Virus record (IMG/VR): IMGVR_UViG_2716884425_000003
Span: 48,768-112,767 of that record
Length of the DNA: 64,000 nucleotides
Source: a virus
Reading direction: 5' to 3' (one strand)
A program made the translations under genes and the position numbers. Of the stretch, positions 1-64,000 are shown in pieces. The notes under the pieces were generated by a model that saw nothing but the letters and a program-made list of their open reading frames with translations, searched no databases and was not told the origin of the DNA. Each line of letters begins with the position of its first letter. Positions within the stretch are counted from its first letter, which is position 1.

Positions 1-3000
1 CTCTTCGAGCGCGAGAGGGATAATAAGTCACCCTTTCTTGTACATTAATGTAATCATCCCTGCGATTCCACCAAGTGTAGGTAAGATACTTTCTAGAGTA
101 TATAGTCTGATTTTGAGAATAACCATATACGTAAGGCGTAGGTTGACGGTTCATTACAAAATTAACATTAATTTCGCTTTGCCCGCAGTCATTACTAACG
201 ATTATTTTTTGAGTGGCTCCATCATCAGCGGCGGTCATTTTTTTAAATAAAGACTTGTAAGTGTAATGGTTACGGTAATACCAATAATAACCTTGACTCC
301 CGGTGCTAAGCCCATCCCAAAAACTACTGTCATAAATATAATTTTTAACTAAACCATAGTACTGCCTGTATCGAGCGTAGTATTTTATTCCAGCTTCATT
401 TAAACTATTCAAGGGTATCCATATTTTATCACACGGATTAAAAGGAACCGTAACATTGTAAACCCTACTCTCTCTTCCTCCGCCCAATTGGGTTAGTCCA
501 CCACCCGCTATCGAAGCTATGTAATTTCCATAATAAGGAGGTGAGATTACGGATGGGTCAGTTACTGTAACGTAATCAGGTCGCAAGTACGGGTCGCCGC
601 ATTCTTTCGCGTTTATTGTCCAAGTAATACTACAGGTTCTTGGCCATATAGATTGGTACCCGCCTTCTGGATCGTACCCATTACCATTGGGGTAATTTTT
701 ATATCGCATGTTGCAGGTAATAGTACCGCTTTGATTTTCACTCCAAGTTCTAGTGTAAGTAGAGTTATTTAAAGCGTAGGGAATGGTGGTGCTTTCATAC
801 TGTCCAGTATCTCCATCACGTACGTTAATTGTCCAAGTGTATTCTATGCCTCCAGTTTCCAATTCTGGAATGTTTGGGTCAGTAGCTAAAGCTTCAAGCG
901 TTAATGAGTTTTCTAAAAAGCCGGGTTGCGAAGTTAGGCTATAATAATTTGAATTGTAATAGTATGAATAATATGCATTGTACCTTCCCGTTGTCGTTCT
1001 TGGATCGGCCCAGTCTTCTAAAATCCAATCCTGATTACTTCGCCAAGGGTTAGCTGGTACTCTTAAAGCAATTTTTTGTAACTTAGGAAGTTTTATGGTT
1101 ATACCCGGACAGCTACCTTCTCCAACAAGGTTACCATTAGCGTCAAAAGCTTCTACGGAAATTGGGCCTTTTATACCTTTTCTAACATTTGTCCAAGTTA
1201 GCTTTGAGCCTTCCCAATCTTCACCTAAATAACTTTCTGTATATGTGTCGTCTTGTGCTGCTCGACCCTTGTTTTTCCAAACGTAAGTGTATGGCCCCGG
1301 CGGCATAACTTCAGCTTTTCTATAAATACCTGCCCAAGGCTCCCCTTTACCCGACCCGACTGGATTGAAAGAAGCGGTAATTATTGCATCGTCTCCCAAA
1401 TCTACCTTACCGCCGCAACTTGTTATTTTTAACCGAGCTATTGGTGGGGGCGGCGGATTAGGATACGACATTACTACTAAATATATTCTGGTAAGATAAG
1501 GAAATTGATAAAAATATTTAGGTCGATTTCTGGGCCCTATTTTAACATAAGCAGTATATATTCCATAATTATCGTAATCTATATTACGGACACTTATCTC
1601 ACCCAAACTAGTTTCGTTCAGCATTATATTGGGCCGACTTGTTGTAGAAAAAGAACGACGACCTTGAGTGCTTGACCCTATAGTTAGCCGGCCGTTTCCA
1701 TAGCCGTAAGGCTGAAAATACCAAGTAACCTCCGCGGGCATTGGCCTTAAAACGCTCCATCTCGGATCGTAGAACGATTGTGCAGTACACCACATTCTTA
1801 TACTTTCACCCTCGTACATGTAAACATATTTAGTATGACCATATGCCCTGACCCTGCTGCCCCTAGAGCTCCTTAAATATTTATAGTAATAATAGTAAAA
1901 GCCTACATTTAATGTATCAACAGAAGTGTGTATTCCATCTGCATAAGGTCCGCCTAAAACAACATCTTCTGGACCGTATATAGCCTCTCTCCAAACTTTA
2001 AAATTGTCTATCCAACCAGTAAAGTTATGAGTACCGCTAATTGTGGAACCTATAGCTCTGGAGCCGCTCCAAGGAGCTTTTAGGGTACTATCCGTATTTC
2101 TTATTCCTGTTATTGTACCTTGGGCATCATTATCTTCAGCTTGCAAACCGAATCTATTGACTGTCGAGCCTTGAACTACTTCAATATCATCTAACCAAAG
2201 TTCTAAATCACTATCTCTTCTCTGTACAGCAAAGTGCAAAAACTTATTATTTAATAAATAATTAGTGTGACGCGGATCTATTCTTTCTGGTTCAAAATAA
2301 TCTGTTACATCTCCATCCGGACCATGCACAGAGAAAAATCCACTAGTATTGGTAAGCTTTAAGTTACCAAAATCAAAAATAGTCATTCCCGGATTTTCAT
2401 CATCACCCTTTGGTATCTCTTTAAACTTGATCCAACCTTCAATTGTAAAGTCATTAGCTAAGTTAAATTGCTCCGCAGAGTCCTGATCATCCCTGTCCCT
2501 AAATGGATAAACTCCAGTTCCACTAACCAATATAGAGTTTCCTTGTGCGGTTGGAGAATAAATTAAATTTGACGCGCCGTGAGCTAATCTGGAGTCTGTA
2601 AAAATAGTATACGGATCAGAGTTATTGATTGTACCGTTAACTAACTTTTTATTGTGAAAAATTAAGCCGAGTGATTTGAGGTGGCTAGTGCCCAGCCGCA
2701 CATTGTCCTTGCCCACGTAAAAATGGCCGCGGTGTCGATCCTCCTTCTCGAAGCCCAAGCCGAAAAAGGCATCGGCAGGGCTGCTTTCAACACCAAATTC
2801 TCCAAATATATAATCTCCAGCAGCATGCGAAGCTAGGAAGTTAGTGTTCTCTCCCCTTTCTATTATGTACAGGGGTTCATCGACATCGCCGGTCACCTTA
2901 AACACGTCGGTATATAGTTTGGAGATTGTATCACTGTACAAGCCTTGGCCAGTAGCGGCAGCCCTTGAAAGATACAGGTACCCCCTGTGATAAAAACTAA

Positions 3001-5758
3001 ACGCTCCGTTTGGAGAAAAGTAGGGATCTAAAGTGCTAGAGGTAACTGAGTCAGTGCTAATGTCTATATCCTTTAATAGCGTCAAAGAACCATCATCATT
3101 AATTTTTAATGTATTAATTTTTCTGACATTAGCTATAGCACCCACTTTTGTTGTATTTCTATTGCTTAGAAGTAGAGTACCGGTGTTTGCGTCGCTCGGC
3201 GATTGCACAGGGGTTACTGAGTAATCATCAATAATAAATATATAATCTTCATCGCCGATAATTATATTGGGGTAAGACCAATTGTTAGCGTTAACACCAT
3301 TTTCTGATCTTTCACTGTCAGTATAGCGTATTTTATATAATCCCTTGGAGCCGTTTGCGGGATCAGCTGGATTTTCATTTACATCCATATACAGATCGTG
3401 AGCGGTACCCTTCTCACTTGTCCAATGTTCCAAAACTAACTCTTGATCATAAAAATTAGAATTCCAAGGGCTACTTGATCCAGCTTTGTGTTTAGCAAAC
3501 ATGTAAACATGAGACTTGCCATTTTTTGTTAAAGCAAACATGCCGTTCTTGACAGTCGGTGTTCCATTTAACATTGCCCATGGATATTCGTTTCCACTAA
3601 TTTTTATCCAATCTGTTTCACTCGTGTTTGCGGGTATAGTATCTGAACTCGAGGCATAAACGGGTCCAGAAACTGAAGACTTAGTTATCCCTCTAGACGC
3701 GGTTGAGAAATGCTCCGCTGCGAGACCCCTTGATCCCCCATCCTCACCGTATATTTTAACACGGTCAATTCCTTTGGGCACGGTCGGATTTCTCTCTTCG
3801 CCAAGTATATTCCCGAGAGAGTCATATCGCGGTAGCGTTGTATCGATGCCTACTTTATAAGATTTTATTGTCCAATCTCTAGTTCCCGCGAACACCTCAT
3901 TTCCTTCAAATACATAAAAAGATTTACCATCATGAGCTACGTTCTCATATAAAGAATTTTGCCTCAAATCAATAGCTCCTAATCCTAAAAACACATCATT
4001 GTGAGTAGTCACATCGGCCTGAACCCCTACTTTATAATCTCCCATTCCGTCATCCCTAGCTCCGCTATCTTTTTTATTTAAAGAAATTAATTTAATTCTA
4101 GGCAAGCCACGCTTTTGATAATAAGTCGGAGACCTAGAGCCGTCAAAGCACGCAATCGCAATAAAATCATCTGTTACGAAAAGTTTGCCCGGAGCAGTTC
4201 CGTGAATTAAATTTAACCAATCGTGTTCGAATACTAAACCCTGCCTCGAAGTTTTTATAGGGTTTTGTCTCAGTGGTTCTCCCGCTGGTATATTAACAGT
4301 AAAGATACCGTTGTAGAGACTAAATTCAGGATCCGCTGGAGCGCCATTTGAATCAAAACGTACGCTTTTTAACGCAAAGTCAGAAGTGTTTGTTAAATGC
4401 TTGTATGCTCCTCTTTTATCCGAATTATCTTCGACCACGGAAAATTTTGAGGCAGTATAATCAGTAGTTCCTCCCGCGTTAAGATTGTAAGATAAATCAA
4501 CATATAGATCGCCACGGATTAGTGACTCGGAGGTGGGGAATATATACGGAGGAGGCAGCAGAGAATTACTAGAAGATTCAGTATACCTAGCTACGCCTTT
4601 GCTTATTCTTATATTATCCAACAAGCCAATGTAGTCATGACTACCTTCATCGTTCGGTCCGGTTACGATACCATAATTATCAAAACCAATAGAAATGTGA
4701 TCAATTGAACCCCTTAATGAATCGTCTTTAGATATCGATCCATCCCAACCCGTACTACTGCCATAAGAAGTAGTTAAAGAATCCGCAAGGATGCCATTTA
4801 CATAAAGTAGAAGCTGCGTAGAGTCTTTAACAAACGCTACATGATGCCAGTCATGATCACTTAACGCATTAACGCCGTCTGTTGTTGTGTTAGAGTATAA
4901 CACAAAATCTGCATTAGCACCAGAAGTGTCAGCGTCACCATTTGGAACGGAAGCTACAAACCCCTTAGACAAACTATAACCCACGTTAAAGCATCGGCTA
5001 GACAAAATAACAGAATCAACCTTTGTTCTTTGTTCCGCTCTAGTTGTAGCAGAATTAGTTCTAGCATATACGTTATCAGAGCTACCAAGCGCTGTCTCCA
5101 AATAACTAAAGTTTTCAAGAAGTGCTGGCTTAGCCCAAAACTCAACAGTAAAGTTAGTTTGAGAAAAATCGAACGGGCCTTCGGCACCTTCGTAAATTAA
5201 ACCTTGTTTGTCTATCAAATTTGAAGACATTCCGAATGAAAAACTATGCCCATCAAACTTGCCCTTTGTGATGGTGCTGAAGCCCATCGCGGGAACAGAT
5301 TTACTTAAAGATACCTTCTTTAATTTAGGTAAGTCACTATTGTTTTCATCAGCTAAATTACTATAGATGTGACTGTTGATATCTTGCTCACCATAAAAAG
5401 CAGTTTTTTGCAGCAACAAAACAACTTTGTCAAAATTAGGGTCACCCTCCTCTTTTGATACTGTTTCACCAAGGTAGTTTTTACCATTAGTTCCAATTAT
5501 CACTCCACTTAGGTTTTGGTCTATTTCAACTTTTTGATTCGCTAAAGGGTTACTAGATAATGACCCGAAGTTTGTAGAAAATCCTCCATTATAATAATTA
5601 TCCGTATCAAAGGTAGGCAAATTAGAACCGCTTACCACTTGCTGCTCCCACTCAGTTGAGTCAATGAAATTATTGTCTAACTTCAAATGGAGTATTAAGT
5701 CATCCCTCTCTTTCCTAGGATAACTATTTCTCCTTCCGGGCTGTACGGAGCATCTCAT
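1..5758 (-). CDS. Giant (>1919 aa, 3'-truncated by window edge) LamG/concanavalin-like multi-domain virion/fibre protein
   Basis: Not in ORF track because there is no stop inside the window. ATG at 5758 (MRCSVQPGRRNSY...). Manual translation gives LamG motifs FTVEFWAKP...WHHVAFVKDSTQLLLYVNG (~5.15-4.8 kb) and DFTIEGWIK (~2.45 kb); the frame is still open at position 2 (...VTYYPSRARR). The middle was not fully translated by hand. Confidence 0.85.
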   Translation of the reverse strand, partial: MRCSVQPGRRNSYPRKERDDLILHLKLDNNFIDSTEWEQQVVSGSNLPTFDTDNYYNGGFSTNFGSLSSNPLANQKVEIDQNLSGVIIGTNGKNYLGETVSKEEGDPNFDKVVLLLQKTAFYGEQDINSHIYSNLADENNSDLPKLKKVSLSKSVPAMGFSTITKGKFDGHSFSFGMSSNLIDKQGLIYEGAEGPFDFSQTNFTVEFWAKPALLENFSYLETALGSSDNVYARTNSATTRAEQRTKVDSVILSSRCFNVGYSLSKGFVASVPNGDADTSGANADFVLYSNTTTDGVNALSDHDWHHVAFVKDSTQLLLYVNGILADSLTTSYGSSTGWDGSISKDDSLRGSIDHISIGFDNYGIVTGPNDEGSHDYIGLLDNIRISKGVARYTESSSNSLLPPPYIFPTSESLIRGDLYVDLSYNLNAGGTTDYTASKFSVVEDNSDKRGAYKHLTNTSDFALKSVRFDSNGAPADPEFSLYNGIFTVNIPAGEPLRQNPIKTSRQGLVFEHDWLNLIHGTAPGKLFVTDDFIAIACFDGSRSPTYYQKRGLPRIKLISLNKKDSGARDDGMGDYKVGVQADVTTHNDVFLGLGAIDLRQNSLYENVAHDGKSFYVFEGNEVFAGTRDWTIKSYKVGIDTTLPRYDSLGNILGEERNPTVPKGIDRVKIYGEDGGSRGLAAEHFSTASRGITKSSVSGPVYASSSDTIPANTSETDWIKISGNEYPWAMLNGTPTVKNGMFALTKNGKSHVYMFAKHKAGSSSPWNSNFYDQELVLEHWTSEKGTAHDLYMDVNENPADPANGSKGLYKIRYTDSERSENGVNANNWSYPNIIIGDEDYIFIIDDYSVTPVQSPSDANTGTLLLSNRNTTKVGAIANVRKINTLKINDDGSLTLLKDIDISTDSVTSSTLDPYFSPNGAFSFYHRGYLYLSRAAATGQGLYSDTISKLYTDVFKVTGDVDEPLYIIERGENTNFLASHAAGDYIFGEFGVESSPADAFFGLGFEKEDRHRGHFYVGKDNVRLGTSHLKSLGLIFHNKKLVNGTINNSDPYTIFTDSRLAHGASNLIYSPTAQGNSILVSGTGVYPFRDRDDQDSAEQFNLANDFTIEGWIKFKEIPKGDDENPGMTIFDFGNLKLTNTSGFFSVHGPDGDVTDYFEPERIDPRHTNYLLNNKFLHFAVQRRDSDLELWLDDIEVVQGSTVNRFGLQAEDNDAQGTITGIRNTDSTLKAPWSGSRAIGSTISGTHNFTGWIDNFKVWREAIYGPEDVVLGGPYADGIHTSVDTLNVGFYYYYYKYLRSSRGSRVRAYGHTKYVYMYEGESIRMWCTAQSFYDPRWSVLRPMPAEVTWYFQPYGYGNGRLTIGSSTQGRRSFSTTSRPNIMLNETSLGEISVRNIDYDNYGIYTAYVKIGPRNRPKYFYQFPYLTRIYLVVMSYPNPPPPPIARLKITSCGGKVDLGDDAIITASFNPVGSGKGEPWAGIYRKAEVMPPGPYTYVWKNKGRAAQDDTYTESYLGEDWEGSKLTWTNVRKGIKGPISVEAFDANGNLVGEGSCPGITIKLPKLQKIALRVPANPWRSNQDWILEDWADPRTTTGRYNAYYSYYYNSNYYSLTSQPGFLENSLTLEALATDPNIPELETGGIEYTWTINVRDGDTGQYESTTIPYALNNSTYTRTWSENQSGTITCNMRYKNYPNGNGYDPEGGYQSIWPRTCSITWTINAKECGDPYLRPDYVTVTDPSVISPPYYGNYIASIAGGGLTQLGGGRESRVYNVTVPFNPCDKIWIPLNSLNEAGIKYYARYRQYYGLVKNYIYDSSFWDGLSTGSQGYYWYYRNHYTYKSLFKKMTAADDGATQKIIVSNDCGQSEINVNFVMNRQPTPYVYGYSQNQTIYSRKYLTYTWWNRRDDYINVQERVTYYPSRARR

Positions 5759-5765
5759 TTATAAA

Positions 5766-6344
5766 CTAAAGAGTAGTAGCTTGCCTGACGTCAGAGGCTA
5801 TTGTAGAAAAGATGAAGTCATTAATTTTAGTTGCGACCAGCACATCCTTGTCACCTTCTTCAGGACTTAGAGCCGCATAACCGCCATCAAAATGATACGT
5901 CGAATCAAAATCTAGAGTATGATTTCCATTATCCCCTTGCCTAATTACGATAGTAATTGTTCTTCCATTTTTCATATTATCAGGAGCGCTTAAAGTGCAA
6001 GCTCCATTAATTGTAATATCAAAAAAGTTATAGTCTGCGGCGTCAGGAGTATAGTTAGAATTACTGATCGAGATGTTTGACCTAACTAATGGAGCATATT
6101 GGTTTGAAGCATTAAACCAGCCTGATGCGTTAACATACGCTACTGGATCTCCGTTAACTCCATCAAGAATATCTGGCACTTGAGCTATTGCATACACGCC
6201 TGATCCAGCAGGTCCGGTGGGGCCCGCTGGTCCAGTGGCACCGAAAGGTATATTCTCTAGTGCGTCTTTTACATTATCCGGAAAAGATTTTCCGTACTTA
6301 AAGTAATTTTTACAGTTTTCTCCATCTGGTTCTACATGTGACAT
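5766..6344 (-). CDS. Fibre-associated protein with short collagen-like stretch and C-terminal beta domain
   Basis: GATGPAGPTGPAG repeat; C-terminal FDITINGACTLSAP...TIVIRQG...TLDF typical of phage fibre-tip domains. Confidence 0.65.
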   Translation of the reverse strand: MSHVEPDGENCKNYFKYGKSFPDNVKDALENIPFGATGPAGPTGPAGSGVYAIAQVPDILDGVNGDPVAYVNASGWFNASNQYAPLVRSNISISNSNYTPDAADYNFFDITINGACTLSAPDNMKNGRTITIVIRQGDNGNHTLDFDSTYHFDGGYAALSPEEGDKDVLVATKINDFIFSTIASDVRQATTL

Positions 6345-6408
6345 AGTGCTACTTCTCCGTAATATTATCTTGCAAAAACACCAAAAACATAATATATTTT
6401 TATAGAAA

Positions 6409-7530
6409 ATGAAGCTTCATACACTAGCTATACCACACACAATTACCTCAAAAGACTACTTAGCCTGTGCTTTTACGCAGAAAGTGTTAAAGTTCTGCCA
6501 GATGATGAAAAATGATTATGAAATAATTCATTATGGCCACGAAGATTCTGAAGTGGAGTGCTCGGAGCAGGTCACTGTGACCACCAATGAAGATCTAAAA
6601 AAAGCTTACGGTGATTACGACTGGAAGAAAGAGTTCTTTAAACACAATACCGCAGATCACGCCCACCAGACTTTTTATCATAAAACAGAAATCGAACTAA
6701 ACAAAAGAGCAGAGCAGGGAGACGCTATACTTTGCTTCTGGGGTAATGGACACAAGCAGGTCGCAGAAAAATTTCAAGACAAATGTTTTGTGATAGAGCC
6801 CGGAATAGGTTATGATGCAGGTAGCACTTTTGCGCCCCACAAAGTTTTTGAATCTTATGCTGTTATGCACTCAATCTATGGAGAGCTAGGAGTAAAACAT
6901 CCAGCTTGGTACGACGCGGTTATTCCAAATTACTTTGATCCAGAAGATTTTGAGTTTAGCTGCATTAAAGATAATTACATTCTTTATCTCGGCAGAATTA
7001 CTGAGATTAAGGGTCTGCATATAGCAATTGACGCAACTCGTAGAGCGGGCAAAAAACTCGTTCTAGCGGGCCAAGGAAGCCTTAAAGATCTGGGGTATGA
7101 CGAGATACCCAGTCACGTAGAAGTCGCCGGATACGCGAACCTCGAGGCAAGAAAGGCCCTTCTGAGAGATGCTGAAGCCCTTATTCTCCCAACGCACTAT
7201 ATTGAGCCATTTGGAGGTGTGACAATCGAGGCGTTATTCAGTGGAACACCGATCATCACCAGTGATTGGGGCTGCTTCGCAGAGAACAATCTACACGGAA
7301 TCACCGGCTATCGCTGCCGCAACATGAACCATTTTGTATGGGCATTAAATAACATAAAGTCAATTACTCCAGCCAATTGCAGAAGATGGGCTAAAGACAA
7401 TTTTTCTCTAGAAAGAGTAAGAGAGATGTACAAAGAATACCTTGAAGGTATAGATGATTTAAATAGGGATGGATTTTATGAATTAAATAATAAAAATAAT
7501 TTAAATTGGCTTAATAGATACTATCCTTAA
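6409..7530 (+). CDS. Glycosyltransferase family 4 (GT-B fold)
   Basis: YLGRITEIKG and EPFGGVTIEALFSGTPII (E-x7-E) motifs. Confidence 0.9.
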   Translation: MKLHTLAIPHTITSKDYLACAFTQKVLKFCQMMKNDYEIIHYGHEDSEVECSEQVTVTTNEDLKKAYGDYDWKKEFFKHNTADHAHQTFYHKTEIELNKRAEQGDAILCFWGNGHKQVAEKFQDKCFVIEPGIGYDAGSTFAPHKVFESYAVMHSIYGELGVKHPAWYDAVIPNYFDPEDFEFSCIKDNYILYLGRITEIKGLHIAIDATRRAGKKLVLAGQGSLKDLGYDEIPSHVEVAGYANLEARKALLRDAEALILPTHYIEPFGGVTIEALFSGTPIITSDWGCFAENNLHGITGYRCRNMNHFVWALNNIKSITPANCRRWAKDNFSLERVREMYKEYLEGIDDLNRDGFYELNNKNNLNWLNRYYP

Positions 7531-8396
7531 GTCAAGTCATAATCATATTCATATTTACCTAGTACATGGTCTGACACTTTAATAAACTCATATAAAGTTC
7601 CATGCTGCGCAGTGCCCACCTGAGCAAAGGTTCCATTTTGGAAAAGTACAGAGTTCCAAGTTAACGAAGCTCCCGCTGTTGCTCCAGCAGTTGTCATCTC
7701 AACCAAAACAAAAATCTTCTGACCCTTAGATATGTTAGAAAGACTTATCGCCCCAGAGGCAGACATTTCAATATGAAAAACGTCTGTAGTCGAACAGTCA
7801 AGCGTTATGTCTCCAGACATTGCTACTGCGGCATTAGTTCCACCCCTAAAAGAGGTACTGCCACTTGGTCCAGTCGGACCGGTGCTGCCCTGACTGCCAG
7901 ATGGCCCTGTCGGCCCGCTTGGTCCGCTGCTTCCAACTGGTCCAGCCAGATTAAGAATCCAATTGTTTATTGTAGCGGCGCCAGTTAAAGATAAAATTTT
8001 ACCAACCAATGCGCTACCATTGTAAGAGGTTACCTCAAATATAATTTTGTGGTCTGTAAAGCCCGAAGAGTTGGTTGTAGCTATCACAGTTTGGCCAGCG
8101 GTCCAATTCTTCAAAGTATCTGTAGCGAAAGTTATTGTTGCGTTTACCTTAACATTCGTAGTGTCACCAAAATTTATTGATGTATTTGAAGTTCCTTGGT
8201 AACTAGCAGCTGGTCCCGTGGCTCCAGCATCGCCCGAGGGCCCCGTGGGCCCCTGCGCCCCCGTAGGACCCGTGGCTCCCCCAGCGCTGCCGACTGGACC
8301 GGCGGGACCCGTAGCTCCAGCCGGACCCGTCGCTCCCAAATTGCCAGACGGCCCTGTAGCTCCGACGATATTACCTAAATAAAGAGTATTATTCAT
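7527..8396 (-). CDS. Collagen-like (G-x-T/P repeat) fibre protein
   Basis: Two GATGP/GPTGP/GPSGP blocks flanking a beta-rich domain; N-terminus MNNTLYLGNIVGATGP. Confidence 0.8.
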   Translation of the reverse strand: MNNTLYLGNIVGATGPSGNLGATGPAGATGPAGPVGSAGGATGPTGAQGPTGPSGDAGATGPAASYQGTSNTSINFGDTTNVKVNATITFATDTLKNWTAGQTVIATTNSSGFTDHKIIFEVTSYNGSALVGKILSLTGAATINNWILNLAGPVGSSGPSGPTGPSGSQGSTGPTGPSGSTSFRGGTNAAVAMSGDITLDCSTTDVFHIEMSASGAISLSNISKGQKIFVLVEMTTAGATAGASLTWNSVLFQNGTFAQVGTAQHGTLYEFIKVSDHVLGKYEYDYDLT

Positions 8397-9280
8397 TAAA
8401 AGCCTATGAAGTTCATTTTATTAATTTTGATTGACGGCGTAGGATTGCCAGAAGGAAAGCTTAACTTATAATATCTAAAGGTCTCAGTATTACTTAAAGA
8501 ATAATTAAATTTACCAACGATGTAAGATTGATTAACTCTAGTGTCTAAAGTTGAATAAGTTGAATCGTTATCTGATCCCATTAGGTGCCAACTAACAGGA
8601 GCGTCACCCGTTGAATAAACATCAATGTAGTATTTCGTTACAGTTTTACTTTTCCCAACGCCGTAGTCCACTTTTAAATCGACAGTTTGATACACTCCTC
8701 CAACACCTGTAGTTTGAGCCTCCCAATGGGTACCAGTATTTCCGTCAAAGACATTACTTGCTGCACCACCTAAAGTATTCGATCCAGTAATAGTTAAGCT
8801 GGTAGTAACAGTTTCAACGTCAATTCCGCCTATACCTGCTGGACCCCTTGGGCCTGTAGCGCCGACTTCTCCAGTTAAACTAACATTCCAAGAGCTATAG
8901 CTAGTGATACCGTCTTTAAACGAAATTGTACCAATAATAATTCCAGTAGTAGAATCGTAACTCGTTACATTTAGAACAATAAAATCTCCCGCATCAATAG
9001 CGGCCGCGATCAACAATACTTGACCCGTTCCCCAACACCGACCAGCACTAGCATTAATGGTTATAGTGTTACCTATAGTTACGGATGCTAGATTGATAGT
9101 ATCGCTACTTGTACCATTGCAATTAGGCGCTGGACCTGTTGCGCCCGAAACTCCCGAGGGTCCAGTGGGACCGGTAGCGCCGCCGGGACTTCCACTGGGT
9201 CCAACAACACCACTAGGGCCAGAAGGCCCCGTCGGACCTGTTGCTCCCAATATGTTTCCTATATATAAATTATTAGACAT
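8396..9280 (-). CDS. Collagen-like fibre protein with C-terminal F5/8 type C (discoidin)-like domain
   Basis: GATGP repeats; NVFDGNTGTHWE...LKVDYG...APVSWHLMGS...FRYYKL discoidin pattern. Confidence 0.8.
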   Translation of the reverse strand: MSNNLYIGNILGATGPTGPSGPSGVVGPSGSPGGATGPTGPSGVSGATGPAPNCNGTSSDTINLASVTIGNTITINASAGRCWGTGQVLLIAAAIDAGDFIVLNVTSYDSTTGIIIGTISFKDGITSYSSWNVSLTGEVGATGPRGPAGIGGIDVETVTTSLTITGSNTLGGAASNVFDGNTGTHWEAQTTGVGGVYQTVDLKVDYGVGKSKTVTKYYIDVYSTGDAPVSWHLMGSDNDSTYSTLDTRVNQSYIVGKFNYSLSNTETFRYYKLSFPSGNPTPSIKINKMNFIGF

Positions 9281-10973
9281 CTGGATATTGTAAAGTTAAA
9301 AGTCCGCTGGTGCTTTGTCCAGTTATATGAACCTGTACGCCAGAAAAGTCAACGAATGATTGCCTGTATCCCGTCATATACCAATCAAAGTCTTGATCTT
9401 TGTACATTCCTTTTTCTAAATATATATGTGTGGTATCAAAACAGGGAGTTCCTGACGCATATTTATTAGTCATCTTAGTTCCAGTCGTATAAGTGTTAGA
9501 CAAGCCAGACTCAATTAATAAACTTGGAGGCGTAATACAAATGCATTCTCCAGATTTATAACCCGAAGTTAAATTCGGCGTAACGTCTACGTACTTAACG
9601 TCACTACCAGCGCTATAAGAATTTGTTACAGTATAAACTGTTGCGTCTTCATTAACTCTAATATTGTCTCCCACACCAATAACTTCTCTTTCTTCATGGT
9701 AGTAAATTCTACCTTGGCCTATAGATCTATCCGTATGAACTTTAGAGTTGCAACAATTTGTTGGGTAGTAGTTTACAATGCCACTTATAGTATGATTTTC
9801 TTGGTTTTCACTTTCGTCATAAAGACCCCCGATTATAACATGGTCCCCAGTATTAAAGGAAGATCCATCTTCAACATAAATAACCTTAGTGCCGGGGTCA
9901 AGACCAGAAATACCCGTGAATCCGACAATTGTTTCATCGGGGGTAAAATTAGAAGTATAACGAGCTACATTCGAGACCCTTACGCCTTCCATATATCCTT
10001 TAAAATAATAACTATGACCGTGATATGGAGTATTGGTATAGAACTTACCTATAGTAGCCCCCCCATGACTAGTATTCTCAATATCGTAGGTGCTAGTTGC
10101 AGTATGCTTAAGGTCTCCATTTAGAAAAAGTCTAAGCGTACCGCTGGACCTCGAAACTGCCGCATGACTCCACGTATTTAAAGAAAGAATCGGTCCAGTA
10201 TTTATTGGGTGAGGGGTAAGACTATTAGCTGTAGTATTAGGACTCTCTACCCAATAAAGTCTACAATTTGCATCATCACTATCAGATGGCCCATTACCAT
10301 CAGCACCTCGGGTCACTAATCCCCACCCAGACCATGAACTATCCCCAAGTAGAGAGCCAAAAATAGACATCGTACTATTTTCTTCAGGCCTTACCCAAGC
10401 TTCAATTGTAAAATCTCCAGTATTAAAATCTATATTACTACTACCAGATATAGAAAGGTAATCCCCACTACCGTCAAAGTATATAGAACTGTCACTATAT
10501 TTAGAAGCTCCAGTTGAATGAATTACATCTCCATAAGCGGTTATTGAATGAGCATGGCTGGAACTATCCGTAAATGTCGTGCTTCCGTGTGAAGTTCCCG
10601 ACGGGGAATTTAATAAAAATGCAGTGTTAGAATCGCTTGAAAATGCTTCTCCACTAGACGCAAGTGCACCAGTGAGTCCCGGTAAATTATTCGGAACACC
10701 GACCGGTGGACCACCAAAATAAAAACCATAAGCTATTTGATTTCTAGGTACATATCTAACTCCATTAACTACTAATTCATTAAAGACTCCAGAGTTAAAA
10801 GTTGCTAGGCTATTCCCGTCGCCACTAACGAGTAGATTTTCGCCACTAATAATTCCACCGCTTATTGTTGGAAAGTTATTATTGTCTATTCCACAAATAG
10901 TTACAGAACCACCATCAATACCACATATTTCATTGGTTTTAATCTTATCTGCTGTGAACGTTTTATTTGACAT
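9273..10973 (-). CDS. LamG-domain virion protein
   Basis: SIYFDGSGDYL...DFTIEAWVRP...WSHAAVSRSSGTLRLFLNG...GYMEGVRVSNVARY. Confidence 0.85.
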   Translation of the reverse strand: MSNKTFTADKIKTNEICGIDGGSVTICGIDNNNFPTISGGIISGENLLVSGDGNSLATFNSGVFNELVVNGVRYVPRNQIAYGFYFGGPPVGVPNNLPGLTGALASSGEAFSSDSNTAFLLNSPSGTSHGSTTFTDSSSHAHSITAYGDVIHSTGASKYSDSSIYFDGSGDYLSISGSSNIDFNTGDFTIEAWVRPEENSTMSIFGSLLGDSSWSGWGLVTRGADGNGPSDSDDANCRLYWVESPNTTANSLTPHPINTGPILSLNTWSHAAVSRSSGTLRLFLNGDLKHTATSTYDIENTSHGGATIGKFYTNTPYHGHSYYFKGYMEGVRVSNVARYTSNFTPDETIVGFTGISGLDPGTKVIYVEDGSSFNTGDHVIIGGLYDESENQENHTISGIVNYYPTNCCNSKVHTDRSIGQGRIYYHEEREVIGVGDNIRVNEDATVYTVTNSYSAGSDVKYVDVTPNLTSGYKSGECICITPPSLLIESGLSNTYTTGTKMTNKYASGTPCFDTTHIYLEKGMYKDQDFDWYMTGYRQSFVDFSGVQVHITGQSTSGLLTLQYPDV

Positions 10974-10974
10974 T

Positions 10975-11910
10975 TTACCAAAGTATAATATGACGAACTT
11001 CTATGTCGCCTGCGGGTATTTGGCCCGCGTTAAAAGTTAAAATAGTATTATTAACAGAATATCTGTCAGGATAAATTAGTGTCTTATCTACTTTGTCCCA
11101 CAGGAACAACCACTCCTTACCTCTACATGAAGAATTTAAAACAAAACTAGCTATAGTTCCGTCTCCATCTAAAGTCTGATATTCTGAGCGCGGCGTTGCG
11201 ACATGAACAAAACCTGAAGCTGGATTAATTACTAAATGGCCAGAAGTTAAAGACGTGGAAGAGACCGTTGTTCCGATTCTTAAACTTCCGCTAACATCGA
11301 GTTCTGCTAATGGGTCAGAATTTTTTATTCCAACAAAATCTTGCGATCCATGATATACGCTTCCCGACATCGGGGCGCCGTCTAAAGCTCTATAATAATA
11401 ATTCTCTGTAACCACTCCAAAGCCCCCAACGGGACCAGTAGCCCCTACGGGTCCAGTGGCTCCTTGTGAACCAGCTATTGAAACTTTCCAATCTGTGTGA
11501 GTATCAGTGCCATCATAATACTCAGGGTCGATTCTCATTGTCGTATCTTGATAATAAGATATAGTCCCATTAAAATAATCTTCTATATTTCCTGTAGCGC
11601 AAGCTTTAACATACGAGCCAACATTCAACGCCATTCCCGAAGGAACAGTAAGAGTAAGTTCTTGCCCAGCTTGAACCTGAGTCAAATCAATCGAGCCCGT
11701 GCCCAAGCCAGTTAGAACAGTTGTAGGTCCAGTTGCTCCAGCAATGCCAGATGGACCAGAAGGTCCCATAGGGCCCGTGGCTCCAGTCGGTCCTCCGGCT
11801 GGACCGGTTGGACCCATCAAACCTGAAGCTCCGCTAGGCCCAGCGACACCAGAGGGTCCGGACGGTCCGGTAGCTCCAAGTATGTTGCCTATGTATAAAT
11901 TTGTACCCAT
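10975..11910 (-). CDS. Collagen-like fibre protein
   Basis: MGTNLYIGNILGATGPSGP N-terminus and GATGP blocks; paralog of 7527-8396 and 8396-9280. Confidence 0.8.
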   Translation of the reverse strand: MGTNLYIGNILGATGPSGPSGVAGPSGASGLMGPTGPAGGPTGATGPMGPSGPSGIAGATGPTTVLTGLGTGSIDLTQVQAGQELTLTVPSGMALNVGSYVKACATGNIEDYFNGTISYYQDTTMRIDPEYYDGTDTHTDWKVSIAGSQGATGPVGATGPVGGFGVVTENYYYRALDGAPMSGSVYHGSQDFVGIKNSDPLAELDVSGSLRIGTTVSSTSLTSGHLVINPASGFVHVATPRSEYQTLDGDGTIASFVLNSSCRGKEWLFLWDKVDKTLIYPDRYSVNNTILTFNAGQIPAGDIEVRHIILW

Positions 11911-12228
11911 TTACTTTTTGGTTGTAAAGCCTTTGTGATCTTTTAAGTCTTCTTCGTTTTTAGATGGCGCAATTTTATTGATTATATTGTGGTACCAACT
12001 TTCCTCCGTCTTCTTTGCGGCTTCTTTTTTAAAGTCTGCTATTTTAGTATGTAGTTTTTTTCTAGACACTGGTGAATTAAAGTTATCTGGAGCTATTTCG
12101 TTTTCCACGATAAACTCAGCAGTTTCTGTAGCTCTCTCAATTATCATAGCTGTAACTTCAGCCATTGTAATATTATTTACTATAAAGTTAGCTATTTGTT
12201 CAACCTTCTTTTTGTCTAACTTTTTCAT
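11911..12228 (-). CDS. Hypothetical protein
   Basis: ORF track 11911-12246; more likely start MKKLDKK at 12228, just downstream of a TGGTATATT extended -10-like box. Confidence 0.6.
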   Translation of the reverse strand: MKKLDKKKVEQIANFIVNNITMAEVTAMIIERATETAEFIVENEIAPDNFNSPVSRKKLHTKIADFKKEAAKKTEESWYHNIINKIAPSKNEEDLKDHKGFTTKK

Positions 12229-12280
12229 TTGTCTATAATATACCATTTATTATAAATTTAAATGGAAAGAAAATATAAAT

Positions 12281-12304
12281 AAAAAACCCCGCCCGAAGGC
12301 GGGG
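12281..12304 (-). terminator. Rho-independent terminator
   Basis: CCCCGCC-TTCG-GGCGGGG hairpin followed by a U-run on the minus strand. Confidence 0.85.
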
Positions 12305-12331
12305 ATTTGGAGTCTGGTTTAGCCCTAAGTA

Positions 12332-14083
12332 TTAAGCTACTGTTGCGTGTATATTCAAGAAATATCCAGAGTTTGGTGTATTTGAGGTAAATCCAACGTC
12401 TACTCCACTCGTTGAAATACCCGTCACCATGGCTCCCAAGAAATCCGGATCGGATACGCCATACTTACCAGTGTGCTGCACGGAAACAACGACGCTAGGC
12501 GTGGATGCAAAAGTATGACCAAATAGTACGCCAGTTCCTCCAATGTTGTTATCTAACTCTAATGAGTATGAGCGAGAGAACTCTTTAGTTTCTACGCGGT
12601 GTAAACTACCATTTATTCCCGCTACCCATTGATTATCGCCGTCATCATCAAACAAGATGCTAGCATTGGTTTGTGTACCACGCTCAATCTCAATACCCGC
12701 GTCTGGCGGAGCATCTCCAGCGTACTCAGAGTTAAGAACGATAACGGTGTCACCAATCTGTACTTCGTTACTTTGCGTTATTGTGGTATCGCCTCTAATT
12801 TCAAGGTTACCATTAATCGTTAACCCAGAGCTTAAAATAACATCATTGCTGAACGTGTAGTTGCCAGCGAGAGTTTGTGTAGCACTCGAAAGAGTTCTAA
12901 CTACAGTATTGTCAACCTGTAGTTGATTTGAAGAAAATTCAAGACCGGGCCCTCCAGCGGGAGAAGCCAGATCGACGTTAATAACATTTCCGTCTGCAGC
13001 AAGACCGCTGCCATAAGTTAATCCCAATTTATCGGCGCCAATACTACCAGCGAGTTTACCTTCGGTAATTGTACCGTTGGCAATCATCGAGTTAACGACG
13101 CCTGTCTCAGCAATATTTACATTATCGCCTGCGACGGTAATTCCAGAGCCGCCATTAACAAACAGCGCGGCTCCCCCACCACCACCAAGACCCGCTCCAG
13201 CGGCACTAGTAGCAATTTGTGTGGCAGTAATTCCGCCGTCGGCAACGTGTAAACCATTGTTAGTGACACTAAGTGTAGAACCGTCTAGTTTAATGGCGTC
13301 ACCATAAACTTTATCAGTAGTCGAAAGAGTTGAAAGCTTGCTATCATCAATACTTCCCGCAAGCATATCATTAGTAACTCCACCAACGCTTATGTTAACG
13401 TTAGTAGCGTCTACCGTAATACCAGAGCCCGCGCCGACATCTAAAGCAAATCCATTACCACCAGCAAGACCAGCACCAGCGACGTTAGCGTGAAGTTGTG
13501 TAATGTTAACACCTTGAGCGGCGATTTTCAAACCACCAGCAGCACCCGTTGTCAAAGAGGAGTCGGCGCGAGTAACTGCATTACCTTGAATCTTGTTATC
13601 CTCAGTAATAGTATTTAATTGATCGTTACCAACCGCATCGATGGCAATCATGCTGCTAACGACACCCAAAGGACCAATATTAACTTCATCACTAGCGACC
13701 GTAATACCGGAACCGCCCACTACAGCGAGAGCACTACCATTACCACCGGTCAAACCTGCACCGGCGACACTCGTAGTAATTTTATTGAAATTTATAGAAT
13801 TGTCTTTAACGATGAGTTGCGGATGAGTCTCACTGTTAAATCCAATAGTTGTATCGTCAACCTGCAGGTTGATCGTACGATTGGTCGACAGATCACGAGT
13901 GGCAAAATTCGTGGCACCGTCTAAAAATCTAATACCATCACCAAACGTGATAGTTCTCGTAAGAGGAACGGCGGTTGAACCTGCGGCCAGCTTTACGCCG
14001 TCATAAAAGAGCTCGCCTCCTGAGTTACCCGTAAGTAACTTATTATTAAGTCTTAGTTGTTCTACATTAAATACTTTAGCCAT
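12332..14083 (-). CDS. Gly-rich repeat tail/fibre protein with C-terminal H-type-lectin-like domain
   Basis: Three ~95-aa repeats beginning AGAGLxGGxGxALxV; DAGIEIERG fibre motif; C-terminal FGHTFASTPSVVVSVQ. Confidence 0.7.
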   Translation of the reverse strand: MAKVFNVEQLRLNNKLLTGNSGGELFYDGVKLAAGSTAVPLTRTITFGDGIRFLDGATNFATRDLSTNRTINLQVDDTTIGFNSETHPQLIVKDNSINFNKITTSVAGAGLTGGNGSALAVVGGSGITVASDEVNIGPLGVVSSMIAIDAVGNDQLNTITEDNKIQGNAVTRADSSLTTGAAGGLKIAAQGVNITQLHANVAGAGLAGGNGFALDVGAGSGITVDATNVNISVGGVTNDMLAGSIDDSKLSTLSTTDKVYGDAIKLDGSTLSVTNNGLHVADGGITATQIATSAAGAGLGGGGGAALFVNGGSGITVAGDNVNIAETGVVNSMIANGTITEGKLAGSIGADKLGLTYGSGLAADGNVINVDLASPAGGPGLEFSSNQLQVDNTVVRTLSSATQTLAGNYTFSNDVILSSGLTINGNLEIRGDTTITQSNEVQIGDTVIVLNSEYAGDAPPDAGIEIERGTQTNASILFDDDGDNQWVAGINGSLHRVETKEFSRSYSLELDNNIGGTGVLFGHTFASTPSVVVSVQHTGKYGVSDPDFLGAMVTGISTSGVDVGFTSNTPNSGYFLNIHATVA

Positions 14084-14135
14084 AGTCTATAAACTCCTAG
14101 TTATTAATACACATAAATAAGCGTATTTGAATAAA

Positions 14136-15230
14136 TTAAAGTGTGGGATTTTTTGGGGAAATGTGACAATTTAGCACAAATCCATTTCCACTTACATTTT
14201 CACTAAAAAGAGCTCTACAGCTACTTCTAGTAATATTATCAACTGTTGTGAAATACGTATTATCATTACTCTCTGGGGATGAAAGCGCGCATATAACAAC
14301 TGGGTCGTAATCTAAGGTTTTACCATAACTCACAGTAGCAGATTCAGAACCGTTTGTTACAGCTTGCTCTATATAGGCCCCAGCGTTTTGCATTGTCTCA
14401 TATTTTACGCCAGTTAGTGCTGCGCCGTCTCCAGCAAAAACTCCAGAGTTTTCAGTTTTAATTTCTGCCAGAGTAGTTGTTACGCCTTGATCGTTTGTTA
14501 CCTGAAAACTAAAGCCGGTATTTGAAGCTGTAATTTTTGCTTCTTTGTCGACAAATACGATACTGTTGCCCTGTAAGTATAAATCTTTAAACGGTAAACT
14601 AGGCGATCCTAAATCGTACTGACCGCTTTGTAAGGGTAAAATATTACCGCTTATCAGCATATTTCCATCGAGTCTTAAATTTCCATTTGAGATGTGAACT
14701 CTTTCTTGAGGATTATTCTCTCCTATTCCAAAGTAATACTCATTAGATCCCACATCTTGAGACATAAGAATTTTTTTGTTTTGAGTATCTATTTTTAGTA
14801 AATTTTTATCATTAGCGTCTCTCAACAGAAAAGCGTTTTCTTCTGTTTCCATACCAGAAAAAACAAAAGAGCCAGAGCTTTTAATTAAATTTTTTCCGCT
14901 TATTTCTAGGTTCTCAGTACTAGGGTAATAGAAGAACCCTCTTATTCCAGAAAGCTCACCATCATTATTAAAAAATATTGAATTATCCGGTGTGCCGAGT
15001 GGAGACTGAAATCCTGTTACGTTTCCTGCAACGCCCTGTACGCCTAAAAATCCTATGTTGGCTACAGATGCACCGGCGGTAGTATTTATACTTGACGTAG
15101 ACGAAGCGCCCTGTACCGTAACGGTACTAGACTGCGGGCTAACATTGATAGTATTAACAGTCTGCGGAGTAACTACCTGCGTGCTAGAACCGCCGGAAAC
15201 ATATACATTAATCTGTTCTGGATCTGCCAT
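14136..15230 (-). CDS. Fibre/virion protein with C-terminal H-type-lectin-like domain
   Basis: GIGENNPQERVHISNG and YDLGSPSLPFKDLYL fibre motifs; C-terminal VSYGKTLDYDPVVICAL. Confidence 0.6.
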   Translation of the reverse strand: MADPEQINVYVSGGSSTQVVTPQTVNTINVSPQSSTVTVQGASSTSSINTTAGASVANIGFLGVQGVAGNVTGFQSPLGTPDNSIFFNNDGELSGIRGFFYYPSTENLEISGKNLIKSSGSFVFSGMETEENAFLLRDANDKNLLKIDTQNKKILMSQDVGSNEYYFGIGENNPQERVHISNGNLRLDGNMLISGNILPLQSGQYDLGSPSLPFKDLYLQGNSIVFVDKEAKITASNTGFSFQVTNDQGVTTTLAEIKTENSGVFAGDGAALTGVKYETMQNAGAYIEQAVTNGSESATVSYGKTLDYDPVVICALSSPESNDNTYFTTVDNITRSSCRALFSENVSGNGFVLNCHISPKNPTL

Positions 15231-15238
15231 TCACTTTA

Positions 15239-15595
15239 TTAGATATTTGTTACTTCTGGATATATTTTGACTCGTCCGTCCAAAAGCTTTTTAACCTCAG
15301 TTTCAGCAGGATTATACATTTCTACATCATATACACCAATAGTTATTGGAAGCGAGGCGGTGTTTGCCGCGGTTATAGATACATCAATTACTCCGCTAGC
15401 GGCAGTATACGGGTCTGTATTTACAGTAGCATTCAGGCTAACTAAAGATACGCCTGTACCGTAATTATATTTTATTACTCCCCTTACGGAGTAACTTGTT
15501 AAGTCAATAGCCGTACCGTTTGCGTCTTTTGCAAAAAGCTGTGCAGAAAAGGTAGATCCTTGAACAATATCTAGATTGTGATTAACGAGTGCCAT
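15239..15595 (-). CDS. Small virion structural protein (BppU-N-like Ig fold)
   Basis: IVQGSTF...IDLTSYSVRGVIK...GVYDVEM...KLLDGRVKIYPEVT pattern. Confidence 0.6.
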   Translation of the reverse strand: MALVNHNLDIVQGSTFSAQLFAKDANGTAIDLTSYSVRGVIKYNYGTGVSLVSLNATVNTDPYTAASGVIDVSITAANTASLPITIGVYDVEMYNPAETEVKKLLDGRVKIYPEVTNI

Positions 15596-15632
15596 AATAC
15601 CATATAGATATTACACTCGTTAGGCAGAAAAA

Positions 15633-16019
15633 TTACCTGCCTTCTTCTAGAATTTTTCTAATTTTGTCCGGAACATCTAAAGGATTTTGAGGTTCTCCGG
15701 CTGAAGAGGGCCTTTTATAAGAAGATACATGCACTTTAAACTCTCTGATAAGTCGAGCGGTTAATTGCTGCATATTATCAATCGGTAAAAGACCGACTCT
15801 CACCGCTTCGTTTTTTAAATCAGATTTGGACATATTGCCTAAAACTTGTTCGTACACGTTGATGTCCATAGTTTTATATAAGGACGTACCATCATCGCCC
15901 CACACTTGATCTAGTGTAGACGGCTGAGTTTCTGAGGTTTCATCAATGGCCATGCCGTCTGTTTCAGACATATCCTTTAATGTAACTTTTTTCTTACTGC
16001 TACTTTTTTTTCTAGGCAT
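15633..16019 (-). CDS. Hypothetical protein
   Basis: ORF track 15633-16043; probable start MPRKKSS at 16019. Confidence 0.65.
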   Translation of the reverse strand: MPRKKSSSKKKVTLKDMSETDGMAIDETSETQPSTLDQVWGDDGTSLYKTMDINVYEQVLGNMSKSDLKNEAVRVGLLPIDNMQQLTARLIREFKVHVSSYKRPSSAGEPQNPLDVPDKIRKILEEGR

Positions 16020-16055
16020 AATTATTAGACTCAGCCGACACACAATTTAGTTTAC

Positions 16056-16330
16056 TTGGCAATGCGGTGCATACCACACTGTTAGTACGCTGCACTAATC
16101 ATGTTGTCCAATGTTGTTATCGCCGCTTTTTTAATTACGACTTCTACATGTCGCCATGCAGTTCGGACTATATCTTCGCTTTTTACAGCGTTGGGCGCTC
16201 GTGGAGGGGTTATTGTTGGGACTCACCCTCTAGTCTCTACACCTTCCGGAAGCACTAAGCCCACTTCCGACTTGGCTCGGTATTGTCTTCTGGAGATGTC
16301 TACCGAATTCACCCAATAAGGCCAATTTAT
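16056..16330 (-). ncRNA. Group I intron-type ribozyme, intergenic, apparently circularly permuted (P1 downstream of core)
   Basis: Minus strand: P3 UUGGGUG(16316-10)/CGCCCAA(16197-91); P4 UUCGGU/ACCGAG; R GUAGAGACUAG (16240-30); P8 CGCU-GUAAAA-AGCG; S AAGAUAUAGUCC (16176-65); P9 UGCAUG-GCGA-CAUGUA; candidate omega-G 16109; P1-like hairpin with U.G at 16081-16060. Confidence 0.88.
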
Positions 16331-16336
16331 TTATAT

Positions 16337-16365
16337 ATTATATACTATATTTTGGTGTTAGTCAA
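16337..16365 (-). promoter_or_regulatory. Consensus sigma70 promoter driving the group I RNA
   Basis: TTGACT-17 nt-TATAAT on the minus strand. Confidence 0.85.
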
Positions 16366-16372
16366 ATTATTA

Positions 16373-17812
16373 TTATAAATACCCTTCAAAGGTCTCTGAT
16401 GAATCACAATTAGTTTTTAGGCTTAATAACCCACCAGCGCCGCTTAAATCAGGACTGTAATAATATAAGTTGATATCACCAGTTTGATTATTGTTAATTA
16501 CGATAGACTCTCCGGGAATAGCGCCTGTATTAGTTGCGGTTGGCGCATCAATGATATTAATTTTACCACCCATGTAAGCATGATTATTACATACATAATA
16601 CAAAGTATCAGGAGCCCTACCCGGAACGGTAAAGGCGATATAGTTAGTTCCAACAGCCACTCCACTTTCGTAAAGATTTCCTGAATCTCCACCGCCGGAA
16701 GGATCGGTAGCAATTCTTAAAGGATGTCCATCATTACTAGTTCCAGTCTGATAGAAATAGTAAGTAGAGTCTCTTCTCAAAGAAATTTCTGCTCCTTCAT
16801 CATATCCAAATCCACTAACGTTTATGCCGGTAGCAGAACCAGAAATACCGCTTAAGCCATATCCGTTCGGAGAGCCACTGTACATATATGGGTGTCCATC
16901 GTCTCCCGGGCTAGAAACCGCAGTCTTTGTTTGCACAGACACGTCATAATATGCAGTCTCTGGAGATACAACATAAGAAACACCACTGGTATAATCTGAG
17001 AAACCATTATGAGATCCATCCACTCCAGTACTTAGCCTAAATCTATAACCACTAAACGTAGCGCCTGCGCCCGTGGGCCAGTCTGTTGTAACTTGGTTTC
17101 CACTTTTTAAATTAATTAAATATCTTCCCGAGGTACTAAGTCTAATAGGAAATTGATCAAAACCATCAATCATAAAGTTGTTAGGCGATCGGGCATCTAA
17201 ACTTACATCAATAGTCTCATCATGACAAGAGTAATCAATTGGCTGAGAATAATACTCACCAGTCCTTGTTGCGTAATATACGTCATATTCACTAGCCTCC
17301 GGTAAAGCTTCAACAGTTCCAGATACATGCTTGTATGTAACGATTTCATTTACTGTAAACTCGATATAAGGATGAGGCTGTTGCTTTGTTCCATTGGGAT
17401 TAAGACCGGGCTGCTTTACGTCACTCGAATGATCGTCCCAATACTTTTTATAAAATGATTGAAAAGCTTCGTTTTCTGTTACGTCATAACGATATTTTTT
17501 GATGCTAGCTTGATCATTCTCTACGTATCCATAAGGATAGCTTTTTTTAATTTCTTCGTAAATTGCATCGGCTTGAGCTTTGGTTAAGGTGCTATCGTCT
17601 TTGTATTTCCAAAATCTATTTCCGTATCTATCGAAAGAGTTATTTACGCCACCTGCCCTAGTGAAAGCAACTTTGTCTATAGCCAATAACTGAACAGGCT
17701 TTAAATAAAATCTGGGAGTACTATCAGTGGTTCTATTAAAGGAGTCTTTATTAAAATAAAGATGAACCTTAATACTAAAGCTTCTATTAATTTTATTAGT
17801 CTTAAAACTCAT
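16373..17812 (-). CDS. Virion protein with cupredoxin-like C-terminal domain
   Basis: TYYFYQ...GHPLRI...FTVPGRAPDTLYYVCNNHAYMGGKINI motif (His...Cys-x2-His-x2-Met). Confidence 0.6.
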   Translation of the reverse strand: MSFKTNKINRSFSIKVHLYFNKDSFNRTTDSTPRFYLKPVQLLAIDKVAFTRAGGVNNSFDRYGNRFWKYKDDSTLTKAQADAIYEEIKKSYPYGYVENDQASIKKYRYDVTENEAFQSFYKKYWDDHSSDVKQPGLNPNGTKQQPHPYIEFTVNEIVTYKHVSGTVEALPEASEYDVYYATRTGEYYSQPIDYSCHDETIDVSLDARSPNNFMIDGFDQFPIRLSTSGRYLINLKSGNQVTTDWPTGAGATFSGYRFRLSTGVDGSHNGFSDYTSGVSYVVSPETAYYDVSVQTKTAVSSPGDDGHPYMYSGSPNGYGLSGISGSATGINVSGFGYDEGAEISLRRDSTYYFYQTGTSNDGHPLRIATDPSGGGDSGNLYESGVAVGTNYIAFTVPGRAPDTLYYVCNNHAYMGGKINIIDAPTATNTGAIPGESIVINNNQTGDINLYYYSPDLSGAGGLLSLKTNCDSSETFEGYL

Positions 17813-17823
17813 ATTACATATCC

Positions 17824-19407
17824 TTAATAACTGCTGCCTCCGCCGCCGGAACTGCCACCAGAGCTACCTCCAGAACTTACTGAAGAGCCCGTGCCGCCCT
17901 TGTTACCGCTGACGCTTATTCTCTCAAGGTAGGCCTGCTCATTATTATATAAAGCTGTCATTTTAGTTCCTCCATATTCAGATGTAGTTCCATCATAAAA
18001 CGCTGGACTGCCCAATGGATTCGCTTCTAGGCCTTGAACTTTGGCTATGGTTTCATTTCTAACTAATGAAAGTCCGTCGTAAGCATTTTGAGCCACCTTT
18101 TTCAGCATAGACTCGTATCTTTCTATTCTTTTAGTTTTATTCTTAATGCCCGCATTTATTAAAGCTTTTCTGACTTTGCTATTAAACTTTTTGGTTGCTT
18201 GTTTTATAGCTTTTCTTACGGACTGTTGGTAATCTAAGTCTGAAGCTGTACCTTCACAAGTATAACTAACATCTAAAGTGGGGTCGCTTGCTCCAGTCGG
18301 TTTGATTGTGATTTCTCCATTGAAGCCTATGTATCTAGGATTAGTAGACCAACTTTCTATTCTGACCCAAGCCCCCGACGGGACAACTCCATTCCACCCT
18401 GAATAATTTGTTGAGTTTTGGTATTCGTTGTAAATGTAATAAAAATCCTGCAGGTGAGGATGGCCCACTATTTGATCACTAGATGTATCATAGTAGTCCG
18501 TGCCGAATTGTTCATAAGTAGTTCCACTGCTTATGGTTTGCCCCTTATTGATTCTATAGTTACTGGAAGACAAAGCGTAGCATTGACCCGCATTACTAAC
18601 ATAATAATTTCTTTCTAAAGTCAGCGCTCCACTTAGATATTCAGCTAAGTCCCCAGAGGTTCCTGAGTATAATCTTTTCTGCGCATACTCTTCACCAGTT
18701 AAAGTGTAAATCGAGTCACCCGTATACGTAACTGTTTGATGTGGAGAAATCCAAACCACATTAGCCCCAGAAGCTGTTTGGGATACATAAGTGTTTCCGG
18801 ATTGAGAATGGTTGGTATTTACATTTGTTCCTGTTCTAATAACAAGTAAATCATTTATAAAATCTATATCCTTAGTGATATGCAAGCTACAATCATAATT
18901 GTATGGGCCTAAGGTCGTGCTATCTATAAAGATCTGATTCCACCTTGAACCATTTCTATTTTCTGTAAAAATGTATTGATTTTTATTTTTTAGTACGTCA
19001 TCTATTTTCTTCTTTAACGGCTTAGGACTAGTTTTGTATCTGTCCATATTTTTAATTGCAAATCTTTTAACCTCACTACGAAAGACTGCAAATGCGTTTT
19101 TAATTTCTGACTTATACTGCACAGTTGTGCTGTAAACTTTATCTATATCTCTAGGTACATACCTAACCTCAGTGTTAGCGTCTAATTCTTTAGAAAAATA
19201 ATATTTATCGTTTTTAGTATCGATCTCGTACCCAAATCCATCAGACCCCTTTTCTATGATATTTTCCACATAGAGACTACCTGAGGGGCTAATTTTCGGG
19301 TTTAAGTGATCCTTATCTTTTGACGCTATATTTACAAGATTAAGCGTGCCCTCTGGGTACTCAGAAGTAGTCTTACTCGAGGAGTTATATCTGTTTTCGC
19401 TAGACAT
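17824..19407 (-). CDS. Hypothetical virion protein with Gly/Ser-rich C-terminus
   Basis: 527-aa ORF directly downstream of the capsid operon. Confidence 0.7.
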   Translation of the reverse strand: MSSENRYNSSSKTTSEYPEGTLNLVNIASKDKDHLNPKISPSGSLYVENIIEKGSDGFGYEIDTKNDKYYFSKELDANTEVRYVPRDIDKVYSTTVQYKSEIKNAFAVFRSEVKRFAIKNMDRYKTSPKPLKKKIDDVLKNKNQYIFTENRNGSRWNQIFIDSTTLGPYNYDCSLHITKDIDFINDLLVIRTGTNVNTNHSQSGNTYVSQTASGANVVWISPHQTVTYTGDSIYTLTGEEYAQKRLYSGTSGDLAEYLSGALTLERNYYVSNAGQCYALSSSNYRINKGQTISSGTTYEQFGTDYYDTSSDQIVGHPHLQDFYYIYNEYQNSTNYSGWNGVVPSGAWVRIESWSTNPRYIGFNGEITIKPTGASDPTLDVSYTCEGTASDLDYQQSVRKAIKQATKKFNSKVRKALINAGIKNKTKRIERYESMLKKVAQNAYDGLSLVRNETIAKVQGLEANPLGSPAFYDGTTSEYGGTKMTALYNNEQAYLERISVSGNKGGTGSSVSSGGSSGGSSGGGGSSY

Positions 19408-19449
19408 AATATTTCTATTGATATTATATCACAATAGGCACATAAAAAC

Positions 19450-19480
19450 AAAAAAAACTCGGGGAGTTTCCCCCCCGAGT
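19450..19480 (-). terminator. Terminator downstream of major capsid gene
   Basis: CTCGGGG/CCCCGAG inverted repeat followed by a U-run on the minus strand. Confidence 0.75.
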
Positions 19481-19502
19481 TGATTTTAGGCTAAAAGCCA
19501 GA

Positions 19503-20648
19503 TTAGACAGTCATACCGATGATAGCTTTCGCATCGATGCAAACACGACCCTCTTCCAAGAAGCCGTAGAAGCCTGTCTTGTCGGCGCGAGCAGCGAACT
19601 GATCGTCCGGTAAGGCAGTAAACGTGCCACCACTATCATGCTGACGAGCAACCGGGCGAATAAACGCTTCGCGGCTAGCATCGAGACCAACAAGGATCTG
19701 CATTGTGGAGTCAGCCCAAGTAGCATCGCTGCCTGCGGAGTGACCAACACCATTAGCGGAAGAACCCTTAAGGGTATCGTTCAAGAATCCGGTCAACAAC
19801 TGGTTGTACTTCTTACCGTCGCCAAGCTCAAGAAGATCGGTGATTCTCACACCATAGATCTCATTGGTGCCAGCGGCACGATAGATGTCTTCACGAACGT
19901 TATCCGGCAAAGCGGTAGTACCACCTTTAGAACCAGTGCTTTCGTGCATGGGCTGGTAAGCGAATGCGCGAATGTGCTGCTTGATCTCAGGGCTTACGAA
20001 CAAGTCGGTAAGACCGTAGGCGTCACCACCAGCAGGGGTGTGACCAGACCAAGAGGTGCTGAGTCTGCGCATCATGGTTAACATTCTGTTAAGGTCATGC
20101 ACCTTGAATTCGCCAGTGTTAGTAGAACGCAAGATGTGACTGTCGTTGCGTCCACCACCAACAGAGGTGCTGGACTCGGCTAGTGCCTTAAGCACAACAG
20201 ACCAAGCGTTTCTTTCTTGCTTAATCAAAACCTCTTGAGCCATACGCTCGAGAGCTTTGCTGATTACGTCAAGACGACTCTTACGAGCGTACTTTTTCAT
20301 GAAGCTAACCGCACTATCGAGACGATAGGTGGCAATCTTCATTTCTTTTACGCCCTCGACTTGCGAGGTGGGCATGCCGCCAGCAAGGTTTTGAGACCAA
20401 GTAGTTACATAACCTTCGTTCTCATTGTAGTAGAGATCAAGCGGATAGCTAGGGCTATCATCTTCATCATATTCTACATCAGAGAAAACTAGGCTTGCAG
20501 TACCAGCAGTAGCAATCACCTTGGAGATGACAGGACCGATAAAAGCAGCAAAAGCGGAGCCCGCTTCAGCAGCTACTGTATGATCCTTAGAACCGAGAGC
20601 CTTAATAAGCTCAACCTGTTCTGGAGTATTCTTTAATTTTAATTTCAT
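19503..20648 (-). CDS. Major capsid protein (HK97 fold, inferred)
   Basis: 381 aa; follows protease/scaffold and decoration genes; terminator downstream; RLDVISKALERMAQEVLIKQER segment consistent with an HK97-type spine helix. Confidence 0.8.
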   Translation of the reverse strand: MKLKLKNTPEQVELIKALGSKDHTVAAEAGSAFAAFIGPVISKVIATAGTASLVFSDVEYDEDDSPSYPLDLYYNENEGYVTTWSQNLAGGMPTSQVEGVKEMKIATYRLDSAVSFMKKYARKSRLDVISKALERMAQEVLIKQERNAWSVVLKALAESSTSVGGGRNDSHILRSTNTGEFKVHDLNRMLTMMRRLSTSWSGHTPAGGDAYGLTDLFVSPEIKQHIRAFAYQPMHESTGSKGGTTALPDNVREDIYRAAGTNEIYGVRITDLLELGDGKKYNQLLTGFLNDTLKGSSANGVGHSAGSDATWADSTMQILVGLDASREAFIRPVARQHDSGGTFTALPDDQFAARADKTGFYGFLEEGRVCIDAKAIIGMTV

Positions 20649-20688
20649 TTTCTATATTCTCCTATGTTAATTATTTATGTTATACGGC

Positions 20689-21267
20689 TTATCCGTGGTC
20701 GTTAACTCCGTTGAAGTCAAGTTTCACGAGAACTTCGCCATTAGTGTCGCGCGGTCCCAAGAAGGTACCGATACGAAGCAGAGACGAAGGAGCGCTCGCA
20801 TTAGCGATAACAGCGCCAGCGTCGCCAGCATAAGCTTCAGTTCCAGCGTTAATAGTAACACCGTTTGCGTCAGCAGAATCCATGTTGAGAAGGACAACGC
20901 CCTTGGTCAAAACAGGAACTGCTTGGCCGCTAACACAGGTTTGCATTTCATGAGCTTTACGAGGATGGAAGATTAACTTCTCCCCGTTCTCATCGGTTTC
21001 AGCTACGTCATACATAAGCATGCCGAAAGCCGCGTCCCCAGAAGTACAGGTATCTACACGGGCCTTCACGTCGTAACGGTCAGACACGGTATTCGTGTAA
21101 CTTTGGGATGATACTGCAGAAAGACCTAAATCGTCACTCAACTTCCAACCTTTGCCGGTGTCTAGTTTTACAACTAAACCGCGAGTAGCGGCGCTACCGT
21201 CATAGGCGAAGAGATTGACAACGTCGTTTTCATGCACTTGTCTGAATGGTAATAATGTTGATGCCAT
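20689..21267 (-). CDS. Head decoration/cement protein (inferred)
   Basis: Position between scaffold and MCP; FGMLMYDV...GQAVPVLTKG...IGTFLG...VLVKL beta-tulip-like pattern. Confidence 0.6.
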   Translation of the reverse strand: MASTLLPFRQVHENDVVNLFAYDGSAATRGLVVKLDTGKGWKLSDDLGLSAVSSQSYTNTVSDRYDVKARVDTCTSGDAAFGMLMYDVAETDENGEKLIFHPRKAHEMQTCVSGQAVPVLTKGVVLLNMDSADANGVTINAGTEAYAGDAGAVIANASAPSSLLRIGTFLGPRDTNGEVLVKLDFNGVNDHG

Positions 21268-21289
21268 TTTATATATTCTCCTTAATTAT

Positions 21290-22801
21290 TTATCTTTTGT
21301 TAGTATTGATTTCGAATTGATCAAGACCGAAAGCCTTCGCATACTTATCGTAAATGGTTGGCTCAGCAGCCTCGGAACTCACAGGAACTTCATCTTGTTC
21401 GGTTTCTGCGTTTTCTAAAACTTCTTCCACTACTTCTTGAACTGCAGCTTGAGTTTCCTCGGGAAGCTCGGAAGCTACGGCTTCTTGAACTTCTTTAGCT
21501 TCTTCAGCTTTGGCTTCTTCAGCTTTGGCTTCCGCCTCGGCAATAGCAGCCTTGCTTTTTGAGCTAAGAAGAACAGAAAGCTTGCTCTGATATGCAGTGA
21601 AAGCCTCTTCGTCCATGTCCTTAATGTCAGAAGCAATGACTTCACGATCTTCATCGTTAAGCGCATATTCTTCATCCAAACTGGACATGCGTTGGTTAAA
21701 CTTCTCTTCCGCTTCTCTTTCGGCGTTAGCTTTTTCAAGCTCACCTAACGCATCCTTCACTTTAGAAAGCTCGTCAGTAAGCTGATCGTGTTCCGTCTGA
21801 AGAGTTTCGGATTTTTCGGTAGCGGCTTTAAGTGCCTCTTCCTTCTCAGTCATCTCTTCTTGGTACTGATCAGCAGCCTTTTCAAGCTCGCTTTTAATGA
21901 AGTCAGTGATGGTAGAAGCAGACAATTCATTCAACGACTCGTCGTTGATATCTTTTACGTTTTCTATTGTCTTTTTCATAGTTTTTTGTTCACTTGCTTT
22001 ATTTGTTTCTAGTTTAGAGCTATCGCTCTTTTGATGATTGTCCGGAGATCCCTCCTTCTTATCTTCCTCAGTTGCAACCCCTTTGACTTCCGCCGCGGGG
22101 TTTTCAGTGAGTCCGATGCCCAGAGGAACAACTTCGGCCACTACCTGACGATAAACGTTCTTGCCGTCACCCAGCTTTCCGTCACCGCCCATAGCCCTAA
22201 GATGACTACTGAGTTTATCAATTTCTTCCGCTTCCGTAACAAATTGACCATTCTCAATATTTTTTTCATCTTCAGGCAAAATTACCAAGTTGTAGTCAGT
22301 AAATCCTAACTCCCAACTTGCTGAAATCTTTAAATAATTTTCACTAGTAGGATCAGCAGAGTCTTCAATAAGATCTGCCAACTCAGAACTAGCAACCTTC
22401 CAAATAACACCACCCAAGGTAATATTGAAAGGTTCTTTCATCTCACTAACCTGCTCTTCAGTAAGCGGCCTATCTGTTCCGAACTCACTAAAGCCAGCCG
22501 TAAGAATCGTTCCTACAATTCTATCTCTATTATGTTCAATATTGATAGGTTTGTTAATAAAATTTTTATATACTTTTGAAGCCGTGGCGCTGTCAATAAC
22601 ATCACCATTTTTGTTAACCCTATTTGCCACACAAGCATTAAAAGCAATGGGTAATAAATCTACGTCTTTCTTTGTATCCACGTCTGGAATAAAATCAGCC
22701 ACTTCCATCAAGCTGGCCATAGCCAAATACTGATCTTTTTCTTCGGATACTAAAGGCTTCAATGTAGAACTAAAGCTAGTAATGTATTTAAATTTCTTCA
22801 T
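21290..22801 (-). CDS. Prohead protease fused to acidic coiled-coil scaffold
   Basis: NKNGD...KPINIEHNRDRIVG (His) and ISASWE (Ser) motifs; long E/K/A-rich C-terminal half. Confidence 0.7.
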   Translation of the reverse strand: MKKFKYITSFSSTLKPLVSEEKDQYLAMASLMEVADFIPDVDTKKDVDLLPIAFNACVANRVNKNGDVIDSATASKVYKNFINKPINIEHNRDRIVGTILTAGFSEFGTDRPLTEEQVSEMKEPFNITLGGVIWKVASSELADLIEDSADPTSENYLKISASWELGFTDYNLVILPEDEKNIENGQFVTEAEEIDKLSSHLRAMGGDGKLGDGKNVYRQVVAEVVPLGIGLTENPAAEVKGVATEEDKKEGSPDNHQKSDSSKLETNKASEQKTMKKTIENVKDINDESLNELSASTITDFIKSELEKAADQYQEEMTEKEEALKAATEKSETLQTEHDQLTDELSKVKDALGELEKANAEREAEEKFNQRMSSLDEEYALNDEDREVIASDIKDMDEEAFTAYQSKLSVLLSSKSKAAIAEAEAKAEEAKAEEAKEVQEAVASELPEETQAAVQEVVEEVLENAETEQDEVPVSSEAAEPTIYDKYAKAFGLDQFEINTNKR

Positions 22802-23328
22802 TAATCAAGTCCCTTCACTTTTCTATATAGATTCTTGTAGTACTCGTTCATGTTTCTGGGATTTTCTAAGCCTTTGGTTTTAGGCATGTACTGTGACAAG
22901 TCTACCTGTTCTCCTCCATCAACATCTCTATCGACGTCATATTCATGCTGATTTCTAGGATTCTCCAAGCCTTTTGTTTTGGGTTGAGGGGGAACAATCT
23001 CACCGTCTTCTGCTTTAGCCATTGGTGGAGCGCTGGGACCAGTAACCATTATCTTTGGATCTTTCTTTTTTTTCTTCTTCTTCTTTTTATCCTCGTCTTT
23101 ATGATAAGCTTCGGCTTCTTCTTCGTTAGCAAACATATTGGAAGCATAAGGCATTCTGTTTGGTAGGATTAAGTTGGTGGCTGTAACCGTACCATACTTA
23201 ACGTACATTTTACCCAAAGAGCACCCGCAACTCGGACAATTCATGTCGTGTTGTTGTAACGGCTTATGATCATCGTCTTGATGATAAGCCTTACATTGTT
23301 TAATTTTATCAGTAAAATCGACTTCCAT
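22801..23328 (-). CDS. Hypothetical protein with CPSCGC motif, poly-Lys tract and internal repeat
   Basis: PKTKGLENPRN occurs twice. Confidence 0.6.
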   Translation of the reverse strand: MEVDFTDKIKQCKAYHQDDDHKPLQQHDMNCPSCGCSLGKMYVKYGTVTATNLILPNRMPYASNMFANEEEAEAYHKDEDKKKKKKKKKDPKIMVTGPSAPPMAKAEDGEIVPPQPKTKGLENPRNQHEYDVDRDVDGGEQVDLSQYMPKTKGLENPRNMNEYYKNLYRKVKGLD

Positions 23329-23332
23329 TTTT

Positions 23333-23863
23333 TTATCCCCAAATAATATCTAGTTTTTCGTAGTCATCAAGATATAACTCATTTACATCTTGAAATTTAT
23401 AAGTTAAGCCAAAAGATTCAATCTCTTCTGTAGCTTTAATAAAATCATCATCAATCGGCACTAAGCCTTGGGTTAAATCTACGAAAGAATCTACTTTTAC
23501 TCTGTTTTGAAATGTTAGCTCTTTTATTTCGATTTGTTCGTTCATCGCTGAGGCTTGTTGATAAACAACTTTACCTTCTCTTTTCATTCGTAAAAACATA
23601 TTAACCCGGGCCAGCGCGTGCAGCCCTTTTTCTTCCGCTTGAGTTAAAGCTCCTGTTCTGTATACTTTTTTAAGTTGTTGGATCGTAACTTTTGACTCGT
23701 GTTCTTGATTGTGCTCTTTTGCTTTTTGCTCTAACGCAATAACGACATTAGAAGAGAACTGGATAGCTTCCTCTTCAGAAGTGCGCGCATCATCAACCTT
23801 ACCCTGATCATTTTGATCAGAAGCTAAGTTTACTTCAAAGTTCTCAAACTCAAGTTTGTCCAT
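23333..23863 (-). CDS. Conserved-looking phage head-region hypothetical protein
   Basis: LKKVYRTGA...ALARVNMFLRM motif. Confidence 0.65.
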   Translation of the reverse strand: MDKLEFENFEVNLASDQNDQGKVDDARTSEEEAIQFSSNVVIALEQKAKEHNQEHESKVTIQQLKKVYRTGALTQAEEKGLHALARVNMFLRMKREGKVVYQQASAMNEQIEIKELTFQNRVKVDSFVDLTQGLVPIDDDFIKATEEIESFGLTYKFQDVNELYLDDYEKLDIIWG

Positions 23864-24001
23864 ATAAGATATATATCTAAAAATTTTATTGCAATAAGAG
23901 CTAATAATTTATACACCTATTTTAGCCTAATTATCCTTAAAACTAAAAAAAAATAACCCCCCACGTTAAATGGGAGGTCTGCTAATTCTCTAGGGAGAAT
24001 T

Positions 24002-24232
24002 CTACTTCTTCTTCTTGCCATCTCCTACGTCCAATGAAGGGGCCGGAACGGACACCTCCACCAGAGGGGCGACAAGGGAAACGCCTTCCTTACCAGCGCT
24101 TGCTCCAAGTAGTTTATTGTCAGTGTTAGCCTTGGGCCCTAAAGTAACCGAAGGCAAGTTTTGAGTTACGGCACAACCCACAGAACTAGCTGTGAGAAGT
24201 GCCCCGATACAGATAATTTTAATAGTTTTCAT
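24002..24232 (-). CDS. Small lipoprotein
   Basis: MKTIKIICIGALLTASSVGC signal peptide with lipobox. Confidence 0.65.
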   Translation of the reverse strand: MKTIKIICIGALLTASSVGCAVTQNLPSVTLGPKANTDNKLLGASAGKEGVSLVAPLVEVSVPAPSLDVGDGKKKK

Positions 24233-24338
24233 CTTATATATTAAAAAGTCCCCTAATAGGGACTGTTTAAATGATAACAGAAATCTATTGAAAAAGCAAG
24301 TAAAATTTCTCGGTCACGCCGAGTTTTTATCTAAATAT

Positions 24339-24476
24339 TCACTTACAGGAGCAATTGCAGTCTTCAACGGCGCAGCTACCACTTTCACAGCAGCCGGCTT
24401 CACACGAGCAATCGTTAGAGCTTAAATTACAACCGATGGCAAATAGCCCCACAAATAATGCTAATAATTTTTTCAT
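24339..24476 (-). CDS. Unannotated 45-aa Cys-rich (metallothionein-like) lipoprotein
   Basis: Manual translation MKKLLALFVGLFAIGCNLSSNDCSCEAGCCESGSCAVEDCNCSCK; ATG overlaps the TGA of the upstream gene (ATGA). Confidence 0.8.
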   Translation of the reverse strand: MKKLLALFVGLFAIGCNLSSNDCSCEAGCCESGSCAVEDCNCSCK

Positions 24477-25012
24477 GATGTGTCTTTCTTTTTAATTAAA
24501 TATATTAAGTCTATTACGGTATCTTTACCCCAAAAAGTCTTAACCTTGTCTATAGGATATACAACCCAATGATACTGCTGTGTAAAAAATTTACCATGAA
24601 TCAAGACAATTGCAATATCTTTTTTTGCGTCTAATTCATCTATTTTTTTTAATTTTACTATTTCAAGCCCATGCTTGTTTAATACATCTACAATCTCAGA
24701 CGGCCAAGTTATATTAACAGCCGTTGGACTAAAAAAAGACAGTAGCTGCCTAGAGGCGAAGCCACTGTCTTGTATTGTTTGACTAATTTGTTTTCTAGTC
24801 GCAGGCTTTTTCGCAGGTTCGGCCTCTTTACGAGCGTAATACTCATTAATCGCCTTTTCTAAAGCGATAGGACCGCAAGCATTATAATGCTTTACAAAAT
24901 AGCCGTCTGAATCTTTTTTAAGATTGGGACTCGATATATGACACCCAAGGGTTGTCATCGTCACCAGAATCAGAATCATCAGACGCTTCATGATTGTGAT
25001 CATTTTCTTCAT
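24473..25012 (-). CDS. Lipoprotein with C39-like peptidase domain
   Basis: MTTLGC lipobox; NACGPIAL (Cys) and YHWVV (His); start may be 24991. Confidence 0.6.
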   Translation of the reverse strand: MKKMITIMKRLMILILVTMTTLGCHISSPNLKKDSDGYFVKHYNACGPIALEKAINEYYARKEAEPAKKPATRKQISQTIQDSGFASRQLLSFFSPTAVNITWPSEIVDVLNKHGLEIVKLKKIDELDAKKDIAIVLIHGKFFTQQYHWVVYPIDKVKTFWGKDTVIDLIYLIKKKDTS

Positions 25013-25142
25013 CTAAAGTATCTTCATCTAATAAGTGATCGTTATCCACGACCTCTTCTTCAACGACAACCTCTTCAACAACCTTTTCTACTGGTTGAGG
25101 CGCTACATGTTGTGCTGCTCTCCAATTTCCTCTTCTACTCAT
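24918..25142 (-). CDS. Highly acidic hypothetical protein
   Basis: D/E-rich 74-aa ORF; overlaps the start of the downstream lipoprotein. Confidence 0.5.
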   Translation of the reverse strand: MSRRGNWRAAQHVAPQPVEKVVEEVVVEEEVVDNDHLLDEDTLDEENDHNHEASDDSDSGDDDNPWVSYIESQS

Positions 25143-25155
25143 ATTTATTCCTTTG

Positions 25156-25434
25156 TTAAGGGTTGATTATATAATACACTAAATTAAAAGCTAGGCTAAC
25201 ACCTAAAATACACGCAAGAACTATTATAATCATTCTTTCCAGCGTGACCTTCATAGAAGACTGCCCAATTTTTTTCTTAGGAATTCTCAAGTCGGTCACT
25301 TTCTTTTCTGCCATCTCTGACCCGGGAATTATCCACCAATCCCCATGCTTATCTTGGATCGCCCAATCCTTTTTTTTCTTATGCCACCAATGGGCTTTCT
25401 TCCAAGTGTCTTTATTTAATTTAAATAGACTCAT
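25156..25434 (-). CDS. Hypothetical protein with C-terminal TM helix
   Basis: MIIIVLACILGVSLAFNLVYYII. Confidence 0.6.
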   Translation of the reverse strand: MSLFKLNKDTWKKAHWWHKKKKDWAIQDKHGDWWIIPGSEMAEKKVTDLRIPKKKIGQSSMKVTLERMIIIVLACILGVSLAFNLVYYIINP

Positions 25435-25870
25435 CTGTAGTCCAGTTCGCTTCGCTGCGATTTTTTCCGTCGTTAGGTAATTCGTCTGGCAAAAGGCCGC
25501 CGTCTCTCAAACGCTTCATTAGCTCTTGAATAATCTTGTTCTGATAATCTATTTGCATTTTTTGCTGATTTAATATCGTGACCAATCTATTTATAATTTG
25601 TCCTTGTTCGGTTAGTCCAGCACTTTGTTTTTCCATTGCATCTTCATAAGCTAAAATTGTATCTCTTTGATCCTGTACTAAACCATAAGCTTCGATATGA
25701 TCTTTTTCCATGTCCTTTATGATTTTTTGATAGTCGGCTGCGGTTTTAATGTTGTAACTGAAAGCGCCAATTAAAATTAATAAAACAACAATAGTAGATA
25801 TGAAGTTTTCTTTTAGGTGATGCCACAAAGATACAGAGTGACCCTTAATGCTTAGTAGGAGTTTTTTCAT
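25421..25870 (-). CDS. N-terminally anchored coiled-coil protein (spanin-like, tentative)
   Basis: TM ISTIVVLLILIGAFSY followed by a heptad-rich region. Confidence 0.45.
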   Translation of the reverse strand: MKKLLLSIKGHSVSLWHHLKENFISTIVVLLILIGAFSYNIKTAADYQKIIKDMEKDHIEAYGLVQDQRDTILAYEDAMEKQSAGLTEQGQIINRLVTILNQQKMQIDYQNKIIQELMKRLRDGGLLPDELPNDGKNRSEANWTTDESI

Positions 25871-25872
25871 AA

Positions 25873-26064
25873 TTAGAAAAAGAATTTGTTTTTAGCCTTT
25901 TCATGCTTATTCCTAATTTTATTAGCTAGCCTTTTATCGACCATTGCTAATACAAATCTAGCCTTTTTAGAAAAGCTATTCTGCACGGGGTCTTTTTTGG
26001 CGGCATCAATGTACTCTTGTTCCATCTCAGCCAAGACCCCACGTATTTCTGGGTAGGTTAGCAC
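25873..26064 (-). CDS. Hypothetical protein
   Basis: ORF track; start uncertain. Confidence 0.5.
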   Translation of the reverse strand: MLTYPEIRGVLAEMEQEYIDAAKKDPVQNSFSKKARFVLAMVDKRLANKIRNKHEKAKNKFFF

Positions 26065-26098
26065 ATATATAATTACACCTTATTGGCAAAAAATACTG

Positions 26099-26269
26099 CT
26101 AACTCTTCTTTTTGGTATCTAACTCTCTGACTTCGTGAATGTTAGGATCGGCATTGAGTTGTTCTAAAACTATTTCAATAGCTTGTTGAACCTTTTGATG
26201 TTCGTCCCAAGTTAGCTTGTTCGCTCTTGCTAATTTTACCAGTAAATTAAATGCTGCCTCTACATTCAT
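26099..26269 (-). CDS. Unannotated 56-aa hypothetical protein
   Basis: Manual translation MNVEAAFNLLVKLARANKLTWDEHQKVQQAIEIVLEQLNADPNIHEVRELDTKKKS; fills the intergenic gap. Confidence 0.6.
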   Translation of the reverse strand: MNVEAAFNLLVKLARANKLTWDEHQKVQQAIEIVLEQLNADPNIHEVRELDTKKKS

Positions 26270-26283
26270 AATATATTATACTT

Positions 26284-27480
26284 TTAAAAAGGCGGATACA
26301 TAAATGAAGTTCCTGACTGAACAGTGGGAATTTTTCCAGTCACAAAAACTCCTTCTGTTTTATTTTCTAAATCCATGTAATTATTAAACTCCATAGAGAC
26401 AGTCTTATTAGAGTTTATAGAGTTTGAATAAGACACTGTCGATAATTTAGCTCCAGAAAAAATATACTTAGACAGAACTTCACTACTTTTACTTCTTAAT
26501 TCAACTTCGATGTTAAACCTGTCATTCTCATTAGCGTTATCCAAAAAGCTGCCAGTAATACTTTCTTTTACCACAGCCTCTAAGGATAGAGAGTTGTTCA
26601 TAACGACGTTCGGCTTTCTGTCTGAAATTAATTTATGACCGACATAAGAAATAGCTTCTCTTCGTATATCTGTGGAAATAGATAAAGAGTTTATGTGGTC
26701 ATCCAAAAAACCAGTTACTCCACTTTGAGTTGTGCTTGTAATCGTTAGATTAGAATGAGAGTACGTTGATGTGAAATCTCCCGTGTAGTTTGCGTCATCT
26801 TTAAATTTTTTGGGTACGATAAATTCTACCCCGCTATTTGATACTGTGCCGTTTTGCGTGTTTAATACTGGAATACCAATACCACTACCCGACGAATAAG
26901 CAATCATATTGTCTCCAACATAATTTACATCAACAGTTGGTAATGCACCAGCAGATATATTAACAGCGTAACTTGATAAGTAACAATTTTGAAAAGAAAC
27001 TACACCGTAATTTTTGGCTTTGGGATCACCTATATACCCCTCAGTTAAACTATCTCCTTCGAGCTCTATTTGGGTACTGTCCCAGTTTTCCGTCTGTCTT
27101 ATATCTTCTTCTCGATCGTTTATAACTAAATAAACATTTCTTTTATCATTCGAGCTAGAAGACACCATGTCTTGAGTAAGACAATTAGCGACCCCCGTGG
27201 TTAACCCTATCTTCTTCTCATTGTCCGCGCCATTTACGTAATAACTAAAAGATAGACTAACTTCCGGAGGTTGGCTAACATCCCTAGAAAATGGTTTACT
27301 TTTGCCAAGGGTAGAAGAGTCTTCTTGATTGAAGGTAATAGAATAATTAAAATTCTGTATTCGATTTAATCTTTTTAAAATTTGATGACTAGCTATCGAC
27401 GTAACAACGCTATCAGTTTCGTTAGGCGTAGATCCTACGAATACGTCTTGGACATTATGAATAACTCTATTCCTAGACAT
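26284..27480 (-). CDS. Putative tail tube protein
   Basis: LNRIQNFNYSITF...PPEVSLSFSYY beta-rich pattern with an internally repeated half (INSLSISTDIRREAISYVG). Confidence 0.55.
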   Translation of the reverse strand: MSRNRVIHNVQDVFVGSTPNETDSVVTSIASHQILKRLNRIQNFNYSITFNQEDSSTLGKSKPFSRDVSQPPEVSLSFSYYVNGADNEKKIGLTTGVANCLTQDMVSSSSNDKRNVYLVINDREEDIRQTENWDSTQIELEGDSLTEGYIGDPKAKNYGVVSFQNCYLSSYAVNISAGALPTVDVNYVGDNMIAYSSGSGIGIPVLNTQNGTVSNSGVEFIVPKKFKDDANYTGDFTSTYSHSNLTITSTTQSGVTGFLDDHINSLSISTDIRREAISYVGHKLISDRKPNVVMNNSLSLEAVVKESITGSFLDNANENDRFNIEVELRSKSSEVLSKYIFSGAKLSTVSYSNSINSNKTVSMEFNNYMDLENKTEGVFVTGKIPTVQSGTSFMYPPF

Positions 27481-27481
27481 G

Positions 27482-29551
27482 TCATTTTTTACTTAAGTAT
27501 AAAATACTAGCGAGATAATCGTCAACCTGATGCTCGGCCGCGAGAGATTGAATTTGCTCTATCCTGTCCGGATTAGTATCCACAGGGTTAGCTACATATT
27601 CTTTAACCTTCTTGGTCCAATTTTCAGGCTCTTCATTAGCGACGATAACTTTGGTAATATCAAAAGCGATTGCTTTTTGTTGTTCGTCTAGCTGTTTAAT
27701 TTTATGCTTTCTTTTTAAAGAGGTTTCTACTTTTTTGTTCAACTTATCTGCTTCGATAAACGAATCTTTTACTTTAGATAATAAGAAGTTATACTCCTTA
27801 TATTTTTTACCCTCTTTTGTATATTTCGCTCCAATGGGAGTAACCTTTTTAGTTGTTTGCGGAGCGTCTGTTCCAGCAGGGCGTCCTGTTTCATTCGAGG
27901 GTTTGGCGGCGGGAGGAGCTTGCTTCGGTGCTTCATTTTCTTTTTGCTCCAAAGACTTCTCTTGCATTTTTACTTGCATGTCCATCTGTTCCCCCTGCAT
28001 TTCTTTTTGTGTATGTGGACCCCCAACTAATGGTTCGTATAACCCTTTTTCTTTTAAGCTTTTTAGATCTTCTTGAGATTCTATGGAGTCTTCTGGTAAG
28101 GGTAGCCTGCCATTTTCAATCGCTTGTATACCCTCTTCCGGAGTTAAGATTCCCATCTCAACAAACCTAGCGTAAATTCTAGATAAAGTTGGATCGTCTC
28201 TTAGTGACAATTTATGAAAGTTAACCTTGGGATAATTTTTAAAACCAAGACTTTTAGATATCCTTTTAATTTCTGGCATCAAGAATTGATTTATAAAAGC
28301 TTGTCTGGCCTGCTTCAATCTTGAAATAAACATTTCTACCTTAATTGATTGATTAGCAAATTTTTCGTCGCTGCCTGTTACCATAGCGGTTAGCCCCATA
28401 GCGATATCCCTATCAACGACTTGATATTTTTTAGGATCTAGAATGTTGCCGATCTCTGGGATAACAAATTGAGCTTTAGTTGTATAGTCAGCAATCAAGA
28501 CTCTTCCAACAGACTCGTTTGTGAAAAGATTTTGCATAGCCGAAAGGTTATTTTGGTTTACTCCGCCTTTGTCTGGATCTGTACCCATCGTTACTAGCAA
28601 AATGGTTTGCTGCATAGTTCTTGAAACAGCCATATCCATTTTTTTCATTTCGGCTTTATAATTAATATCGTCTAAAACCGGATAACCCATTGGCACAGCT
28701 AGCGGTTCGTAATCTTGTTTCTTGTAAAAGACTGCGCAGATTTTTTCTTTGTTTAGTGGCATTACTACGCTAGCATTTCCTTTTTTAGCAATTTGCTCTC
28801 TAGTCTCCGGCGGTAAACCTTTAAGAACCTCTTTATCTTCATCTGTCTGTGGGTTTCTTAATCTAGAAAGTTCGTAACCATTCATGACCTTGTAGTAAAC
28901 GCTAGCATTGAAAGATATGTTACCACCGGTTTGAATATCTGCAGGGTTTAAAATCGTATACTTAGCGGGTATGACATACTTATCGTTCGCTGCGGCCAAA
29001 CCAAATGTTTGGGTCATTTTATTTAAATCCGACTTTCTTATTTTTGAGTCAAATCTATACACAAAAACATTTCCACTGCGATAGTATTCTCTAAAAAATT
29101 TATCTTGTAAATTCCAAACGTTAATTTTATCAAAAAGCGCTCTAAAAAAATCTCTAGACTTTTTACTACCTCCGGTCAAATAAATGTCACTACAAGAGAA
29201 TTCAGACATCATATCTATCGCATTTCTAAATACGGCAAAATTGTAATAAGCCTTTTGACATAACATTACAGTATCTCTAATATCGATATGAGATGTTTTG
29301 TTACCGTAGCCTGTTGTACTGTAGTTAAATGGAACTACGCCCTTATCAATATTCTCAAACCTGTGAAGTTGATTGATTCTTGAGCTTTTATTCGATCTCG
29401 TACGAGTAGTCGTAGTAGAAGCGCTAGTTTCGCTCATTAAAGGCATTGCAGACGCAGCGATTTCTTGCTGCTCTTCTTCCGCCTTAGTTACCCTTTTTTT
29501 GCGAGTGGTAGAAGGGGTTGTCTTTTTTGGGCTATTTTGACCTTTTTTCAT
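27482..29551 (-). CDS. Portal protein (inferred)
   Basis: Immediately downstream of terminase; YYNFAVFRNAIDMMSEF and FFREYYRSGNVFVY portal-like segments. Confidence 0.75.
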   Translation of the reverse strand: MKKGQNSPKKTTPSTTRKKRVTKAEEEQQEIAASAMPLMSETSASTTTTRTRSNKSSRINQLHRFENIDKGVVPFNYSTTGYGNKTSHIDIRDTVMLCQKAYYNFAVFRNAIDMMSEFSCSDIYLTGGSKKSRDFFRALFDKINVWNLQDKFFREYYRSGNVFVYRFDSKIRKSDLNKMTQTFGLAAANDKYVIPAKYTILNPADIQTGGNISFNASVYYKVMNGYELSRLRNPQTDEDKEVLKGLPPETREQIAKKGNASVVMPLNKEKICAVFYKKQDYEPLAVPMGYPVLDDINYKAEMKKMDMAVSRTMQQTILLVTMGTDPDKGGVNQNNLSAMQNLFTNESVGRVLIADYTTKAQFVIPEIGNILDPKKYQVVDRDIAMGLTAMVTGSDEKFANQSIKVEMFISRLKQARQAFINQFLMPEIKRISKSLGFKNYPKVNFHKLSLRDDPTLSRIYARFVEMGILTPEEGIQAIENGRLPLPEDSIESQEDLKSLKEKGLYEPLVGGPHTQKEMQGEQMDMQVKMQEKSLEQKENEAPKQAPPAAKPSNETGRPAGTDAPQTTKKVTPIGAKYTKEGKKYKEYNFLLSKVKDSFIEADKLNKKVETSLKRKHKIKQLDEQQKAIAFDITKVIVANEEPENWTKKVKEYVANPVDTNPDRIEQIQSLAAEHQVDDYLASILYLSKK

Positions 29552-29573
29552 CTCTTTAATACTTACACTTAAA

Positions 29574-31400
29574 TTATATCATTCTTGGAGTAAAAGTTCC
29601 AGTATTATCTTCAATAGGTTTAGACATTAAATCAAAATAGCACTTACTAGCCCAATTAGCTAGCATTAGGGTTGTATAATTATCTTTTCTGGCTCTATTT
29701 GAGCTTGTGGAGCGTTTTAAATGTTGGGGAAGGTCAAACGTCTGCGTGCCCCTTGCGGTCGTTTTAACCTCAACTAGCGTGCATTGTTTTTTAGTTTGAT
29801 ATATTAAAGCGTCTTGAGATTCGATAAATTCAAGTATCGTAGGCTCCGGTATATTTTTTAAGGTGACCCTTTGACTAGAGTATCTGTTAAAAGCCTCTGG
29901 GTTAGCTACCGTTTTAGAAGCAAACCATATCTTTTTATGATCTATAGCCGCCTGTAAATGCTCGTTAGCCTTTCTGAGCCAGTCTGAGGAAAACACCTGC
30001 TTGAAGCAAAAAACTTTATTTTCTTTATTGTAAGCCCTTCTAACCTTAATCAATTCCTTATCGTAGTCTGCGCCTTCTAAGTCACTTCTAAACTCAAAGA
30101 ACTTTAATTCAATTTTGTCATTTTTAAATAAACCATTTTCATTACAGCTATCTATAAACTGGTAACCTGCATTATCAATACATATCATCTCTAAATTAAA
30201 GTTTTTAACTATGTGGTACATGTATCGTATATGGTCTTTTAAATCTCCACCCGCTACAGCATAGCTATGGACTAGCGTACTTTGTCTGGTTTCTTCATCT
30301 AACTCTAAAACGGACATGGCAAAAAAGTCAGAGGTCGGACTGTTAGAAAAACTAGGGTCAATCCCTAATATATACTTTTTATCTTTATCACCTACTATTT
30401 TAGTAGTAGGAGACTCCCCGTCTGGTATAGTACATTCGTGCATTTTTTTAGCACTAAAGTAACTGTCAGAACCGTCTGTAAATTGAGCGCAGTACTCACG
30501 CAAAAAGCTTGAATGACTTTGCCCTCCCTGCTGAGCCTCTTCAATTACAGTGGTGTCAATCATGTGGTCAGGTAAAGCTTCATACCCCATTTGTGAAATA
30601 AAATAGTCCGCATCACCCATCTCTTTATTGTAAATTTTTTCTGTCCACTCTTTGTATTGTTTGTACAAATTTTCAAACGTATAAGAAGCGGAGGAAAGCG
30701 CGATCATTTTAGAATCGTTTTCAAAGACCATTCTTTCGCTCTCTTTCATTTTACCTTCCGATATTAGCTTGTCTTCAATTTCTCTAACTTCAATACGTTC
30801 CTTCATGTCTTGCGGGGCAACCAAGAACGGCATTAAAACTGTTTTAATTAAATCTTCTGGCAATAGCAGATACTCGTCTAAAACTAGTATATTAGCGCGG
30901 AAACCACGAATCTTTTCGCCGCTTAATGGTATAGCTGTAATTGTGCCCCCATTTATGTCCCATTTAAATTGATCATTTCTCTTAGACTTAGCGCCAAAAG
31001 CTTGCATCAGTAACTGTGCACCTTTGGAGTCGACAATCTTTTCTAAGTTTTCAAAAATAAATCGTGCGGTACGAAAAGTAGGCCCAGCAATTAAGATCTT
31101 TGTTCCGGGTTCAAATATACATTGTAAGAAGCAAAAGACAGAGGCGATAAATGTCTTACCGCAACCACGACCCCAGACGCACATCGAAAAGTTTCTATTC
31201 ATCATTCCCTTCAGTGTTATTTCTTGAAAGGGCGCAAGCTTAATTCCTGATACCAACTCAGTAGTAATACCCAAATTTGCTCTTAAAAATTTAGCTAAAG
31301 AGATTTTAGCTTCCTTATCCAAAAGATCTCCTTTTAAATTCAGAAGTTCCTGATTGACATTAGGAATATCTTTTTTATATTTATCCGGACAGTACCACAT
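29574..31400 (-). CDS. terL: Terminase large subunit
   Basis: Walker A WGRGCGKT, Walker B LVLDEY, nuclease motif ILGIDPS. Confidence 0.92.
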   Translation of the reverse strand: MWYCPDKYKKDIPNVNQELLNLKGDLLDKEAKISLAKFLRANLGITTELVSGIKLAPFQEITLKGMMNRNFSMCVWGRGCGKTFIASVFCFLQCIFEPGTKILIAGPTFRTARFIFENLEKIVDSKGAQLLMQAFGAKSKRNDQFKWDINGGTITAIPLSGEKIRGFRANILVLDEYLLLPEDLIKTVLMPFLVAPQDMKERIEVREIEDKLISEGKMKESERMVFENDSKMIALSSASYTFENLYKQYKEWTEKIYNKEMGDADYFISQMGYEALPDHMIDTTVIEEAQQGGQSHSSFLREYCAQFTDGSDSYFSAKKMHECTIPDGESPTTKIVGDKDKKYILGIDPSFSNSPTSDFFAMSVLELDEETRQSTLVHSYAVAGGDLKDHIRYMYHIVKNFNLEMICIDNAGYQFIDSCNENGLFKNDKIELKFFEFRSDLEGADYDKELIKVRRAYNKENKVFCFKQVFSSDWLRKANEHLQAAIDHKKIWFASKTVANPEAFNRYSSQRVTLKNIPEPTILEFIESQDALIYQTKKQCTLVEVKTTARGTQTFDLPQHLKRSTSSNRARKDNYTTLMLANWASKCYFDLMSKPIEDNTGTFTPRMI

Positions 31401-31403
31401 ATA

Positions 31404-32357
31404 TTAAAGTTTTTTTAAGTCATAGGCTAATTGTAAATCTATTTTATGATACTTACTTGCATTTGTAAATATCTTTTGTATGACTCGTGTAGCTTCTAAT
31501 CTACCCTTAACAAATAAAAAGTGCAAATTATCATAAGACTGCAGTAGCTCTCTTACATTATGAAATATAAACTCTGGACTAGCTTTTATCTTTTTGGATA
31601 CATAGGGTAAATACTTAAAAGACAAGCAGTTGTTCATATCTTCTTCTACCAAAACAATTAGTTTTGCATCGTCTTCCCTAGCTCTCTCTATCTCTCTTTT
31701 AAATCTTTCAAAGCCTCCAGACATAGTGCCGATAAAGTCTGTTATGGACTTTCTTTCAATATAAGTGTTCATGCTAACCTTAGAATCACTGTAGGCATAG
31801 TCTCCATACTTTAATGTCTCAACTTGGGTAAGAAAATCAAATTTAAGAGGCTTTTGCTCTCTTGTGTCTATATAGATTTTGTTAATTTTAACAGTGAGAT
31901 CATTCGCGTTTACCTCCTTTGGTAAATCTAAATGCTCAGGATATTTAGTATACTTGTTGATTAGGCCAAAATTTTCAGAGCAATAACCATAATAACCATT
32001 AAAAGTTGTTTCTAAAAATGGTATGGGCGGGCACATTAAAGACCTAACCTCAACCTCACAAGGAGTATACTTAATTCCCTTTTTTGATACGCGGCTAGCT
32101 ATATACTCGTGACAGTATTTTTTGGTTTCTTCTGCTGGGGCAGATTTGAACCACTTTTTCATATTTACTCTAGAATTAAAATCGTCAGTAAAATATTGAT
32201 TTTTATTTTTAAATTTAATTAAATCACCCGTAAGCTTATCTTTCCTTGGATAGTAAGCGTGGTAATAATCTACTACTAAAGTTTTATGAGTTCTAAGATG
32301 TCTATGAAGAGCCTTATCATCTTCGAACTTTTTTCCGCATATTCTACATCTAACCAT
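31404..32357 (-). CDS. C2H2 zinc finger + ERCC4/XPF-family nuclease
   Basis: CRICGKKF...HRHLRTH; IDTREQ...GDY...IERKSITDF. Confidence 0.85.
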   Translation of the reverse strand: MVRCRICGKKFEDDKALHRHLRTHKTLVVDYYHAYYPRKDKLTGDLIKFKNKNQYFTDDFNSRVNMKKWFKSAPAEETKKYCHEYIASRVSKKGIKYTPCEVEVRSLMCPPIPFLETTFNGYYGYCSENFGLINKYTKYPEHLDLPKEVNANDLTVKINKIYIDTREQKPLKFDFLTQVETLKYGDYAYSDSKVSMNTYIERKSITDFIGTMSGGFERFKREIERAREDDAKLIVLVEEDMNNCLSFKYLPYVSKKIKASPEFIFHNVRELLQSYDNLHFLFVKGRLEATRVIQKIFTNASKYHKIDLQLAYDLKKL

Positions 32358-33444
32358 TTAACACCTCTTCGTCTGATATTCCTAAAATTCTAGCCTTCAA
32401 CTCATCCATTGTGCCCAAGTTTTTAATTTCGTCTGCCACTGCTTCTTTGCGCATCTCGGCCAACTTAATCATTTTCTTTCTAGACTCTTCCTCTTTCCAC
32501 ATCTCTACTAGGTTAAGTATACTAGCATTGTCTGCTATTTGTTTCTTTAGGCGGTCACTACGCTTTTCTTTTAGGCTCTCTAGTAACTTCTGCTGCCTAT
32601 TAACACATTGGTTATATTCTGTTTGAGCAGTGCTAATTGATTCTACCAAAGCCATAGCGATACGTCTCCCTTCGGTATCTTCTGCCGAAGCATCTAAGTG
32701 CTGCTGAAGTCGTTCTACTCTTCTTTGGATATTAGAAGCAATTACCACTTCTCCAGACATGACTATGTATTGGTCGACCTCTTCTTGAGTGAGATCGCTT
32801 TTATCGTGCGTGTACCTAACAAAACTACTCTCGAATAACTCTCTATCAGTTTGATTTTCGTAAGTGTTCATTTGGTGAAGAAATCTATAAGTATGAACAT
32901 AGCCGATTAAACTATTAATGTCTTTTTTATTTCTGGGGGTAAGCTTATTTTTATCTATACCATCTAAAACGTAGTTATTAATTTTTACAATAGCTGCATG
33001 CATGGTTTTAGGCGGCTTGTAATCCTCTTGTGGAACTTCACTTTGCGCCTGAAATGCTGCTGCGGGATTTAAAGTCTTAACGTATTCGTCTACCGCTCTA
33101 GACTCTTGGTTTAAATTAGTTAACTCGTTGTTACCAAAAACAATCCGCGCCATTTCAACGGATGACATCATTCCGAAATTGTTGTTAATAAATTCTTTGT
33201 GCTCTTCTGTTAGTTCAGTTTTCTTTGGTTGATATTGATGAGAAGCGATTGGGTTAATTTCTTTAGTGGCTAGAAAAGCTTTAACAGCCTTACCTTCTTT
33301 ACTTCGACCATCTAGGTGCGGTTTGTCTGGATACGCTATCCTTATGGATTCTAGTAAAGACGGAGGATTATCTTGTCTACTGTCCCATTCTTGTAGAACC
33401 TTTTGCTTTTGCTCTTCTGTTAATTCTATTTTGTTCATTACCAA
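32350..33444 (-). CDS. Hypothetical helical protein (candidate terminase small subunit)
   Basis: Position upstream of terL; HTH-like segment FGMMSSVEMARIVFG and a C-terminal coiled coil. Confidence 0.4.
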   Translation of the reverse strand: MVMNKIELTEEQKQKVLQEWDSRQDNPPSLLESIRIAYPDKPHLDGRSKEGKAVKAFLATKEINPIASHQYQPKKTELTEEHKEFINNNFGMMSSVEMARIVFGNNELTNLNQESRAVDEYVKTLNPAAAFQAQSEVPQEDYKPPKTMHAAIVKINNYVLDGIDKNKLTPRNKKDINSLIGYVHTYRFLHQMNTYENQTDRELFESSFVRYTHDKSDLTQEEVDQYIVMSGEVVIASNIQRRVERLQQHLDASAEDTEGRRIAMALVESISTAQTEYNQCVNRQQKLLESLKEKRSDRLKKQIADNASILNLVEMWKEEESRKKMIKLAEMRKEAVADEIKNLGTMDELKARILGISDEEVLNG

Positions 33445-34163
33445 ATATCTATTTCACCACTTTCGAGAAGCTGCTTTGCTAAATTTATTATTTTCTTTTT
33501 AACTAATTTAATTTGTTTATAACCCGGTGATTTATTTTTTTCGGATACTTTGTAGCCCATTTTCTTAGCCGTGATCATTTCGTCTAAATTTTTAATATAT
33601 AAATAAGTATATATTTTCCATTCGTGCGGCTTTAACAATGTTTCCATTTTATTATGTAATATCTTAGCAGACCTTTCTATATCAACTGTTGGATTATTTT
33701 GTACATGAAAAGCTTCTTGCTTATGCGTTTCTAATGGCATGGCCATTTTAACCGCTACGCCAGCCTTTTTATTTTTTTCCCAATTTTTGTACAACGGGCA
33801 GTCTGAGCATTGCTTGCCGTATATTTCGCAACCGACCTCTTCTTTAGCCGCCTCGCATTTGTTGCATGGTTTTATAAAGTTAGTGTAGTTATTTCTAACT
33901 AAGTTTTTTATCTGATTAGCTATGATAGTTCTAATCCATGGCTTTATATTTTTGTCTTGATCAAACAAGTGCCACTTCTTAAAGATATGAAACCTCAATA
34001 TCTGAGATACATCGTCATAATCCATCCAAGCTAAAGCAGTTAAATTCCATTTATACCTTTTTTTATCTATTTCTTCGTTTATTACATCAACATAATCCTC
34101 ATACCTCTTGTCCTGCTTGCTAGATTTTTTTTTAGGTCGACCCCGCTTCATTGCCTCCCCCAT
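33438..34163 (-). CDS. Phage sigma70-family factor with Cys-rich insertion
   Basis: Region-2-like DYDDVSQILRFHIFKKW...IKPWIRTIIANQIKNLVR; C-terminal HTH LKPHEWKIY...ITAKKMGY; CxxC-x8-C-x6-CxxC insert. Confidence 0.7.
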   Translation of the reverse strand: MGEAMKRGRPKKKSSKQDKRYEDYVDVINEEIDKKRYKWNLTALAWMDYDDVSQILRFHIFKKWHLFDQDKNIKPWIRTIIANQIKNLVRNNYTNFIKPCNKCEAAKEEVGCEIYGKQCSDCPLYKNWEKNKKAGVAVKMAMPLETHKQEAFHVQNNPTVDIERSAKILHNKMETLLKPHEWKIYTYLYIKNLDEMITAKKMGYKVSEKNKSPGYKQIKLVKKKIINLAKQLLESGEIDIW

Positions 34164-34524
34164 CTCCTCTTATATTACCCGCTTCAGCCCTAAAATCTTC
34201 CGCTGTGTATTTTTTTTGATTTTCGGGTACTGGGATATTTTCTGAAGAGTTTTGCGCTTGCTCCTCTGAGATAGAGCCAGCTATGTTACCTAATGTTTCT
34301 GTATTTGATCTGCCAGCTTCGAACTCAAAGTCCAAGCCGTCCAAATCAAACAAATTCTGAGTTTCATCCTCGTCATCATCCTCCACTTGTAATTGTTGCT
34401 TAGATTGAACCTGTGCCTTGGACGTGGACGCATTCATAGGTGAGCCGCATTTCTGACAAAAATTAGGCTTCTCAGAAACGTAGGTATTTAAACCTCCACA
34501 TTTTGAACAATAAATCTTTAACAT
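34132..34524 (-). CDS. Zinc-ribbon protein
   Basis: YCSKCG...FCQKCG then an acidic tail. Confidence 0.7.
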   Translation of the reverse strand: MLKIYCSKCGGLNTYVSEKPNFCQKCGSPMNASTSKAQVQSKQQLQVEDDDEDETQNLFDLDGLDFEFEAGRSNTETLGNIAGSISEEQAQNSSENIPVPENQKKYTAEDFRAEAGNIRGDGGGNEAGST

Positions 34525-34592
34525 ATCACTTTATATTATACCACGATTTTAATTATTATGTTAATTTTTCTTAGCTTCTGGCTAAAATAGAT

Positions 34593-34772
34593 ATGGACAA
34601 CTCTGCTAAGAAAGAAGCCTTGGAGAGGACCGAGGAAATTATGAAATTGTCCCTATATTATTGTAAAGATGAGGACGATGAAATATCAGCTTACTCAATA
34701 AGAATTAACTCTGAAGCTCGCAAATTACAGAAACTAATTGAAAGACACCTTACTGACCAAACTCATAATTAA
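34593..34772 (+). CDS. Unannotated 59-aa hypothetical protein
   Basis: Manual translation MDNSAKKEALERTEEIMKL...LTDQTHN. Confidence 0.45.
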   Translation: MDNSAKKEALERTEEIMKLSLYYCKDEDDEISAYSIRINSEARKLQKLIERHLTDQTHN

Positions 34773-35484
34773 ACTTAGAGAGGTCTGTGGCAAAATTTTG
34801 CTCTACATAATTTATTGAGTTATCGTTATATAAGTCGTAAGGATTACCAGTAAATTTTACATTATCAGGAGCATCCTCGTTAAACTGTACGCCCAACCTA
34901 CCGTTTTCATTTTTTAGCCTTAGATTATGCACTTTAGGTATGTCTATATTGGTTTGCTCTTTAAATTTGTCCGAAAACGTTTCGCCTAACTCTTCTAGCT
35001 TAAAAACGTCATTAGCAAGATCTTCTCCAGTCTCCCAATCAACATACATATACTCATAGTGAGGTAAAGACTTTTGTACATTATTAGTTAAATGATCTAT
35101 AAAATCATTAAAGTGATGCTTAAAAGCTGAGTCGGCATCATAACCTTCTTGACTAAAGAAGTTAAAGTCTTTGTCTGGTCTAGCAAAAAAATACCATGAC
35201 ACGAATCTTTTAAAAGGGTTTCTAATTGTGCCAAAACGATAATATTGCTCAAATGGTAAACCCTTCGGTTGCTCTCCACTCTCAATAGCCTCTTCTGCAA
35301 AAGCTTTATCAAAAGACTTTTTTATTAGATAAAGAGGAGTATGATGATTAACTTTATCTTGTTGGTCTGTTCTCTGCAACAGTGTTACTAAATCCGCATA
35401 CGGGTGCAGGGCTATCCTCATACTTGTTGACCCGCACTTTGGATTAGATACAAACAGAAACTTATGTTTAGCGCTTATGATCAT
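34750..35484 (-). CDS. Sulfotransferase (Sulfotransfer_2-like)
   Basis: PAPS motif FVSNPKCGSTS; IRNPFKRFVSWY. Confidence 0.85.
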   Translation of the reverse strand: MIISAKHKFLFVSNPKCGSTSMRIALHPYADLVTLLQRTDQQDKVNHHTPLYLIKKSFDKAFAEEAIESGEQPKGLPFEQYYRFGTIRNPFKRFVSWYFFARPDKDFNFFSQEGYDADSAFKHHFNDFIDHLTNNVQKSLPHYEYMYVDWETGEDLANDVFKLEELGETFSDKFKEQTNIDIPKVHNLRLKNENGRLGVQFNEDAPDNVKFTGNPYDLYNDNSINYVEQNFATDLSKFNYEFGQ

Positions 35485-35648
35485 TTATCATTTTTGCATT
35501 TACAATTTCTTTTTTTACAGCAAATAGCTGAAGCTTTCCAAAAAGCCTTGGCGTTGGTAACTATCCAGTCTTTAACTTTTTTTGACCAAGCTTTAATAGC
35601 TCTGGTCCATGCTCCGTATTTTTCAGGATCTTTTAGCTTTCCGTACAT
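35481..35648 (-). CDS. Unannotated 55-aa basic peptide with Cys-rich C-terminus
   Basis: MYGKLKDPEKYGAW...ICCKKRNCKCKNDK; its stop overlaps the ATG of the sulfotransferase. Confidence 0.5.
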   Translation of the reverse strand: MYGKLKDPEKYGAWTRAIKAWSKKVKDWIVTNAKAFWKASAICCKKRNCKCKNDK

Positions 35649-36426
35649 TGTTTTTCGCTTTCTTTTTAGGGGCAGCTTTTTTTGCTGCAGGTTTTTTCTT
35701 GTTTGCTAAGTGCTCTGGCATCATTGCTCTAACTTCGTCGACTAAGCCTAAATTAAGGCACTCGTCCGCATCAATCCACCAGTCTTTTCTATCCCAGTTT
35801 CTTTGTATTTTTTGTTTAGTTAGTCCAGAACGAGATACGAAAATATCAAGGCATCTTTCTTCAATTCTTTTAACGAGTCTAACTTCGTCTTCCACCTCAT
35901 AAGTTTTACCTATTGCGCCAAATGCTGCTCTATGAATCATCATCCATGCTTGATGACCAATCCACCTAACGTCTCCAGCTTGAAGTAAAATGCCAGCCAT
36001 TGAAGCGGCCATACCTAAAGAGCCCGTTGTAACCTTGTGGCCTTTTTGTCTAAGGTCTTGAATAAAGTCGAATAACTCAAACCCATCAATGATAGAACCG
36101 CCCGGAGAGGAAAAGATGATTTCAATATCGCATTTAGGATCAGCCCGATGCCACTCTGTGAGTTTAGACATGCAACTTTGGACAGAATGATGAGAAACGT
36201 CTTTAGAAAATCTATACACGCTATTTTCTTCGTCTGTATAAACGTCTTTATTTCTAGAACCTAAAGCTTTTTCATATTCAAGGTAAGCCTTGCCAGACTC
36301 GCTTTGCATCTTTTCGGTTTCAGCTTTAGTCTTTTCAATTTCAGCTAGTTTTTGATCTAGCTCGGCTTGTTTTATTTTTAAATCGAGTTCTACTTCTTTT
36401 TTTGTTCTTTTGTATTCTTCACTCAT
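35623..36426 (-). CDS. clpP: ClpP-family serine protease
   Basis: SPGGS, GMAASMAG (Ser), WMMIH (His), RDWWID-like motif. Confidence 0.88.
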   Translation of the reverse strand: MSEEYKRTKKEVELDLKIKQAELDQKLAEIEKTKAETEKMQSESGKAYLEYEKALGSRNKDVYTDEENSVYRFSKDVSHHSVQSCMSKLTEWHRADPKCDIEIIFSSPGGSIIDGFELFDFIQDLRQKGHKVTTGSLGMAASMAGILLQAGDVRWIGHQAWMMIHRAAFGAIGKTYEVEDEVRLVKRIEERCLDIFVSRSGLTKQKIQRNWDRKDWWIDADECLNLGLVDEVRAMMPEHLANKKKPAAKKAAPKKKAKNNVRKAKRS

Positions 36427-37208
36427 TTTTCTTCCCCCTCTCTAACTTTTTTAACTATAAACTTAACTAGCTCAGATCTCATAATATCTTCTTCAGTAAA
36501 GTTAAAATTGTAAATACCCATGTTTACGCTTTCTTCATCGGAGAATATCTTACCGAGCTTACCAAAAGCTCCTTGGTTTATTTCTCCCCTTAAGTCAGTC
36601 TGCATTGGATCGGCCAATACAAAACATCGGCTTCCTTCACCCATTCTAGTAAGAACGGTAGTTATCTCCTTTATAGTAGAGTTTTGAGCTTCATCTAAGA
36701 TGATGCATTTACCTTTCCAGTTCATTCCTCTTGCGAAATTCACTGGAAACATAGAAACTCTATTTTCTTCTAATAGTTTTTCTGGTTTAGTAGATGTTAG
36801 TAGCTCGTCTAATTTATCCAAAAATGGCAAATTATAAAATTTGAGCTTGTCATCTGCAGACCCCGGGAGAAAACCCAGTTTGGACTCAGAGCTTTCAACT
36901 GCGGACCTCAGATACATAATATCCGAAATAGCTTTCATATTTAAAAGCTGCAGTCCACAATATACTGACAATAATGTTTTTGATGTACCCGCTGGTCCAT
37001 TAACAAAAATTACCTTAGTATTATAGTCTAAAGCTACCCTAAAAAACTCTTTTTGTTTATCGGTCCAAGGTAATTGATTAATTTTTATTTGTCTCTTAAT
37101 GGGATTTTCTGGGACAAATCTGTGGTCAGTTTCATTTAGGTTATCAGCGAATTCCCTATCGCCTCTTATTTTAACCTTACCAGTAGAATTAGTTTTCTTA
37201 GCAGGCAT
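36423..37208 (-). CDS. phoH: PhoH-family ATPase
   Basis: GPAGTSKT, LGFLPG, FARG, ILDEAQN, LTRMGEGS. Confidence 0.92.
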   Translation of the reverse strand: MPAKKTNSTGKVKIRGDREFADNLNETDHRFVPENPIKRQIKINQLPWTDKQKEFFRVALDYNTKVIFVNGPAGTSKTLLSVYCGLQLLNMKAISDIMYLRSAVESSESKLGFLPGSADDKLKFYNLPFLDKLDELLTSTKPEKLLEENRVSMFPVNFARGMNWKGKCIILDEAQNSTIKEITTVLTRMGEGSRCFVLADPMQTDLRGEINQGAFGKLGKIFSDEESVNMGIYNFNFTEEDIMRSELVKFIVKKVREGEEK

Positions 37209-37224
37209 TACTTATAATTACACA

Positions 37225-38202
37225 CTATAAATCTTCAAATTCAGTATCATATTTATATTTATAGTGAGAAACCGTTCTTGCTATTCCTTTCTCAAATGTA
37301 ATTTTCGGTTTCCATTTTAACTCTTTTCTAATTTTGGTATTATCTATAGCATACCTAAAATCATGCCCAAGTCTGTCTTCGATAAACTCTATACAGAGAT
37401 CGGGCTCTACTTTTAAAAGATCGCATATAGCATAAACAACTTCAAGATTTTTCTTTTCGCAATTTGAACCTATATTGTAAGTTTCGCCAGCCTTGCCTTT
37501 TTGTAGTATTTTTAGTAATGCTTCACAATGGTCGTCAACATGAATCCAATCTCTTATGTTTTGTCCATTTCCATATACAGGGATTTTCTTTCTGTTTAAA
37601 ATGGAATTAATGATTTTTGGAATAAACTTCTCTTCGTTCTGATAGGGACCGTAGTTATTGGAGCAATTTGATATCGTGACGGGCATTTGATAGGTGTGGT
37701 AGTATGAACGTACCAAATGATCAGAAGACGCCTTAGAAGCCGAATATGGGTTCCTAGGGGCATATGGAGTATCTTCTGTAAACTTCTTGTCTCCCTTTTC
37801 TAAATGACCGTATACTTCGTCAGTTGAAATGTGATGAAACTTTTGGATATTATGCTTTCTGGCAGCCTCTAAAAGATTAAGCGTCCCTAAGACATTAGTT
37901 TCCACAAAAGTTCTCGGTCCGGTTATAGAATTATCGACATGAGACTCTGCGGCAAAATGCATAACGTGAGTAATTCCATATTTAAGAAAGGTGGCGTCTA
38001 CGTATCTAGCGTCTCTTATATCTACGTTAGCAAATTTTATTTTTGGATGGTCGAATACGGCATCGGCAATATTACTATATTTAGACGCGTAAGTTAAGCT
38101 GTCCATAACCACCATTAATTTAGAACCACACCTTTTCTTACGCATATACTTAAGAAAATTTGCGCCTATAAACCCTGCTCCACCTGTGATTAATATATTC
38201 AT
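37225..38202 (-). CDS. rmlB: dTDP-glucose 4,6-dehydratase
   Basis: ITGGAGFIG, HFAAESHVD, HISTDEVYG, YSASKA, NCSNNYGP. Confidence 0.95.
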   Translation of the reverse strand: MNILITGGAGFIGANFLKYMRKKRCGSKLMVVMDSLTYASKYSNIADAVFDHPKIKFANVDIRDARYVDATFLKYGITHVMHFAAESHVDNSITGPRTFVETNVLGTLNLLEAARKHNIQKFHHISTDEVYGHLEKGDKKFTEDTPYAPRNPYSASKASSDHLVRSYYHTYQMPVTISNCSNNYGPYQNEEKFIPKIINSILNRKKIPVYGNGQNIRDWIHVDDHCEALLKILQKGKAGETYNIGSNCEKKNLEVVYAICDLLKVEPDLCIEFIEDRLGHDFRYAIDNTKIRKELKWKPKITFEKGIARTVSHYKYKYDTEFEDL

Positions 38203-38861
38203 TAATTGTGTACAAATAAAACTTTGTTTGTTTTTATTATAAGGTTTTTACCGGTATTTTTATAAAAATGATTTGATTGTAAAATATCTACAAAAAAGTG
38301 CCAATCTGCATCGTGTATCACGTGATTAAATCCTACGTCTTTTACTATGTTGTTTTTGATTGCTGCGCTAGCCATATCTATGCAGGTATACGCAAGGCTA
38401 GCTTCCAGTAAGCAATAATTCTCAGCATTGCGAGGATATTTCGCTGGATGATTCCCCTTGTTCTCGTGAGAATGTATACCGTTCCAAAATAAAAATTTTA
38501 AATCTGGATTACTTTTGAAAGACTGTATAACTTCATCAACAAATATGGGCACGTGGTAATTATCACCGTTAGTTAAAACTGTTACGTTAGAGTCTTCTTT
38601 GATATACTTCTTAATACCAAATTTTCTAGAGGCGTGACCCCAAGGCTCTTTAGCTTTTTCCGGAGTATGATCTAAAATAATTTGATCTGTTAGGTAACCA
38701 TTATCTTGTAAGTCTTTTTTTAGATTGTGATAAAAATCATCTTCTCCATCGTGAATGATGTATAAATTCCAGTTCGGATTAGTTTGACACTTAAGTGAAT
38801 TAATTAAGCACTTAAGCGGTTCATCCTGATGATAGGTGACGGCTATAATATCTACTTTCAT
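38202..38861 (-). CDS. Glycosyltransferase family 2-like
   Basis: IIAVTY...WNLYIIHDG...LTNGDNY...ADWHF GT-A pattern. Confidence 0.75.
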   Translation of the reverse strand: MKVDIIAVTYHQDEPLKCLINSLKCQTNPNWNLYIIHDGEDDFYHNLKKDLQDNGYLTDQIILDHTPEKAKEPWGHASRKFGIKKYIKEDSNVTVLTNGDNYHVPIFVDEVIQSFKSNPDLKFLFWNGIHSHENKGNHPAKYPRNAENYCLLEASLAYTCIDMASAAIKNNIVKDVGFNHVIHDADWHFFVDILQSNHFYKNTGKNLIIKTNKVLFVHN

Positions 38862-39523
38862 GTTGCACCTTGATATTTATGACCCTCTAAACCAAAATTA
38901 ATAAAGGGATTTAAAGAATATATATTAACTCCGTAAACATCTTTTAGTTTTTGTTTTACTTGAATCGTATGATCTTGTATAGATCCCCTAACCCATGCTG
39001 CGTATTGATTTAAATCACTTAAACCGGAAGAAGGTCGAACTTTGGTATGATAATCTTTAATAGTAACCTGTCCATCTAAAACTCCGCAATCATGACCTGC
39101 TAAAATTATATTCTTACAACCCATATAAGCGGCCAAATGCATGGCGCTAGTAATTGTAGAAAAACTAACCACGATATCGTCACTGCCAACAACTTCTAAC
39201 TTGGGACGCTCTAGTGGTTTATCTGGGTGACTAAAAAAATAATGAGGAAAACTAGCATCGTTTCTTTCGCCATTAGGGTTACCGCAAGCCCACTCTGAAA
39301 GAATAATTTTGCTGTCATTGTGGTCTAGCTTGTCAAAGCCGCCAGCTTCCTTAGATACAGTATAATTACAATTAAAAAAATTAGGCAACCCATTAACGCC
39401 CATACTTAATTTGTTATTAAAAAAACTACCATCAATGTGATTCATTGAGGGGCCAGAAGCCAACACCCACATGTCTTCGCCAGAGTGAATATTTTTTAAT
39501 TCTGTATGCGGAATCCTTACCAT
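38858..39523 (-). CDS. DUF115/Maf-like glycosyltransferase
   Basis: VLASGPSM...MGVN...TITSAMHLAAYMGCKNIILAGHD. Confidence 0.75.
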   Translation of the reverse strand: MVRIPHTELKNIHSGEDMWVLASGPSMNHIDGSFFNNKLSMGVNGLPNFFNCNYTVSKEAGGFDKLDHNDSKIILSEWACGNPNGERNDASFPHYFFSHPDKPLERPKLEVVGSDDIVVSFSTITSAMHLAAYMGCKNIILAGHDCGVLDGQVTIKDYHTKVRPSSGLSDLNQYAAWVRGSIQDHTIQVKQKLKDVYGVNIYSLNPFINFGLEGHKYQGAT

Positions 39524-49571: not shown

Positions 49572-49600
49572 AGTATAGACTAAAAGTGACAAAAAGTCAA
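49572..49600 (-). promoter_or_regulatory. sigma70-type promoter
   Basis: TTGACT-17-TATACT. Confidence 0.8.
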
Positions 49601-49617
49601 TAGCCTAAATGAAAAAG

Positions 49618-49668
49618 TTATTCACAATTGGAATGAGACTAGGTCTCAATAAGCGGGACCGGTCCCGC
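49618..49668. repeat. Composite palindromic element copy 1
   Basis: TTATTCACA, TGAGAC-TAG-GTCTCA, GCGGGACCGGTCCCGC. Confidence 0.9.
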
Positions 49669-49753
49669 CGCTATGTAATTACAAGCTTTTTATAGATCAC
49701 TAATAAAAGCAAGCAATACTGTAGCGGTCATAAATATAGGTATCAATTCCATA

Positions 49754-50044
49754 CTAGTTTACCTTCTTGTAGACGGGTTGGCTACGGTGTCCTTCAAAGT
49801 ATGCAGGACTCATGCACGTGACTTCTTCACGACCTGCTTGCACGTACAGGTCACCAACTACATAACCGTTCCAATACCTTTTGTTTTGGTTATAGTAGAA
49901 GTCGATAGCGTTTTGCATCTCATTAACAAAGTTAGGAGTTGCTGGCTTGTGTTCACTAGTGAAGTGAGCGCAAACATTGTCAGGGCCATCGTAACCTTTG
50001 GTTACCTTCTTCTCGAATGCTGATAGTTTAATATAATAGTTCAT
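49754..50044 (-). CDS. Hypothetical protein
   Basis: ORF track. Confidence 0.65.
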   Translation of the reverse strand: MNYYIKLSAFEKKVTKGYDGPDNVCAHFTSEHKPATPNFVNEMQNAIDFYYNQNKRYWNGYVVGDLYVQAGREEVTCMSPAYFEGHRSQPVYKKVN

Positions 50045-50049
50045 AATCT

Positions 50050-50241
50050 TTAGTCTCTGTCTCTGATGTCAAATCCATCGTTATCATTGTAATAACCTTC
50101 TACATTCCACATCTTGTCATAATTGACCTTTGGATATGGCCTTGGGCCTTGTGGTGTGTTGAAGTGTGTGTCCTTGTTCACGCCGTGTGCGTAAACCTTT
50201 TGAGCGTCTAGCTCTGTCTTTTTGTTGTTTGTCATACTCAT
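50050..50241 (-). CDS. Hypothetical protein (C-terminus paralogous to 51055-51399)
   Basis: NYDKMWNVEGYYNDNDGFDIRDRD. Confidence 0.7.
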   Translation of the reverse strand: MSMTNNKKTELDAQKVYAHGVNKDTHFNTPQGPRPYPKVNYDKMWNVEGYYNDNDGFDIRDRD

Positions 50242-50266
50242 AATCTCTTAATCTTTAACTGTGTCT

Positions 50267-50309
50267 AGTATACCATAGGGGGTGGGACATCCGTAGTCCT
50301 ACCGATTAA
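50267..50309 (-). repeat. Hairpin-promoter repeat copy 1
   Basis: GGTGGGAC-atccgta-GTCCTACC plus TGGTATACT box. Confidence 0.75.
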
Positions 50310-50550
50310 CTTTCTCAAATTCATCTACATTCATTGACCAGACCGAATCAACTACCCTACCGTCAGGGCTAACCTCTATGATCTCCACGCCACCCACTAG
50401 GCACTTGGCATCTACTGCGTGCTGTAGGCACTCGTGGGCTTCCTCTAGTAAGGCGTCAAATGACTTGCGGCACTTGACACGGGAGTTGAATACATCACCC
50501 AGAAACCAGAGTTCGTAGGTGGCTTGTCTCTTGTCTTTGTTAATCATCAT
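50299..50550 (-). CDS. Hypothetical protein
   Basis: True start MMINKDK at 50550, 6 nt after TATACT. Confidence 0.7.
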   Translation of the reverse strand: MMINKDKRQATYELWFLGDVFNSRVKCRKSFDALLEEAHECLQHAVDAKCLVGGVEIIEVSPDGRVVDSVWSMNVDEFEKVNR

Positions 50551-50556
50551 GCGTAC

Positions 50557-50598
50557 AGTATACCACGGGGGGTAGGACATCCGCCGTCCTACCAATTA
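50557..50598 (-). repeat. Hairpin-promoter repeat copy 2
   Basis: Perfect GGTAGGAC-N7-GTCCTACC plus TGGTATACT. Confidence 0.75.
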
Positions 50599-50620
50599 AA
50601 AACTTAAAAAAACTTCTTAA

Positions 50621-50663
50621 TGAGACTGAGTCTCAACGGGACCGGTCCCGCCGGCTGTCAAGC
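50621..50663. repeat. Composite palindromic element copy 2
   Basis: TGAGACTGAGTCTCA, GGGACCGGTCCC, TGTCAAGC. Confidence 0.9.
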
Positions 50664-50766
50664 AAAAAGTTTAGCCCCCTAGGAAACCCTAGGGGGTGGC
50701 CTTAATAATCGCGCTGTGTCGCTACAGGTCAGACCTCAAAGGCTCAAGCGCAGGAGTTCAGGCCGT

Positions 50767-50880
50767 CTAAACTACAATCTTCACGAATTGCCCAATCACT
50801 ACGCCAACAATAAGCGCAATGACTCCAATGTTAGTCACGAACAAAGTGTTCGTCCAATCTTTTTTAGTTTTAGTTTGCAT
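50767..50880 (-). CDS. Unannotated 37-aa membrane peptide
   Basis: MQTKTKKDWTNTLFVTNIGVIALIVGVVIGQFVKIVV. Confidence 0.55.
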   Translation of the reverse strand: MQTKTKKDWTNTLFVTNIGVIALIVGVVIGQFVKIVV

Positions 50881-50892
50881 AATAGGTTTATG

Positions 50893-51009
50893 TTAAAATA
50901 AGATAATAAGTGTCGGAAGAATAATCCAAAGTACAATAAAGTGCGCCGCCACAAGTAAGGCAAGCGGCATCAATAGAATTTCCAGAGCGTTAATAAGTGT
51001 TTTCATCAT
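50893..51009 (-). CDS. Unannotated 38-aa hydrophobic peptide
   Basis: MMKTLINALEILLMPLALLVAAHFIVLWIILPTLIILF; ATG 8 nt after the -10 box. Confidence 0.6.
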   Translation of the reverse strand: MMKTLINALEILLMPLALLVAAHFIVLWIILPTLIILF

Positions 51010-51017
51010 CTGTTTAC

Positions 51018-51046
51018 AGTATAGGTTAAATCCGTTAGTTTGTCAA
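51018..51046 (-). promoter_or_regulatory. sigma70-type promoter with GGAT spacer motif
   Basis: TTGACA-aactaacGGATttaacc-TATACT. Confidence 0.85.
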
Positions 51047-51054
51047 TCACAAAG

Positions 51055-51399
51055 TTAGTCACGGCAGCGAATGTCGTGGCCGTCATTGTCTAGGTAATAA
51101 CCTTGGACATTCCATTGCCTGTCGTAGTTCTGGGCAACGGGAAGATCCTTGTGGGAAGGAGCTTTTTGGCTCGCTTGGTAAACGTGCAGATCTTCCAAGT
51201 AATCATCAACTTCGTCTTGGCTGGCGTAATGCACAGCGTCGAATGGTACGGTGACACCGTAACCAGAACCGTCAAAAGATTCCAGCCACGCACCCTCACA
51301 GGATACGATGTTTACCAAGCGGCAAGGTTGGCCGCTGAGTGCGTTGATGTAAATAGCTCCGAGGATTAGGTTGTTTGCTTTCATTGTTTCGTTCTTCAT
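51055..51399 (-). CDS. Hypothetical protein
   Basis: True start MKNETMK (51399); the ORF-track N-terminus is a translated promoter. Confidence 0.7.
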   Translation of the reverse strand: MKNETMKANNLILGAIYINALSGQPCRLVNIVSCEGAWLESFDGSGYGVTVPFDAVHYASQDEVDDYLEDLHVYQASQKAPSHKDLPVAQNYDRQWNVQGYYLDNDGHDIRCRD

Positions 51400-51408
51400 T
51401 ATGTTAAT

Positions 51409-51437
51409 ACTATACCACACTTCTGCTTAATTGTCAA
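51409..51437 (-). promoter_or_regulatory. sigma70-type promoter
   Basis: TTGACA-17-TATAGT. Confidence 0.8.
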
Positions 51438-51552
51438 GTGCTTTTTTAATCTTTTTTAATTCTTTTACCTTTGCTACTAGCTCGTGCCATCTTTTCACGC
51501 GCTCGGTTTGCTCTCTGTAAATGTTTTCTTGTAGCTTGTTTATGTCGTTCAT
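51427..51552 (-). CDS. Unannotated 41-aa helical peptide
   Basis: MNDINKLQENIYREQTERVKRWHELVAKVKELKKIKKALDN; own promoter at 51562-51589. Confidence 0.55.
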   Translation of the reverse strand: MNDINKLQENIYREQTERVKRWHELVAKVKELKKIKKALDN

Positions 51553-51606
51553 CTTGTTAATACTATACCATAAAATGAAAAAAAGTCAACCCCTAAAATC
51601 AAAAAG

Positions 51607-51649
51607 TTATTCACAAAATGAGACTCAGTCTCAACGGGACCGGTCCCGC
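51607..51649. repeat. Composite palindromic element copy 3
   Basis: TTATTCACA, TGAGACTCAGTCTCA, CGGGACCGGTCCCG. Confidence 0.9.
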
Positions 51650-51675
51650 CGGTATAAAAGTCTAGCTATAAAATA

Positions 51676-51909
51676 CTAGAACTTCTCTACAAAAAATTCT
51701 TCGCCCCAAGCTTCCAAGTGAAATTCTTCTTTTGGCAGCCAGCCCCGCCAGTCATCAGATGCACGAACTAACCACATAGGCGGAAGGGCGTTATCATTTC
51801 GACGCTCTAAAATAAAACCTTTTGTGCCGTGCTCACGGATACGGTTTTTGGTGCGTTGGGTTGCGTTAGTCTTTGGACTAATCAGGATGCGATGGTTTTC
51901 AATATTCAT
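51676..51909 (-). CDS. Hypothetical protein
   Basis: ORF track. Confidence 0.65.
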   Translation of the reverse strand: MNIENHRILISPKTNATQRTKNRIREHGTKGFILERRNDNALPPMWLVRASDDWRGWLPKEEFHLEAWGEEFFVEKF

Positions 51910-51910
51910 A

Positions 51911-52351
51911 CTAAAATTCCTTTTGGTCTTGGTTTACTAATTCTCCTAACTCGCCTAATCCTACCAGATTCCGCTCGTCATTGTCAACTAACTTTCTTTG
52001 GACAAACTTGGCAATTCTGATTTTCTTGGCGGCAACTCGCTTGCTGCTAACCTTGGCCCAGTCTTTTGGTTCGTTAACGTCTACGCCTACGGTGACGATT
52101 CGACCGACATTGAATCCGAGAGCTTCAAGGGCTATGCGGATAAACTGTGCATTCTCTGGGCCGCGTGCGGTAAGAATGTCAAATTCTTTGCCAGAGTCTC
52201 TAACCAAAACACCTAGCGGAGTCAAATCATGCTCTGTGAGGTTAAGGATTGCGTGAGGTTTCAAAAAGTCAAATAGACGGTCGGAGCCGCGCTCCTCACG
52301 GATAAGGGTTCCGTCTAGGTCAAATAGTGGTTTTAATTTCTCGTTCATCAT
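51911..52351 (-). CDS. HAD-superfamily hydrolase-like protein
   Basis: LFDLDGTL, ILTARG, LVDND; true start MMNEK (52351). Confidence 0.7.
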   Translation of the reverse strand: MMNEKLKPLFDLDGTLIREERGSDRLFDFLKPHAILNLTEHDLTPLGVLVRDSGKEFDILTARGPENAQFIRIALEALGFNVGRIVTVGVDVNEPKDWAKVSSKRVAAKKIRIAKFVQRKLVDNDERNLVGLGELGELVNQDQKEF

Positions 52352-52357
52352 GTTAAT

Positions 52358-52386
52358 ACTATAGCTTAATTTTGCCAAAAAGTCAA
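52358..52386 (-). promoter_or_regulatory. sigma70-type promoter
   Basis: TTGACT-17-TATAGT, ATG 6 nt downstream. Confidence 0.8.
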
Positions 52387-52395
52387 GAAGTTTTT

Positions 52396-52509
52396 TCAAC
52401 TTTCTTCAACTTCAACCCACTCATCTTCTTCGTTGGTTGCGGGGTACACGGTGACCTCGAAAGGCCCGAAGGTGAATGTTTCTTCTCTCTCACTTTCTTT
52501 ATTCTTCAT
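52396..52509 (-). CDS. Unannotated 37-aa acidic peptide
   Basis: MKNKESEREETFTFGPFEVTVYPATNEEDEWVEVEES. Confidence 0.55.
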   Translation of the reverse strand: MKNKESEREETFTFGPFEVTVYPATNEEDEWVEVEES

Positions 52510-52515
52510 GCGTAC

Positions 52516-52558
52516 AGTATAGCACGCGAGGTTAGACATCCGTAGTCCCACCGATTAA
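52516..52558 (-). repeat. Hairpin-promoter repeat copy 3 (degenerate)
   Basis: GACATCCGTAGTCCCACCGATTAA plus TATACT. Confidence 0.7.
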
Positions 52559-52568
52559 AAAGTTTTAA

Positions 52569-52609
52569 TGAGACTGAGTCTCAACGGGACCGGTCCCGCG
52601 GCTGTCAAG
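52569..52609. repeat. Composite palindromic element copy 4
   Basis: TGAGACTGAGTCTCA, CGGGACCGGTCCCG, TGTCAAG. Confidence 0.9.
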
Positions 52610-52659
52610 AAAAAAATATAAAAATTGCACAAAAAAAAGCCCGCTTGCGCGGGTTGTGT

Positions 52660-52884
52660 TTACAGAAGCTCGCGCTTCTCCAGCCACTTCGCATAGGCGG
52701 GGGAGTCGTCCTCCCAGCAGATGCGCATGGCACGGTCGTGATCATACTCACGAATCTCCTCCTCGCGTACGCGCACGGTGCGACCGTCATCCTTGAGGAT
52801 GAGCCACTTGCCATTGCGCGGCGAGGCGGCGACTACTCCGAGGTAGCCGTTGAGGTTTTCAACCTCCATACCTAATTCAATCAT
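52660..52884 (-). CDS. Small SH3/KOW-like hypothetical protein
   Basis: ELGMEV...GVV...WLILKDDGRTVRV. Confidence 0.55.
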   Translation of the reverse strand: MIELGMEVENLNGYLGVVAASPRNGKWLILKDDGRTVRVREEEIREYDHDRAMRICWEDDSPAYAKWLEKRELL

Positions 52885-52935
52885 AGCGATATAATAAGGG
52901 CGCGATTTCCAAGGCCATCGCGCTGGCCCATGATG

Positions 52936-53154
52936 TTATTCCTTCCACTGTAAATCCAAGTAACCTTCATACTCGGACTTGTACTGCTTCCACTCGGCAT
53001 CCGTCATCAGAGGCCCGTGGACTGCGACCAGATCCGCCCAACTCTCTTGCTCCAAGAGTAGCTGTTGGCGGCTCTCATACTCCTCGTGTTCGATCTGTGC
53101 TTCGATGTCGGGAGTGATGGTTTCTTCTATGGTTGGCATCATGTCGCTCATCAT
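52936..53154 (-). CDS. Hypothetical acidic protein
   Basis: True start MMSDMM (53154). Confidence 0.65.
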   Translation of the reverse strand: MMSDMMPTIEETITPDIEAQIEHEEYESRQQLLLEQESWADLVAVHGPLMTDAEWKQYKSEYEGYLDLQWKE

Positions 53155-53160
53155 GTTAAG

Positions 53161-53189
53161 AATATAACACACATCCAGAAGCTGTGCAA
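53161..53189 (-). promoter_or_regulatory. sigma70-type promoter with GGAT spacer motif
   Basis: TTGCAC-agcttctGGATgtgtgt-TATATT. Confidence 0.75.
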
Positions 53190-53207
53190 GCACTTTTTTG
53201 CATTAAA

Positions 53208-53279
53208 TTATTCACAGTATAGGTATAAAAAAAGCTTGACGCCGGCCGGGACCGGTCCCGAAAATGAGACCGAGTCTCA
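53208..53279. repeat. Composite palindromic element copy 5 (opposite orientation)
   Basis: TTATTCACA...GCTTGACG, CGGGACCGGTCCCG, TGAGACCGAGTCTCA. Confidence 0.9.
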
Positions 53280-53423
53280 TTAAGAAACTCGGCCCATTAT
53301 GGAAAAATAGTTTTATATAATAGTATTTTTTTTATATAGGCAATCCTTTCTATTTAATTATTACTTTTATGTATTAGTTCAGCAACTAGCAAGGCGGATA
53401 ATCCAAGTAACAAAATTGTCATT

Positions 53424-53618
53424 TTATATATCGACGTAGATTTTGGCTTCAAGCTGGTAGCGTTCTACTTCGAGAATTTCGTCGTGTTCGTTTTTACAAT
53501 AGAGTTGCTGTTTGTCTCTTGACAGGCCCACAACTTCCAATAGATCATCATCAGTGTGAATGGTGTCGCCGTGGTCTACTTGTTTAATCTGGCTTTTTAA
53601 TAGTTTCATATTCATCAT
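53424..53618 (-). CDS. Hypothetical protein
   Basis: ORF track. Confidence 0.6.
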   Translation of the reverse strand: MMNMKLLKSQIKQVDHGDTIHTDDDLLEVVGLSRDKQQLYCKNEHDEILEVERYQLEAKIYVDI

Positions 53619-53638
53619 CTTTGTTACTTTGTTTTTGT

Positions 53639-54418
53639 CTAATTAGCCTTTGCCGATTTCTTAATCGCTTGTAAGGCCAAACTCGCTGCGCTCCCCGCTG
53701 GCTGTGTGCCGTGAATCAGCAACGCAAAGTTATCTTCGCCAAATGCTGCGTGCGTATCGTCGTGGTCGATTTCTAATCCACGCTCGGCGGCTTCTTCTTC
53801 ACTGTAAACCACGAGAGCTTCTTTCCAACCGTGAAGGTCAATCAAATCGTCATGCTTGCCACCACGGGAAGCAGTCAAAACAAGATTCTCAGGCAAGGCA
53901 AATTGCTTGAACAAATGCAAGCTCTTGCTGTAAGAGTAAAACACCTTGTCGGGATTCAGCTTGGCAACTTCAATCCACGCTTGCAAATACTCCTTGTTGA
54001 AGTAATCGCCGCCAACGTGAACGCGCATGATGTCGAACTTCTTCGGCAAGCTCTTGTGGATGAGTTGCGAGGTGTGCGGCATTCCGCATCCCGCGCCATC
54101 CACCACGAAGCCAAGCGCATTCTCAAATCCGGCTTGTGCGTCACGCTTCAGGGCTTCTTTAATCAATTCAAGGTTATGCCAAACGAGTTTTCTTAATGAT
54201 GGGGAACGCGCCTCTGCGCTTGCCATGAAACAGCGAAACACTGTGTCCGGCCCATCGGTGACTTTTCCCGTTACTCTGTCAGCACGGGAAAAACAATCCT
54301 TTGCCGCTGGGCAAGTATGCCCTGCGGGAAGTGTGAAGGTTTTCAGCACAAGGCCGACCTTCTTAATCATTTTCTTGAGCTTGGCGTTAGGGTCGCCAAA
54401 TTTGAGTTTGTCCATCAT
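53639..54418 (-). CDS. Gp88-like phage protein (Cys-containing)
   Basis: FTLPAGHTCPAAKDC...CFMA...RVHVGGDYF...FYSYSKS...LTASRGG. Confidence 0.75.
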   Translation of the reverse strand: MMDKLKFGDPNAKLKKMIKKVGLVLKTFTLPAGHTCPAAKDCFSRADRVTGKVTDGPDTVFRCFMASAEARSPSLRKLVWHNLELIKEALKRDAQAGFENALGFVVDGAGCGMPHTSQLIHKSLPKKFDIMRVHVGGDYFNKEYLQAWIEVAKLNPDKVFYSYSKSLHLFKQFALPENLVLTASRGGKHDDLIDLHGWKEALVVYSEEEAAERGLEIDHDDTHAAFGEDNFALLIHGTQPAGSAASLALQAIKKSAKAN

Positions 54419-54426
54419 CTTTGTAT

Positions 54427-54455
54427 AGTATAGGCTTTATCCGGTCGCGTGTCAA
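54427..54455 (-). promoter_or_regulatory. sigma70-type promoter with GGAT spacer motif
   Basis: TTGACA-cgcgaccGGATaaagcc-TATACT. Confidence 0.85.
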
Positions 54456-54457
54456 TC

Positions 54458-54883
54458 TTAAACGTCACACGTTCCGTTGTTAAATGATTTTTCTTCGTTA
54501 GTGTAAACATCGCCCATCGTGTAAACGTGACCTTCGCGCCCGTAGCGCATGGAAACATCTTTGCGCTCCATACCGTCGAACTTCTCCTTGGCAAAAGCCT
54601 TGGCGTAAGGCATCGCGCCACCCTTGGCAGTCTTAAACGCCTCGGCGTTTTCGTTCAGCATCAGAGCCAAGTAAATGTTCTCCAATGCGCGGAGCAACTT
54701 TTCCTCGGTGGTGCAAAAAGCCAATTCATTCTCAAAGATCCACTCTGGCGCGTCTTGACTTGTCGCCTCATGGTTCCAGAATGAGTTAAACCACGCCTCG
54801 GCGAGTTCTGCGTTTTCAGCCTTCAAGTAAATCTTGAGCCAGCCGTGGGAGTCGGGGATGTATGTGAGTTTGATGTTTTTCAT
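54458..54883 (-). CDS. Hypothetical protein
   Basis: ORF track; promoter 54893-54921 (TTGACA-17-TATACT). Confidence 0.7.
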   Translation of the reverse strand: MKNIKLTYIPDSHGWLKIYLKAENAELAEAWFNSFWNHEATSQDAPEWIFENELAFCTTEEKLLRALENIYLALMLNENAEAFKTAKGGAMPYAKAFAKEKFDGMERKDVSMRYGREGHVYTMGDVYTNEEKSFNNGTCDV

Positions 54884-54907
54884 TGTTCGAGTAGTATATA
54901 GGATTTT

Positions 54908-55036
54908 CTAGTTGGTGTCAATACTTTTTTTATGTTTTTGTTTGCGAGTGTAAGAGCCTTTGCCCTTCTTTACTTTATGCTCACGGGACGCACTGCCCAT
55001 GAACCCGTTCGGATTTACTCTTGCTTTAATCTTCAT
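54908..55036 (-). CDS. arfA: Unannotated 42-aa ArfA-like ribosome rescue peptide
   Basis: MKIKARVNPNGFMGSASREHKVKKGKGSYTRKQKHKKSIDTN contains the ArfA signature KKGKGSYxRKxKH. Confidence 0.75.
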   Translation of the reverse strand: MKIKARVNPNGFMGSASREHKVKKGKGSYTRKQKHKKSIDTN

Positions 55037-55087
55037 GGACGTAGTCTAACAGAAACGGAAACAAAAGGCGAGAAAAAAATGAAAAAA

Positions 55088-55159
55088 TAATTCACACCCT
55101 GTGCATAAAAAAAGCTTGACAGGGCCGGGACCGGTCCCGCCAAATGAGACTGAGTCGCA
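55088..55159. repeat. Composite palindromic element copy 6
   Basis: TAATTCACA...GCTTGACA, CGGGACCGGTCCCG, TGAGACTGAGTCGCA. Confidence 0.9.
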
Positions 55160-55241
55160 ATAAGTATCTATGTGATTTTTATACTATAGGCACACAATAA
55201 AAAATCCCTCCTATTTGATAGGAAGGATTATTTGAAGTTAT

Positions 55242-55757
55242 TTAGAGTTTGTAAAAAACGTGCTTGCCTATTTTTGCCACAGGCTTGATTGGTACTTTAA
55301 CTTCTCTGCCGTTCTTAATTACTTTCTTGTATGTCCAATAGGGAGGTTTAATATCCGTGGAATAATAGTGATTAGCATCACCAACCCAAGCGTGATTTAA
55401 TTGTTGATTGGCACAAATAGATTTGGCAACCAACTTGGCGTACCGCACGATGATACATTTGGAATCCCAAAGGTAATCTAACTCACTTTCTTTCTTAACC
55501 TTTCCTTTGCCAGCGTTCCAAATGCTAAACTGCCAAGGTTGCAAGCATACTTGTGCGGGGGTGAGCTTACGTTGCGCTGCGCGTTTTTGTATAACGCAAG
55601 CAACTCCATATACGCCAATTTCAGATTCCCCACGCGCTTCGCCCAACAACGTCAGAGCGACAATGCGCTCTTCAGTTGTTAGGGAAAAATCTGCCGCCGC
55701 TGCACTAGCAAAGACAATGAAGATAATGAATCCAATAATGATGTGTATCCGTTCCAT
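55242..55757 (-). CDS. SleB-like cell wall hydrolase (Hydrolase_2) with N-terminal signal/TM
   Basis: ALTLLGEARGE, CLQPWQFSIWN, ANHYY, PPYW, IGKHVFY. Confidence 0.85.
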   Translation of the reverse strand: MERIHIIIGFIIFIVFASAAAADFSLTTEERIVALTLLGEARGESEIGVYGVACVIQKRAAQRKLTPAQVCLQPWQFSIWNAGKGKVKKESELDYLWDSKCIIVRYAKLVAKSICANQQLNHAWVGDANHYYSTDIKPPYWTYKKVIKNGREVKVPIKPVAKIGKHVFYKL

Positions 55758-55763
55758 GATTCT

Positions 55764-55792
55764 AGTATAGGGGTTATCCGGTAAAAAGTCAA
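55764..55792 (-). promoter_or_regulatory. sigma70-type promoter with GGAT spacer motif
   Basis: TTGACT-ttttaccGGATaacccc-TATACT. Confidence 0.85.
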
Positions 55793-55850
55793 GGGGAGAG
55801 AGAGCCTCAAGAGGCGAAGCATTACGCCAAGCCCTCCCTCCCCGTTAGGG

Positions 55851-56321
55851 TTAAGCGTTAGCCTTCTTTGCTTGCCTAGCTCGCTTCACTTGTGCGAGCT
55901 TTCGTGCCAGCTTCCGCTTGTTGGCGACCATGCGCTTTTCAGTCATGGTGCGCGTTCCCTGCACCCACGCTACAATCTTGTCGTAGACGGTGGGACTGAT
56001 GGACGAAACATCTCCGTAAAATCCATCGTTGTTAGTGTTACCCGATACGATAACGTCAGGGAGCAACTGCGCTACGGCGCGAACCGTGTTGATGTGCTTC
56101 TGCTCCGTGAGCTTGTCGTTTTTAGTGCCACTGTTGGCGTGGATGGTGTCAAACAGACGACCATCGAACCCAACGCCACCGCTGACGTTGAATCCACACG
56201 CCATCTTGCCAGCTTTACGCTGCTCGACACCGTTGCGGGTTTTACCAGCATACAGGAGAATCTTTCCGTTCTCAAGTTCTGTGCCAGTGATGTAGTTAGT
56301 ATGTGAATGTAGGTTGTTCAT
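55851..56321 (-). CDS. Hypothetical protein with basic C-terminus
   Basis: ORF track; promoter 56359-56387 (TTGACT-GGAT spacer-TAACAT). Confidence 0.7.
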   Translation of the reverse strand: MNNLHSHTNYITGTELENGKILLYAGKTRNGVEQRKAGKMACGFNVSGGVGFDGRLFDTIHANSGTKNDKLTEQKHINTVRAVAQLLPDVIVSGNTNNDGFYGDVSSISPTVYDKIVAWVQGTRTMTEKRMVANKRKLARKLAQVKRARQAKKANA

Positions 56322-56406
56322 CAGTTTTTAGTATATGTTTTTGTCTCGCACTGTTTCTATGTTACTAGATATCCGATTCGTAGTCAACATAAAAATTAAT
56401 AAAATT

Positions 56407-56982
56407 AAAAAAATTGAGGCGGCTGTCGGCGTTGTTGCTTCCAATCACTTTAATGGGTTGACCAACCTCAAATTATCTAAATTAGTGGGAAGATGGATTG
56501 CTGCATTACCATCAAGACCAGTACACAATACAGTTCAGTTTTACCAGTCTACTAAAACTACGAGAGTCATACGATTGCACTCTCTCAAGTAGCCTCATGC
56601 CTTTCCCCTTATGGTGGAGGGATATTCAGCCATTCCCTTGGGGCAACCGTCGCCGCCCCAAAATTTATAGCCCTCGGTTACGACAAGGTCTGCCGACCAA
56701 GTCTCGCAAGGACATCCTGCCTGTGCCACATGACTGCACCCAGCTTTGTGCGGATTGCGACTCCGCTGTCTCTAAGGTTTCGACACCTTAAAGGCTGAAC
56801 AGGATTAAGTTATTGCATAGGCCGCTACCTCTACGGGCGTTTAGTGTTCTTCACCTATGCTGCTGGTGCTTCCTCGTCCCTAACAGGGCGCGTACCCTGT
56901 TCGCTACGTTAGGCTTGCCAAGACTGTGTTTCGTCTCCCAGCAAAATTGTTTCAAAGATCGTGGAGGTGTTACCCTCACTGT
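56407..56982 (-). ncRNA. Large (~575 nt) highly structured non-coding RNA of unknown class
   Basis: Dedicated promoter (56989-57017), no credible minus-strand ORF, >10 hairpins and multibranch stems whose G.U pairs work only on the minus strand, terminal stem plus U-run. Confidence 0.75.
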
Positions 56983-56988
56983 TTTAAT

Positions 56989-57017
56989 AGTATACCGCAC
57001 ATCCGGTTTCAGTGCAA
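56989..57017 (-). promoter_or_regulatory. sigma70-type promoter with GGAT spacer motif driving the large ncRNA
   Basis: TTGCAC-tgaaaccGGATgtgcgg-TATACT. Confidence 0.8.
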
Positions 57018-57049
57018 GTCTTTTTTTACTTTTTTTTACTTAAGTTTAG

Positions 57050-57087
57050 GCTTGACAAGGGCGGGACCGGTCCCGCGGGTGTCAAGC
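57050..57087. repeat. Composite palindromic element copy 7 (symmetric form)
   Basis: GCTTGACA-agg-GCGGGACCGGTCCCGC-ggg-TGTCAAGC. Confidence 0.9.
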
Positions 57088-57107
57088 AAAAAGTTTCCCC
57101 AATGGCA

Positions 57108-57133
57108 AAAAAAATCCCCGCCCGAAGGCGGGG
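57108..57133 (-). terminator. Rho-independent terminator
   Basis: CCCCGCC-TTCG-GGCGGGG plus U-run; same hairpin as at 12287-12304. Confidence 0.85.
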
Positions 57134-57153
57134 GGTGTGTTTGTAGGTTTGGC

Positions 57154-58089
57154 CTAGTTGTTCTCGACCTTTACGCCGTCAGCCTTGGCAACCGCCACCA
57201 GCTTCTCGAACCGCTTGGGGTTGTCGCTGGCGAGGTTGAACCGCTTGAGGAGTTGACCGCTGACGCGGTTGGCGTACTCGAAGCGGGTAGACTCGAACGT
57301 GCCGACAGCATCGCCAGACTTCTTGTCAACCAAGTTGTCACTGGTGAGGTACTGCGTGGCAGCGTTGTACAGTTGGTACAGGTTGCGGTCATCGCCTACC
57401 GAACCGTCAGCACCATCCTCGCGTGGGTTGTTCCACACGCTCGAAATGCCCTCGCGCACCTTGTCAGAAATCAAACCAGTGTCGGCTTGGTTTTGCAGGG
57501 CGAAGATGCCTTGCTCCTGAGTGATGCCAACGCGAGCCAGCGCGGCGTAGGTGTTGCCCGTTTTGGTGAACGAGGCGAGTGCCTTGTCGATGGCGTCATC
57601 GGTCAGCAAGGCGTTGAGGTCGAACTTCTTGGAGTGCTTCTTGAGCATATCCAGTTCTTTCTCAAGCGTCTGCATACCGTTGGTGCAAACAAGGCGAAGC
57701 ATACCGAGCGCAAAGGATACGCGCAGCGAGCGGTCAAACGAGTTTTGCAAGGTGAGGCGGAAGCCCATCTTGTCACCCACTTCTGGCACTTCAATGTCGT
57801 GGCCCTTGAAGTCGTAATTGACGCGGAGCTTGGCCCCGCCGTCAGTCACATAAATGTTGCGCTCGTAGTCGCCAAGACCCTTGCGAGCGAAAGCACTTTC
57901 TGCTTTCTCTACTAGGTCGGCGTTTTGTACGATGCCGTAGCGGCTCGTATGACAGCCCAGCACCTCGTTGTTGTCGAGGCGGCGGGATGCGAAGAAACCG
58001 GACTTTTTGCCGTCAGGCAGGAAAAGCTCCTCCTGCGCTACGGTGAAATCCCAGTCTTTATTCTTGCTTTGTTTTGCGGTAATAGGCAT
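57154..58089 (-). CDS. DUF932/DUF945-family phage protein
   Basis: YGIVQN...LTLQNSFDRS...GMLRLVCTNGM...NLYQLYNAATQY. Confidence 0.85.
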   Translation of the reverse strand: MPITAKQSKNKDWDFTVAQEELFLPDGKKSGFFASRRLDNNEVLGCHTSRYGIVQNADLVEKAESAFARKGLGDYERNIYVTDGGAKLRVNYDFKGHDIEVPEVGDKMGFRLTLQNSFDRSLRVSFALGMLRLVCTNGMQTLEKELDMLKKHSKKFDLNALLTDDAIDKALASFTKTGNTYAALARVGITQEQGIFALQNQADTGLISDKVREGISSVWNNPREDGADGSVGDDRNLYQLYNAATQYLTSDNLVDKKSGDAVGTFESTRFEYANRVSGQLLKRFNLASDNPKRFEKLVAVAKADGVKVENN

Positions 58090-58136
58090 ATGTTCGTTCT
58101 CTTTGGTTAGATGTTATGTCTCAATCGACTAAAACC

Positions 58137-58165
58137 ATTATCTCACATATCCAAATCACTTGCAA
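58137..58165 (-). promoter_or_regulatory. sigma70-type promoter with GGAT spacer motif
   Basis: TTGCAA-gtgatttGGATatgtga-GATAAT. Confidence 0.65.
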
Positions 58166-58340
58166 GCATAAAATGCGTGTCACAAGCATCTTTTTTTTAT
58201 CCCCTAATTGTTGCCGTTAATTAGACCGTCATTTATGAGCGACAAATCCATTTGCCAACCAAAAAACGCAAAAAGTGATCGGCAAGTTTCGTAAAAAGGG
58301 GAGTTTTCTCCGGTGCGAAATATCGCCAAAACACGAAATC

Positions 58341-58400
58341 TTCACAGGCTGTGAATAAAAAAAGCTTGACGGCCGCGGGACCGGTCCCGGCGTGTCAAGC
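58341..58400. repeat. Composite palindromic element copy 8
   Basis: TTCACA-ggc-TGTGAATAA, GCTTGACG, GGGACCGGTCCC, TGTCAAGC. Confidence 0.9.
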
Positions 58401-58463
58401 AAAAAAAAAGAGGCAGGACCCGGTCAAACACAAAAAACCCGGGCCCTGCCGTTGGTGGAAAAG

Positions 58464-58676
58464 TTAATCTAATATTCTACGACTATACTCCCATGAGGGT
58501 ACGTGATTATGATGACCGTGAGCATGCCAATGACCACGCTCGTGTGGCTTATGATAAACGTTAACTTTGTGACCCAAGAAGCTCGTAGTAAAATGCGAGT
58601 TATCTTTATAAGTTCCTGATGTCCAAGAACTGCAGCCACTGGCTAGCGCTATCAATATGACTAGGATCCACTTCAT
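58464..58676 (-). CDS. Small His-rich lipoprotein
   Basis: MKWILVILIALASGC lipobox; HERGHWHAHGHHNH. Confidence 0.65.
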   Translation of the reverse strand: MKWILVILIALASGCSSWTSGTYKDNSHFTTSFLGHKVNVYHKPHERGHWHAHGHHNHVPSWEYSRRILD

Positions 58677-59185
58677 TAGTTAGCCTCCTGATTGACTGGT
58701 ACCTGTGCCCAGCACGTGGGGCCAATGATCACTTTGCGTGCGGTAAAGACCGGCTCGTAGACGTCTTCAATTGAACGAAGAGGATCTGTGTCACGAGTCA
58801 TGAACGTCTTGTACTTGTAGGGATTATATACAAGCTCAAGCCATCGATATCCCTCGCGGTCGTGCGCCTTGATGGCAGCCTCTTGCCAGTCTCTGGCGAC
58901 ATCCTTTGCGTGACCGAGGTCGAATGCATCCATGTCATTATCATACCACACGGCATTGACCATATGCCCGCGCACTACAGCGTGCACGTTCTTGCGCTGC
59001 TCTTCACGTACGCGCTCGTTGCCCTTAGGCCCGACCGCGAGCTTGACTGGCTTAGCAGTACTGCCATCAAGGATAACCATCAGGGCATGCCCCTCCACAA
59101 GACCGTCCTTGCGCACGGAATAAACGATGTCGTCCCTGAAGTGCAGGTTGCGGTACACCTCGCGTTTAAAAATGCTAGCGTCCAT
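58676..59185 (-). CDS. Conserved-looking phage hypothetical protein
   Basis: VYRNLH...GNERVREEQRKNVHAVVRG...YNPYK motif pattern. Confidence 0.7.
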   Translation of the reverse strand: MDASIFKREVYRNLHFRDDIVYSVRKDGLVEGHALMVILDGSTAKPVKLAVGPKGNERVREEQRKNVHAVVRGHMVNAVWYDNDMDAFDLGHAKDVARDWQEAAIKAHDREGYRWLELVYNPYKYKTFMTRDTDPLRSIEDVYEPVFTARKVIIGPTCWAQVPVNQEAN

Positions 59186-59409
59186 TACACCTCCTCCTCC
59201 TCGGTTCCATCAAGAATGCCAAAAATTTCATCTTGGCAAGTCTGACAAAAACCTGATAGTCGGAATTCCTTCTCGGAAATCTCATCACGAAAGTTGAGAT
59301 CGTAGGTTCCGCACTTGACGCACTGTCCAGCTGCGATTGCTAGCTGACGACTGCGACCGAACATGGAAAACGCCATGTCTTCTTTGTATTGCTCTAGTTC
59401 GTTCATCAT
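59185..59409 (-). CDS. Small zinc-finger protein
   Basis: CVKC...CQTC. Confidence 0.7.
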   Translation of the reverse strand: MMNELEQYKEDMAFSMFGRSRQLAIAAGQCVKCGTYDLNFRDEISEKEFRLSGFCQTCQDEIFGILDGTEEEEV

Positions 59410-59416
59410 GTATACC

Positions 59417-59445
59417 AGTCTACTACAGATCCGTTTCTATGTCAA
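59417..59445 (-). promoter_or_regulatory. sigma70-type promoter with GGAT spacer motif
   Basis: TTGACA-tagaaacGGATctgtag-TAGACT. Confidence 0.8.
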
Positions 59446-59479
59446 CAGTAAACTTATCCCCAACCCCACAAGAAAAAAA

Positions 59480-59571
59480 GCTTGACGTCGCGGGACCGGT
59501 CCCGGCGGTGTCAAGCATAAAATGAAAAAACTTATTCACAGGTATAGTTATAAGGTTGAGACTTAATCTCA
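59480..59571. repeat. Composite palindromic element copy 9
   Basis: GCTTGACG, CGGGACCGGTCCCG, TGTCAAGC, TTATTCACA, TGAGACTTAATCTCA. Confidence 0.9.
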
Positions 59572-59867
59572 TCTACATCATTAATATAAACCTTACTTAT
59601 TTGGCATGTTTATTTGGCTTATTTCGGACTCATATTTAACGAGCCTATTCTTCGCACCTTATTTTAACATAACCTGTTTGAGCTTGCCTTATTATATTTT
59701 GCAAGGTCTTATTTATTATTACACTTTGATGGGGTAAAATACAAAAAAAATCCCCCCCGCTTTTACACGAGGAGGATTCGATGATGATGAACGAACCGTG
59801 GACATTGCATCCACTATCTATATATTAGCCTACTTCCTGACTAAATTCAAGTTTATTTTTACTTTAT

Positions 59868-60161
59868 TTACCATTGTAAGAATTCAATTATGTTATTTAT
59901 ATTTACTTTCTTCTCTATTATATTCTTTATATTGCTATTCTCTTGTCCTGCATATATATAATCTACTATGTATAAATCATCTTCTATTTCTGCTATCTTA
60001 ACCTTCCAAGCACCTAGGTTGTATTTGAACTTATAAAATAACTCACCTTCATTTAATGTGCCGCGCCATTCAAACTCTGACATCTGGAATGGTTCGCCAT
60101 CTATCTTATATTTATTTTTTACTAGTCTTGTTTGACTTGTTGGTTTTATTATCAAGCTCAT
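59868..60161 (-). CDS. Hypothetical protein
   Basis: ORF track; start uncertain (overlaps the end of ruvB). Confidence 0.5.
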   Translation of the reverse strand: MSLIIKPTSQTRLVKNKYKIDGEPFQMSEFEWRGTLNEGELFYKFKYNLGAWKVKIAEIEDDLYIVDYIYAGQENSNIKNIIEKKVNINNIIEFLQW

Positions 60162-61080
60162 TAAGATACTCCAATCCTTTGCTGGTTAGTGAACGACCCT
60201 CTGGCTGAATCTCCATGAGTCCCATCTTGGACAGGTACAACTCGTAGTCCTTCTGGATAGCACCCTTGGACAGTCCAGTGATAGCGGCAAGCTCGGTGAG
60301 GCGAGTAGCCTTCTTGCGAGCCATGTAACGCATGAGGTTGAGTTCCTGTACGCTCAGGCCGAGCGGGAGGATACCGATGCGGTCACACAACGATGCCCAA
60401 TCCTTCTTGTCAAAGTGCTTCTTACCCTTGGCATCGAGGTAAAGGCGCATCTTGGTCGCCATCTTTTGCGCTGCACGGGCGTTACCGCGCAGTACGTTAG
60501 AAATCTCGGAGAGTGTCTTGGGTTCGACAGTGTAACCGTCAAGGCCCATCATCACAATCTGACCAAGCTCATCTAACTTATATTCTTCTAGGTCGATGCG
60601 CTCCATTCTGTCCATGAGTGCATGGAAGATGCTCTGACCCTCGGTAGTGGCGAACATGAAGCTCAAGCGGCGAAAGTCAAACGTCACGTTGTAATCCTCG
60701 TAGGAGAAGTCGTTACGATTGTCTGGATTGGGGTTGGTGATGGTCAACAACGCCATTGTTACGTCCTTGGGCAACTCGGAACACTCGTCGAACAGCACGG
60801 TAGCGTCACGCTCGACCATGTGCGGAATCACAATCATGTTGAAGAACTGCTTGAGACTCTTGATGGTAGAGCAGTTGATGGTAATGAGAGGTTTGATGCT
60901 GCCCTCTGCATACAGGTTCTTTGCCATCGCAGTTGCCATAGTGGTCTTGCCACAACCGCGAGGTGCTGTAAACATGAGGTGAGGAATCACGCTGGTCTCT
61001 TTGTGTCCGTCAATGTAAAAGCCTAGTGCTTTCTTCACACGGGATTGTCCAATAATGTCTGGGAAGTAGGTATCAGTCAT
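60112..61080 (-). CDS. ruvB: RuvB-like AAA+ branch-migration ATPase
   Basis: IIGQ, Walker A APRGCGKT, LFDE, FATT, LMDR, RGNARAA, C-terminal winged helix ending GRSLT. Confidence 0.85.
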   Translation of the reverse strand: MTDTYFPDIIGQSRVKKALGFYIDGHKETSVIPHLMFTAPRGCGKTTMATAMAKNLYAEGSIKPLITINCSTIKSLKQFFNMIVIPHMVERDATVLFDECSELPKDVTMALLTITNPNPDNRNDFSYEDYNVTFDFRRLSFMFATTEGQSIFHALMDRMERIDLEEYKLDELGQIVMMGLDGYTVEPKTLSEISNVLRGNARAAQKMATKMRLYLDAKGKKHFDKKDWASLCDRIGILPLGLSVQELNLMRYMARKKATRLTELAAITGLSKGAIQKDYELYLSKMGLMEIQPEGRSLTSKGLEYLNELDNKTNKSNKTSKK

Positions 61081-61088
61081 CAGTAATA

Positions 61089-61117
61089 AGTATAGGGGTT
61101 ATCCTACCAGTTGTCAA
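61089..61117 (-). promoter_or_regulatory. sigma70-type promoter with GGAT spacer motif
   Basis: TTGACA-actggtaGGATaacccc-TATACT. Confidence 0.85.
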
Positions 61118-61394
61118 CACTAAAATCTGGCGCGGGTTCTTCTTTGTTACTTGCATTCAAGTCAGTGACCTGTACGGCATTGGCCTTGGCAGCAGTAGCA
61201 AGGGGCATCATCATCGTCGGGGTGGACACAACAGGCTGACCTTCGATACCCATAGATTCGCAGAACTTCCTGCTCACTACGATAATAGCACCACTAGGCA
61301 ACTTGTCGGTCAATTCCGTGAGGGGAACCATGCAGAAGCTAACGCTCCCTTTCTTGCGCCCCGCACCCGATTTACGTTTCTTTTTCTCGCTCAT
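61104..61394 (-). CDS. Hypothetical protein (basic N-terminus GAGRKKG)
   Basis: Start MSEKK at 61394, 8 nt after the promoter at 61403-61431 (TTGACC-GGAT spacer-TATACT). Confidence 0.65.
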   Translation of the reverse strand: MSEKKKRKSGAGRKKGSVSFCMVPLTELTDKLPSGAIIVVSRKFCESMGIEGQPVVSTPTMMMPLATAAKANAVQVTDLNASNKEEPAPDFSVDNW

Positions 61395-61459
61395 CTTCAA
61401 CCAGTATAAAGGTTATCCGCTCTGAGGTCAAGCAAATAAAATGAATAAAATTAAATTAA

Positions 61460-61726
61460 TTAGTCTTTCCATTCATTCTCACTATCATTAAAGCTCCCAT
61501 GCTCTTCTTCATATATCCATGCCTCAACTAACTTACTTACTTCGTGGGCGAGTTCCGAGGCGCGGCGACCATCGTGATGCTCAATAATCTCCTTTTGGGC
61601 AAATACGGGGCGTTTGGCGAAAAGCTGATCCCATGCCTTCTTGTATAGGCGTGCGGCGTGCAACTGCTCTGCATTTGGCTTTTTCTTACTTACTTTCTTT
61701 GATGTTTTCTTCTTGGGGGTTGTCAT
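61460..61726 (-). CDS. Hypothetical protein
   Basis: ORF track; promoter 61735-61763 (TTGACT-GGAT spacer-CAATAT). Confidence 0.65.
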   Translation of the reverse strand: MTTPKKKTSKKVSKKKPNAEQLHAARLYKKAWDQLFAKRPVFAQKEIIEHHDGRRASELAHEVSKLVEAWIYEEEHGSFNDSENEWKD

Positions 61727-61846
61727 ATGCTCTTATATTGAGGTATATCCAGTTTTAAGTCAAGTAAATAATCTTAAAACGCAATTAAAATTATTAAAAT
61801 TAATAAAATTGGCATTTTTCTTTGTTATTATCTTAAATATCGCAAA

Positions 61847-61875
61847 TGAGACTCATTCTCAACGGGACGGGTGCG
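61847..61875. repeat. Degenerate composite element copy 10
   Basis: TGAGACTCATTCTCA-ac-GGGACGGGTGCG. Confidence 0.6.
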
Positions 61876-61916
61876 ATTTTGCTTGACTTCTGGCCGGAGA
61901 TCGGGGCCAGTCCGAG

Positions 61917-62052
61917 GCTATATTTGGCGACCAGACTCTTCGAACCTTTTTGCTATATTTCGAAGTCACATTCTTCGAACCTTTTCGGGCTATATTTACA
62001 AGGATCACTCTTCGAACCTATCTGCCATATTTCGCGGTCAGACTGTTCGAAG
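61917..62052. repeat. Four-unit iteron-like direct repeat array (35-37 bp period)
   Basis: GCTATATTT-N10-CTCTTCGAACC-N5-7, four units. Confidence 0.85.
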
Positions 62053-62090
62053 TTAATTTAATAAATAAAATAATTAAAATTGGCCGCTAA

Positions 62091-62342
62091 TTATCTCTTG
62101 ATTCTTCTGTAATTTTTTGACCAAATTATGTCTGTCATTTCATTTGCAGTTTTACTGACTTTACTCTCACTCCAGTCAGGATTGTAAACATGAAGCATCT
62201 CATGTATTAAAGTATCTAAATAATTTTTACTTCTTTGTCTTGGGTCTATTTCAATGACCTTTGCATCTGTATAAGCCTGTCCAACTGCCTTCTGCCGACC
62301 TAATTTTTTATCTATCACTTTAATTTTATGGGTATTAGCCAT
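62091..62342 (-). CDS. Small zincin-like (HExxH) protein
   Basis: IEIDP...YLDTLIHEMLH. Confidence 0.65.
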   Translation of the reverse strand: MANTHKIKVIDKKLGRQKAVGQAYTDAKVIEIDPRQRSKNYLDTLIHEMLHVYNPDWSESKVSKTANEMTDIIWSKNYRRIKR

Positions 62343-62554
62343 ATATTAAATATACACTATAATACAAATAAACTCAATTTGCGCCAATGTGCATATAAAT
62401 AGAATAAATTAATTAAATATATTTTAATAAATAAAAGTCGCGCAGACCCATATAAATAAATGACAATAAGTAATACCTTCTATCTTACTCTTATTCCCTA
62501 CTAGCATATTTACAACAGGAGCATATTTGAGGGTGTTTTTTCTTTGAAGTTATA

Positions 62555-62580
62555 GTGGGTAAAAGTGGGGGAAAGTGTGG
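62555..62580. promoter_or_regulatory. Three GTGGG-like boxes at 10-bp period (MraZ-box-like)
   Basis: GTGGG-taaaa-GTGGG-ggaaa-GTGTG. Confidence 0.4.
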
Positions 62581-62866
62581 AAAAAGGGGGCAAAAGCCCC
62601 CTTAATAGTCCAGATGATCGTCGAAAAATCCGTTGCTTCCGTTTTCGTCATCTGACTTGCTTTTCAGATAAATGAAGTAAAACATTACTCCAACCAAAAT
62701 TAAAGTCATTATATTGTAAGGTATATGTAATAGATTCTTGTTTATTCATAAGTAGATTCCTTTGTATATGTATAAGGTATGAGATTCAGTCAATTAGCCG
62801 CACTTGCTAATTAAAATAATAAAAATAACTTGGGGAGCGGGGTTTATTCCCCGCCCCCCCGTGCTG

Positions 62867-63685
62867 CTATTCTTCGTCTCCGTACCCCAAGTCTCTTGTC
62901 GCTTGGGCGTACCCTTCGGCGTATGCCTCGTTCTCCTCGTCGGAGTAGTCGTAGTTGATACCATCGTCCAATGGAGGTGCTTCGATATTCTCCATGTGAC
63001 CTACGACCTTGTAGGAAGCAGTACGCAACTTCTGGCACTGACAATCATGCGGAACGCTGACCACATCAGTTGGGTCAATTTCCACAATCATCAGATTGCC
63101 CCCATTAGAAGCGTAACCCTTGGCATATTCATAACTGCCAGCGTGAAACCCGTCAGAGCAACCGACATTGGCATCATCGCACACTTGGTTGCGAATCATG
63201 GTCAAGGTCTGTCCAACAGTGTTATCAAACTTGCGGGTATGAAAGTCCATGAAATCGCTCGTTACGCCTTTGTAAGCGAGGAAGTTGCCTTCAGGGGTCA
63301 GGGGCATGGATTTATGCTCCAAGAACCGATACAACTCCTCTGTGGCGCGGCGAGAGGGGTTCGCCATGAGCTTTCCAAGGAACTTCACCAAGGGTTGATA
63401 TGGTAGACCTTCTCGCATGAAATCGAGAATCTTGTCTACGCAATAGTTGTGGATGGACTCGCCTCCGTAGAATACCTGTCCGTCCTTTACCTCGATGTTA
63501 GCATCAGCGTCGAGGTAATCCTCCACGGCATGAGACACATCGAACATCTTCTCAAGCCTCTCCCATTCGGAGTTCTTGAGTGCATCCTTCGCCTGTTCCC
63601 AAGCTGGATGGTCATTGTTCATGGTTTGAGCCTGACCATTTATCACCACTGTCAGACTGTTTTCTGTTAATATGTGCGGTATCAT
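62867..63685 (-). CDS. rIIB: rIIB-like protein
   Basis: FLEHKSMPLTPEGNFLAYKGV...CSDGFHAG...IVEIDPTDVVSVP...KLRTASYKV. Confidence 0.8.
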   Translation of the reverse strand: MIPHILTENSLTVVINGQAQTMNNDHPAWEQAKDALKNSEWERLEKMFDVSHAVEDYLDADANIEVKDGQVFYGGESIHNYCVDKILDFMREGLPYQPLVKFLGKLMANPSRRATEELYRFLEHKSMPLTPEGNFLAYKGVTSDFMDFHTRKFDNTVGQTLTMIRNQVCDDANVGCSDGFHAGSYEYAKGYASNGGNLMIVEIDPTDVVSVPHDCQCQKLRTASYKVVGHMENIEAPPLDDGINYDYSDEENEAYAEGYAQATRDLGYGDEE

Positions 63686-63747
63686 AGTTTTGTTCTTTCT
63701 ATTCTTCTATTCTAGTGTGTTTCCGATGTTAGTTCAAGTCTTTTTTA

Positions 63748-64000
63748 CTAAAAAGTACCATCTTCATCAATTCCATACATCTCATTCAACATTTCTTGGA
63801 TTTCCTCAACCCTGTTGTGGATGTGCTGCTGCTTGCTGTTCAAGGCGACTAATTGATTTTTCATGTTTTTAGCAAATTCTGGTGGAATGTCATCTGAATT
63901 AGCTTTTTCTAACTCACTTACAACCCTTTGCCCTTCCATCATATACTTGTTTGAGCTTGTGAGTAGTTGTTTAATCATTTTACTTGTTTCAATGATGTCT
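63748..64000 (-). CDS. Coiled-coil hypothetical protein, possibly 5'-truncated by window edge
   Basis: The frame of ORF 63748-63978 stays open to the window end (DIIETSK upstream of the ATG). Confidence 0.55.
   Translation of the reverse strand, partial: DIIETSKMIKQLLTSSNKYMMEGQRVVSELEKANSDDIPPEFAKNMKNQLVALNSKQQHIHNRVEEIQEMLNEMYGIDEDGTF

What the first reader, a model, noticed from the sequence alone, without database searches (positions are those of the whole stretch)
16056..16365. Stand-alone, apparently circularly permuted group I intron with its own promoter
Seen in sequence: between two intact genes lies a complete group I catalytic core on the minus strand (P3, P4, P6/P6a, P7 with a P7.1-type insert, P8, S element AAGAUAUAGUCC, P9 with GCGA loop closely resembling T4 td P9, P9.1, and a td-like 3' end AACAACAUUG with omega-G ~16109). 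A perfect TTGACT-17-TATAAT promoter starts the RNA ~15 nt before P3, so there is no 5' exon and no local P1. Downstream of omega-G comes a 33-nt segment (16108-16076, with an internal hairpin). It ends in a canonical P1: CAGUGU|GGU-augc-ACC-GCAUUG, with the U.G wobble at the splice site and 6 exon/IGS pairs. Next comes GCCAA (16060-56), which can pair with UUGGC at the 5' end of the RNA (16325-21) as a split P2. Inference: a natural permuted intron-exon (PIE) layout broken in L2. Splicing would release a 33-nt RNA circle and put an exogenous G on the 5' end of the downstream mRNA (gene 16019). PIE group I constructs are an engineered tool and natural permutation is described for group II introns; I do not know of this layout in a phage. 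Alternative: an exon-less ribozyme using 5' GCCUUA as a trans-acting guide. P10 pairing is weak in both models.
Basis: partly seen in the sequence, partly recalled or inferred. Interest (0 to 1): 0.93.

Follow-up and report, generated by a model that had tools for sequence, protein, structure and literature searches.

The report
Stand-alone, rewired phage group I ribozyme
Uncultured aquatic phages carry a complete self-splicing-type RNA enzyme that lies in no gene, has its own promoter and sits just ahead of a gene's start codon; its wiring suggests it cuts that message free and may release a 76-nt RNA ring, a layout I found in print only for engineered RNAs and one coral mitochondrial intron.

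Summary
The group I catalytic core is real: Rfam RF00028 scores 57.9 bits, and every core helix is supported in 25 relatives. It is a stand-alone unit. A near-consensus promoter ends 9-22 nt before the RNA's conserved 5' segment in 26 of 29 relatives. In two sister subfamilies the upstream gene is on the other strand, so no 5' exon can exist.

His "P1" hairpin is a real, covarying helix, but its U.G occurs in only 6 of 25 sequences. His split P2 is mismatched in 13 of 25.

Instead, the 5'-terminal UYGGCC (16325-16320) pairs with GGCURA (16036-16031). That site lies 2-35 nt before the downstream start codon. In 41 sequences the flanking pairs covary and the G.U wobble never changes. That is the signature of a group I cleavage site, with the guide at the RNA's 5' end.

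Best reading, inferred and untested: GTP attacks after U16033 and frees the mRNA. Then omega-G16109 allows ligation of a 76-nt ring (16108-16033).

So the permuted, own-promoter idea survives with different splice sites, a break in L1 and no P2. This scan flagged a similar permuted layout on other DNA (e1-5318461). I found no publication describing it.

The parts
16360..16365 (-). -35 hexamer TTGACT of the element's own promoter
   Evidence: 11 of 12 sigma-70 match; 26 of 29 family members have a match of at least 9 of 12 at the same place.
16337..16342 (-). -10 hexamer TATAAT. The inferred transcription start is near 16330.
   Evidence: The -10 ends 9-22 nt before GGCC in relatives, so the RNA starts 0-13 nt before the guide. 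The start site itself is inferred, not mapped.
16320..16325 (-). 5'-terminal guide UUGGCC (strand X of helix Pc). G16323 is the G of the invariant G.U wobble.
   Evidence: it pairs with 16036-16031. The wobble is G.U in 41 of 41 sequences, while the neighbouring pairs covary.
16317..16319 (-). 3-nt joiner (UUA; AUA or GUA in relatives) between the guide and P3
   Evidence: Its first base is not conserved, so it is not a splice-site U.
16144..16316 (-). Catalytic core. P3 16316-10/16197-91; P4 16306-01/16282-77; P5 16296-94/16288-86; P6 16276-75/16242-41; P6a 16270-64/16252-46; P7 16235-31/16170-66; P7.1 16230-26/16208-04; P8 16190-87/16180-77; J8/7 16176-71; P9 16161-55/16150-44.
   Evidence: RF00028; per-helix covariation; the core is 77-97% identical in relatives whose neighbouring protein is 44-95% identical.
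16122..16141 (-). P9.1 hairpin with the conserved A-rich loop AAUUAAAAAA
   Evidence: helix 11.
16109..16111 (-). UU of P9.0 (pairs with 16163-16164) and omega-G (G16109). The predicted 3' splice site is 16109|16108.
   Evidence: pairs A-U 24 of 25 and G.U 25 of 25. UGG is invariant.
16095..16108 (-). 5' strand of Helix A (strand Z), starting directly after omega-G
   Evidence: it pairs with 16050-16037, with many compensatory changes. A 3-bp extension G-C, A-U, Y-R abuts helix Pc.
16060..16081 (-).
   Evidence: helix 13: all 9 pairs change on both sides, and there is no conserved U.G; loop UGC (16071-69) may pair with GCA (16093-91); one compensatory change supports this.
16037..16050 (-). 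3' strand of Helix A (first part of strand S)
16031..16036 (-). GGCUGA, the 3' strand of helix Pc. U16033 is the U of the invariant wobble. The predicted guanosine-attack site is 16033|16032.
16033..16108 (-). Segment between the predicted 3' and 5' splice sites: 76 nt, the predicted RNA ring
   Evidence: its length is 75-77 nt in all 25 main-family sequences; it folds as a rod with a 4-nt GGCU tail. The ring itself is inferred.
15633..16019 (-). Downstream gene (128 aa, Lys-rich N-terminus, function unknown). ATG 16019 lies 13 nt after the predicted cleavage site.
   Evidence: 44 homologues; same synteny in relatives; no family match.
16373..17812 (-). Upstream tail-fibre-like gene (479 aa). 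It is complete and is not a host exon.
   Evidence: phrog_677; its 3' end is unrelated in sequence among relatives that all carry the ribozyme.

Best explanation
This is a stand-alone, promoter-driven group I ribozyme built into the leader of a phage gene, with its substrate helix rewired.

Shown. The RNA starts a few nucleotides before a 6-nt guide (UUGGCC, 16325-16320), which runs through a 3-nt joiner straight into P3. There is no P2 and no 5' exon. The guide pairs with GGCUGA (16036-16031), about 280 nt downstream and 13 nt before the start codon. That helix carries a G.U wobble that never varies. Omega-G (16109), P9.0 and the whole catalytic core are under strong purifying selection. The 76 nt between omega-G and the wobble U fold into a long helix that brings the two sites together.

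Inferred. As in the first step of group I splicing, free guanosine attacks after U16033. This releases the downstream mRNA with an extra 5' G and a 13-nt leader. The freed U-3'OH then attacks after omega-G (16109|16108). The guide bases that had paired with 16032-16031 re-pair with 16108-16107 as P10. This joins 16033 to 16108 into a 76-nt dumbbell-shaped ring and leaves the ribozyme linear.

Formally this is a permuted intron-exon layout broken in the P1 loop. Functionally it would be a GTP-dependent leader-processing module, with a small RNA ring as a second product.
For: - Core: RF00028 at 57.9 bits. All 13 helices are kept in 25 relatives (98.3% paired, 32 doubly changed pairs, 0 of 500 shuffles). 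RNAalifold independently finds Pc, Helix A, H and P9.0.
- Stand-alone: the promoter is conserved in 26 of 29 relatives and ends 9-22 nt before GGCC. In subfamilies B and C the upstream gene is on the opposite strand.
- No host RNA: ribozyme-less relatives have only a terminator, a promoter and an SD leader.
- Selection: the RNA core is 77-97% identical where the neighbouring protein is 44-95% identical.
- Cleavage-site signature: in 41 sequences from four subfamilies, pair 14/302 is G-C, A-U or U-A. Pair 12/304 is C-G, U.G, U-A or A-U. Pair 13/303 is G.U in all 41. The G lies on the strand that leads 3' into P3, which is the guide position.
- Position: the site is always 2-35 nt before the start codon, in front of three unrelated gene families.
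- P10: the guide bases 12/11 can pair either with the two bases after U303 or with the two after omega-G. In L094 both partners changed together to U, opposite A12.
- Length: the inter-site segment is fixed at 75-77 nt.
- From established knowledge, not a tool result: ribozymes that begin at the guide (Tetrahymena L-21) are fully active, and permuted group I constructs make exon rings.
Against: - No cleavage, GTP addition or ring has been observed. The metatranscriptome contigs laid on the region showed no joints, and one contig runs uncut across omega-G.
- Four of the six Pc pairs are invariant in the main family, so invariance of the wobble there is not special on its own. The argument rests on five subfamily C sequences with a changed pair 14/302.
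- Omega-G is attached directly to Helix A, four base pairs from the wobble. The second step therefore needs the 3-bp extension to melt.
- P10 is only 2 bp.
- In subfamily C the segment between the two sites is not conserved in sequence. This argues against a sequence-specific role for the ring.
- The transcription start is inferred, not mapped.
Confidence: 0.45

Rival explanations
1. One-step processing at omega-G only. The ribozyme has lost P1. Helix Pc and Helix A act as a P2/P10-like clamp, and the RNA is cut at 16109|16108. The cut would be by hydrolysis, or by a branching reaction like that of the lariat-capping (GIR1) ribozyme. The mRNA would keep a long structured leader, and the ribozyme could then dissociate and unmask the start region.
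For: Omega-G sits exactly at the nick between two coaxial helices, and the bases around the nick are invariant in the main family. As in the lariat-capping ribozyme, the 5' and 3' ends pair and a P10-like helix follows omega-G (architecture from my own knowledge; the family is described in PMC4167309 and PMC3679873). 3' splice-site hydrolysis is a known side reaction of group I introns (own knowledge).
Against: There is no Rfam GIR1 match even at E<=1. The nick-adjacent pairs and the direct abutment are not kept in subfamily C, whereas the G.U wobble in Pc is. An invariant wobble flanked by covarying pairs has no role in this model. In L031 and L063 the start codon would lie 2-4 nt after a very stable stem, a poor place for initiation.
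Confidence: 0.2
2. A structured leader or small RNA without catalysis. A domesticated or relic group I fold would be kept for RNA stability or translational control, by sequestering the start region in helix Pc. No reaction would take place.
For: Pc lies next to the start codon. One metatranscriptome contig is continuous across omega-G. Only the conserved core is seen in RNA libraries.
Against: Catalytic elements that a mere scaffold would not need are invariant across four subfamilies: the J8/7 consensus, the P7 G-site region, the J4/5 adenines, omega-G with P9.0, and the wobble. The core is far better conserved than the neighbouring proteins.
Confidence: 0.12
3. A conventional intron in a 5' leader. 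The first ~16 nt would be the 5' exon, spliced at 16320|16319 and 16109|16108, with the guide supplied by the 3' exon (16050-16031). The spliced leader would be one long perfect hairpin.
For: The geometry is exactly that of P1/P10 before the second step. The continuous strand 16050-16031 pairs with 16325-16320 and with 16108-16095, with omega-G at the nick.
Against: The pair at the would-be 5' splice site is C-G in 41 of 41 sequences, never U.G, and the next base varies among U, A and G. No intron-less allele of such a hairpin RNA was found. The product would place the start codon directly after a ~20-bp stem. The abutment is not conserved in subfamily C.
Confidence: 0.08
4. A trans-acting ribozyme. 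The 5'-terminal guide would recognise a host or competitor RNA ending in GGCU and cleave or trans-splice it.
For: The guide is at the very 5' end, as in engineered trans-cleaving ribozymes (own knowledge). The promoter is strong.
Against: A perfectly matched cis target is always present and covaries with the guide. A 4-nt recognition sequence gives no specificity.
Confidence: 0.05
5. One reading: P1 is the hairpin 16081-16060 with a splice site at 16076|16075, P2 is split as UUGGC/GCCAA, and a 33-nt ring is released.
For: In the window itself the pairings can be drawn, including a U.G.
Against: That U.G is present in only 6 of 25 relatives. The P2 pairing is mismatched in 13 of 25 and competes with the hairpin's closing pair. 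The 33-nt segment is half of a conserved long-range helix.
Confidence: 0.03
6. An ordinary intron at the 3' end of the tail-fibre gene, with P1 at 16397-16375 as Rfam aligned it, or a decaying intron that lost its exon.
For: The Rfam alignment places a 9-bp P1 over the stop codon of the upstream gene.
Against: That sequence is not conserved in any relative, and Rfam starts its match at different places after the stop codon. The promoter lies between it and the core. Splicing would only trim or swap up to five residues. In subfamilies B and C there is no co-directional upstream gene. The core is under purifying selection.
Confidence: 0.02

Closest known systems
Phage group I introns of the T4 td/nrdB type (subgroup IA2 with a P7.1 insert), and the terminase and RNR introns found here (Proteus phage 3H10_20, Lelliottia phage phD2B, Pseudoalteromonas phage H101)
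   Same: Same catalytic core. Stretches of 37-85 nt are 77-97% identical. The J8/7-P7 consensus, P7.1, the GNRA-capped P9 and omega-G are shared.
   Different: Those introns interrupt coding genes, have a local P1 with a 5' exon and a P2 hairpin, and often carry a homing endonuclease. This element lies in no gene, has its own promoter, no P2 and no endonuclease. Its P1 partner lies about 280 nt downstream.
Engineered permuted intron-exon (PIE) constructs from the Anabaena and T4 td introns (own knowledge; reviewed in PMC4344496)
   Same: The 3' splice site precedes the 5' splice site on one transcript. A helix brings the two sites together. The predicted product is a small circular 'exon'.
   Different: PIE constructs are broken in a peripheral loop and keep P1 intact on the downstream half. 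Here the break is formally in the P1 loop, and the 'downstream intron half' is simply the mRNA. This one is natural and is conserved across about 40 sequences.
Trans-acting Tetrahymena L-21 type ribozymes (own knowledge)
   Same: The RNA begins at the internal guide sequence, which binds its substrate through a short helix with a G.U wobble. Guanosine attacks after the U.
   Different: Those are laboratory truncations acting in trans. Here the substrate is the RNA's own 3' tail, and omega-G with a 3' splice site is retained.
Allosteric group I ribozyme in the 5' UTR of a Clostridioides difficile mRNA (Lee et al. 2010; summarised in PMC3984707, section 10)
   Same: A group I ribozyme domesticated in a leader. 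Processing next to the start codon decides what the translation start region looks like.
   Different: That ribozyme has the normal order (5' exon, P1, core) and is controlled by a c-di-GMP aptamer. No aptamer family was detected here, and the order is permuted.
Lariat-capping (GIR1) ribozymes of twin-ribozyme introns (PMC4167309, PMC3679873; mentioned in PMC8637638)
   Same: A group I-derived ribozyme placed just upstream of an ORF, whose 5' and 3' ends pair and which processes the 5' end of that mRNA.
   Different: GIR1 is eukaryotic, nested in another intron, has a remodelled core and branches three nucleotides after omega-G. This core is canonical, there is no Rfam GIR1 match, and a P1-type wobble is kept.
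Back-splicing giant group I intron in mushroom-coral mitochondrial ND5 (Chi et al. 2019, PMC6545197, as cited in PMC8637638) and circularly permuted group II introns (PMC8637638)
   Same: Natural ribozymes whose permuted order leads to back-splicing and circular products.
   Different: The coral case restores a coding mRNA on a circular precursor. The group II case is a different ribozyme class. Neither is a phage leader module.

Membership tests
Group I ribozyme (Rfam RF00028) | Core helices P3-P9 with the P3/P7 pseudoknot and the J8/7-P7 consensus | tested here: met
   57.9 bits against a cut-off of 50; all helices kept, with covariation, in 25 sequences.
Group I ribozyme (Rfam RF00028) | Terminal omega-G defined by P9.0 | tested here: met
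   A-U and G.U pairs immediately before the invariant G16109. UGG is invariant.
Group I ribozyme (Rfam RF00028) | P1 substrate helix with a conserved U.G wobble, the G lying on the internal guide | tested here: met
   G.U in 41 of 41 sequences with covarying neighbours. It is met only in a rewired topology, with the guide at the 5' end and the U about 280 nt downstream.
Group I intron (as an intervening sequence) | Interrupts a host gene whose exons are joined into a functional RNA | tested here: not met
   Both flanking genes are complete. The upstream gene is on the other strand in subfamilies B and C. No intron-less host allele was found.
Group I intron (as an intervening sequence) | Guanosine-initiated self-splicing | not testable with these tools
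   This needs in vitro transcription or RNA-seq with raw reads. The contigs show no joints.
Permuted intron-exon (PIE) layout | 3' splice site upstream of the 5' splice site on one transcript | tested here: met
   Omega-G is at 16109 and the wobble U at 16033 on the minus strand. This holds if Pc is P1.
Permuted intron-exon (PIE) layout | Circular exon product | not testable with these tools
   No junction reads were available.
Lariat-capping ribozyme (GIR1) | Match to the family model | tested here: not met
   RF00028 is the only Rfam match at E<=1.
Lariat-capping ribozyme (GIR1) | Nested in a twin-ribozyme intron upstream of a homing endonuclease gene | tested here: not met
   There is one RF00028 match in the 136.5-kb record. 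The downstream genes are unrelated phage proteins.
Allosteric (riboswitch-coupled) group I ribozyme | Ligand aptamer fused upstream of the ribozyme | tested here: not met
   Only 0-13 nt precede the guide, and there is no aptamer family match.

The most novel reading that the evidence does not exclude
Phages have turned group I ribozymes into portable, promoter-linked leader modules that work as natural permuted intron-exons. GTP-dependent attack at a guide-defined site just before the start codon would release a short-leader, 5'-G-tagged mRNA. The second step would then make a defined 76-nt circular RNA with a function of its own, for example a stable decoy or regulator. At least four subfamilies sit in front of unrelated genes.
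Probability: 0.3. Interest if true: 0.92.

Novelty: new variant of a known kind. Interest (0 to 1): 0.85.

Why it matters
Group I ribozymes are textbook selfish introns. Apart from the C. difficile allosteric ribozyme and the eukaryotic lariat-capping ribozyme, they are not known to have been recruited as gene-expression devices.

Here a catalytically intact core is conserved better than the neighbouring proteins in at least four phage subfamilies. It is always placed between a promoter and a start codon, with its substrate helix rewired. If it acts as predicted, four things follow.
- It would be a natural counterpart of the permuted intron-exon method now used to make circular RNA.
- It would be a natural 'insulator' ribozyme that sets an mRNA 5' end.
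- It would be a source of small circular RNAs in bacteria-phage systems.
- It would be a clear case of an intron domesticated into a regulatory module.

It would also link expression of a phage gene to guanosine nucleotide supply. The prediction can be tested directly with one in vitro transcript.

Tried and rejected
- Rfam's own P1 placement inside the tail-fibre gene end. Rejected: it is not conserved, and it lies upstream of the promoter.
Rejected by covariation.
- Helix A's G16100.U16044 wobble as the cleavage site. It is kept in 24 of 25 main-family sequences, but it is U-A in L062 and absent in subfamily C.
- The idea that the ribozyme interrupts a small hairpin RNA gene. The ribozyme-less relatives L024-L026 have only a terminator, a promoter and a GGAG leader. 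A scan for the 3'-domain motif gave only chance hits in coding DNA.
- Cultured relatives. There is no tblastn match for the downstream protein in 50,697 phage records, and only weak tail-fibre-like hits for a neighbouring structural protein.
- Pseudoalteromonas phage H101 looked like a possible cultured example. It carries conventional tandem introns instead.
- RNA evidence. Four marine metatranscriptome runs gave short contigs over the conserved core only (16068-16320), with no joints. One contig is continuous across omega-G, so this is uninformative on processing.
- The 14-mer scan of bacterial genomes returned essentially chance matches, so no host was identified.
- An all-against-all column covariation scan found no further convincing tertiary pairs. 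The one exception is a possible 3-bp contact between the hairpin H loop and GCA 16093-91.
- tRNA-like reading of the 76-nt segment: ARAGORN finds nothing.
- Single-sequence folding is weakly informative, with a z-score of -2.0.
- Literature searches found no description of this layout in phages or bacteria.

Full report
WHAT IS THERE. On the minus strand lies a 354-nt gap between a complete tail-fibre-like gene (16373-17812, phrog_677) and a conserved 128-aa gene that starts at ATG 16019. Rfam finds a full-length group I match in this gap: RF00028, 57.9 bits, E 4e-12. It is the only group I match in the 136.5-kb viral record and the only Rfam match in the region even at E<=1. A TTGACT-17-TATAAT promoter lies at 16365-16337.

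RELATIVES. The downstream protein has 44 homologues in marine metagenomes. Contigs encoding six of them, at 50-87% identity, all keep a 335-366 nt gap with an RF00028 match. Relatives at 41% identity have a 116-nt gap holding only a terminator, a TATAAT promoter and a GGAG leader. Exact-motif scans of viral and metagenome contigs added more copies. In all I used 29 distinct main-family sequences and three further subfamilies:
- B: L034, L037, L059.
- The L131 type.
- C: L082, L089, L094, L100, L110, L123, L161, L166.

No cultured phage carries the neighbouring gene. The nearest nucleotide matches in cultured phages are conventional introns in terminase or other genes.

IT IS A STAND-ALONE UNIT UNDER SELECTION.
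- In 26 of 29 sequences a sigma-70-type promoter (at least 9 of 12 matches, often 11-12) ends 9-22 nt before the conserved GGCC. The transcript should therefore begin 0-13 nt before the first conserved RNA segment.
- The sequence upstream of the promoter is unrelated between relatives. Rfam's placement of 'P1' over the stop codon of the tail-fibre gene is therefore spurious.
- In subfamilies B and C the upstream gene is on the opposite strand, so no 5' exon can exist.
- The RNA core is 77-97% identical between phages whose neighbouring protein is 44-95% identical.

SECONDARY STRUCTURE. On a 25-sequence alignment (A1) I tested 13 helices. 98.3% of cells pair, 32 pairs show changes on both sides, and 0 of 500 shuffles or any of the slid controls come close. 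RNAalifold adds P9.0: 16163/16111 and 16164/16110, directly before omega-G16109.

(i) The bases right after omega-G (16108-16095) form a long-range helix, 'Helix A', with 16050-16037. It shows many compensatory changes. RNAalifold finds its central part (16104-16094 with 16051-16040) independently.
(ii) His 'P1' hairpin (16081-16060) is real, and all nine pairs covary. The proposed splice-site pair is U.G in only 6 of 25 sequences.
(iii) His split P2 (UUGGC/GCCAA) is mismatched in 13 of 25.
(iv) The 5' end UYGGCC (16325-16320) pairs instead with GGCURA (16036-16031). I call this helix 'Pc'.

The strand 16050-16031 is continuous. Helix A and Pc therefore stack end to end, with omega-G at the nick.

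THE KEY OBSERVATION. I tabulated Pc in 41 sequences from all subfamilies. Positions are numbered from 16335 as position 1.
- Pair 14/302 is G-C (35), A-U (3), U-A (2), or mismatched (1).
- Pair 12/304 is U-A (22), C-G (9), U.G (9) or A-U (1).
- Pair 13/303 is G.U in all 41.

An invariant wobble flanked by covarying Watson-Crick pairs is the hallmark of the group I 5' cleavage site. The G lies on the strand that runs 3' through a 3-nt joiner into P3, which is where the internal guide sits in introns that lack P2. The U lies on the other strand. That strand always ends 2-35 nt before the start codon of the next gene. The next gene belongs to three unrelated families.

MECHANISM (INFERRED). Guanosine attacks after U16033, releasing the mRNA with an added 5' G and a 13-nt leader. 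Guide bases 12 and 11, which paired with 16032-16031, can pair equally well with 16108-16107, the two bases after omega-G. In L094, where base 12 is A, both partners are U. This is the usual P1-extension/P10 exchange. The U-3'OH would then attack 16109|16108 and close a 76-nt ring. The segment is 75-77 nt long in all 25 main-family sequences. It folds as a rod whose GGCU tail would become a tetraloop.

Everything in this paragraph is inference from anatomy and from established group I chemistry. Nothing has been observed.

WEAKNESSES.
- Four of the six Pc pairs are invariant in the main family, so the wobble argument leans on subfamily C.
- Omega-G is tethered four base pairs from the wobble, so the 3-bp end of Helix A must melt for the second step.
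- P10 is short.
- In subfamily C the inter-site segment is not conserved in sequence. The ring may therefore be a by-product rather than the point.
- Metatranscriptome contigs cover only 16068-16320, show no joints, and include one that is continuous across omega-G.

RIVALS. I rate cleavage only at omega-G (hydrolysis or lariat-capping-like branching) at 0.2. I rate a non-catalytic structured leader at 0.12.

COMPARISON WITH WHAT IS KNOWN.
- The core is that of IA2-type phage introns.
- The topology resembles engineered PIE constructs and guide-first trans-ribozymes.
- The placement in a leader recalls the C. difficile allosteric ribozyme (PMC3984707).
- The pairing of the RNA's ends and the mRNA-processing role recall the lariat-capping ribozyme (PMC4167309).
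- Natural back-splicing is in print for a coral mitochondrial group I intron and for permuted group II introns (PMC8637638).

I found no paper describing this layout in phages or bacteria.

EARLIER NOTES OF THIS SCAN. Unchecked AI notes report a 'permuted group I ribozyme predicted to circularise a 73-nt RNA just ahead of a virion gene' in another large phage (e1-5318461). They also report several differently permuted group I ribozymes around coding exons in prophages (for example e1-2303837 and e1-3769393). The first matches my reading in general terms. None of them is independent evidence.

VERDICT. This is a new variant of a known kind, and interest is high.

Noticed in passing
window 56482-56660 (minus strand): A manA RNA motif (RF01745, 69.5 bits) lies inside the stretch that another first-stage note (e1-5348312) calls a ~575-nt ornate non-coding RNA. 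Part of that 'new' RNA is therefore a known family.
   Followed up: no
L004 1453-2418 (Pseudoalteromonas phage H101, KR534323.1 about 8019-8984): Three RF00028 matches (66, 54 and 80 bits) lie head to tail in an 860-nt stretch. The first two lie entirely in unannotated DNA between two 'hypothetical' CDS, and the third runs into the small downstream CDS. This is probably a gene split by three introns and not annotated as such.
   Followed up: partly
L100 11653-12040 and L166 3064-3452: The viral contigs that carry subfamily C ribozymes also encode a full-length tmRNA (RF00023, 105 bits).
   Followed up: no
L082, L089, L094, L100, L110, L123, L161, L166: 20-45 nt upstream of the ribozyme: Subfamily C has no sigma-70-like promoter. 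It has instead a conserved TGTAA ... AGTTC motif pair, in several loci preceded by an inverted repeat (TTACAC...GTGTAA). This may be a phage- or host-specific promoter or operator.
   Followed up: no
L024 2884-3001 (a relative without the ribozyme): The homologous gene is preceded by a clean terminator, a TATAAT promoter and a GGAG Shine-Dalgarno leader. Ribozyme-bearing relatives mostly lack a recognisable SD. The ribozyme module seems to replace an ordinary leader.
   Followed up: partly
window 16068-16320, runs X1, X3, X5, X8: At least 15 marine RNA libraries hold part of the stretch. In the four that were laid, contigs cover the conserved ribozyme core but not the flanking genes. The RNA may be abundant or stable, or only the conserved part may match relatives.
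   Followed up: partly
window 16069-16071 with 16091-16093: The loop of hairpin H (UGC) can pair with the conserved GCA just after Helix A. L032 changed both sides (C-G to U-A), which hints at a small pseudoknot inside the 76-nt segment.
   Followed up: partly
window 16163-16168 with 16106-16111: GUCCGA (the P7 3' strand plus J7/9) is perfectly complementary to UUGGAC around omega-G. This alternative pairing would break P7 and could act as an off-state.
   Followed up: no

What the first reader, a model, noticed from the sequence alone, without database searches (positions are those of the whole stretch)
49618..61875. Ten copies of a composite palindromic element punctuating the early region
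Seen in sequence: the 12-16 bp perfect palindrome (GC)GGGACCGGTCCC(GC) occurs at 49655, 50638, 51636, 52586, 53248, 55127, 57063, 58377 and 59492 (degenerate at 61864), always intergenic, and was not seen in the first 49 kb. It is combined in modular fashion, in both orientations, with three other parts: (i) a 7-1-7 palindrome TGAGACT-N-AGTCTCA (Fur-box-like architecture); (ii) GCTTGAC[A/G] placed 4-6 nt from the core on one or both sides, i.e. -35-like hexamers with no -10 at 17 nt; (iii) TTATTCACA, which fits the DnaA-box consensus TTWTNCACA (49618, 51607, 53208, 58350 reverse, 59532; also 49371). The real promoters are separate and lie nearby. Inference: binding/loading sites for a phage or host protein (parS/matS-like organisation of incoming DNA, staged DNA entry as in the T5 injection-stop region, multiple origins, or sigma decoys), or recombination boundaries for gene-cassette shuffling like PeSL elements of T4-type phages.
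Basis: partly seen in the sequence, partly recalled or inferred. Interest (0 to 1): 0.76.

Follow-up and report, generated by a model that had tools for sequence, protein, structure and literature searches.

The report
Palindrome-marked early gene cassette boundaries
An uncultured marine phage marks the gaps between its early gene units with one invariant 14-base palindrome, part of a larger terminator-and-promoter module, and related phages have swapped, reordered and even flipped gene units exactly at these marks, as with the "PeSL" cassettes of T4-type phages.

Summary
CGGGACCGGTCCCG occurs 9 times exactly in the window (chance 0.02). It occurs nowhere else in the 136.5-kb virus record and always lies between credible genes. 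Four related viral contigs and 36 marine metagenome contigs carry it almost unchanged: 84 exact copies, 47 flank contexts, 4 variants.

On the gene (minus) strand each junction reads:
- terminator;
- a -35-like GCTTGACA arm;
- the palindrome;
- either a mirrored arm plus T-run, or the palindrome TGAGACTNAGTCTCA;
- a sigma70-type promoter.

In sister lineages the same slot holds other GC-rich 5-7-bp stem, about 4-nt loop dyads. The palindrome is therefore this clade's fixed version of a stem-loop module. Its distance to the promoter is not locked to the helical repeat.

Units between palindromes are permuted among relatives, once inverted, with breakpoints at the palindrome. No ParB, tyrosine or serine recombinase, or phage RNA polymerase gene was found.

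Best reading: a PeSL-like boundary cassette. The molecular role of the palindrome (hairpin or protein site) is unresolved. Earlier notes of this scan describe analogous palindrome-marked early cassettes in other phages.

The parts
59491..59504 (.). core palindrome CGGGACCGGTCCCG, junction type A-B-A'
58376..58389 (.). core palindrome, A-B-A'
57062..57075 (.). core palindrome, A-B-A'
55126..55139 (.). core palindrome, C-B-A' (unit in reverse orientation)
53247..53260 (.). core palindrome, C-B-A'; endpoint of the inversion seen in relative G001
52585..52598 (.). core palindrome, A-B-C
51635..51648 (.). core palindrome, x-B-C
50637..50650 (.). core palindrome, A-B-C
49654..49667 (.). core palindrome, x-B-C (degenerate far A arm)
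61864..61875 (.). degenerate core copy (GGGACGGGTGCG on + strand)
49634..49648 (.). C palindrome TGAGACNNNGTCTCA
50621..50635 (.). C palindrome
51619..51633 (.). C palindrome
52569..52583 (.). C palindrome
53265..53279 (.). C palindrome
55145..55159 (.). C palindrome, one mismatch
59557..59571 (.). C palindrome, one mismatch, detached from the core; heads a C - TGTGAATAA - A unit
61847..61861 (.). C palindrome, one mismatch, beside the degenerate core
59509..59516 (-). A arm GCTTGACA (-35-like, points at the core)
59480..59487 (+). mirror arm A' (GCTTGACG on + strand), followed on the gene strand by T7
58393..58400 (-). A arm
58364..58371 (+). mirror arm A' with T-run
57080..57087 (-). A arm
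57050..57057 (+). mirror arm A'
55114..55121 (+). mirror arm A' with T-run
53234..53241 (+). mirror arm A' with T-run
50656..50663 (-). A arm
52603..52609 (-). A arm variant CTTGACA
49618..49626 (-). TGTGAATAA (TTATTCACA on + strand), 17 nt upstream of the -35 at 49600
51607..51615 (-). TGTGAATAA, 17 nt upstream of the -35 at 51589
53208..53216 (-). TGTGAATAA, 18 nt upstream of the -35 at 53189
59532..59540 (-). TGTGAATAA, 17 nt upstream of the TTGACA of the A arm at 59514
58350..58358 (+). TTATTCACA on the gene strand, left half of the inverted pair TTCACAG-G-CTGTGAA
59417..59445 (-). early promoter TTGACA-17-TAGACT; ATGATG 7 nt after the -10
56989..57017 (-). early promoter TTGCAC-17-TATACT of the non-coding RNA unit
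53161..53189 (-). early promoter TTGCAC-17-TATATT
52516..52524 (-). extended -10 promoter TGcTATACT, preceded by an imperfect GGGAC-N-GTC dyad
51562..51589 (-). early promoter TTGACT-16-TATAGT
50557..50565 (-). extended -10 promoter TGgTATACT, preceded by the hairpin GGTAGGAC-N7-GTCCTACC
49572..49600 (-). early promoter TTGACT-17-TATACT
57116..57133 (-). intrinsic terminator of the upstream unit (UUCG loop, U8)
52640..52653 (-). intrinsic terminator of the upstream unit
55203..55229 (-). intrinsic terminator of the upstream unit
59748..59779 (-). intrinsic terminator of the upstream unit

Best explanation
The palindrome is the GC stem-loop module of a composite intergenic cassette. The cassette separates the early transcription units of a family of uncultured marine myoviruses and is the functional counterpart of the PeSL (promoter-early stem-loop) cassettes of T4-type phages.

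On the gene strand a junction reads:
- intrinsic terminator of the upstream unit;
- a promoter-type -35 half (T-run plus GCTTGACA);
- 4-6 variable GC-rich bases;
- CGGGACCGGTCCCG;
- either the mirrored half (TGTCAAGC plus T-run) or the 15-bp palindrome TGAGACTNAGTCTCA;
- TGTGAATAA;
- a sigma70-type early promoter;
- an often leaderless gene.

Shown here:
- The core lies only at unit boundaries.
- It is invariant in this clade.
- Sister lineages carry other GC dyads (5-7-bp stem, about 4-nt loop) in the same slot.
- Its distance to the promoter is not helically phased.
- The units between cores are reordered and inverted among relatives, with breakpoints at the core.

Inferred:
- The dyad folds as a hairpin in read-through RNA or extrudes in DNA, and acts as a boundary or back-stop. 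In the mirrored form plus U-run it is a strong intrinsic terminator.
- The repeated 14-60 bp of shared sequence, identical in both orientations, is the substrate on which the phage's own homologous-recombination proteins (RecA-like, RuvB-like, ERCC4 nuclease) exchange, delete, insert and flip cassettes.
For: Distribution:
- 9 exact copies against 0.02 expected, none elsewhere in the 136.5-kb record.
- 6-8 copies, in one cluster of about 9-11 kb each, in the three independent relatives; a fourth contig, G004, is near-identical to G001 and has 8. G001 is the complete 178-kb genome.

Anatomy: terminator, arm, core, arm or C, then promoter.

Conservation: 84 exact cores in 36 metagenome contigs, with 47 flank contexts and only 4 variants.

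Same slot, other sequence: upstream of the conserved C palindrome, other lineages carry different GC dyads. 26 of 34 fold at -8 kcal/mol or better, mostly with 5-7-bp stems and 4-7-nt loops.

No phasing: the distance from core centre to the -10 is 70-88 bp in 80 of 87 cases and falls at all helical phases. TGTGAATAA, by contrast, is quantised at 8, 17-18 and 27-28 nt.

Terminator-like form: the mirrored forms fold at -20 to -22.6 kcal/mol, and 2 of 3 are followed by U7.

Rearrangement:
- Order a-b-c-d-e in this genome; c-e-d in G002; b-a-d in G001 and G003. Alignment ends fall within about 25 bp of the cores.
- One unit is inverted in G001, next to a core.
- With 120 nt skipped on each side, 17 of 29 multi-member arm clusters are joined to 2 or more different partners, giving 48 junction types among 97 cores.

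Machinery: RecA-like, RuvB-like and ERCC4 genes are present. No tyrosine or serine recombinase was found.

Published parallel: PeSL definition and behaviour, PMC2839356 and PMC4122927.
Against: - The 4-nt loop CCGG is as invariant as the stem, while the bases right next to the core vary from copy to copy. A plain hairpin or passive homology does not predict this; a sequence-specific reader does.
- Most cores lie downstream of a separate canonical terminator, so whether they are transcribed at all is unknown. The metatranscriptome contigs were too fragmentary to tell.
- In A-B-C and C-B-A' junctions no U-run follows the hairpin, so termination cannot be its general role.
- Unit boundaries would be preferred breakpoints with or without the core. 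Association with the core itself was not separated from association with terminator-promoter gaps.
- The phage is not a T4-type phage by its terminase, whose best hit is 26% identical and belongs to Clostridium and Bacillus phages.
Confidence: 0.55

Rival explanations
1. The 14-bp palindrome is a sequence-specific operator or insulator site for a still unidentified dimeric DNA-binding protein of phage or host. It would be a global regulator or roadblock of the early region, working like KorB at its OB sites on plasmid RK2 or like the repressor at mycobacteriophage stoperators. Cassette exchange would be a by-product.
For: - All 14 bases, including the central ACCGGT, are identical in 9 of 9 copies here, in nearly all copies of the viral relatives (one 1-mismatch copy, GGGACCGGTCCT, in G003) and in 84 of 88 metagenome copies. 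The flanking 4-6 bases differ between copies and even between orthologous junctions.
- The dyad symmetry is perfect.
- The sister lineage G006 has its own fixed element in 4 of 4 junctions, as expected if site and protein co-evolve.
- The -35-like arms without a -10 recall L5 stoperators. Their consensus GGTGGMTGTCAAG was verified in L5.
Against: - No candidate protein: no helix-turn-helix family among the early ORFs scanned, no ParB_N, no L5 gp71 homologue (tblastn E above 0.4).
- The core is not in helical register with the promoter.
- In other lineages two different GC dyads occur within one contig, in L062 and L079. Across lineages stem length varies while the loop stays near 4 nt, which fits a hairpin better than a spaced pair of half-sites.
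Confidence: 0.25
2. The arm plus core is an alternative promoter, read by RNA polymerase carrying one of the three phage sigma factors or by a sigma54-type holoenzyme. It would give a second temporal class of transcripts for the same units.
For: - GCTTGACA is a perfect -35. In 8 of 92 arms it has TGTGAATAA at the same 7 or 17 nt as real promoters.
- The phage encodes three sigma70-family proteins, one with regions 1.2 to 4.
- In the sister lineage G006 the element in the same slot matches the sigma54 pattern GGCAC-N5-YTGC in 4 of 4 copies. Two other lineages show it too.
- The core reads CGGGAC-N5-CCG(C).
Against: - Nothing is conserved where a -10 should lie, 16-18 nt after TTGACA.
- Arm-to-core spacing varies: 4, 5, 6 or 12 nt.
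- The element is symmetrical although genes run one way.
- The GC at the -12 position of a sigma54 reading is present in only about half of the copies.
- No sigma54 or enhancer-binding protein gene was looked for or seen.
Confidence: 0.07
3. The palindrome is the target of a phage nuclease: a free-standing homing-type endonuclease or a structure-specific nuclease acting on the extruded cruciform. Double-strand breaks there would drive the cassette exchange.
For: - Breakpoints and one inversion lie at the core.
- A conserved 156-aa early protein (55851-56321) has a GIY-YIG-like residue pattern, by my reading of the alignment (Y10, Y24-x-G26, R29, E73, N78), and a weak language-model lead to GIY-YIG (0.90).
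- A zinc-finger ERCC4 nuclease and a RuvB-like ATPase are encoded.
Against: - Pfam finds no GIY-YIG even at E = 10.
- The fold model is poor (pLDDT 69), and I-TevI matches only at Z = 2.4.
- A nuclease that cuts the phage's own genome 9 times would need tight control.
- A 14-bp palindrome is too short to extrude readily.
Confidence: 0.05
4. The sites organise the incoming or replicating DNA: parS-like loading sites, injection-stop signals or multiple origins using the DnaA-box-like motifs.
For: - About 9 palindromes are clustered in 10 kb.
- TTATTCACA fits the relaxed DnaA-box consensus TTATNCACA (general knowledge), and 6 of the 7 genomic copies lie in this region.
Against: - No ParB_N gene in four genomes.
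- In the complete relative the cluster lies at 121-130 kb of 178 kb, with no end repeats reported.
- The DnaA-box-like motif is tied to promoters at 8, 17-18 or 27-28 nt from the -35, not to the core.
- In two more distant lineages (three contigs L033/L034/L036, and L035) it occurs without the core.
Confidence: 0.03

Closest known systems
PeSL (promoter-early stem-loop) cassettes of T4-type phages RB49/phi1, T4/PST, KVP40/nt-1 (Arbiol et al. 2010, PMC2839356; Comeau et al. 2014, PMC4122927)
   Same: - Short composite intergenic motifs that combine a sigma70-type early promoter with a GC-rich stem-loop.
- Repeated many times in the region of small early genes.
- Indels, replacements and reordering between relatives have their breakpoints at the motifs.
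- No site-specific recombinase is involved.
- A -35 box followed directly by the stem-loop is the commonest PeSL layout.
   Different: - Here the stem-loop is one invariant perfect 14-bp palindrome.
- The -35 next to it has no -10.
- The working promoter is a separate unit 45-60 bp further on.
- A canonical terminator usually precedes the element.
- Two further fixed modules are attached (TGAGACTNAGTCTCA and the phased TGTGAATAA).
- The unit occurs in both orientations and in mirrored recombinant forms.
- The phage is not T4-type by its terminase.
- No promoter, terminator or mini-circle experiment exists for it.
Stoperators of cluster A mycobacteriophages (L5 gp71 repressor sites; PMC9283540, PMC6550527)
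   Same: - Many copies of a -35-like motif without a -10, in short intergenic gaps.
- The L5 sense-strand site CTTGACAGCCACC (verified) resembles CTTGACAGCCGC of several arms here.
- The early region here also holds L5 gp82- and gp88-family genes.
   Different: - L5 sites are asymmetric, spread over the genome and oriented with transcription.
- Here the arms are oriented towards the palindrome, only CTTGACA is conserved, the sites are confined to 10 kb, and no gp71 homologue exists.
KorB OB operators of plasmid RK2 and parS/ParB systems
   Same: A perfectly conserved 13-16-bp palindrome in about 10 copies, at variable distances upstream of promoters, combined with other operators.
   Different: No ParB_N-domain protein in any of the four genomes. 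This comparison is recalled from general knowledge, not tested further.
REP/BIME mosaic elements of enterobacteria
   Same: Intergenic GC-rich imperfect palindromes placed after genes, combined with other short motifs in a modular way and in both orientations.
   Different: Those are chromosomal, number in the hundreds and are linked to RAYT transposases. Here there are 9 copies in a phage early region, tied to promoters. RAYT was not searched for.

Membership tests
PeSL cassettes | Motif combines a sigma70-like early promoter with a sequence able to form a stable GC-rich stem-loop | tested here: met
   Core hairpin plus a promoter in the same gap. The -35-like arm directly precedes the stem-loop. 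However, the arm lacks a -10 and the working promoter is a second unit.
PeSL cassettes | Many copies, concentrated in the region of small, mostly unknown early genes | tested here: met
   9 copies in 10 kb of small ORFs and none elsewhere. The same holds in the relatives.
PeSL cassettes | Insertions, deletions and replacements between related phages have breakpoints at the motifs | tested here: met
   Permuted and inverted units with alignment ends at the cores; 48 junction types among 97 cores. Not separated from the effect of unit boundaries as such.
PeSL cassettes | Stem-loop terminates or attenuates transcription and the promoter is active (shown by reporter assays in RB49/phi1) | not testable with these tools
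   Only folding energies and fragmentary RNA contigs.
PeSL cassettes | Host phage belongs to the T4-type myoviruses | tested here: inconclusive
   An rIIB-like gene (phrog_609, 5e-69), a RecA-like gene and a tail sheath hit. However, the terminase is only 26% identical to its best hit, a Clostridium/Bacillus phage terminase, and there are three sigma factors.
PeSL cassettes | Recombination between neighbouring motifs yields packaged mini-circles | not tested
   Would need raw long reads of virions.
L5-type stoperators | Cognate gp71-like monomeric repressor encoded by the phage | tested here: not met
   tblastn of L5 gp71 against this genome and the relatives: best E = 0.4.
L5-type stoperators | Asymmetric 13-bp site oriented with the direction of transcription, spread through the genome | tested here: not met
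   Arms face the palindrome from both sides, only 7-8 bases are conserved, and all lie in one 10-kb cluster.
parS/ParB or KorB/OB | ParB_N-domain protein encoded with the sites | tested here: not met
   PF02195 absent from four genomes, one of them complete; the controls rang.
Site-specific recombination sites (attC, lox, hix type) | Tyrosine or serine recombinase encoded by the element | tested here: not met
   PF00589 and PF00239 absent from four genomes; the controls rang.
sigma54 promoter | GG-N10-GC within TGGCAC-N5-TTGC at a fixed place | tested here: not met
   The core gives CGGGAC-N5-CCG, followed by C in only about half of the copies. The sister lineage G006 does match, GGCAC-N5-YTGC in 4 of 4.
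N4-type hairpin promoters | Virion or phage single-subunit RNA polymerase | tested here: inconclusive
   PF00940 gave no hit, but that search rang in no control genome, so it does not show absence. The 2996-aa ORF is a tape measure protein. The other giant ORFs were not all scanned.
DnaA boxes (part iii of the finding) | 9-mer TTATNCACA bound by host DnaA | tested here: inconclusive
   The sequence fits the consensus. Its spacing to the -35 is quantised at about 10-bp steps, as for a protein site on one face of the helix. Binding is not testable and the host is unknown.

The most novel reading that the evidence does not exclude
In this clade the generic GC stem-loop of the cassette has become a dedicated, sequence-specific site. 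An unidentified phage protein would read the exact 14-mer: either a global early-region insulator or shut-off factor, or a nuclease such as the GIY-YIG-like 156-aa early protein. The phage would then actively control, or actively cut and reshuffle, its early gene cassettes at defined joints, a built-in cassette-exchange system without a classical recombinase.
Probability: 0.3. Interest if true: 0.75.

Novelty: new variant of a known kind. Interest (0 to 1): 0.55.

Why it matters
Early regions of large phages hold most of their unknown host-takeover and anti-defence genes, and how these genes are gained, lost and reordered is poorly understood.

This case offers a well-defined, widely sampled marine example:
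- more than 100 junctions and 48 junction types;
- exchange points marked by one invariant 14-mer;
- a module-by-module anatomy: -35 half, GC dyad, 15-bp palindrome, and a phased DnaA-box-like motif;
- sister lineages with other dyads in the same slot.

It extends the PeSL idea beyond T4-type phages. It also supplies a simple test that separates "hairpin" from "protein site": loop versus stem mutants.

Earlier notes of this scan describe similar palindrome-marked early cassettes in several unrelated phages, so this may be a general design principle rather than a curiosity.

Tried and rejected
- Close isolated relative: megablast of the region against GenBank phages found nothing. The terminase has only 26% identical hits.
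- Literature search for the 12-mer: one irrelevant oligonucleotide.
- Phage RNA polymerase promoter: PF00940 gave no hit, but the control genomes did not ring either. The 2996-aa ORF is a tape measure protein.
- Site-specific recombination: no tyrosine or serine recombinase.
- parS/ParB: no ParB_N.
- L5-type stoperator system: the arm resembles the L5 site, but there is no gp71 homologue and the geometry is wrong.
- MerR-type or ordinary promoter formed by arm plus core: no -10 at 16-21 nt.
- RNA hairpin for the 15-bp C palindrome: its variants change one side only, with no compensatory change. It is more likely a DNA site.
- Helical phasing of the core to the promoter: weak, with all phases used.
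- Metatranscriptome contigs: too short to show whether the cores are transcribed.
- Candidate binders among early ORFs: Pfam, PHROGs and Atlas gave no DNA-binding family.
- GIY-YIG assignment of the 156-aa protein: not confirmed by Pfam or by fold.
- Genome-collection scan for a host: two probably chance hits.
- Rfam: nothing at the junctions.

Full report
**1. Observation**

Dinucleotide-preserving shuffles give 0.02. Every copy has C before and G after, so the invariant unit is the 14-mer CGGGACCGGTCCCG. The window is bases 48768-112767 of a 136,548-bp virus record estimated 79% complete. That record holds no further copy, and this is its only repeated GC-rich palindrome of 10 bp or more.

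- the 7-1-7 palindrome, 8 copies;
- GCTTGAC[AG], 9 arms beside cores;
- TTATTCACA, 6 of the 7 genomic copies.

Credible genes here all run on the minus strand, and the cores lie between them.

**2. Anatomy on the gene strand**

Read in the direction of transcription, a junction consists of:
- the end of a unit, usually with a canonical intrinsic terminator (for example 57133-57116 and 52653-52640);
- a T-run and GCTTGACA (arm A);
- 4-6 variable GC-rich bases;
- the core (B);
- either the mirror image of the arm (A', TGTCAAGC, then a T-run) or the palindrome TGAGACTNAGTCTCA (C);
- then, 45-60 bp from the core, a complete sigma70-type promoter. This is TTGACx-17-TATACT, often with CGGAT in the spacer. 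In two cases it is an extended -10, TGnTATACT, behind a GGGAC/GTCC-type hairpin.

The start codon often lies 6-7 nt after the -10.

The layouts in the window are A-B-A' three times, C-B-A' twice, A-B-C twice and x-B-C twice. C-B-A' is simply A-B-C turned round. A-B-A' and C-B-C (seen in relative G002) are the two products expected from an exchange between oppositely oriented units within the palindrome.

**3. The 'DnaA box' and the '-35 without -10'**

TTATTCACA is the reverse complement of TGTGAATAA. In 89 of 90 distinct promoter sequences from this phage family it lies 8 (12 cases), 17 (54), 18 (21) or 27-28 (2) nt upstream of a real -35 box; one case has 16 nt. These are steps of one helical turn, so it is an upstream promoter module, probably a protein site on one face of the helix. 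It fits the relaxed DnaA consensus (general knowledge), but binding cannot be tested here.

The same motif lies 7 or 17 nt upstream of the TTGAC of arm A in 8 of 92 arms, for example at 59532. Arm A is therefore a promoter-type -35 half in the normal register. What follows it is the core, not a spacer and a -10.

**4. Relatives**

Composite-pattern scans found the element in four IMG/VR contigs, one of which (G004) is near-identical to G001. Whole-record searches show 6-8 cores per record, always in one cluster of about 9-11 kb. This includes a 178-kb genome rated complete, where the cluster lies at 120.8-129.8 kb.

A scan of marine metagenome contigs with the C-TGTGAATAA pattern returned 90 stretches, 80 of them fetched as loci. 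These loci hold 84 exact cores in 36 contigs, with 47 different flank contexts and only four 1-2-mismatch variants. The bases immediately beside the core differ between copies and even between orthologous junctions of close relatives: cgcc against cgtc, gcggcC against gcgaccT.

**5. The slot is conserved; the sequence is clade-specific**

Upstream of the conserved C palindrome, other lineages carry a different GC-rich dyad instead of the core:
- GCGGGGGGCCGC, four of four junctions in contig G006;
- GCGGGTGGGCCCGC;
- GGCGGGGGCCGCC;
- GCGGGGCACCCCGC;
- TTGCGGCGGCWGCCCCCGCAA, and others.

Of 34 such sequences, 26 fold at -8 kcal/mol or better, mostly as a 5-7-bp stem with a 4-7-nt loop ending 2-7 nt before C. 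Within single contigs (L062, L079) two different dyads occur.

The core, read as GCGGGA-CCGG-TCCCGC, fits this pattern. Across lineages the stem length varies while the loop stays near four bases. This is what a nucleic-acid hairpin predicts and what a pair of protein half-sites does not.

The C palindrome behaves differently. Its variants change one side only, with no compensation, as expected for a DNA site.

**6. Relation to the promoter**

The distance from the core centre to the -10 is 70-88 bp in 80 of 87 distinct sequences. It takes nearly every value in that range, with peaks about 5 bp apart and only weak periodicity. The core is therefore not held on one face of the helix relative to RNA polymerase, unlike TGTGAATAA. 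This argues against a classical activator or repressor site for the downstream promoter.

**7. Rearrangements**

I cut the four early regions at the core centres and compared the pieces.
- The unit order is a-b-c-d-e-f in this genome.
- It is a-b-c-e'-d-f in G002.
- It is b-a-d followed by part of c and an inverted e in G001.
- It is b-a-d in G003.

Alignment blocks begin or end within about 25 bp of a core at most breakpoints. By my count of the blocks against G001, this holds for about 9 of 11.

The 72-aa gene at 52936-53154 is co-directional here and in G002. In G001 it lies on the opposite strand, next to core 11408, where it is read divergently.

Over all data, with 120 nt skipped on each side to exclude the shared regulatory modules, 97 cores join 53 arm clusters in 48 combinations. 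17 of the 29 multi-member clusters have two or more different partners.

What I could not separate is whether breakpoints follow the core itself or any terminator-promoter gap.

**8. What the phage encodes**

Found:
- tail sheath, minor tail proteins and a 2996-aa tape measure protein;
- a terminase only 26% identical to its best hit, a Clostridium/Bacillus phage terminase;
- an rIIB-like protein;
- ribonucleotide reductase, ThyX, PhoH and ClpP;
- three sigma70-family proteins, one with regions 1.2 to 4;
- a RecA-like protein, a full-length RuvB-like ATPase inside the early region, and a zinc-finger ERCC4 nuclease next to the terminase.

Not found:
- a tyrosine or serine recombinase, or ParB_N, in any of four genomes;
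- a T7-type RNA polymerase, although that control was silent;
- a relative of L5 gp71;
- any recognisable DNA-binding family among the small early ORFs.

The phage therefore has a homologous-recombination toolkit but no classical site-specific one.

**9. Interpretation**

The best-supported reading is a PeSL-like boundary cassette. PeSLs are short promoter-plus-stem-loop motifs that fill the hyperplastic early regions of T4-type phages. They terminate upstream transcription and start the next gene, and they are the points at which relatives differ by whole genes. Their stem-loop most often lies directly after the -35 box (PMC2839356; PMC4122927).

The element here shares the composite nature, the distribution, the -35-then-stem-loop layout and the breakpoints. 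It differs in several ways:
- the stem-loop is a fixed perfect palindrome;
- the adjacent -35 has no -10;
- the working promoter is a second unit;
- a separate terminator usually precedes it;
- two extra fixed modules are attached.

In the A-B-A' form the arms pair, giving a -20 to -22.6 kcal/mol hairpin followed by U7 in two of three cases. That is a strong terminator by structure.

For the other forms I infer a boundary or back-stop role, and a role as shared homology usable in either orientation because it is palindromic. These last steps are inference.

**10. What does not fit**

The loop CCGG is as invariant as the stem across more than 100 copies, while the immediate flanks drift. A hairpin alone does not explain that, and conversion tracts confined to 14 bp seem unlikely. 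A sequence-specific reader in this clade therefore remains a serious rival (0.25), although no candidate was found.

The sigma54-like GGCAC-N5-YTGC in the same slot of lineage G006, and in two other lineages, is unexplained.

The 156-aa early protein shows a GIY-YIG-like residue pattern (alignment, my reading) and a weak Atlas lead. Pfam and fold searches do not confirm it. I keep it only as a lead for a nuclease-driven version.

**11. Earlier notes of this scan**

Notes on this genome pointed me to the sigma factors, the GGAT spacer motif, the non-coding RNA and the ArfA-like ORF. I checked the sigma factors, ArfA (PF03889) and the RNA, which contains a manA RNA motif.

A word search showed that follow-up agents have described analogous palindrome-marked early cassettes in several other phages, each compared with PeSLs. 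Those are unchecked AI notes and I do not count them as support. They suggest that the design is common.

**12. Verdict**

This is a new variant of a known kind. Interest is moderate (0.55): the data set is unusually clean and large, and it gives a sharp experiment, but the kind of element is published and its molecular role here is still inferred.

Noticed in passing
window 56482-56660 (-): The 'ornate' non-coding RNA downstream of core 57063 contains a manA RNA motif (Rfam RF01745; 69.5 bits against a gathering score of 55.2; E = 3e-16). The stretch 55850-56919 has the deepest contigs in three marine metatranscriptomes.
   Followed up: partly
window 54908-55036 (-): The 42-aa ORF after core 55127 hits Pfam ArfA (PF03889, E = 5e-5). 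To my knowledge ArfA is known from beta- and gammaproteobacteria, which hints at the host group. RNA contigs from two different runs end at 55048.
   Followed up: partly
L035 8350, 9221, 9889, 11207 (-); also L073/L053 and L036/L033: Sister lineages carry a near-consensus sigma54-type motif, GGCAC-N5-YTGC. In L035 it sits in the same slot as the core, followed by the hairpin GCGGGGGGCCGC and then the C palindrome. It is unexplained.
   Followed up: partly
window 49572-61431 (-): About 15 strong sigma70-type early promoters, many with CGGAT fixed 6 nt before the -10, and many genes starting ATGATG 6-7 nt after the -10, so probably leaderless mRNAs. Promoters at 50557-50565 and 52516-52524 (and a hairpin of the same kind at about 50284) are extended -10 types behind a GGGAC/GTCC-type hairpin.
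   Followed up: partly
metagenome and viral loci, all copies: TGTGAATAA lies 8, 17-18 or 27-28 nt upstream of the -35 (12, 75 and 2 cases), steps of one helical turn. At some junctions (58350, 55100) it forms an inverted pair, TTCACA-N3-TGTGAA.
   Followed up: yes
window 55851-56321 (-): A conserved 156-aa early protein with a GIY-YIG-like residue pattern and a very basic C-terminal helix. Pfam finds nothing, the fold model is poor, and I-TevI matches only at Z = 2.4. Inconclusive.
   Followed up: yes
window 60112-61080 (-): A full-length RuvB-like AAA+ protein with a C-terminal winged helix, encoded among the early genes (PDB 3pfi, E = 5.5e-14). No RuvA was noticed.
   Followed up: partly
window 62867-63685 (-): An rIIB-like protein (phrog_609, E = 5e-69). 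The 761-aa ORF upstream of it (G000 113017-115302) has no Pfam hit and may be the rIIA partner.
   Followed up: no
G000 129378-130199, 9730-10353; window 33438-34163: Three sigma70-family genes. The first has regions 1.2, 2, 3 and 4; the other two are short.
   Followed up: partly
window 31404-32357 (-): A 317-aa protein with one N-terminal C2H2 zinc finger, and probably the ERCC4 nuclease domain hit (GDYAYSD and IERK motifs seen by eye), directly beside the large terminase gene.
   Followed up: partly
window 50594 / 54952: One RNA-library contig (run X16) joins 50594 to 54952 through 32 other bases. This is another cassette order in a related phage population.
   Followed up: no
window 57154-58089, 58676-59185, 53639-54418 (-): The early units carry DUF932, L5 gp82-family and mycobacteriophage GP88-family genes, families otherwise seen in plasmid leading regions and in the early right arm of mycobacteriophages.
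   Followed up: no

What the first reader, a model, noticed from the sequence alone, without database searches (positions are those of the whole stretch)
54908..55048. Unannotated phage ArfA-like ribosome-rescue peptide
Seen in sequence: a 42-aa ORF below the ORF-track cutoff, MKIKARVNPNGFMGSASREHKVKKGKGSYTRKQKHKKSIDTN, leaderless 6 nt after a TAGACT box. Established: E. coli ArfA carries KKGKGSYMRKGKH, which binds the mRNA entry channel, and is normally made only from truncated mRNA because its full-length hydrophobic tail leads to degradation. This copy stops 6 residues after the motif with no hydrophobic tail, so it may be constitutive. Inference: an early phage factor that frees stalled host ribosomes, or blocks the mRNA channel, for example after host mRNA cleavage or anti-phage RNase activity.
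Basis: partly seen in the sequence, partly recalled or inferred. Interest (0 to 1): 0.66.

Follow-up and report, generated by a model that had tools for sequence, protein, structure and literature searches.

The report
Miniature ArfA-like peptide of marine phages
An uncultured marine phage carries a real, conserved 42-codon early gene whose product copies the ribosome-docking half of the bacterial rescue factor ArfA but has a different, shorter front half, so it probably acts on ribosomes stalled on broken mRNAs, although no function has been tested.

Summary
It is a real gene. There are 42 homologue clusters at 90% identity and 80 at 50%. Across 31 distinct coding sequences synonymous sites are saturated (pS 0.72) while pN is 0.19. 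The gene order is conserved in 100-180 kb marine phage contigs.

The ArfA likeness is significant but covers only the C-terminal half:
- Pfam ArfA: E 5e-5, 23.1 bits, just under the 25.5-bit cut-off.
- BLASTP against E. coli ArfA: 13 of 18 identical.
- Profile-profile comparison: 95% probability, E 2e-8, residues 17-38 matching ArfA 27-48.

That stretch holds the strand that docks on RF2 and the basic KH tail that fills the empty mRNA channel. ArfA's N-terminal RF2-activating minidomain has no detectable counterpart; an invariant 16-residue module stands in its place.

The leaderless reading gains comparative support. In 17 of 32 distinct upstream regions a sigma-70-type -10 box ends 5-7 nt, mostly 6, before the ATG. 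The gene has its own stop codon and no hairpin, so it lacks ArfA's non-stop control.

Phage ArfA genes are already annotated (RXM, HTVC027P, J2-1), and this scan has noted them on other DNA 135 times. This is therefore a new variant of a known kind. Function is untested.

The parts
54908..55036 (-). 42-codon gene for the ArfA-like peptide (ATG 55036-55034, TAG stop 54910-54908)
   Evidence: ORF listing. Homologues. Purifying selection.
54923..54988 (-). Residues 17-38, the stretch homologous to E. coli ArfA Q27-R48. It covers the counterpart of the RF2-docking strand, the KKGKGSY turn and the basic tail with the KH motif.
   Evidence: hhalign 95.3% probability, E 2.4e-8, 22 columns. BLASTP 13/18 identical. 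Pfam ArfA profile positions 25-44. PDB hits to ArfA only. Roles of the ArfA residues from PMC8012679 and PMC5378476.
54989..55036 (-). Residues 1-16, a family-specific N-terminal module (consensus KARVNPxGFMGSA; R6, G11, M13, G14 and A16 invariant) with no detectable ArfA counterpart
   Evidence: Alignment A1. No profile alignment to ArfA residues 1-26.
55043..55051 (-). Extended -10 element TGT-TAGACT, ending 6 nt before the ATG
   Evidence: Sequence. The same spacing occurs in 17 of 32 distinct homologous upstream regions against 0.4 in shuffles.
55066..55071 (-). Weak -35 element TCGCCT, 17 nt upstream of the -10
   Evidence: Sequence. It aligns with TTGACA/TTGACT in paralogous intergenic modules and in homologous loci.
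54893..54921 (-). Promoter of the next gene (TTGACA-17-TATACT). Its -35 box lies inside codons 39-41 (I-D-T) of the peptide gene.
   Evidence: Promoter scan, 11 of 12 matches. The same overlap is seen in homologues whose tails end in ID, LD or FD.
55203..55229 (-). Intrinsic-terminator-like hairpin (12-bp stem plus T run) after the upstream cell-wall hydrolase gene
55105..55165 (-). Composite palindromic module (core GGGACCGGTCCC at 55127-55138) followed by a T run. It is a second hairpin that insulates the gene from upstream transcription.
   Evidence: Nine copies in the window against 0.02 expected. Alignment A2. Fold.
54458..54883 (-). Conserved downstream neighbour, a 141-aa protein of unknown function with an FWNHGAT motif
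   Evidence: It directly follows the peptide gene in at least 11 distinct loci. Alignment A4. Model pLDDT 80, no significant fold match.
53639..54418 (-). GP88-family gene (PF17338), third member of the conserved gene order
   Evidence: Pfam E 1.1e-32. Synteny.

Best explanation
The ORF is a translated early phage gene for a miniature ArfA-type peptide.

Shown: it is conserved under purifying selection in a lineage of large marine phages. Residues 17-38 are homologous to ArfA residues 27-48.

From published ArfA structures: that part of ArfA lays a beta-strand onto the domain II/IV sheet of release factor RF2. It also threads a basic tail, ending in a Lys-His motif, into the mRNA channel, which is free only on ribosomes stalled at the 3' end of a truncated mRNA.

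Inferred: the phage peptide docks on such stalled host ribosomes in the same way. Its own invariant 16-residue N-terminal module would recruit and activate a host class I release factor, which frees the nascent chain so the ribosome can be recycled for phage translation.

Shown by sequence and comparison: the gene has its own sigma-70-type promoter whose -10 box ends 6 nt before the ATG, which implies a leaderless mRNA. It has a normal stop codon, no hairpin and no hydrophobic tail. Its synthesis should therefore not depend on failure of tmRNA, unlike bacterial arfA.

Inferred benefit: it keeps ribosomes available when host or phage RNases, including defence RNases, generate many non-stop mRNAs early in infection.
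For: Gene reality:
- 42 clusters with 17 invariant residues.
- 80 clusters at 50% identity, 53 of them at E<1e-10.
- pN 0.19 against pS 0.72 over 31 distinct coding sequences.
- Conserved order DUF932 / peptide / 141-aa gene / GP88.
- 45 viral contigs carry it, against 2 MAG contigs among 185,579 species genomes.

Homology to ArfA:
- Pfam PF03889 E 5.2e-5, and 25.7 bits in the six-frame search.
- PDB profile search hits ArfA chains only.
- BLASTP 13/18 identical, E 8e-6.
- hhalign 95.3% probability, E 2.4e-8.
- The nearest ESM Atlas clusters carry PF03889.

Length is sufficient: ArfA is active when cut at N47 (PMC5378476), which equals residue 37 of this peptide.

Small size is no bar: ArfT is about 40 aa (PMC8012679).

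Leaderless promoter: 17 of 32 distinct upstream regions, 14 with exactly 6 nt, against a shuffle mean of 0.4.

Own stop codon and no RNA structure (z -0.72).

No release-factor (PF00472) or Pth (PF01195) domain in the 136.5-kb record, so a host factor would be needed.
Against: No counterpart was detected for ArfA's N-terminal minidomain (residues 2-26), with Ala18 and the Leu19/Leu24/Phe25 patch that opens RF2. In E. coli the A18T mutant still binds and recruits RF2 but does not release the peptide, so docking without activation is a real possibility. The protein-level Pfam score (23.1 bits) is below the gathering score of 25.5. No canonical ArfA appears among the 80 hits of the family profile in the 1.84-billion-protein search. 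The host is unknown, so whether it has RF2 of the ArfA-responsive type or its own ArfA is unknown. Transcription and translation are not shown directly: the only RNA-library evidence is one metatranscriptome contig over 54611-55048, which cannot prove transcription.
Confidence: 0.55

Rival explanations
1. Channel plug or rescue inhibitor. The peptide docks in the vacant mRNA channel, and perhaps holds a release factor in its compact inactive form, but does not trigger release. It would thereby compete with tmRNA-SmpB, ArfA or ArfB. That would block host rescue or tagging, or any defence that depends on them.
For: Only the docking half is homologous to ArfA. The RF2-activating minidomain is missing, and ArfA A18T shows that docking and recruitment can occur without release (PMC8012679). 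A peptide equivalent to the SmpB tail inhibits trans-translation (PMC8012679).
Against: The N-terminal 16 residues carry five invariant positions, which a pure channel plug would not need. Locking up stalled ribosomes would cost the phage translation capacity. The counterpart of the RF2-docking strand (S17-H20) is retained and conserved.
Confidence: 0.2
2. Ribosome-binding peptide with another role. By occupying the empty channel of vacant 70S ribosomes, it might favour or regulate translation of the phage's many leaderless early mRNAs.
For: The peptide gene and at least five neighbouring early genes have -10 boxes 6-9 nt before the ATG. Leaderless mRNAs are known to initiate on 70S ribosomes (established knowledge, not tested here).
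Against: A peptide in the mRNA channel would be expected to compete with mRNA loading, not help it. No known factor works this way. The leaderless layout is general to the early region and not specific to this gene.
Confidence: 0.08
3. Generic basic nucleic-acid-binding peptide whose motif resembles ArfA by common descent or convergence but which does not act on ribosomes.
For: The peptide is predicted disordered on its own (pLDDT 61) and is very basic. Some family members have lost KGKGS or KH.
Against: There are 13 identities in 18 with E. coli ArfA, including G-K-G-S-Y and K-H in register. Conservation of non-basic positions (G25, G27, S28, H35) is strict. PDB and Atlas searches return only ArfA.
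Confidence: 0.1
4. Not a gene: a chance ORF in an intergenic or regulatory stretch.
For: It is short and fell below the ORF cut-off. Its last codons overlap a promoter.
Against: Amino-acid conservation persists with saturated synonymous change. There are 80 clusters in public data. Gene order is conserved.
Confidence: 0.01

Closest known systems
ArfA (YhdL; Pfam PF03889; PDB 5MDV, 5MGP, 5U4I, 5H5U) of beta- and gammaproteobacteria
   Same: The segment SREHKV-KKGKGSY-x-RK-x-KH aligns without gaps to ArfA Q27-R48. That covers the RF2-docking strand, the Gly-Lys-Gly-Ser turn and the basic tail with the KH motif that fills the mRNA channel. Both are small and disordered on their own.
   Different: The phage peptide has no detectable counterpart of ArfA residues 1-26 (the minidomain with A18, L19, L24 and F25 that opens RF2), and 16 family-specific residues stand in its place. 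It has its own stop codon 7 codons after KH. It has no hydrophobic tail and no RNase III or terminator hairpin, so it lacks tmRNA-dependent control. Its mRNA is leaderless. It is phage-borne. Its Pfam score is just under the cut-off.
ArfA genes annotated in cultured phages: Citromicrobium phage vB_CbaS-RXM g10, Pelagibacter phage HTVC027P gp30, Pseudoalteromonas phage J2-1, Brevundimonas jumbo phages; unannotated ones in pf16, Cr30 and CRP-1/9/212
   Same: These are phage-encoded small basic peptides with the ArfA C-terminal motif. HTVC027P gp30 is reported as transcribed early and late (PMC12753301). None has been tested for function in any paper I found.
   Different: The cultured-phage peptides keep an ArfA-like N-terminal region, and their alignments to E. 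coli ArfA start at residues 4-14. The window's type (GFMGSASREH) found no match in 50,697 phage records. It is about 4 residues shorter between the NP position and the KKGKGS motif.
ArfT (Francisella, about 40 aa) and BrfA (Bacillus): release-factor-dependent rescue factors unrelated in sequence to ArfA
   Same: Size class, basic C-terminus in the mRNA channel, a KH motif in BrfA, and strand addition to the release factor (PMC8012679). They show that a roughly 40-residue peptide can do the whole job.
   Different: No sequence relationship to these was tested or seen here. BrfA, like ArfA, is made from a non-stop mRNA.

Membership tests
ArfA (PF03889) | C-terminal basic motif KGKGSYxRKxKH (mRNA-channel tail with KH) | tested here: met
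   KKGKGSYTRKQKH at residues 23-35. 13 of 18 identical to E. coli ArfA 28-45. K24, G25, K26, G27, S28, R31, K34 and H35 are invariant in the family.
ArfA (PF03889) | Score at or above Pfam's gathering threshold (25.5 bits) | tested here: inconclusive
   23.1 bits, E 5.2e-5, for the protein. 25.7 bits in the six-frame search of the phage record. Some homologues carry a precomputed PF03889 hit.
ArfA (PF03889) | Mid-region strand (Q27-E30) that docks on the RF2 domain II/IV sheet | tested here: inconclusive
   S17-R18-E19-H20 aligns to Q27-R28-V29-E30 in the profile-profile alignment. Only R18/R28 is identical.
ArfA (PF03889) | N-terminal hydrophobic minidomain (residues 2-26; A18, L19, L24, F25) that opens RF2 | tested here: not met
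   No alignment to profile positions 1-24 in Pfam, PDB or hhalign searches. Only 16 residues precede the homologous part. MAFFT suggests a shared N-P position with a 4-residue deletion that removes the L24/F25 equivalents; this is a hint only.
ArfA (PF03889) | Made from a non-stop mRNA (internal hairpin, RNase III site or terminator) with a hydrophobic, destabilising C-terminal extension | tested here: not met
   A stop codon follows 7 codons after KH. The mRNA shows no significant structure (z -0.72). Nearly all distinct homologues stop 1-10 codons after KH; in L011 the frame runs on into the next gene.
ArfA (PF03889) | RF2-dependent peptidyl-tRNA hydrolysis on non-stop ribosomes | not testable with these tools
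   This needs an in vitro release assay or genetic complementation.
Phage-encoded ArfA-like peptides (annotated in GenBank, uncharacterised) | Small phage ORF with the ArfA C-terminal motif, conserved among related phages | tested here: met
   Phage context. 45 viral contigs. Annotated cultured-phage examples.

The most novel reading that the evidence does not exclude
The invariant N-terminal module (KARVNPxGFMGSA) is a new release-factor-activating device, different from ArfA's minidomain. It would let the peptide work with release factors of hosts that have no ArfA, possibly RF1 as well as RF2 as ArfT does. If so, this family is a phage-specific, constitutively made rescue factor used early in infection to undo ribosome stalling caused by RNase-based defences or by host mRNA decay.
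Probability: 0.25. Interest if true: 0.7.

Novelty: new variant of a known kind. Interest (0 to 1): 0.42.

Why it matters
If the peptide does rescue ribosomes, it would be among the smallest natural rescue factors. It would also be a compact natural experiment: the ribosome-sensing half of ArfA joined to a different activating half, free of tmRNA control. That would show which parts of ArfA are really needed to open a release factor. It would also give phage biology a concrete case of a virus managing the host's pool of stalled ribosomes, for example against RNase-based defence. If it only plugs the channel, it is a natural inhibitor of ribosome rescue, a pathway under study as an antibiotic target (PMC8012679). 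Either way, the family is abundant in marine viromes and mostly unannotated.

Tried and rejected
Nothing was learned.
- AlphaFold2 of the peptide alone gave pLDDT 61 and no secondary structure. This is uninformative, as expected for a peptide that folds only on the ribosome.
- Nucleotide and protein searches of the region and the peptide against 50,697 phage records found nothing. DUF932 and a 503-aa structural protein also found nothing.
- The 608-aa ORF (29574-31400) gave only remote terminase-like hits in Bacillus phages. GP88 gave only remote cyanophage hits. The host stays unknown.
- No tRNA or tmRNA gene is present in the window or in the whole 136.5-kb record.
- I looked for bacterial ArfA in 151 genomes of the class of a MAG that carries a homologue. 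Only 2 matches came back, too few to say anything about the host's own ArfA.
- The two bacterial MAG contigs with homologues (Ignavibacteria, Pseudomonadales) are probably binned phage contigs and were not used for host assignment.
- RNA-library contigs: one run has a 438-nt contig over 54611-55048. Contigs cannot show transcription, strand or ends, and this one reaches 12 nt upstream of the ATG. I draw no conclusion for or against a leaderless start.
- Fold search of the conserved 141-aa neighbour gave its best matches to RNA polymerase subunit Rpb11/L at E 0.015 and TM 0.34-0.54. This is not significant and was not pursued.
- I considered that the conserved ID/LD ending of the peptide is functional. 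I rejected this because it is the -35 box of the next gene's promoter.

Full report
**1. Observation**

On that strand the upstream sequence reads TCGCCT, then 17 nt, then TGT-TAGACT, then ACGTCC, then ATG. The TAGACT box (55043-55048) therefore ends 6 nt before the start codon. The open frame is only 45 codons, so no other start is available. Seven residues, not six, follow the KH of the motif. There is no hydrophobic tail.

**2. It is a real gene**

- A word-indexed search of 5.8 billion proteins found 42 clusters of 40-74 aa. Seventeen positions are invariant: R6, G11, M13, G14, A16, R18, E19, H20, V22, K24, G25, K26, G27, S28, R31, K34 and H35.
- An exhaustive profile search of 1.84 billion representatives found 80 clusters at 50% identity, 53 of them at E<1e-10.
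- A scan of IMG/VR returned 45 viral contigs of up to 178 kb. A scan of 185,579 species genomes returned only two MAG contigs.
- For 31 distinct coding sequences of the 31-residue core, mean pN is 0.19 and mean pS is 0.72, which is saturated. The pooled pN/pS is 0.26. The amino-acid sequence, not the DNA, is what is conserved.
- Gene order is conserved. The order RuvB-like ATPase, L5 gp82-like, DUF932, the peptide gene, GP88 is seen in 100-kb relatives. In at least 11 distinct loci the peptide gene is directly followed by a homologue of the window's 141-aa gene and then by GP88.
- The window belongs to a 136.5-kb IMG/VR virus record with ordinary phage genes around the ORF. The peptide gene is single-copy there, and the record has no tRNA or tmRNA gene.

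**3. How far the ArfA likeness goes**

- Pfam ArfA (PF03889) matches residues 17-36 to profile positions 25-44 of 44. The E-value is 5.2e-5 and the score 23.1 bits, just under the curated 25.5. The six-frame search of the phage record gives 25.7 bits.
- A profile of the family searched against all PDB sequences returns six sequences, all E. coli ArfA, at best E 1.5e-3.
- I fetched E. coli arfA from NC_000913.3. BLASTP gives 13 of 18 identities with no gaps, E 8e-6, aligning R18-H35 with R28-H45.
- A profile-profile comparison used a small ArfA alignment made of enterobacterial ArfAs, two other bacterial ArfAs and two viral canonical-type peptides. It gives 95.3% probability and E 2.4e-8 over 22 columns, aligning S17-S38 with Q27-R48.
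- The ESM Atlas neighbours are clusters in which 33-82% of members carry PF03889.
- JGI has already named some family members 'stalled ribosome alternative rescue factor ArfA'.

The literature says what this segment does in ArfA. Q27-E30 add a strand to the domain II/IV sheet of RF2. Residues 31-48 lie in the mRNA tunnel. The KH motif binds a pocket there. ArfA is still active when cut at N47 but not after M40 (PMC8012679; PMC5378476). With the 10-residue offset, the phage peptide runs to the equivalent of ArfA residue 52, so its tail is long enough.

**4. What is missing and what replaces it**

No search aligned the first 16 residues to ArfA residues 1-26. In ArfA that region folds into a minidomain whose Ala18 core and Leu19/Leu24/Phe25 patch engage the RF2 switch loop and open the factor. 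The A18T mutant still binds the ribosome and recruits RF2 but does not release the peptide.

The phage family instead has an invariant-rich module with consensus KARVNPxGFMGSA. A MAFFT alignment with phage ArfAs of the canonical type places a shared N-P position in register. It implies a 4-residue deletion that would remove the L24/F25 equivalents. That is a hint, not a test.

AlphaFold2 sees the peptide alone as disordered. The complex predictor was not available.

The phage record encodes no release-factor (PF00472) or Pth (PF01195) domain. Any hydrolysis must therefore use a host factor.

**5. Expression signals**

In 17 of 32 distinct upstream regions of homologues there is a sigma-70-type promoter, often CTTGACA, 17 nt, TGn-TATATT. 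Its -10 hexamer ends 5-7 nt before the ATG, and exactly 6 nt in 14 cases. Shuffled controls give a mean of 0.4 and a maximum of 3. A transcript starting about 7 nt after the -10 would begin at the A of the ATG.

The window's own promoter is weaker (TCGCCT / TGT-TAGACT) but has the same geometry. The layout is not special to this gene: at least five neighbouring early genes have TATACT 6-9 nt before their ATG, whereas several structural genes have ordinary AGGAG sites.

Upstream, two hairpins followed by T runs insulate the gene. One is a 12-bp terminator after the hydrolase gene. The other is one of nine composite GGGACCGGTCCC palindromes.

Downstream there is no terminator. Instead, the -35 box (TTGACA) of the next gene's promoter lies inside codons 39-41. 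In homologues, the recurring ID, LD or FD endings are likewise TTGAC boxes, and NCE-stop endings are the TGTGAATAA box. The tail beyond KHKK is therefore shaped by regulatory DNA, and the functional peptide is about 37 residues.

The mRNA has no significant structure (z -0.72). Nearly all distinct homologues have a stop 1-10 codons after KH; in L011 the frame runs on into the next gene. The non-stop, tmRNA-dependent control that defines bacterial arfA is absent.

Direct evidence of transcription is lacking. One metatranscriptome run holds a contig over 54611-55048, but contigs cannot show transcription or ends.

**6. Mechanism**

Most likely (about 0.55): the peptide senses ribosomes with an empty mRNA channel through its ArfA-type tail. 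It docks a host class I release factor through the conserved strand and its own N-terminal module, and so frees ribosomes stalled on truncated mRNAs. It would be made early and independently of tmRNA status.

Main rival (about 0.2): it docks without activating release and so blocks tmRNA-SmpB or other rescue. The missing minidomain and the A18T precedent favour this rival. The five invariant N-terminal residues, the retained strand and the cost to the phage of locked ribosomes argue against it.

Lesser rivals: a role in leaderless translation, or a ribosome-unrelated basic peptide.

**7. Comparison with what is known, and novelty**

Phage ArfA genes are already in GenBank and in papers as annotations:

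- Citromicrobium phage RXM g10 (PMC8953757).
- Pelagiphage HTVC027P gp30, reported as expressed early and late (PMC12753301).
- Pseudoalteromonas phage J2-1 and Brevundimonas jumbo phages.
- Unannotated copies in pf16, Cr30 and CRP phages.

I found no paper that tests one.

This scan has also noted phage ArfA-like peptides before on other DNA: 135 notes in at least 117 genomes.

What is new here is the subfamily. It has a shorter peptide with a different, strictly conserved N-terminal module. It is known only from uncultured marine phages, with no match in 50,697 phage records. It has a fixed leaderless promoter geometry and an ordinary stop. I file it as a new variant of a known kind. It works like ArfA in its docking half, but it is not a demonstrated member of the family, because two defining features were tested and not met: the activating minidomain and the non-stop control.

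Noticed in passing
window 54893-54925; L002, L007, L013, L020, L030, L035 (3' ends of the peptide genes): The last codons of the peptide gene encode the -35 box (TTGACA/TTGACT) of the next gene's promoter. The conserved ID, LD or FD endings of homologues are therefore a DNA-level constraint, not a protein-level one. Other homologues end in NCE-stop, which is the TGTGAATAA box also found in the window's intergenic modules.
   Followed up: yes
window 53639-61080, minus strand: At least five early genes (starts at 54418, 54883, 55757, 56321 and 61080) have a TATACT -10 box 6-9 nt before the ATG and no Shine-Dalgarno site, so they would be leaderless. Several structural genes (for example starts at 14083, 20648 and 21267) have AGGAG sites. 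Three of these early promoters share CGGATAA in the spacer.
   Followed up: partly
window 49655-59503: There are nine copies of the palindrome GGGACCGGTCCC (0.02 expected). They are combined in a modular way with GCTTGACA/TGTCAAGC arms, a GAGACTnAGTCTC palindrome and a TGTGAATAAnTTTTT box. All are intergenic, and on the transcribed strand they fold as hairpins followed by T runs.
   Followed up: partly
window 54458-54883 (-): A 141-aa protein of unknown function (motif FWNHGAT, then KGGAMP) directly follows the peptide gene in at least 11 distinct loci. The AlphaFold2 model is confident for residues 1-110 (pLDDT 80 overall). The best fold matches are RNA polymerase subunit Rpb11/L at a non-significant E of 0.015.
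   Followed up: partly
P0106 (532 aa), P0126 (148 aa), P0130 (118 aa): In a few metagenomic proteins the same peptide module, including the N-terminal KVRVNPEGMMGSAS part, forms the C-terminus or an internal part of a much longer, acidic protein. This points to fused or processed forms.
   Followed up: no
L011:454-864: In one viral contig the peptide gene has no stop after KH. It runs in frame through the next gene's promoter and start into that gene, giving a 136-aa reading frame.
   Followed up: no
L043-L044 and L049-L052 (about 73-132 kb viral contigs); L045-L048; L042: Viral contigs hold at least three other peptide types with the same KKGKGSYTRKxKH tail but unrelated N-terminal halves. 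One of them (L045 type) keeps the ArfA-like NPIARLL region at ArfA spacing.
   Followed up: partly
P0144, P0145, P0143: Some family members keep the N-terminal module and the KH motif but have lost KGKGS (for example KVKTKVIPRKLKHK). The Gly-Lys-Gly-Ser turn is therefore not indispensable in every lineage.
   Followed up: no
window 56482-56660 and 16144-16401 (-): Rfam finds a manA RNA (69.5 bits) and a group I intron (57.9 bits) in the window. Earlier notes of this scan have already covered both.
   Followed up: no

What the first reader, a model, noticed from the sequence alone, without database searches (positions are those of the whole stretch)
56407..57017. ~575-nt ornate non-coding RNA with dedicated promoter and terminator
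Seen in sequence: a TTGCAC-17-TATACT promoter opens a 0.57-kb minus-strand tract with no credible ORF, ending in a stem (UUGAGG/CCUCAA enclosing GUUGGU/GCCGAC) plus U-run. It is packed with helices: AACAGGG/CCCUGUU (56901-882), GCAUAGG/CCUAUGC enclosing sub-stems, AUCCUG/CAGGAU enclosing a multibranch (UAAGGU/ACCUUA, GCGGA/UCCGC, GUGC/GCAC), GGGGCGGC-GACG-GUUGCCCC, AGGGA/UCCCU, GAGAGU/ACUCUC, UAGUUUUA/UAAAACUG, GAUGG/CCAUC. Several need G.U pairs that only work on this strand. A boxA-like GAUCUUUGAAA lies near the 5' end. Known large phage-associated structured RNAs (GOLLD, ROOL) or OLE/HEARO are the size class to compare; I cannot assign it. It may be a new class expressed early.
Basis: partly seen in the sequence, partly recalled or inferred. 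Interest (0 to 1): 0.82.

Follow-up and report, generated by a model that had tools for sequence, protein, structure and literature searches.

The report
Modular phage RNA gene around manA
This gene-free 0.58-kb stretch of an uncultured marine phage is a self-contained RNA gene: an rRNA-style anti-termination leader followed by a chain of separately folding RNA modules, one of which is the known "manA" RNA, which a 2026 preprint reports to build RNA cages in vitro.

Summary
Window 57017-56407 (minus strand) is an ORF-free, strand-specifically folded unit, bracketed by a sigma-70-type promoter and a hairpin plus U7.

It is not one new giant RNA.
- **Known part:** the 3' third (56660-56482) is the Rfam family manA (RF01745; 69.5 bits, cut-off 55.2).
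- **The rest:** a 5' hairpin plus an rrn-type boxA (GAUCUUUGAAA), then four further modules: A, H, B1 and B2.
- **Modules come and go:** the nearest relative (L003) lacks A, B1 and B2 cleanly. In other relatives B1 sits after manA. A, H and B1 also occur in phage RNA arrays that have no manA.
- **Support for the folds:** B1 and H match nothing in Rfam 15 and show covariation; in B1, 14 of 27 pairs carry compensatory changes.
- **A wider family:** 63 marine phage cassettes share manA with shuffled accessory modules. In the cassettes read by eye a terminator and a fresh promoter usually follow.

I read it as a stand-alone, boxA-protected, modular non-coding RNA unit rather than a riboswitch leader. 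This fits a 2026 preprint showing that manA RNAs self-assemble into cages. Function and processing are inferred, not shown.

The scan has noted free-standing manA genes and boxA-led modular phage RNA islands on other DNA (e1-5319818, e1-4387591, e1-5376152, e1-1195242).

The parts
56989..57040 (-). Promoter: A-rich upstream tract (57040-57019), -35 TTGCAC (57017-57012), 17-nt spacer containing CGGATGT, -10 TATACT (56994-56989). The predicted start is about 56982.
   Evidence: Read. The same arrangement heads the cassette in L003, L004/L006 and L092 and, with variant hexamers, most other cassettes.
56961..56979 (-). 5' leader hairpin GUGAGGG-UAACA-CCUCCAC (boxB-like position).
   Evidence: Folded. 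16 of 25 distinct leaders fold into a stem of at least 4 pairs just before boxA, with varying stems in most (GAUGAGG/CCUUAUC, GGCAGC/GCCGCU, GAUUGGG/CUCAAUC).
56950..56960 (-). boxA-like element GAUCUUUGAAA, followed by the AU-rich linker CAAUUUU (56949-56943).
   Evidence: GNUCUUUGARA is present in 37 of 52 cassettes with enough upstream sequence: 1.37 per kb against 0.08 per kb in all fetched loci. The G before it is invariant in all 36 aligned instances. It matches 12 of 13 positions of the B. subtilis rrn boxA consensus AUGAUCUUUGAAA, which likewise follows a small 5' hairpin and binds NusB (PMC13753749). The gamma-proteobacterial consensus is GYTCTTTAANA (PMC5725501).
56862..56942 (-). 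Module A: 81-nt branched hairpin closed by GCUGG/CCAGC, containing AACAGGG-UACGCG-CCCUGUU.
   Evidence: Absent from the nearest relative L003 and from L081. Present in L092, L075/L062 and L064, and in L124 in the order H-A without manA. MFE z -2.68. Its sequence is very conserved, so covariation is weak: 1 compensatory pair and 5 pairs changed on one side only, all to G-U, out of 28.
56815..56860 (-). Hairpin H: the stem GCAUAGG/CCUAUGC closes a conserved 30-nt loop region (GGUGA..AAACG.CCG..AGAGG.A.CGGCC).
   Evidence: Found in 22 of 63 cassettes, before or after manA. In 16 distinct sequences, 5 of the 8 outer-stem pairs covary. It also occurs without manA in L121-L124. No Rfam match.
56714..56805 (-). 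Module B1: 92-nt multi-stem motif. The outer stem AUCCUG/CAGGAU and CAGC/GCUG enclose two hairpins (one with the conserved loop NUCGCAA), followed by the hairpin GUGC-AGUCAUGUG-GCAC.
   Evidence: In seven distinct copies 98.9% of cells are paired, 14 of 27 pairs carry compensatory changes, and slid controls give 29-50%. It lies after manA in L092, L071/L109 and L108, and in arrays without manA in L118, L119 and L120. No Rfam match at E up to 10.
56670..56713 (-). Module B2: 44-nt hairpin GUCCUUG...CGAGGGC, then the AU-rich linker UAUAAAUUU (56669-56661).
   Evidence: MFE -20.4 kcal/mol, z -3.38, 0 of 200 shuffles as good. No homolog was found in any fetched locus. It is absent from L003 together with B1. 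One metatranscriptome contig variant changes a C-G pair to U-G.
56482..56660 (-). manA RNA domain (Rfam RF01745).
   Evidence: 69.5 bits against a gathering score of 55.2, E 1.3e-15, full model 1-192. On 50 distinct subfamily sequences 97.2% of cells are paired and 25 of 47 pairs carry compensatory changes, the pseudoknot included.
56407..56471 (-). 3' conserved branched hairpin (UUGAGG.../...CCUCAA) plus U7: a presumed intrinsic terminator.
   Evidence: Read. Conserved in L003, L004/L006, L005, L071, L092 and L109, with an invariant interior (UUAAAG.GA, AACGCC) and a covarying outer stem (GAGG/CCUC, GCGG/CCGC, GUGG/CCAC). It is weak as a plain hairpin (z -0.49) and the terminator scan did not call it because the loop is too large.
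56359..56387 (-). Separate promoter-like site of the next gene (TTGACT-17-TAACAT); not part of the RNA unit.
   Evidence: Conserved in L003, L092, L109 and L071.

Best explanation
The tract is a stand-alone, modular non-coding RNA transcription unit of an uncultured marine tailed phage.

**Transcription (inferred).** A strong host-type promoter with an A-rich upstream tract starts an untranslated RNA of about 575 nt. Its first 35 nt are a small hairpin plus an rrn-type boxA. I infer that this recruits host NusB/NusE and the other Nus factors, so that RNA polymerase resists Rho while it copies a long RNA that carries no ribosomes.

**Modular anatomy (shown by comparison).** Then follow five independently folding domains joined by AU-rich single-stranded linkers: module A, hairpin H, module B1, hairpin B2 and the manA RNA. 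A conserved branched hairpin plus a U-run ends the unit. The modules are separable parts. Relatives carry the same promoter, leader, manA and tail with other sets and orders of modules, and A, H and B1 also occur in phage RNA arrays that lack manA.

**Function (inferred).** manA acts here as an RNA product in its own right, not as a switch for a downstream gene. The likeliest activity is the one reported for manA RNAs in vitro: self-assembly through loop-loop contacts into pentamer-based closed particles. The accessory modules are either released at the AU-rich linkers, or at tRNA-like modules in relatives, as in phage tRNA/stable-RNA clusters, or they stay attached to the manA scaffold.
For: - **Unit boundaries:** promoter, leader and terminator were read directly and are conserved.
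- **manA:** hit above the gathering score; fold supported by 25 of 47 compensatory pairs in 50 sequences.
- **Clean presence/absence:** A, B1 and B2 are missing from L003, whose neighbouring protein is 97% identical. B1 is moved behind manA in L092, L109 and L108.
- **63 cassettes:** 63 distinct cassettes were tallied by motif patterns: boxA 38, tRNA-like 29, H 22, G 11, tail 7, B1 5, A 5.
- **Covariation:** B1 and H.
- **Modules without manA:** A, H and B1 occur in arrays lacking manA.
- **boxA:** 17-fold enriched in the leaders. It matches the hairpin-plus-AUGAUCUUUGAAA leader of B. subtilis rrn operons, which NusB binds (PMC13753749).
- **Downstream context:** in the cassettes read by eye the next gene differs (a 156-aa ORF, DUF932, a lipoprotein and others) and has its own promoter after a U-run.
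- **tRNA arrays:** in cyanophage S-CREM1 manA abuts tRNA-Leu and tRNA-Asn inside a tRNA array.
- **Cages:** manA RNAs form decamers, octamers and a 60-mer cage in vitro (bioRxiv 10.64898/2026.07.01.735769).
- **RNA libraries:** contigs of four marine metatranscriptomes cover parts of the cassette, including variants with and without B1+B2.
Against: - No direct evidence of a discrete transcript, of its ends or of processing. The RNA-library data are assembled contigs and could contain DNA.
- NusB/E binding to this boxA is untested and the host is unknown.
- The terminal hairpin is weak thermodynamically (z -0.49), so some read-through into the next gene is possible.
- In P-SSM2 manA lies 16 nt before purL. 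In L041/L074 it lies between two genes with only a terminator after it. Both contexts are compatible with cis-regulation.
- Cage formation was shown for other manA variants, as isolated domains, in vitro, in a preprint. Nothing shows that this copy, embedded in 575 nt, assembles.
- Modules A and B2 have little or no covariation support.
Confidence: 0.72

Rival explanations
1. Riboswitch or cis-regulatory leader. manA senses a ligand, and the 3' hairpin plus U-run is its expression platform, gating read-through into the 156-aa gene downstream.
For: Rfam and Weinberg et al. 2010 class manA as a cis-regulatory riboswitch candidate in 5' UTRs. P-SSM2 manA lies 16 nt before purL. In L041/L074 manA is followed only by a terminator and the next ORF. 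The same 156-aa gene follows the cassette in the closest relatives. The terminal hairpin is not a strong terminator.
Against: The downstream gene has its own conserved promoter-like site. The distance from manA to the tail hairpin varies from 10 nt to about 105 nt because a whole module (B1) can be inserted between them with the same tail, which argues against aptamer-terminator competition. The downstream gene differs between cassettes. A boxA leader and up to about 320 nt of extra modules precede the aptamer. In S-CREM1 manA is flanked by tRNAs, not by an ORF.
Confidence: 0.12
2. One large ornate RNA of a new class. All about 575 nt fold into a single architecture comparable to GOLLD, ROOL or OLE.
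For: Size class, dense helices, phage origin and a dedicated promoter and terminator. The whole-tract MFE is significantly low on the minus strand only.
Against: A third of it is manA. Modules are cleanly deleted, inserted or re-ordered between near-identical phages and occur separately elsewhere. Every supported helix is local to one module. No match to any large-RNA family.
Confidence: 0.08
3. Polycistronic precursor only. The primary transcript has no function as a whole and is cut at the AU-rich linkers, or by RNase P/Z at tRNA-like modules in relatives, into separate small stable RNAs that act independently.
For: AU-rich single-stranded linkers (CAAUUU-type) separate all modules. 29 of 63 cassettes matched the tRNA-like T-arm pattern; in L094 the two matches are ordinary tRNA genes. 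The module has a roughly 7-bp acceptor stem and is followed by RACA or ACCA. manA sits between tRNAs in S-CREM1. Phage T4 makes stable RNAs of unknown function from its tRNA cluster (my own knowledge, not checked here).
Against: The window itself has no tRNA-like module and the phage record has no tRNA gene. No cleavage data exist. This is a variant of the best explanation rather than an opposite.
Confidence: 0.3

Closest known systems
manA RNA motif (Rfam RF01745; Weinberg et al. 2010, PMC2864571)
   Same: Window 56660-56482 matches the full model above the gathering score. It has the P1 hairpin with a GACG loop, the GGGAA/UUCCC pseudoknot, CUGAAUA, the ACUGUA loop and the terminal GGUAAUGCAGCAAUCC hairpin. 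The habitat is marine and phage-borne.
   Different: It is not in a 5' UTR. It sits inside a promoter-to-terminator non-coding unit behind a boxA leader and four other modules. In this subfamily the two small central hairpins of the Rfam model are replaced by one hairpin with a nearly invariant loop, AGAGUGCAAUCGUAUGA.
rRNA operon leader antitermination site (5' hairpin/boxB + boxA; NusB-NusE-NusA-NusG-SuhB complex)
   Same: A strong promoter with an A-rich upstream tract is followed by a small hairpin and then GAUCUUUGAAA. This is the arrangement and the sequence described for B. subtilis rrn operons (PMC13753749). It precedes a long, untranslated, highly structured RNA.
   Different: There is no rRNA and no recognisable boxC. 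It is phage-encoded, the host is unknown and binding is untested. Some relatives start boxA 5-7 nt after the -10 box without a hairpin, and one lineage has a hairpin plus U-run instead.
Phage tRNA / stable-RNA clusters (cyanophage S-CREM1 tRNA array with wcaG, manA and abiF; T4 tRNA cluster with species 1 and 2 RNAs)
   Same: Several structured RNAs are strung head to tail in one non-coding stretch of a large phage. manA is one of them in S-CREM1, directly abutting tRNA-Leu and tRNA-Asn. Relatives of this window carry a tRNA-like module before manA.
   Different: The window has no tRNA or tRNA-like module, and its partners (A, H, B1, B2) are undescribed motifs. The T4 comparison rests on my own knowledge.
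GOLLD and ROOL large phage-associated RNAs
   Same: Phage-borne and often near tRNAs. Like manA (preprint), they are reported to self-assemble into RNA-only multimeric particles; for GOLLD and ROOL this rests on my own knowledge.
   Different: No sequence or structure match. Those are single large domains of 600-800 nt, whereas here the large size comes from chaining small separable modules.

Membership tests
manA RNA (RF01745) | Covariance-model score at or above Rfam's gathering score over the full model | tested here: met
   69.5 bits against 55.2, model positions 1-192, E 1.3e-15. Relatives score 69.5-77.9 bits.
manA RNA (RF01745) | Consensus fold: P1, a pseudoknot between the 5' GGGAG-type strand and the 3' CUCCC-type strand, an internal multi-stem and a terminal hairpin | tested here: met
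   47 pairs were mapped from the Rfam alignment onto 50 distinct subfamily sequences. 97.2% are paired and 25 pairs carry compensatory changes. The pseudoknot pair at columns 32-176 is AU in 27 and UA in 16. Slid controls give 37-52%.
manA RNA (RF01745) | Location in the 5' UTR of a protein gene (basis of its 'cis-regulatory' typing) | tested here: not met
   A terminator-like hairpin plus U7 and a separate promoter lie between manA and the next ORF. Neighbours vary between cassettes.
manA RNA (RF01745) | Self-assembly into pentamer-based closed oligomers (preprint 10.64898/2026.07.01.735769) | not testable with these tools
   Needs SEC or cryo-EM of this variant. Several long loop stretches are invariant or nearly so across 50 sequences, which would fit contact surfaces but proves nothing.
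boxA / Nus-factor antitermination site | Match to the boxA consensus within the first tens of nucleotides of the transcript | tested here: met
   ACGAUCUUUGAAA matches the B. subtilis rrn consensus AUGAUCUUUGAAA at 12 of 13 positions. Against GYTCTTTAANA it differs at positions 2 and 8. It lies 22-32 nt after the predicted start and is conserved in 37 of 52 cassettes.
boxA / Nus-factor antitermination site | Binding of NusB-NusE and resistance to Rho | not testable with these tools
   Requires EMSA or NMR and in vitro or in vivo termination assays. The host is unknown.
Riboswitch | Aptamer coupled to an overlapping expression platform directly controlling a downstream ORF | tested here: not met
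   The spacing between manA and the tail hairpin varies from 10 to about 105 nt through insertion of module B1. The downstream gene has its own promoter. No ligand is known.
GOLLD, ROOL, OLE, HEARO, RNase P RNA, tmRNA, tRNA | Match to the family covariance model, or ARAGORN for tRNA and tmRNA | tested here: not met
   No hit at the gathering score in the window nor at E up to 10 in 56300-57150. ARAGORN found nothing in the window or in the whole record.

The most novel reading that the evidence does not exclude
The manA domain is a self-assembling scaffold, and the shuffled modules (A, H, B1, B2, and the tRNA-like module in relatives) are covalently attached, swappable cargo or surface decorations. 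The phage would then make a multivalent RNA particle that displays many copies of decoys, for example tRNA-like or protein-binding hairpins, to capture or concentrate host factors early in infection. The boxA leader would guarantee full-length synthesis. That would be a natural, modular RNA-only compartment with exchangeable payloads.
Probability: 0.12. Interest if true: 0.88.

Novelty: new variant of a known kind. Interest (0 to 1): 0.62.

Why it matters
manA has been an orphan 'riboswitch candidate' since 2010, and a 2026 preprint shows that it builds RNA cages in vitro without knowing its biology.

- **Genomic context.** In a large group of marine phages manA is the constant member of a dedicated, rrn-style (boxA-led), terminator-bounded non-coding unit. 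This is what one expects of an abundant RNA product rather than a gene switch.
- **New partner motifs.** At least two of its shuffling partners (B1 and H) are conserved motifs absent from Rfam 15.
- **Concrete constructs.** The natural variants give ready-made constructs for testing whether manA particles carry appended RNAs: full-length, L003-like without A, B1 and B2, and L092-like with B1 moved.
- **More phage boxA units.** The finding adds phage non-coding RNA arrays to the short list of boxA-controlled transcription units beyond rRNA.

Tried and rejected
- **Phage collection, DNA:** blastn of the 851-nt region and of manA alone against 50,697 phage records gave no real match.
- **Phage collection, protein:** the terminase is only about 26% identical to Bacillus and Clostridium phage proteins, so no cultured relative and no host could be named.
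- **Bacterial genomes:** a scan of one genome per bacterial species with the manA-subfamily pattern gave 0 hits.
- **Wasted scan:** a viral-contig scan for the tail hairpin used the wrong spacer (13 N instead of 11). Its four hits (L013-L016) are chance matches in coding DNA.
- **Chance matches:** the bare 16-mer GGTAATGCAGCAATCC gave mostly chance matches; these were discarded.
- **Rfam for the other parts:** searches at E up to 10 found no family for the 5' 330 nt of the window or for the tRNA-like modules of relatives.
- **Module B2:** no homolog found.
- **Module A:** too conserved for a covariation test.
- **Automatic tally of terminators and next ORFs:** my script was unreliable (it missed the window's own terminator and called spurious ORFs inside the RNA). 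The claim that a terminator plus a fresh promoter follows the cassette therefore rests on the dozen cassettes read by eye.
- **Read laying:** it returned only assembled contigs of RNA libraries, which cannot show starts, ends, strand or level.
- **Own genome:** no second copy of any module and no other boxA outside coding DNA.
- **Rejected readings:** a protein-coding reading of the 97-aa plus-strand ORF 56498-56791, because the compensatory pattern and the non-triplet indel cut through it; a tmRNA or Y-RNA identity for the tRNA-like module, because ARAGORN and Rfam were negative.

Full report
**1. The observation.**
On the minus strand the upstream DUF932 gene (58089-57154; Pfam PF06067) ends in a strong terminator (57133-57116 plus U8). 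After a palindromic element comes an A-rich tract. Then come -35 TTGCAC (57017-57012), a 17-nt spacer and -10 TATACT (56994-56989).

The next roughly 575 nt hold only short ORFs. One of these starts upstream of the -10 box, and indels between relatives interrupt all of them. The tract ends in the stem UUGAGG.../...CCUCAA (56471-56414) plus U7 (56413-56407). A separate promoter-like site (TTGACT-17-TAACAT, 56387-56359) then precedes the 156-aa ORF (56321-55851).

Folding is strand-specific: z -2.45 on the minus strand against -0.67 on the plus strand.

**2. The known part.**
Rfam at gathering thresholds finds the manA RNA motif (RF01745) at 56660-56482 on the minus strand: 69.5 bits against 55.2, over the full model. 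A permissive search (E up to 10) of 56300-57150 finds nothing else. In particular there is no GOLLD, ROOL, OLE, HEARO, RNase P RNA or tmRNA, and ARAGORN finds no tRNA or tmRNA.

I mapped the Rfam fold onto 50 distinct sequences of this manA subfamily.
- 97.2% of cells are paired.
- 25 of 47 pairs carry compensatory changes, the pseudoknot included.
- Slid controls give 37-52%.

**3. Origin and relatives.**
The window lies in an IMG/VR virus record of 136.5 kb. The record has phage structural and replication genes and no close cultured relative; the terminase is about 26% identical to the nearest.

Relatives were fetched in three ways: through the neighbouring proteins, through a manA 16-mer in viral contigs, and through a 40-nt manA-subfamily pattern in metagenomes. 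Together with the window they give 63 distinct cassettes, largely from marine samples by their record names.

**4. The tract is modular.**
The nearest relative, L003, has a neighbouring protein 97% identical. It carries the same promoter, leader, hairpin H, manA and tail, but cleanly lacks 56942-56862 (module A, 81 nt) and about 56804-56661 (modules B1 and B2 with their linker). Other relatives differ as follows.
- L092 has A and H before manA, but B1 after it.
- L109 has a tRNA-like module and H before manA, and B1 after it.
- L081 equals L075 minus module A.

A tally by motif patterns over the 63 cassettes gives boxA 38, tRNA-like T-arm pattern 29, H 22, a 'G' module (GUGCUGGNUUACAGGCC) 11, the tail motif 7, B1 5 and A 5, in many orders. 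In L094 the two T-arm matches are ordinary tRNA genes. The architecture boxA-A-H-B1-B2-manA-tail was seen only in the window.

**5. Evidence for each module.**
- **B1 (56805-56714).** Seven distinct copies, 98.9% of cells paired, 14 of 27 pairs with compensatory changes, slid controls 29-50%. It also occurs in L118, L119 and L120, whose fetched loci hold no manA at Rfam's threshold. L120 reads promoter, tRNA-like module, B1. In L119, B1 lies about 40 nt before an ORF.
- **H (56860-56815).** 16 distinct sequences; 5 of the 8 outer-stem pairs covary around a nearly invariant 30-nt interior. It is found without manA in L121-L124.
- **A (56942-56862).** z -2.68. Five copies, including one in L124 in the order H-A without manA. 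The sequence is almost invariant, so there is only one compensatory pair.
- **B2 (56713-56670).** A stable hairpin (z -3.38) with no homolog found.
- **Tail.** A conserved interior and a covarying outer stem, but weak stability (z -0.49).
- All supported helices are local to one module. AU-rich single-stranded linkers separate the modules.

**6. The leader.**
GAUCUUUGAAA (56960-56950) directly follows a small hairpin (56979-56961), about 22 nt into the predicted transcript.
- GNUCUUUGARA occurs in the leader of 37 of 52 cassettes with enough upstream sequence. This is a 17-fold enrichment, and the preceding G is invariant in all 36 aligned instances.
- It lies either after a hairpin, mostly with a varying stem (16 of 25 distinct leaders), or 5-7 nt after the -10 box.
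- A 2026 mBio paper describes exactly this arrangement for B. subtilis rrn operons: a small 5' hairpin, then the boxA consensus AUGAUCUUUGAAA, and it shows NusB binding (PMC13753749).
- The gamma-proteobacterial consensus is GYTCTTTAANA (PMC5725501).

Function in antitermination is inferred.

**7. Stand-alone product or cis-regulator?**
For a stand-alone product:
- The unit lies between two terminators and has its own strong promoter.
- The next gene has its own promoter.
- The cassette sits at different genome places, before different genes, in relatives.
- The spacing between manA and the terminal hairpin changes from 10 to about 105 nt when B1 is inserted.
- In cyanophage S-CREM1 manA abuts tRNA-Leu and tRNA-Asn within a tRNA array.

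For cis-regulation:
- P-SSM2 manA lies 16 nt before purL.
- In L041/L074 manA follows a gene's stop codon and is followed by only a terminator and the next ORF.

I weigh this about 6 to 1 for a stand-alone RNA in this window.

**8. Likely function.**
Weinberg et al. 2010 proposed manA as a riboswitch candidate. [quoted passage not shown] A dedicated, rrn-like, high-output transcription unit is the genomic context one would expect for such a stoichiometric RNA product.

Whether the appended modules are cleaved off or ride on the particle is open. Relatives have tRNA-like modules with a roughly 7-bp acceptor stem and a T-arm, followed by RACA or ACCA and then AUUU. These are plausible RNase P/Z handles, but the window has none.

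**9. Expression.**
Six public RNA runs hold part of the stretch. Contigs of four marine metatranscriptomes lie on the cassette. They include forms that skip B1+B2 (joints 56654>56805, 56665>56813, 56662>56860), one 158-nt contig that is B1+B2 itself, and a loose end that reads B1 after manA. This confirms the modular polymorphism in nature. Being contigs, it does not prove transcription or define ends.

**10. Novelty.**
The manA domain is known. As far as my searches of the literature reach, these are not described:
- the boxA-led, terminator-bounded modular unit;
- motifs B1 and H, both absent from Rfam 15;
- the shuffling of modules.

Within this scan, similar readings were made on other genomes: a free-standing manA gene in a jumbo phage (e1-5319818), a modular RNA island with a manA-like head (e1-4387591), a manA-like gene with boxA (e1-5376152), and boxA-punctuated phage RNA operons (e1-1195242). 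I reached the same reading independently here and add the module comparison and the covariation.

Noticed in passing
window 16144-16401 (-): Group I intron hit (RF00028, 57.9 bits against 50) between ORFs in the structural region.
   Followed up: no
window 57085-57050 (-); L006 3709-3738: Palindromic element CTTGACAC-CCGCGGGACCGGTCCCGC-CCTTGTCAAG. It lies just upstream of the cassette promoter here and just downstream of the cassette terminator in L006. It recurs after terminators in this early region (see e1-5348313).
   Followed up: partly
L004 3102-3234, L005 7826-7965, L019, L109 and others (the T-arm pattern matched in 29 of 63 cassettes): A 140-175-nt tRNA-like module. It has a roughly 7-bp acceptor-type stem with many covarying forms, a D-loop-like AGUCUGGUAGC in some copies, and a T-arm GGUUCGAAUCC. 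It is followed by RACA (ACCA in L084) and then AUUU. ARAGORN does not call it and it is not in Rfam. In L025 it is reduced to the acceptor stem capped by GAAA.
   Followed up: partly
L005 8215-8330, L018, L025, L108 and others (11 of 63 cassettes): Another recurrent module, starting GUGGUGCUGGRUUACAGGCCAYG, found before or after manA. No Rfam match in L005.
   Followed up: no
L075 / L064 / L081 / L054 leaders: One cassette lineage lacks boxA. Its leader has a hairpin followed by GGGUUUGUUUUUUUGAUAAUUU, which looks like a leader terminator or attenuator.
   Followed up: no
OP535465 (S-CREM1) 9745-10643 = L111 1246-2144: wcaG, manA and abiF motifs are interleaved with tRNA-Met, Leu, Asn and Gly in one array. 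manA is separated from tRNA-Leu by 1 nt and shares its last base with tRNA-Asn.
   Followed up: partly
L119 6434-6525: Module B1 in a higher-GC phage contig, about 40 nt upstream of an ORF with a Shine-Dalgarno-like AAAGGAG and behind a long GC-rich structured stretch. B1 may also occur in 5' UTR-like settings.
   Followed up: no
L094 (oriented), about 310-480 nt after manA: Two ordinary tRNA genes follow the manA cassette and its terminator-like hairpin in this marine contig.
   Followed up: no
window 56364-56322 (-): The 5' UTR of the downstream 156-aa gene begins ...ACAGUGCGAGAC..., which resembles the start of the cassette leader (ACAGUGAGGG). Promoter-proximal sequence may be shared among these early promoters.
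   Followed up: no
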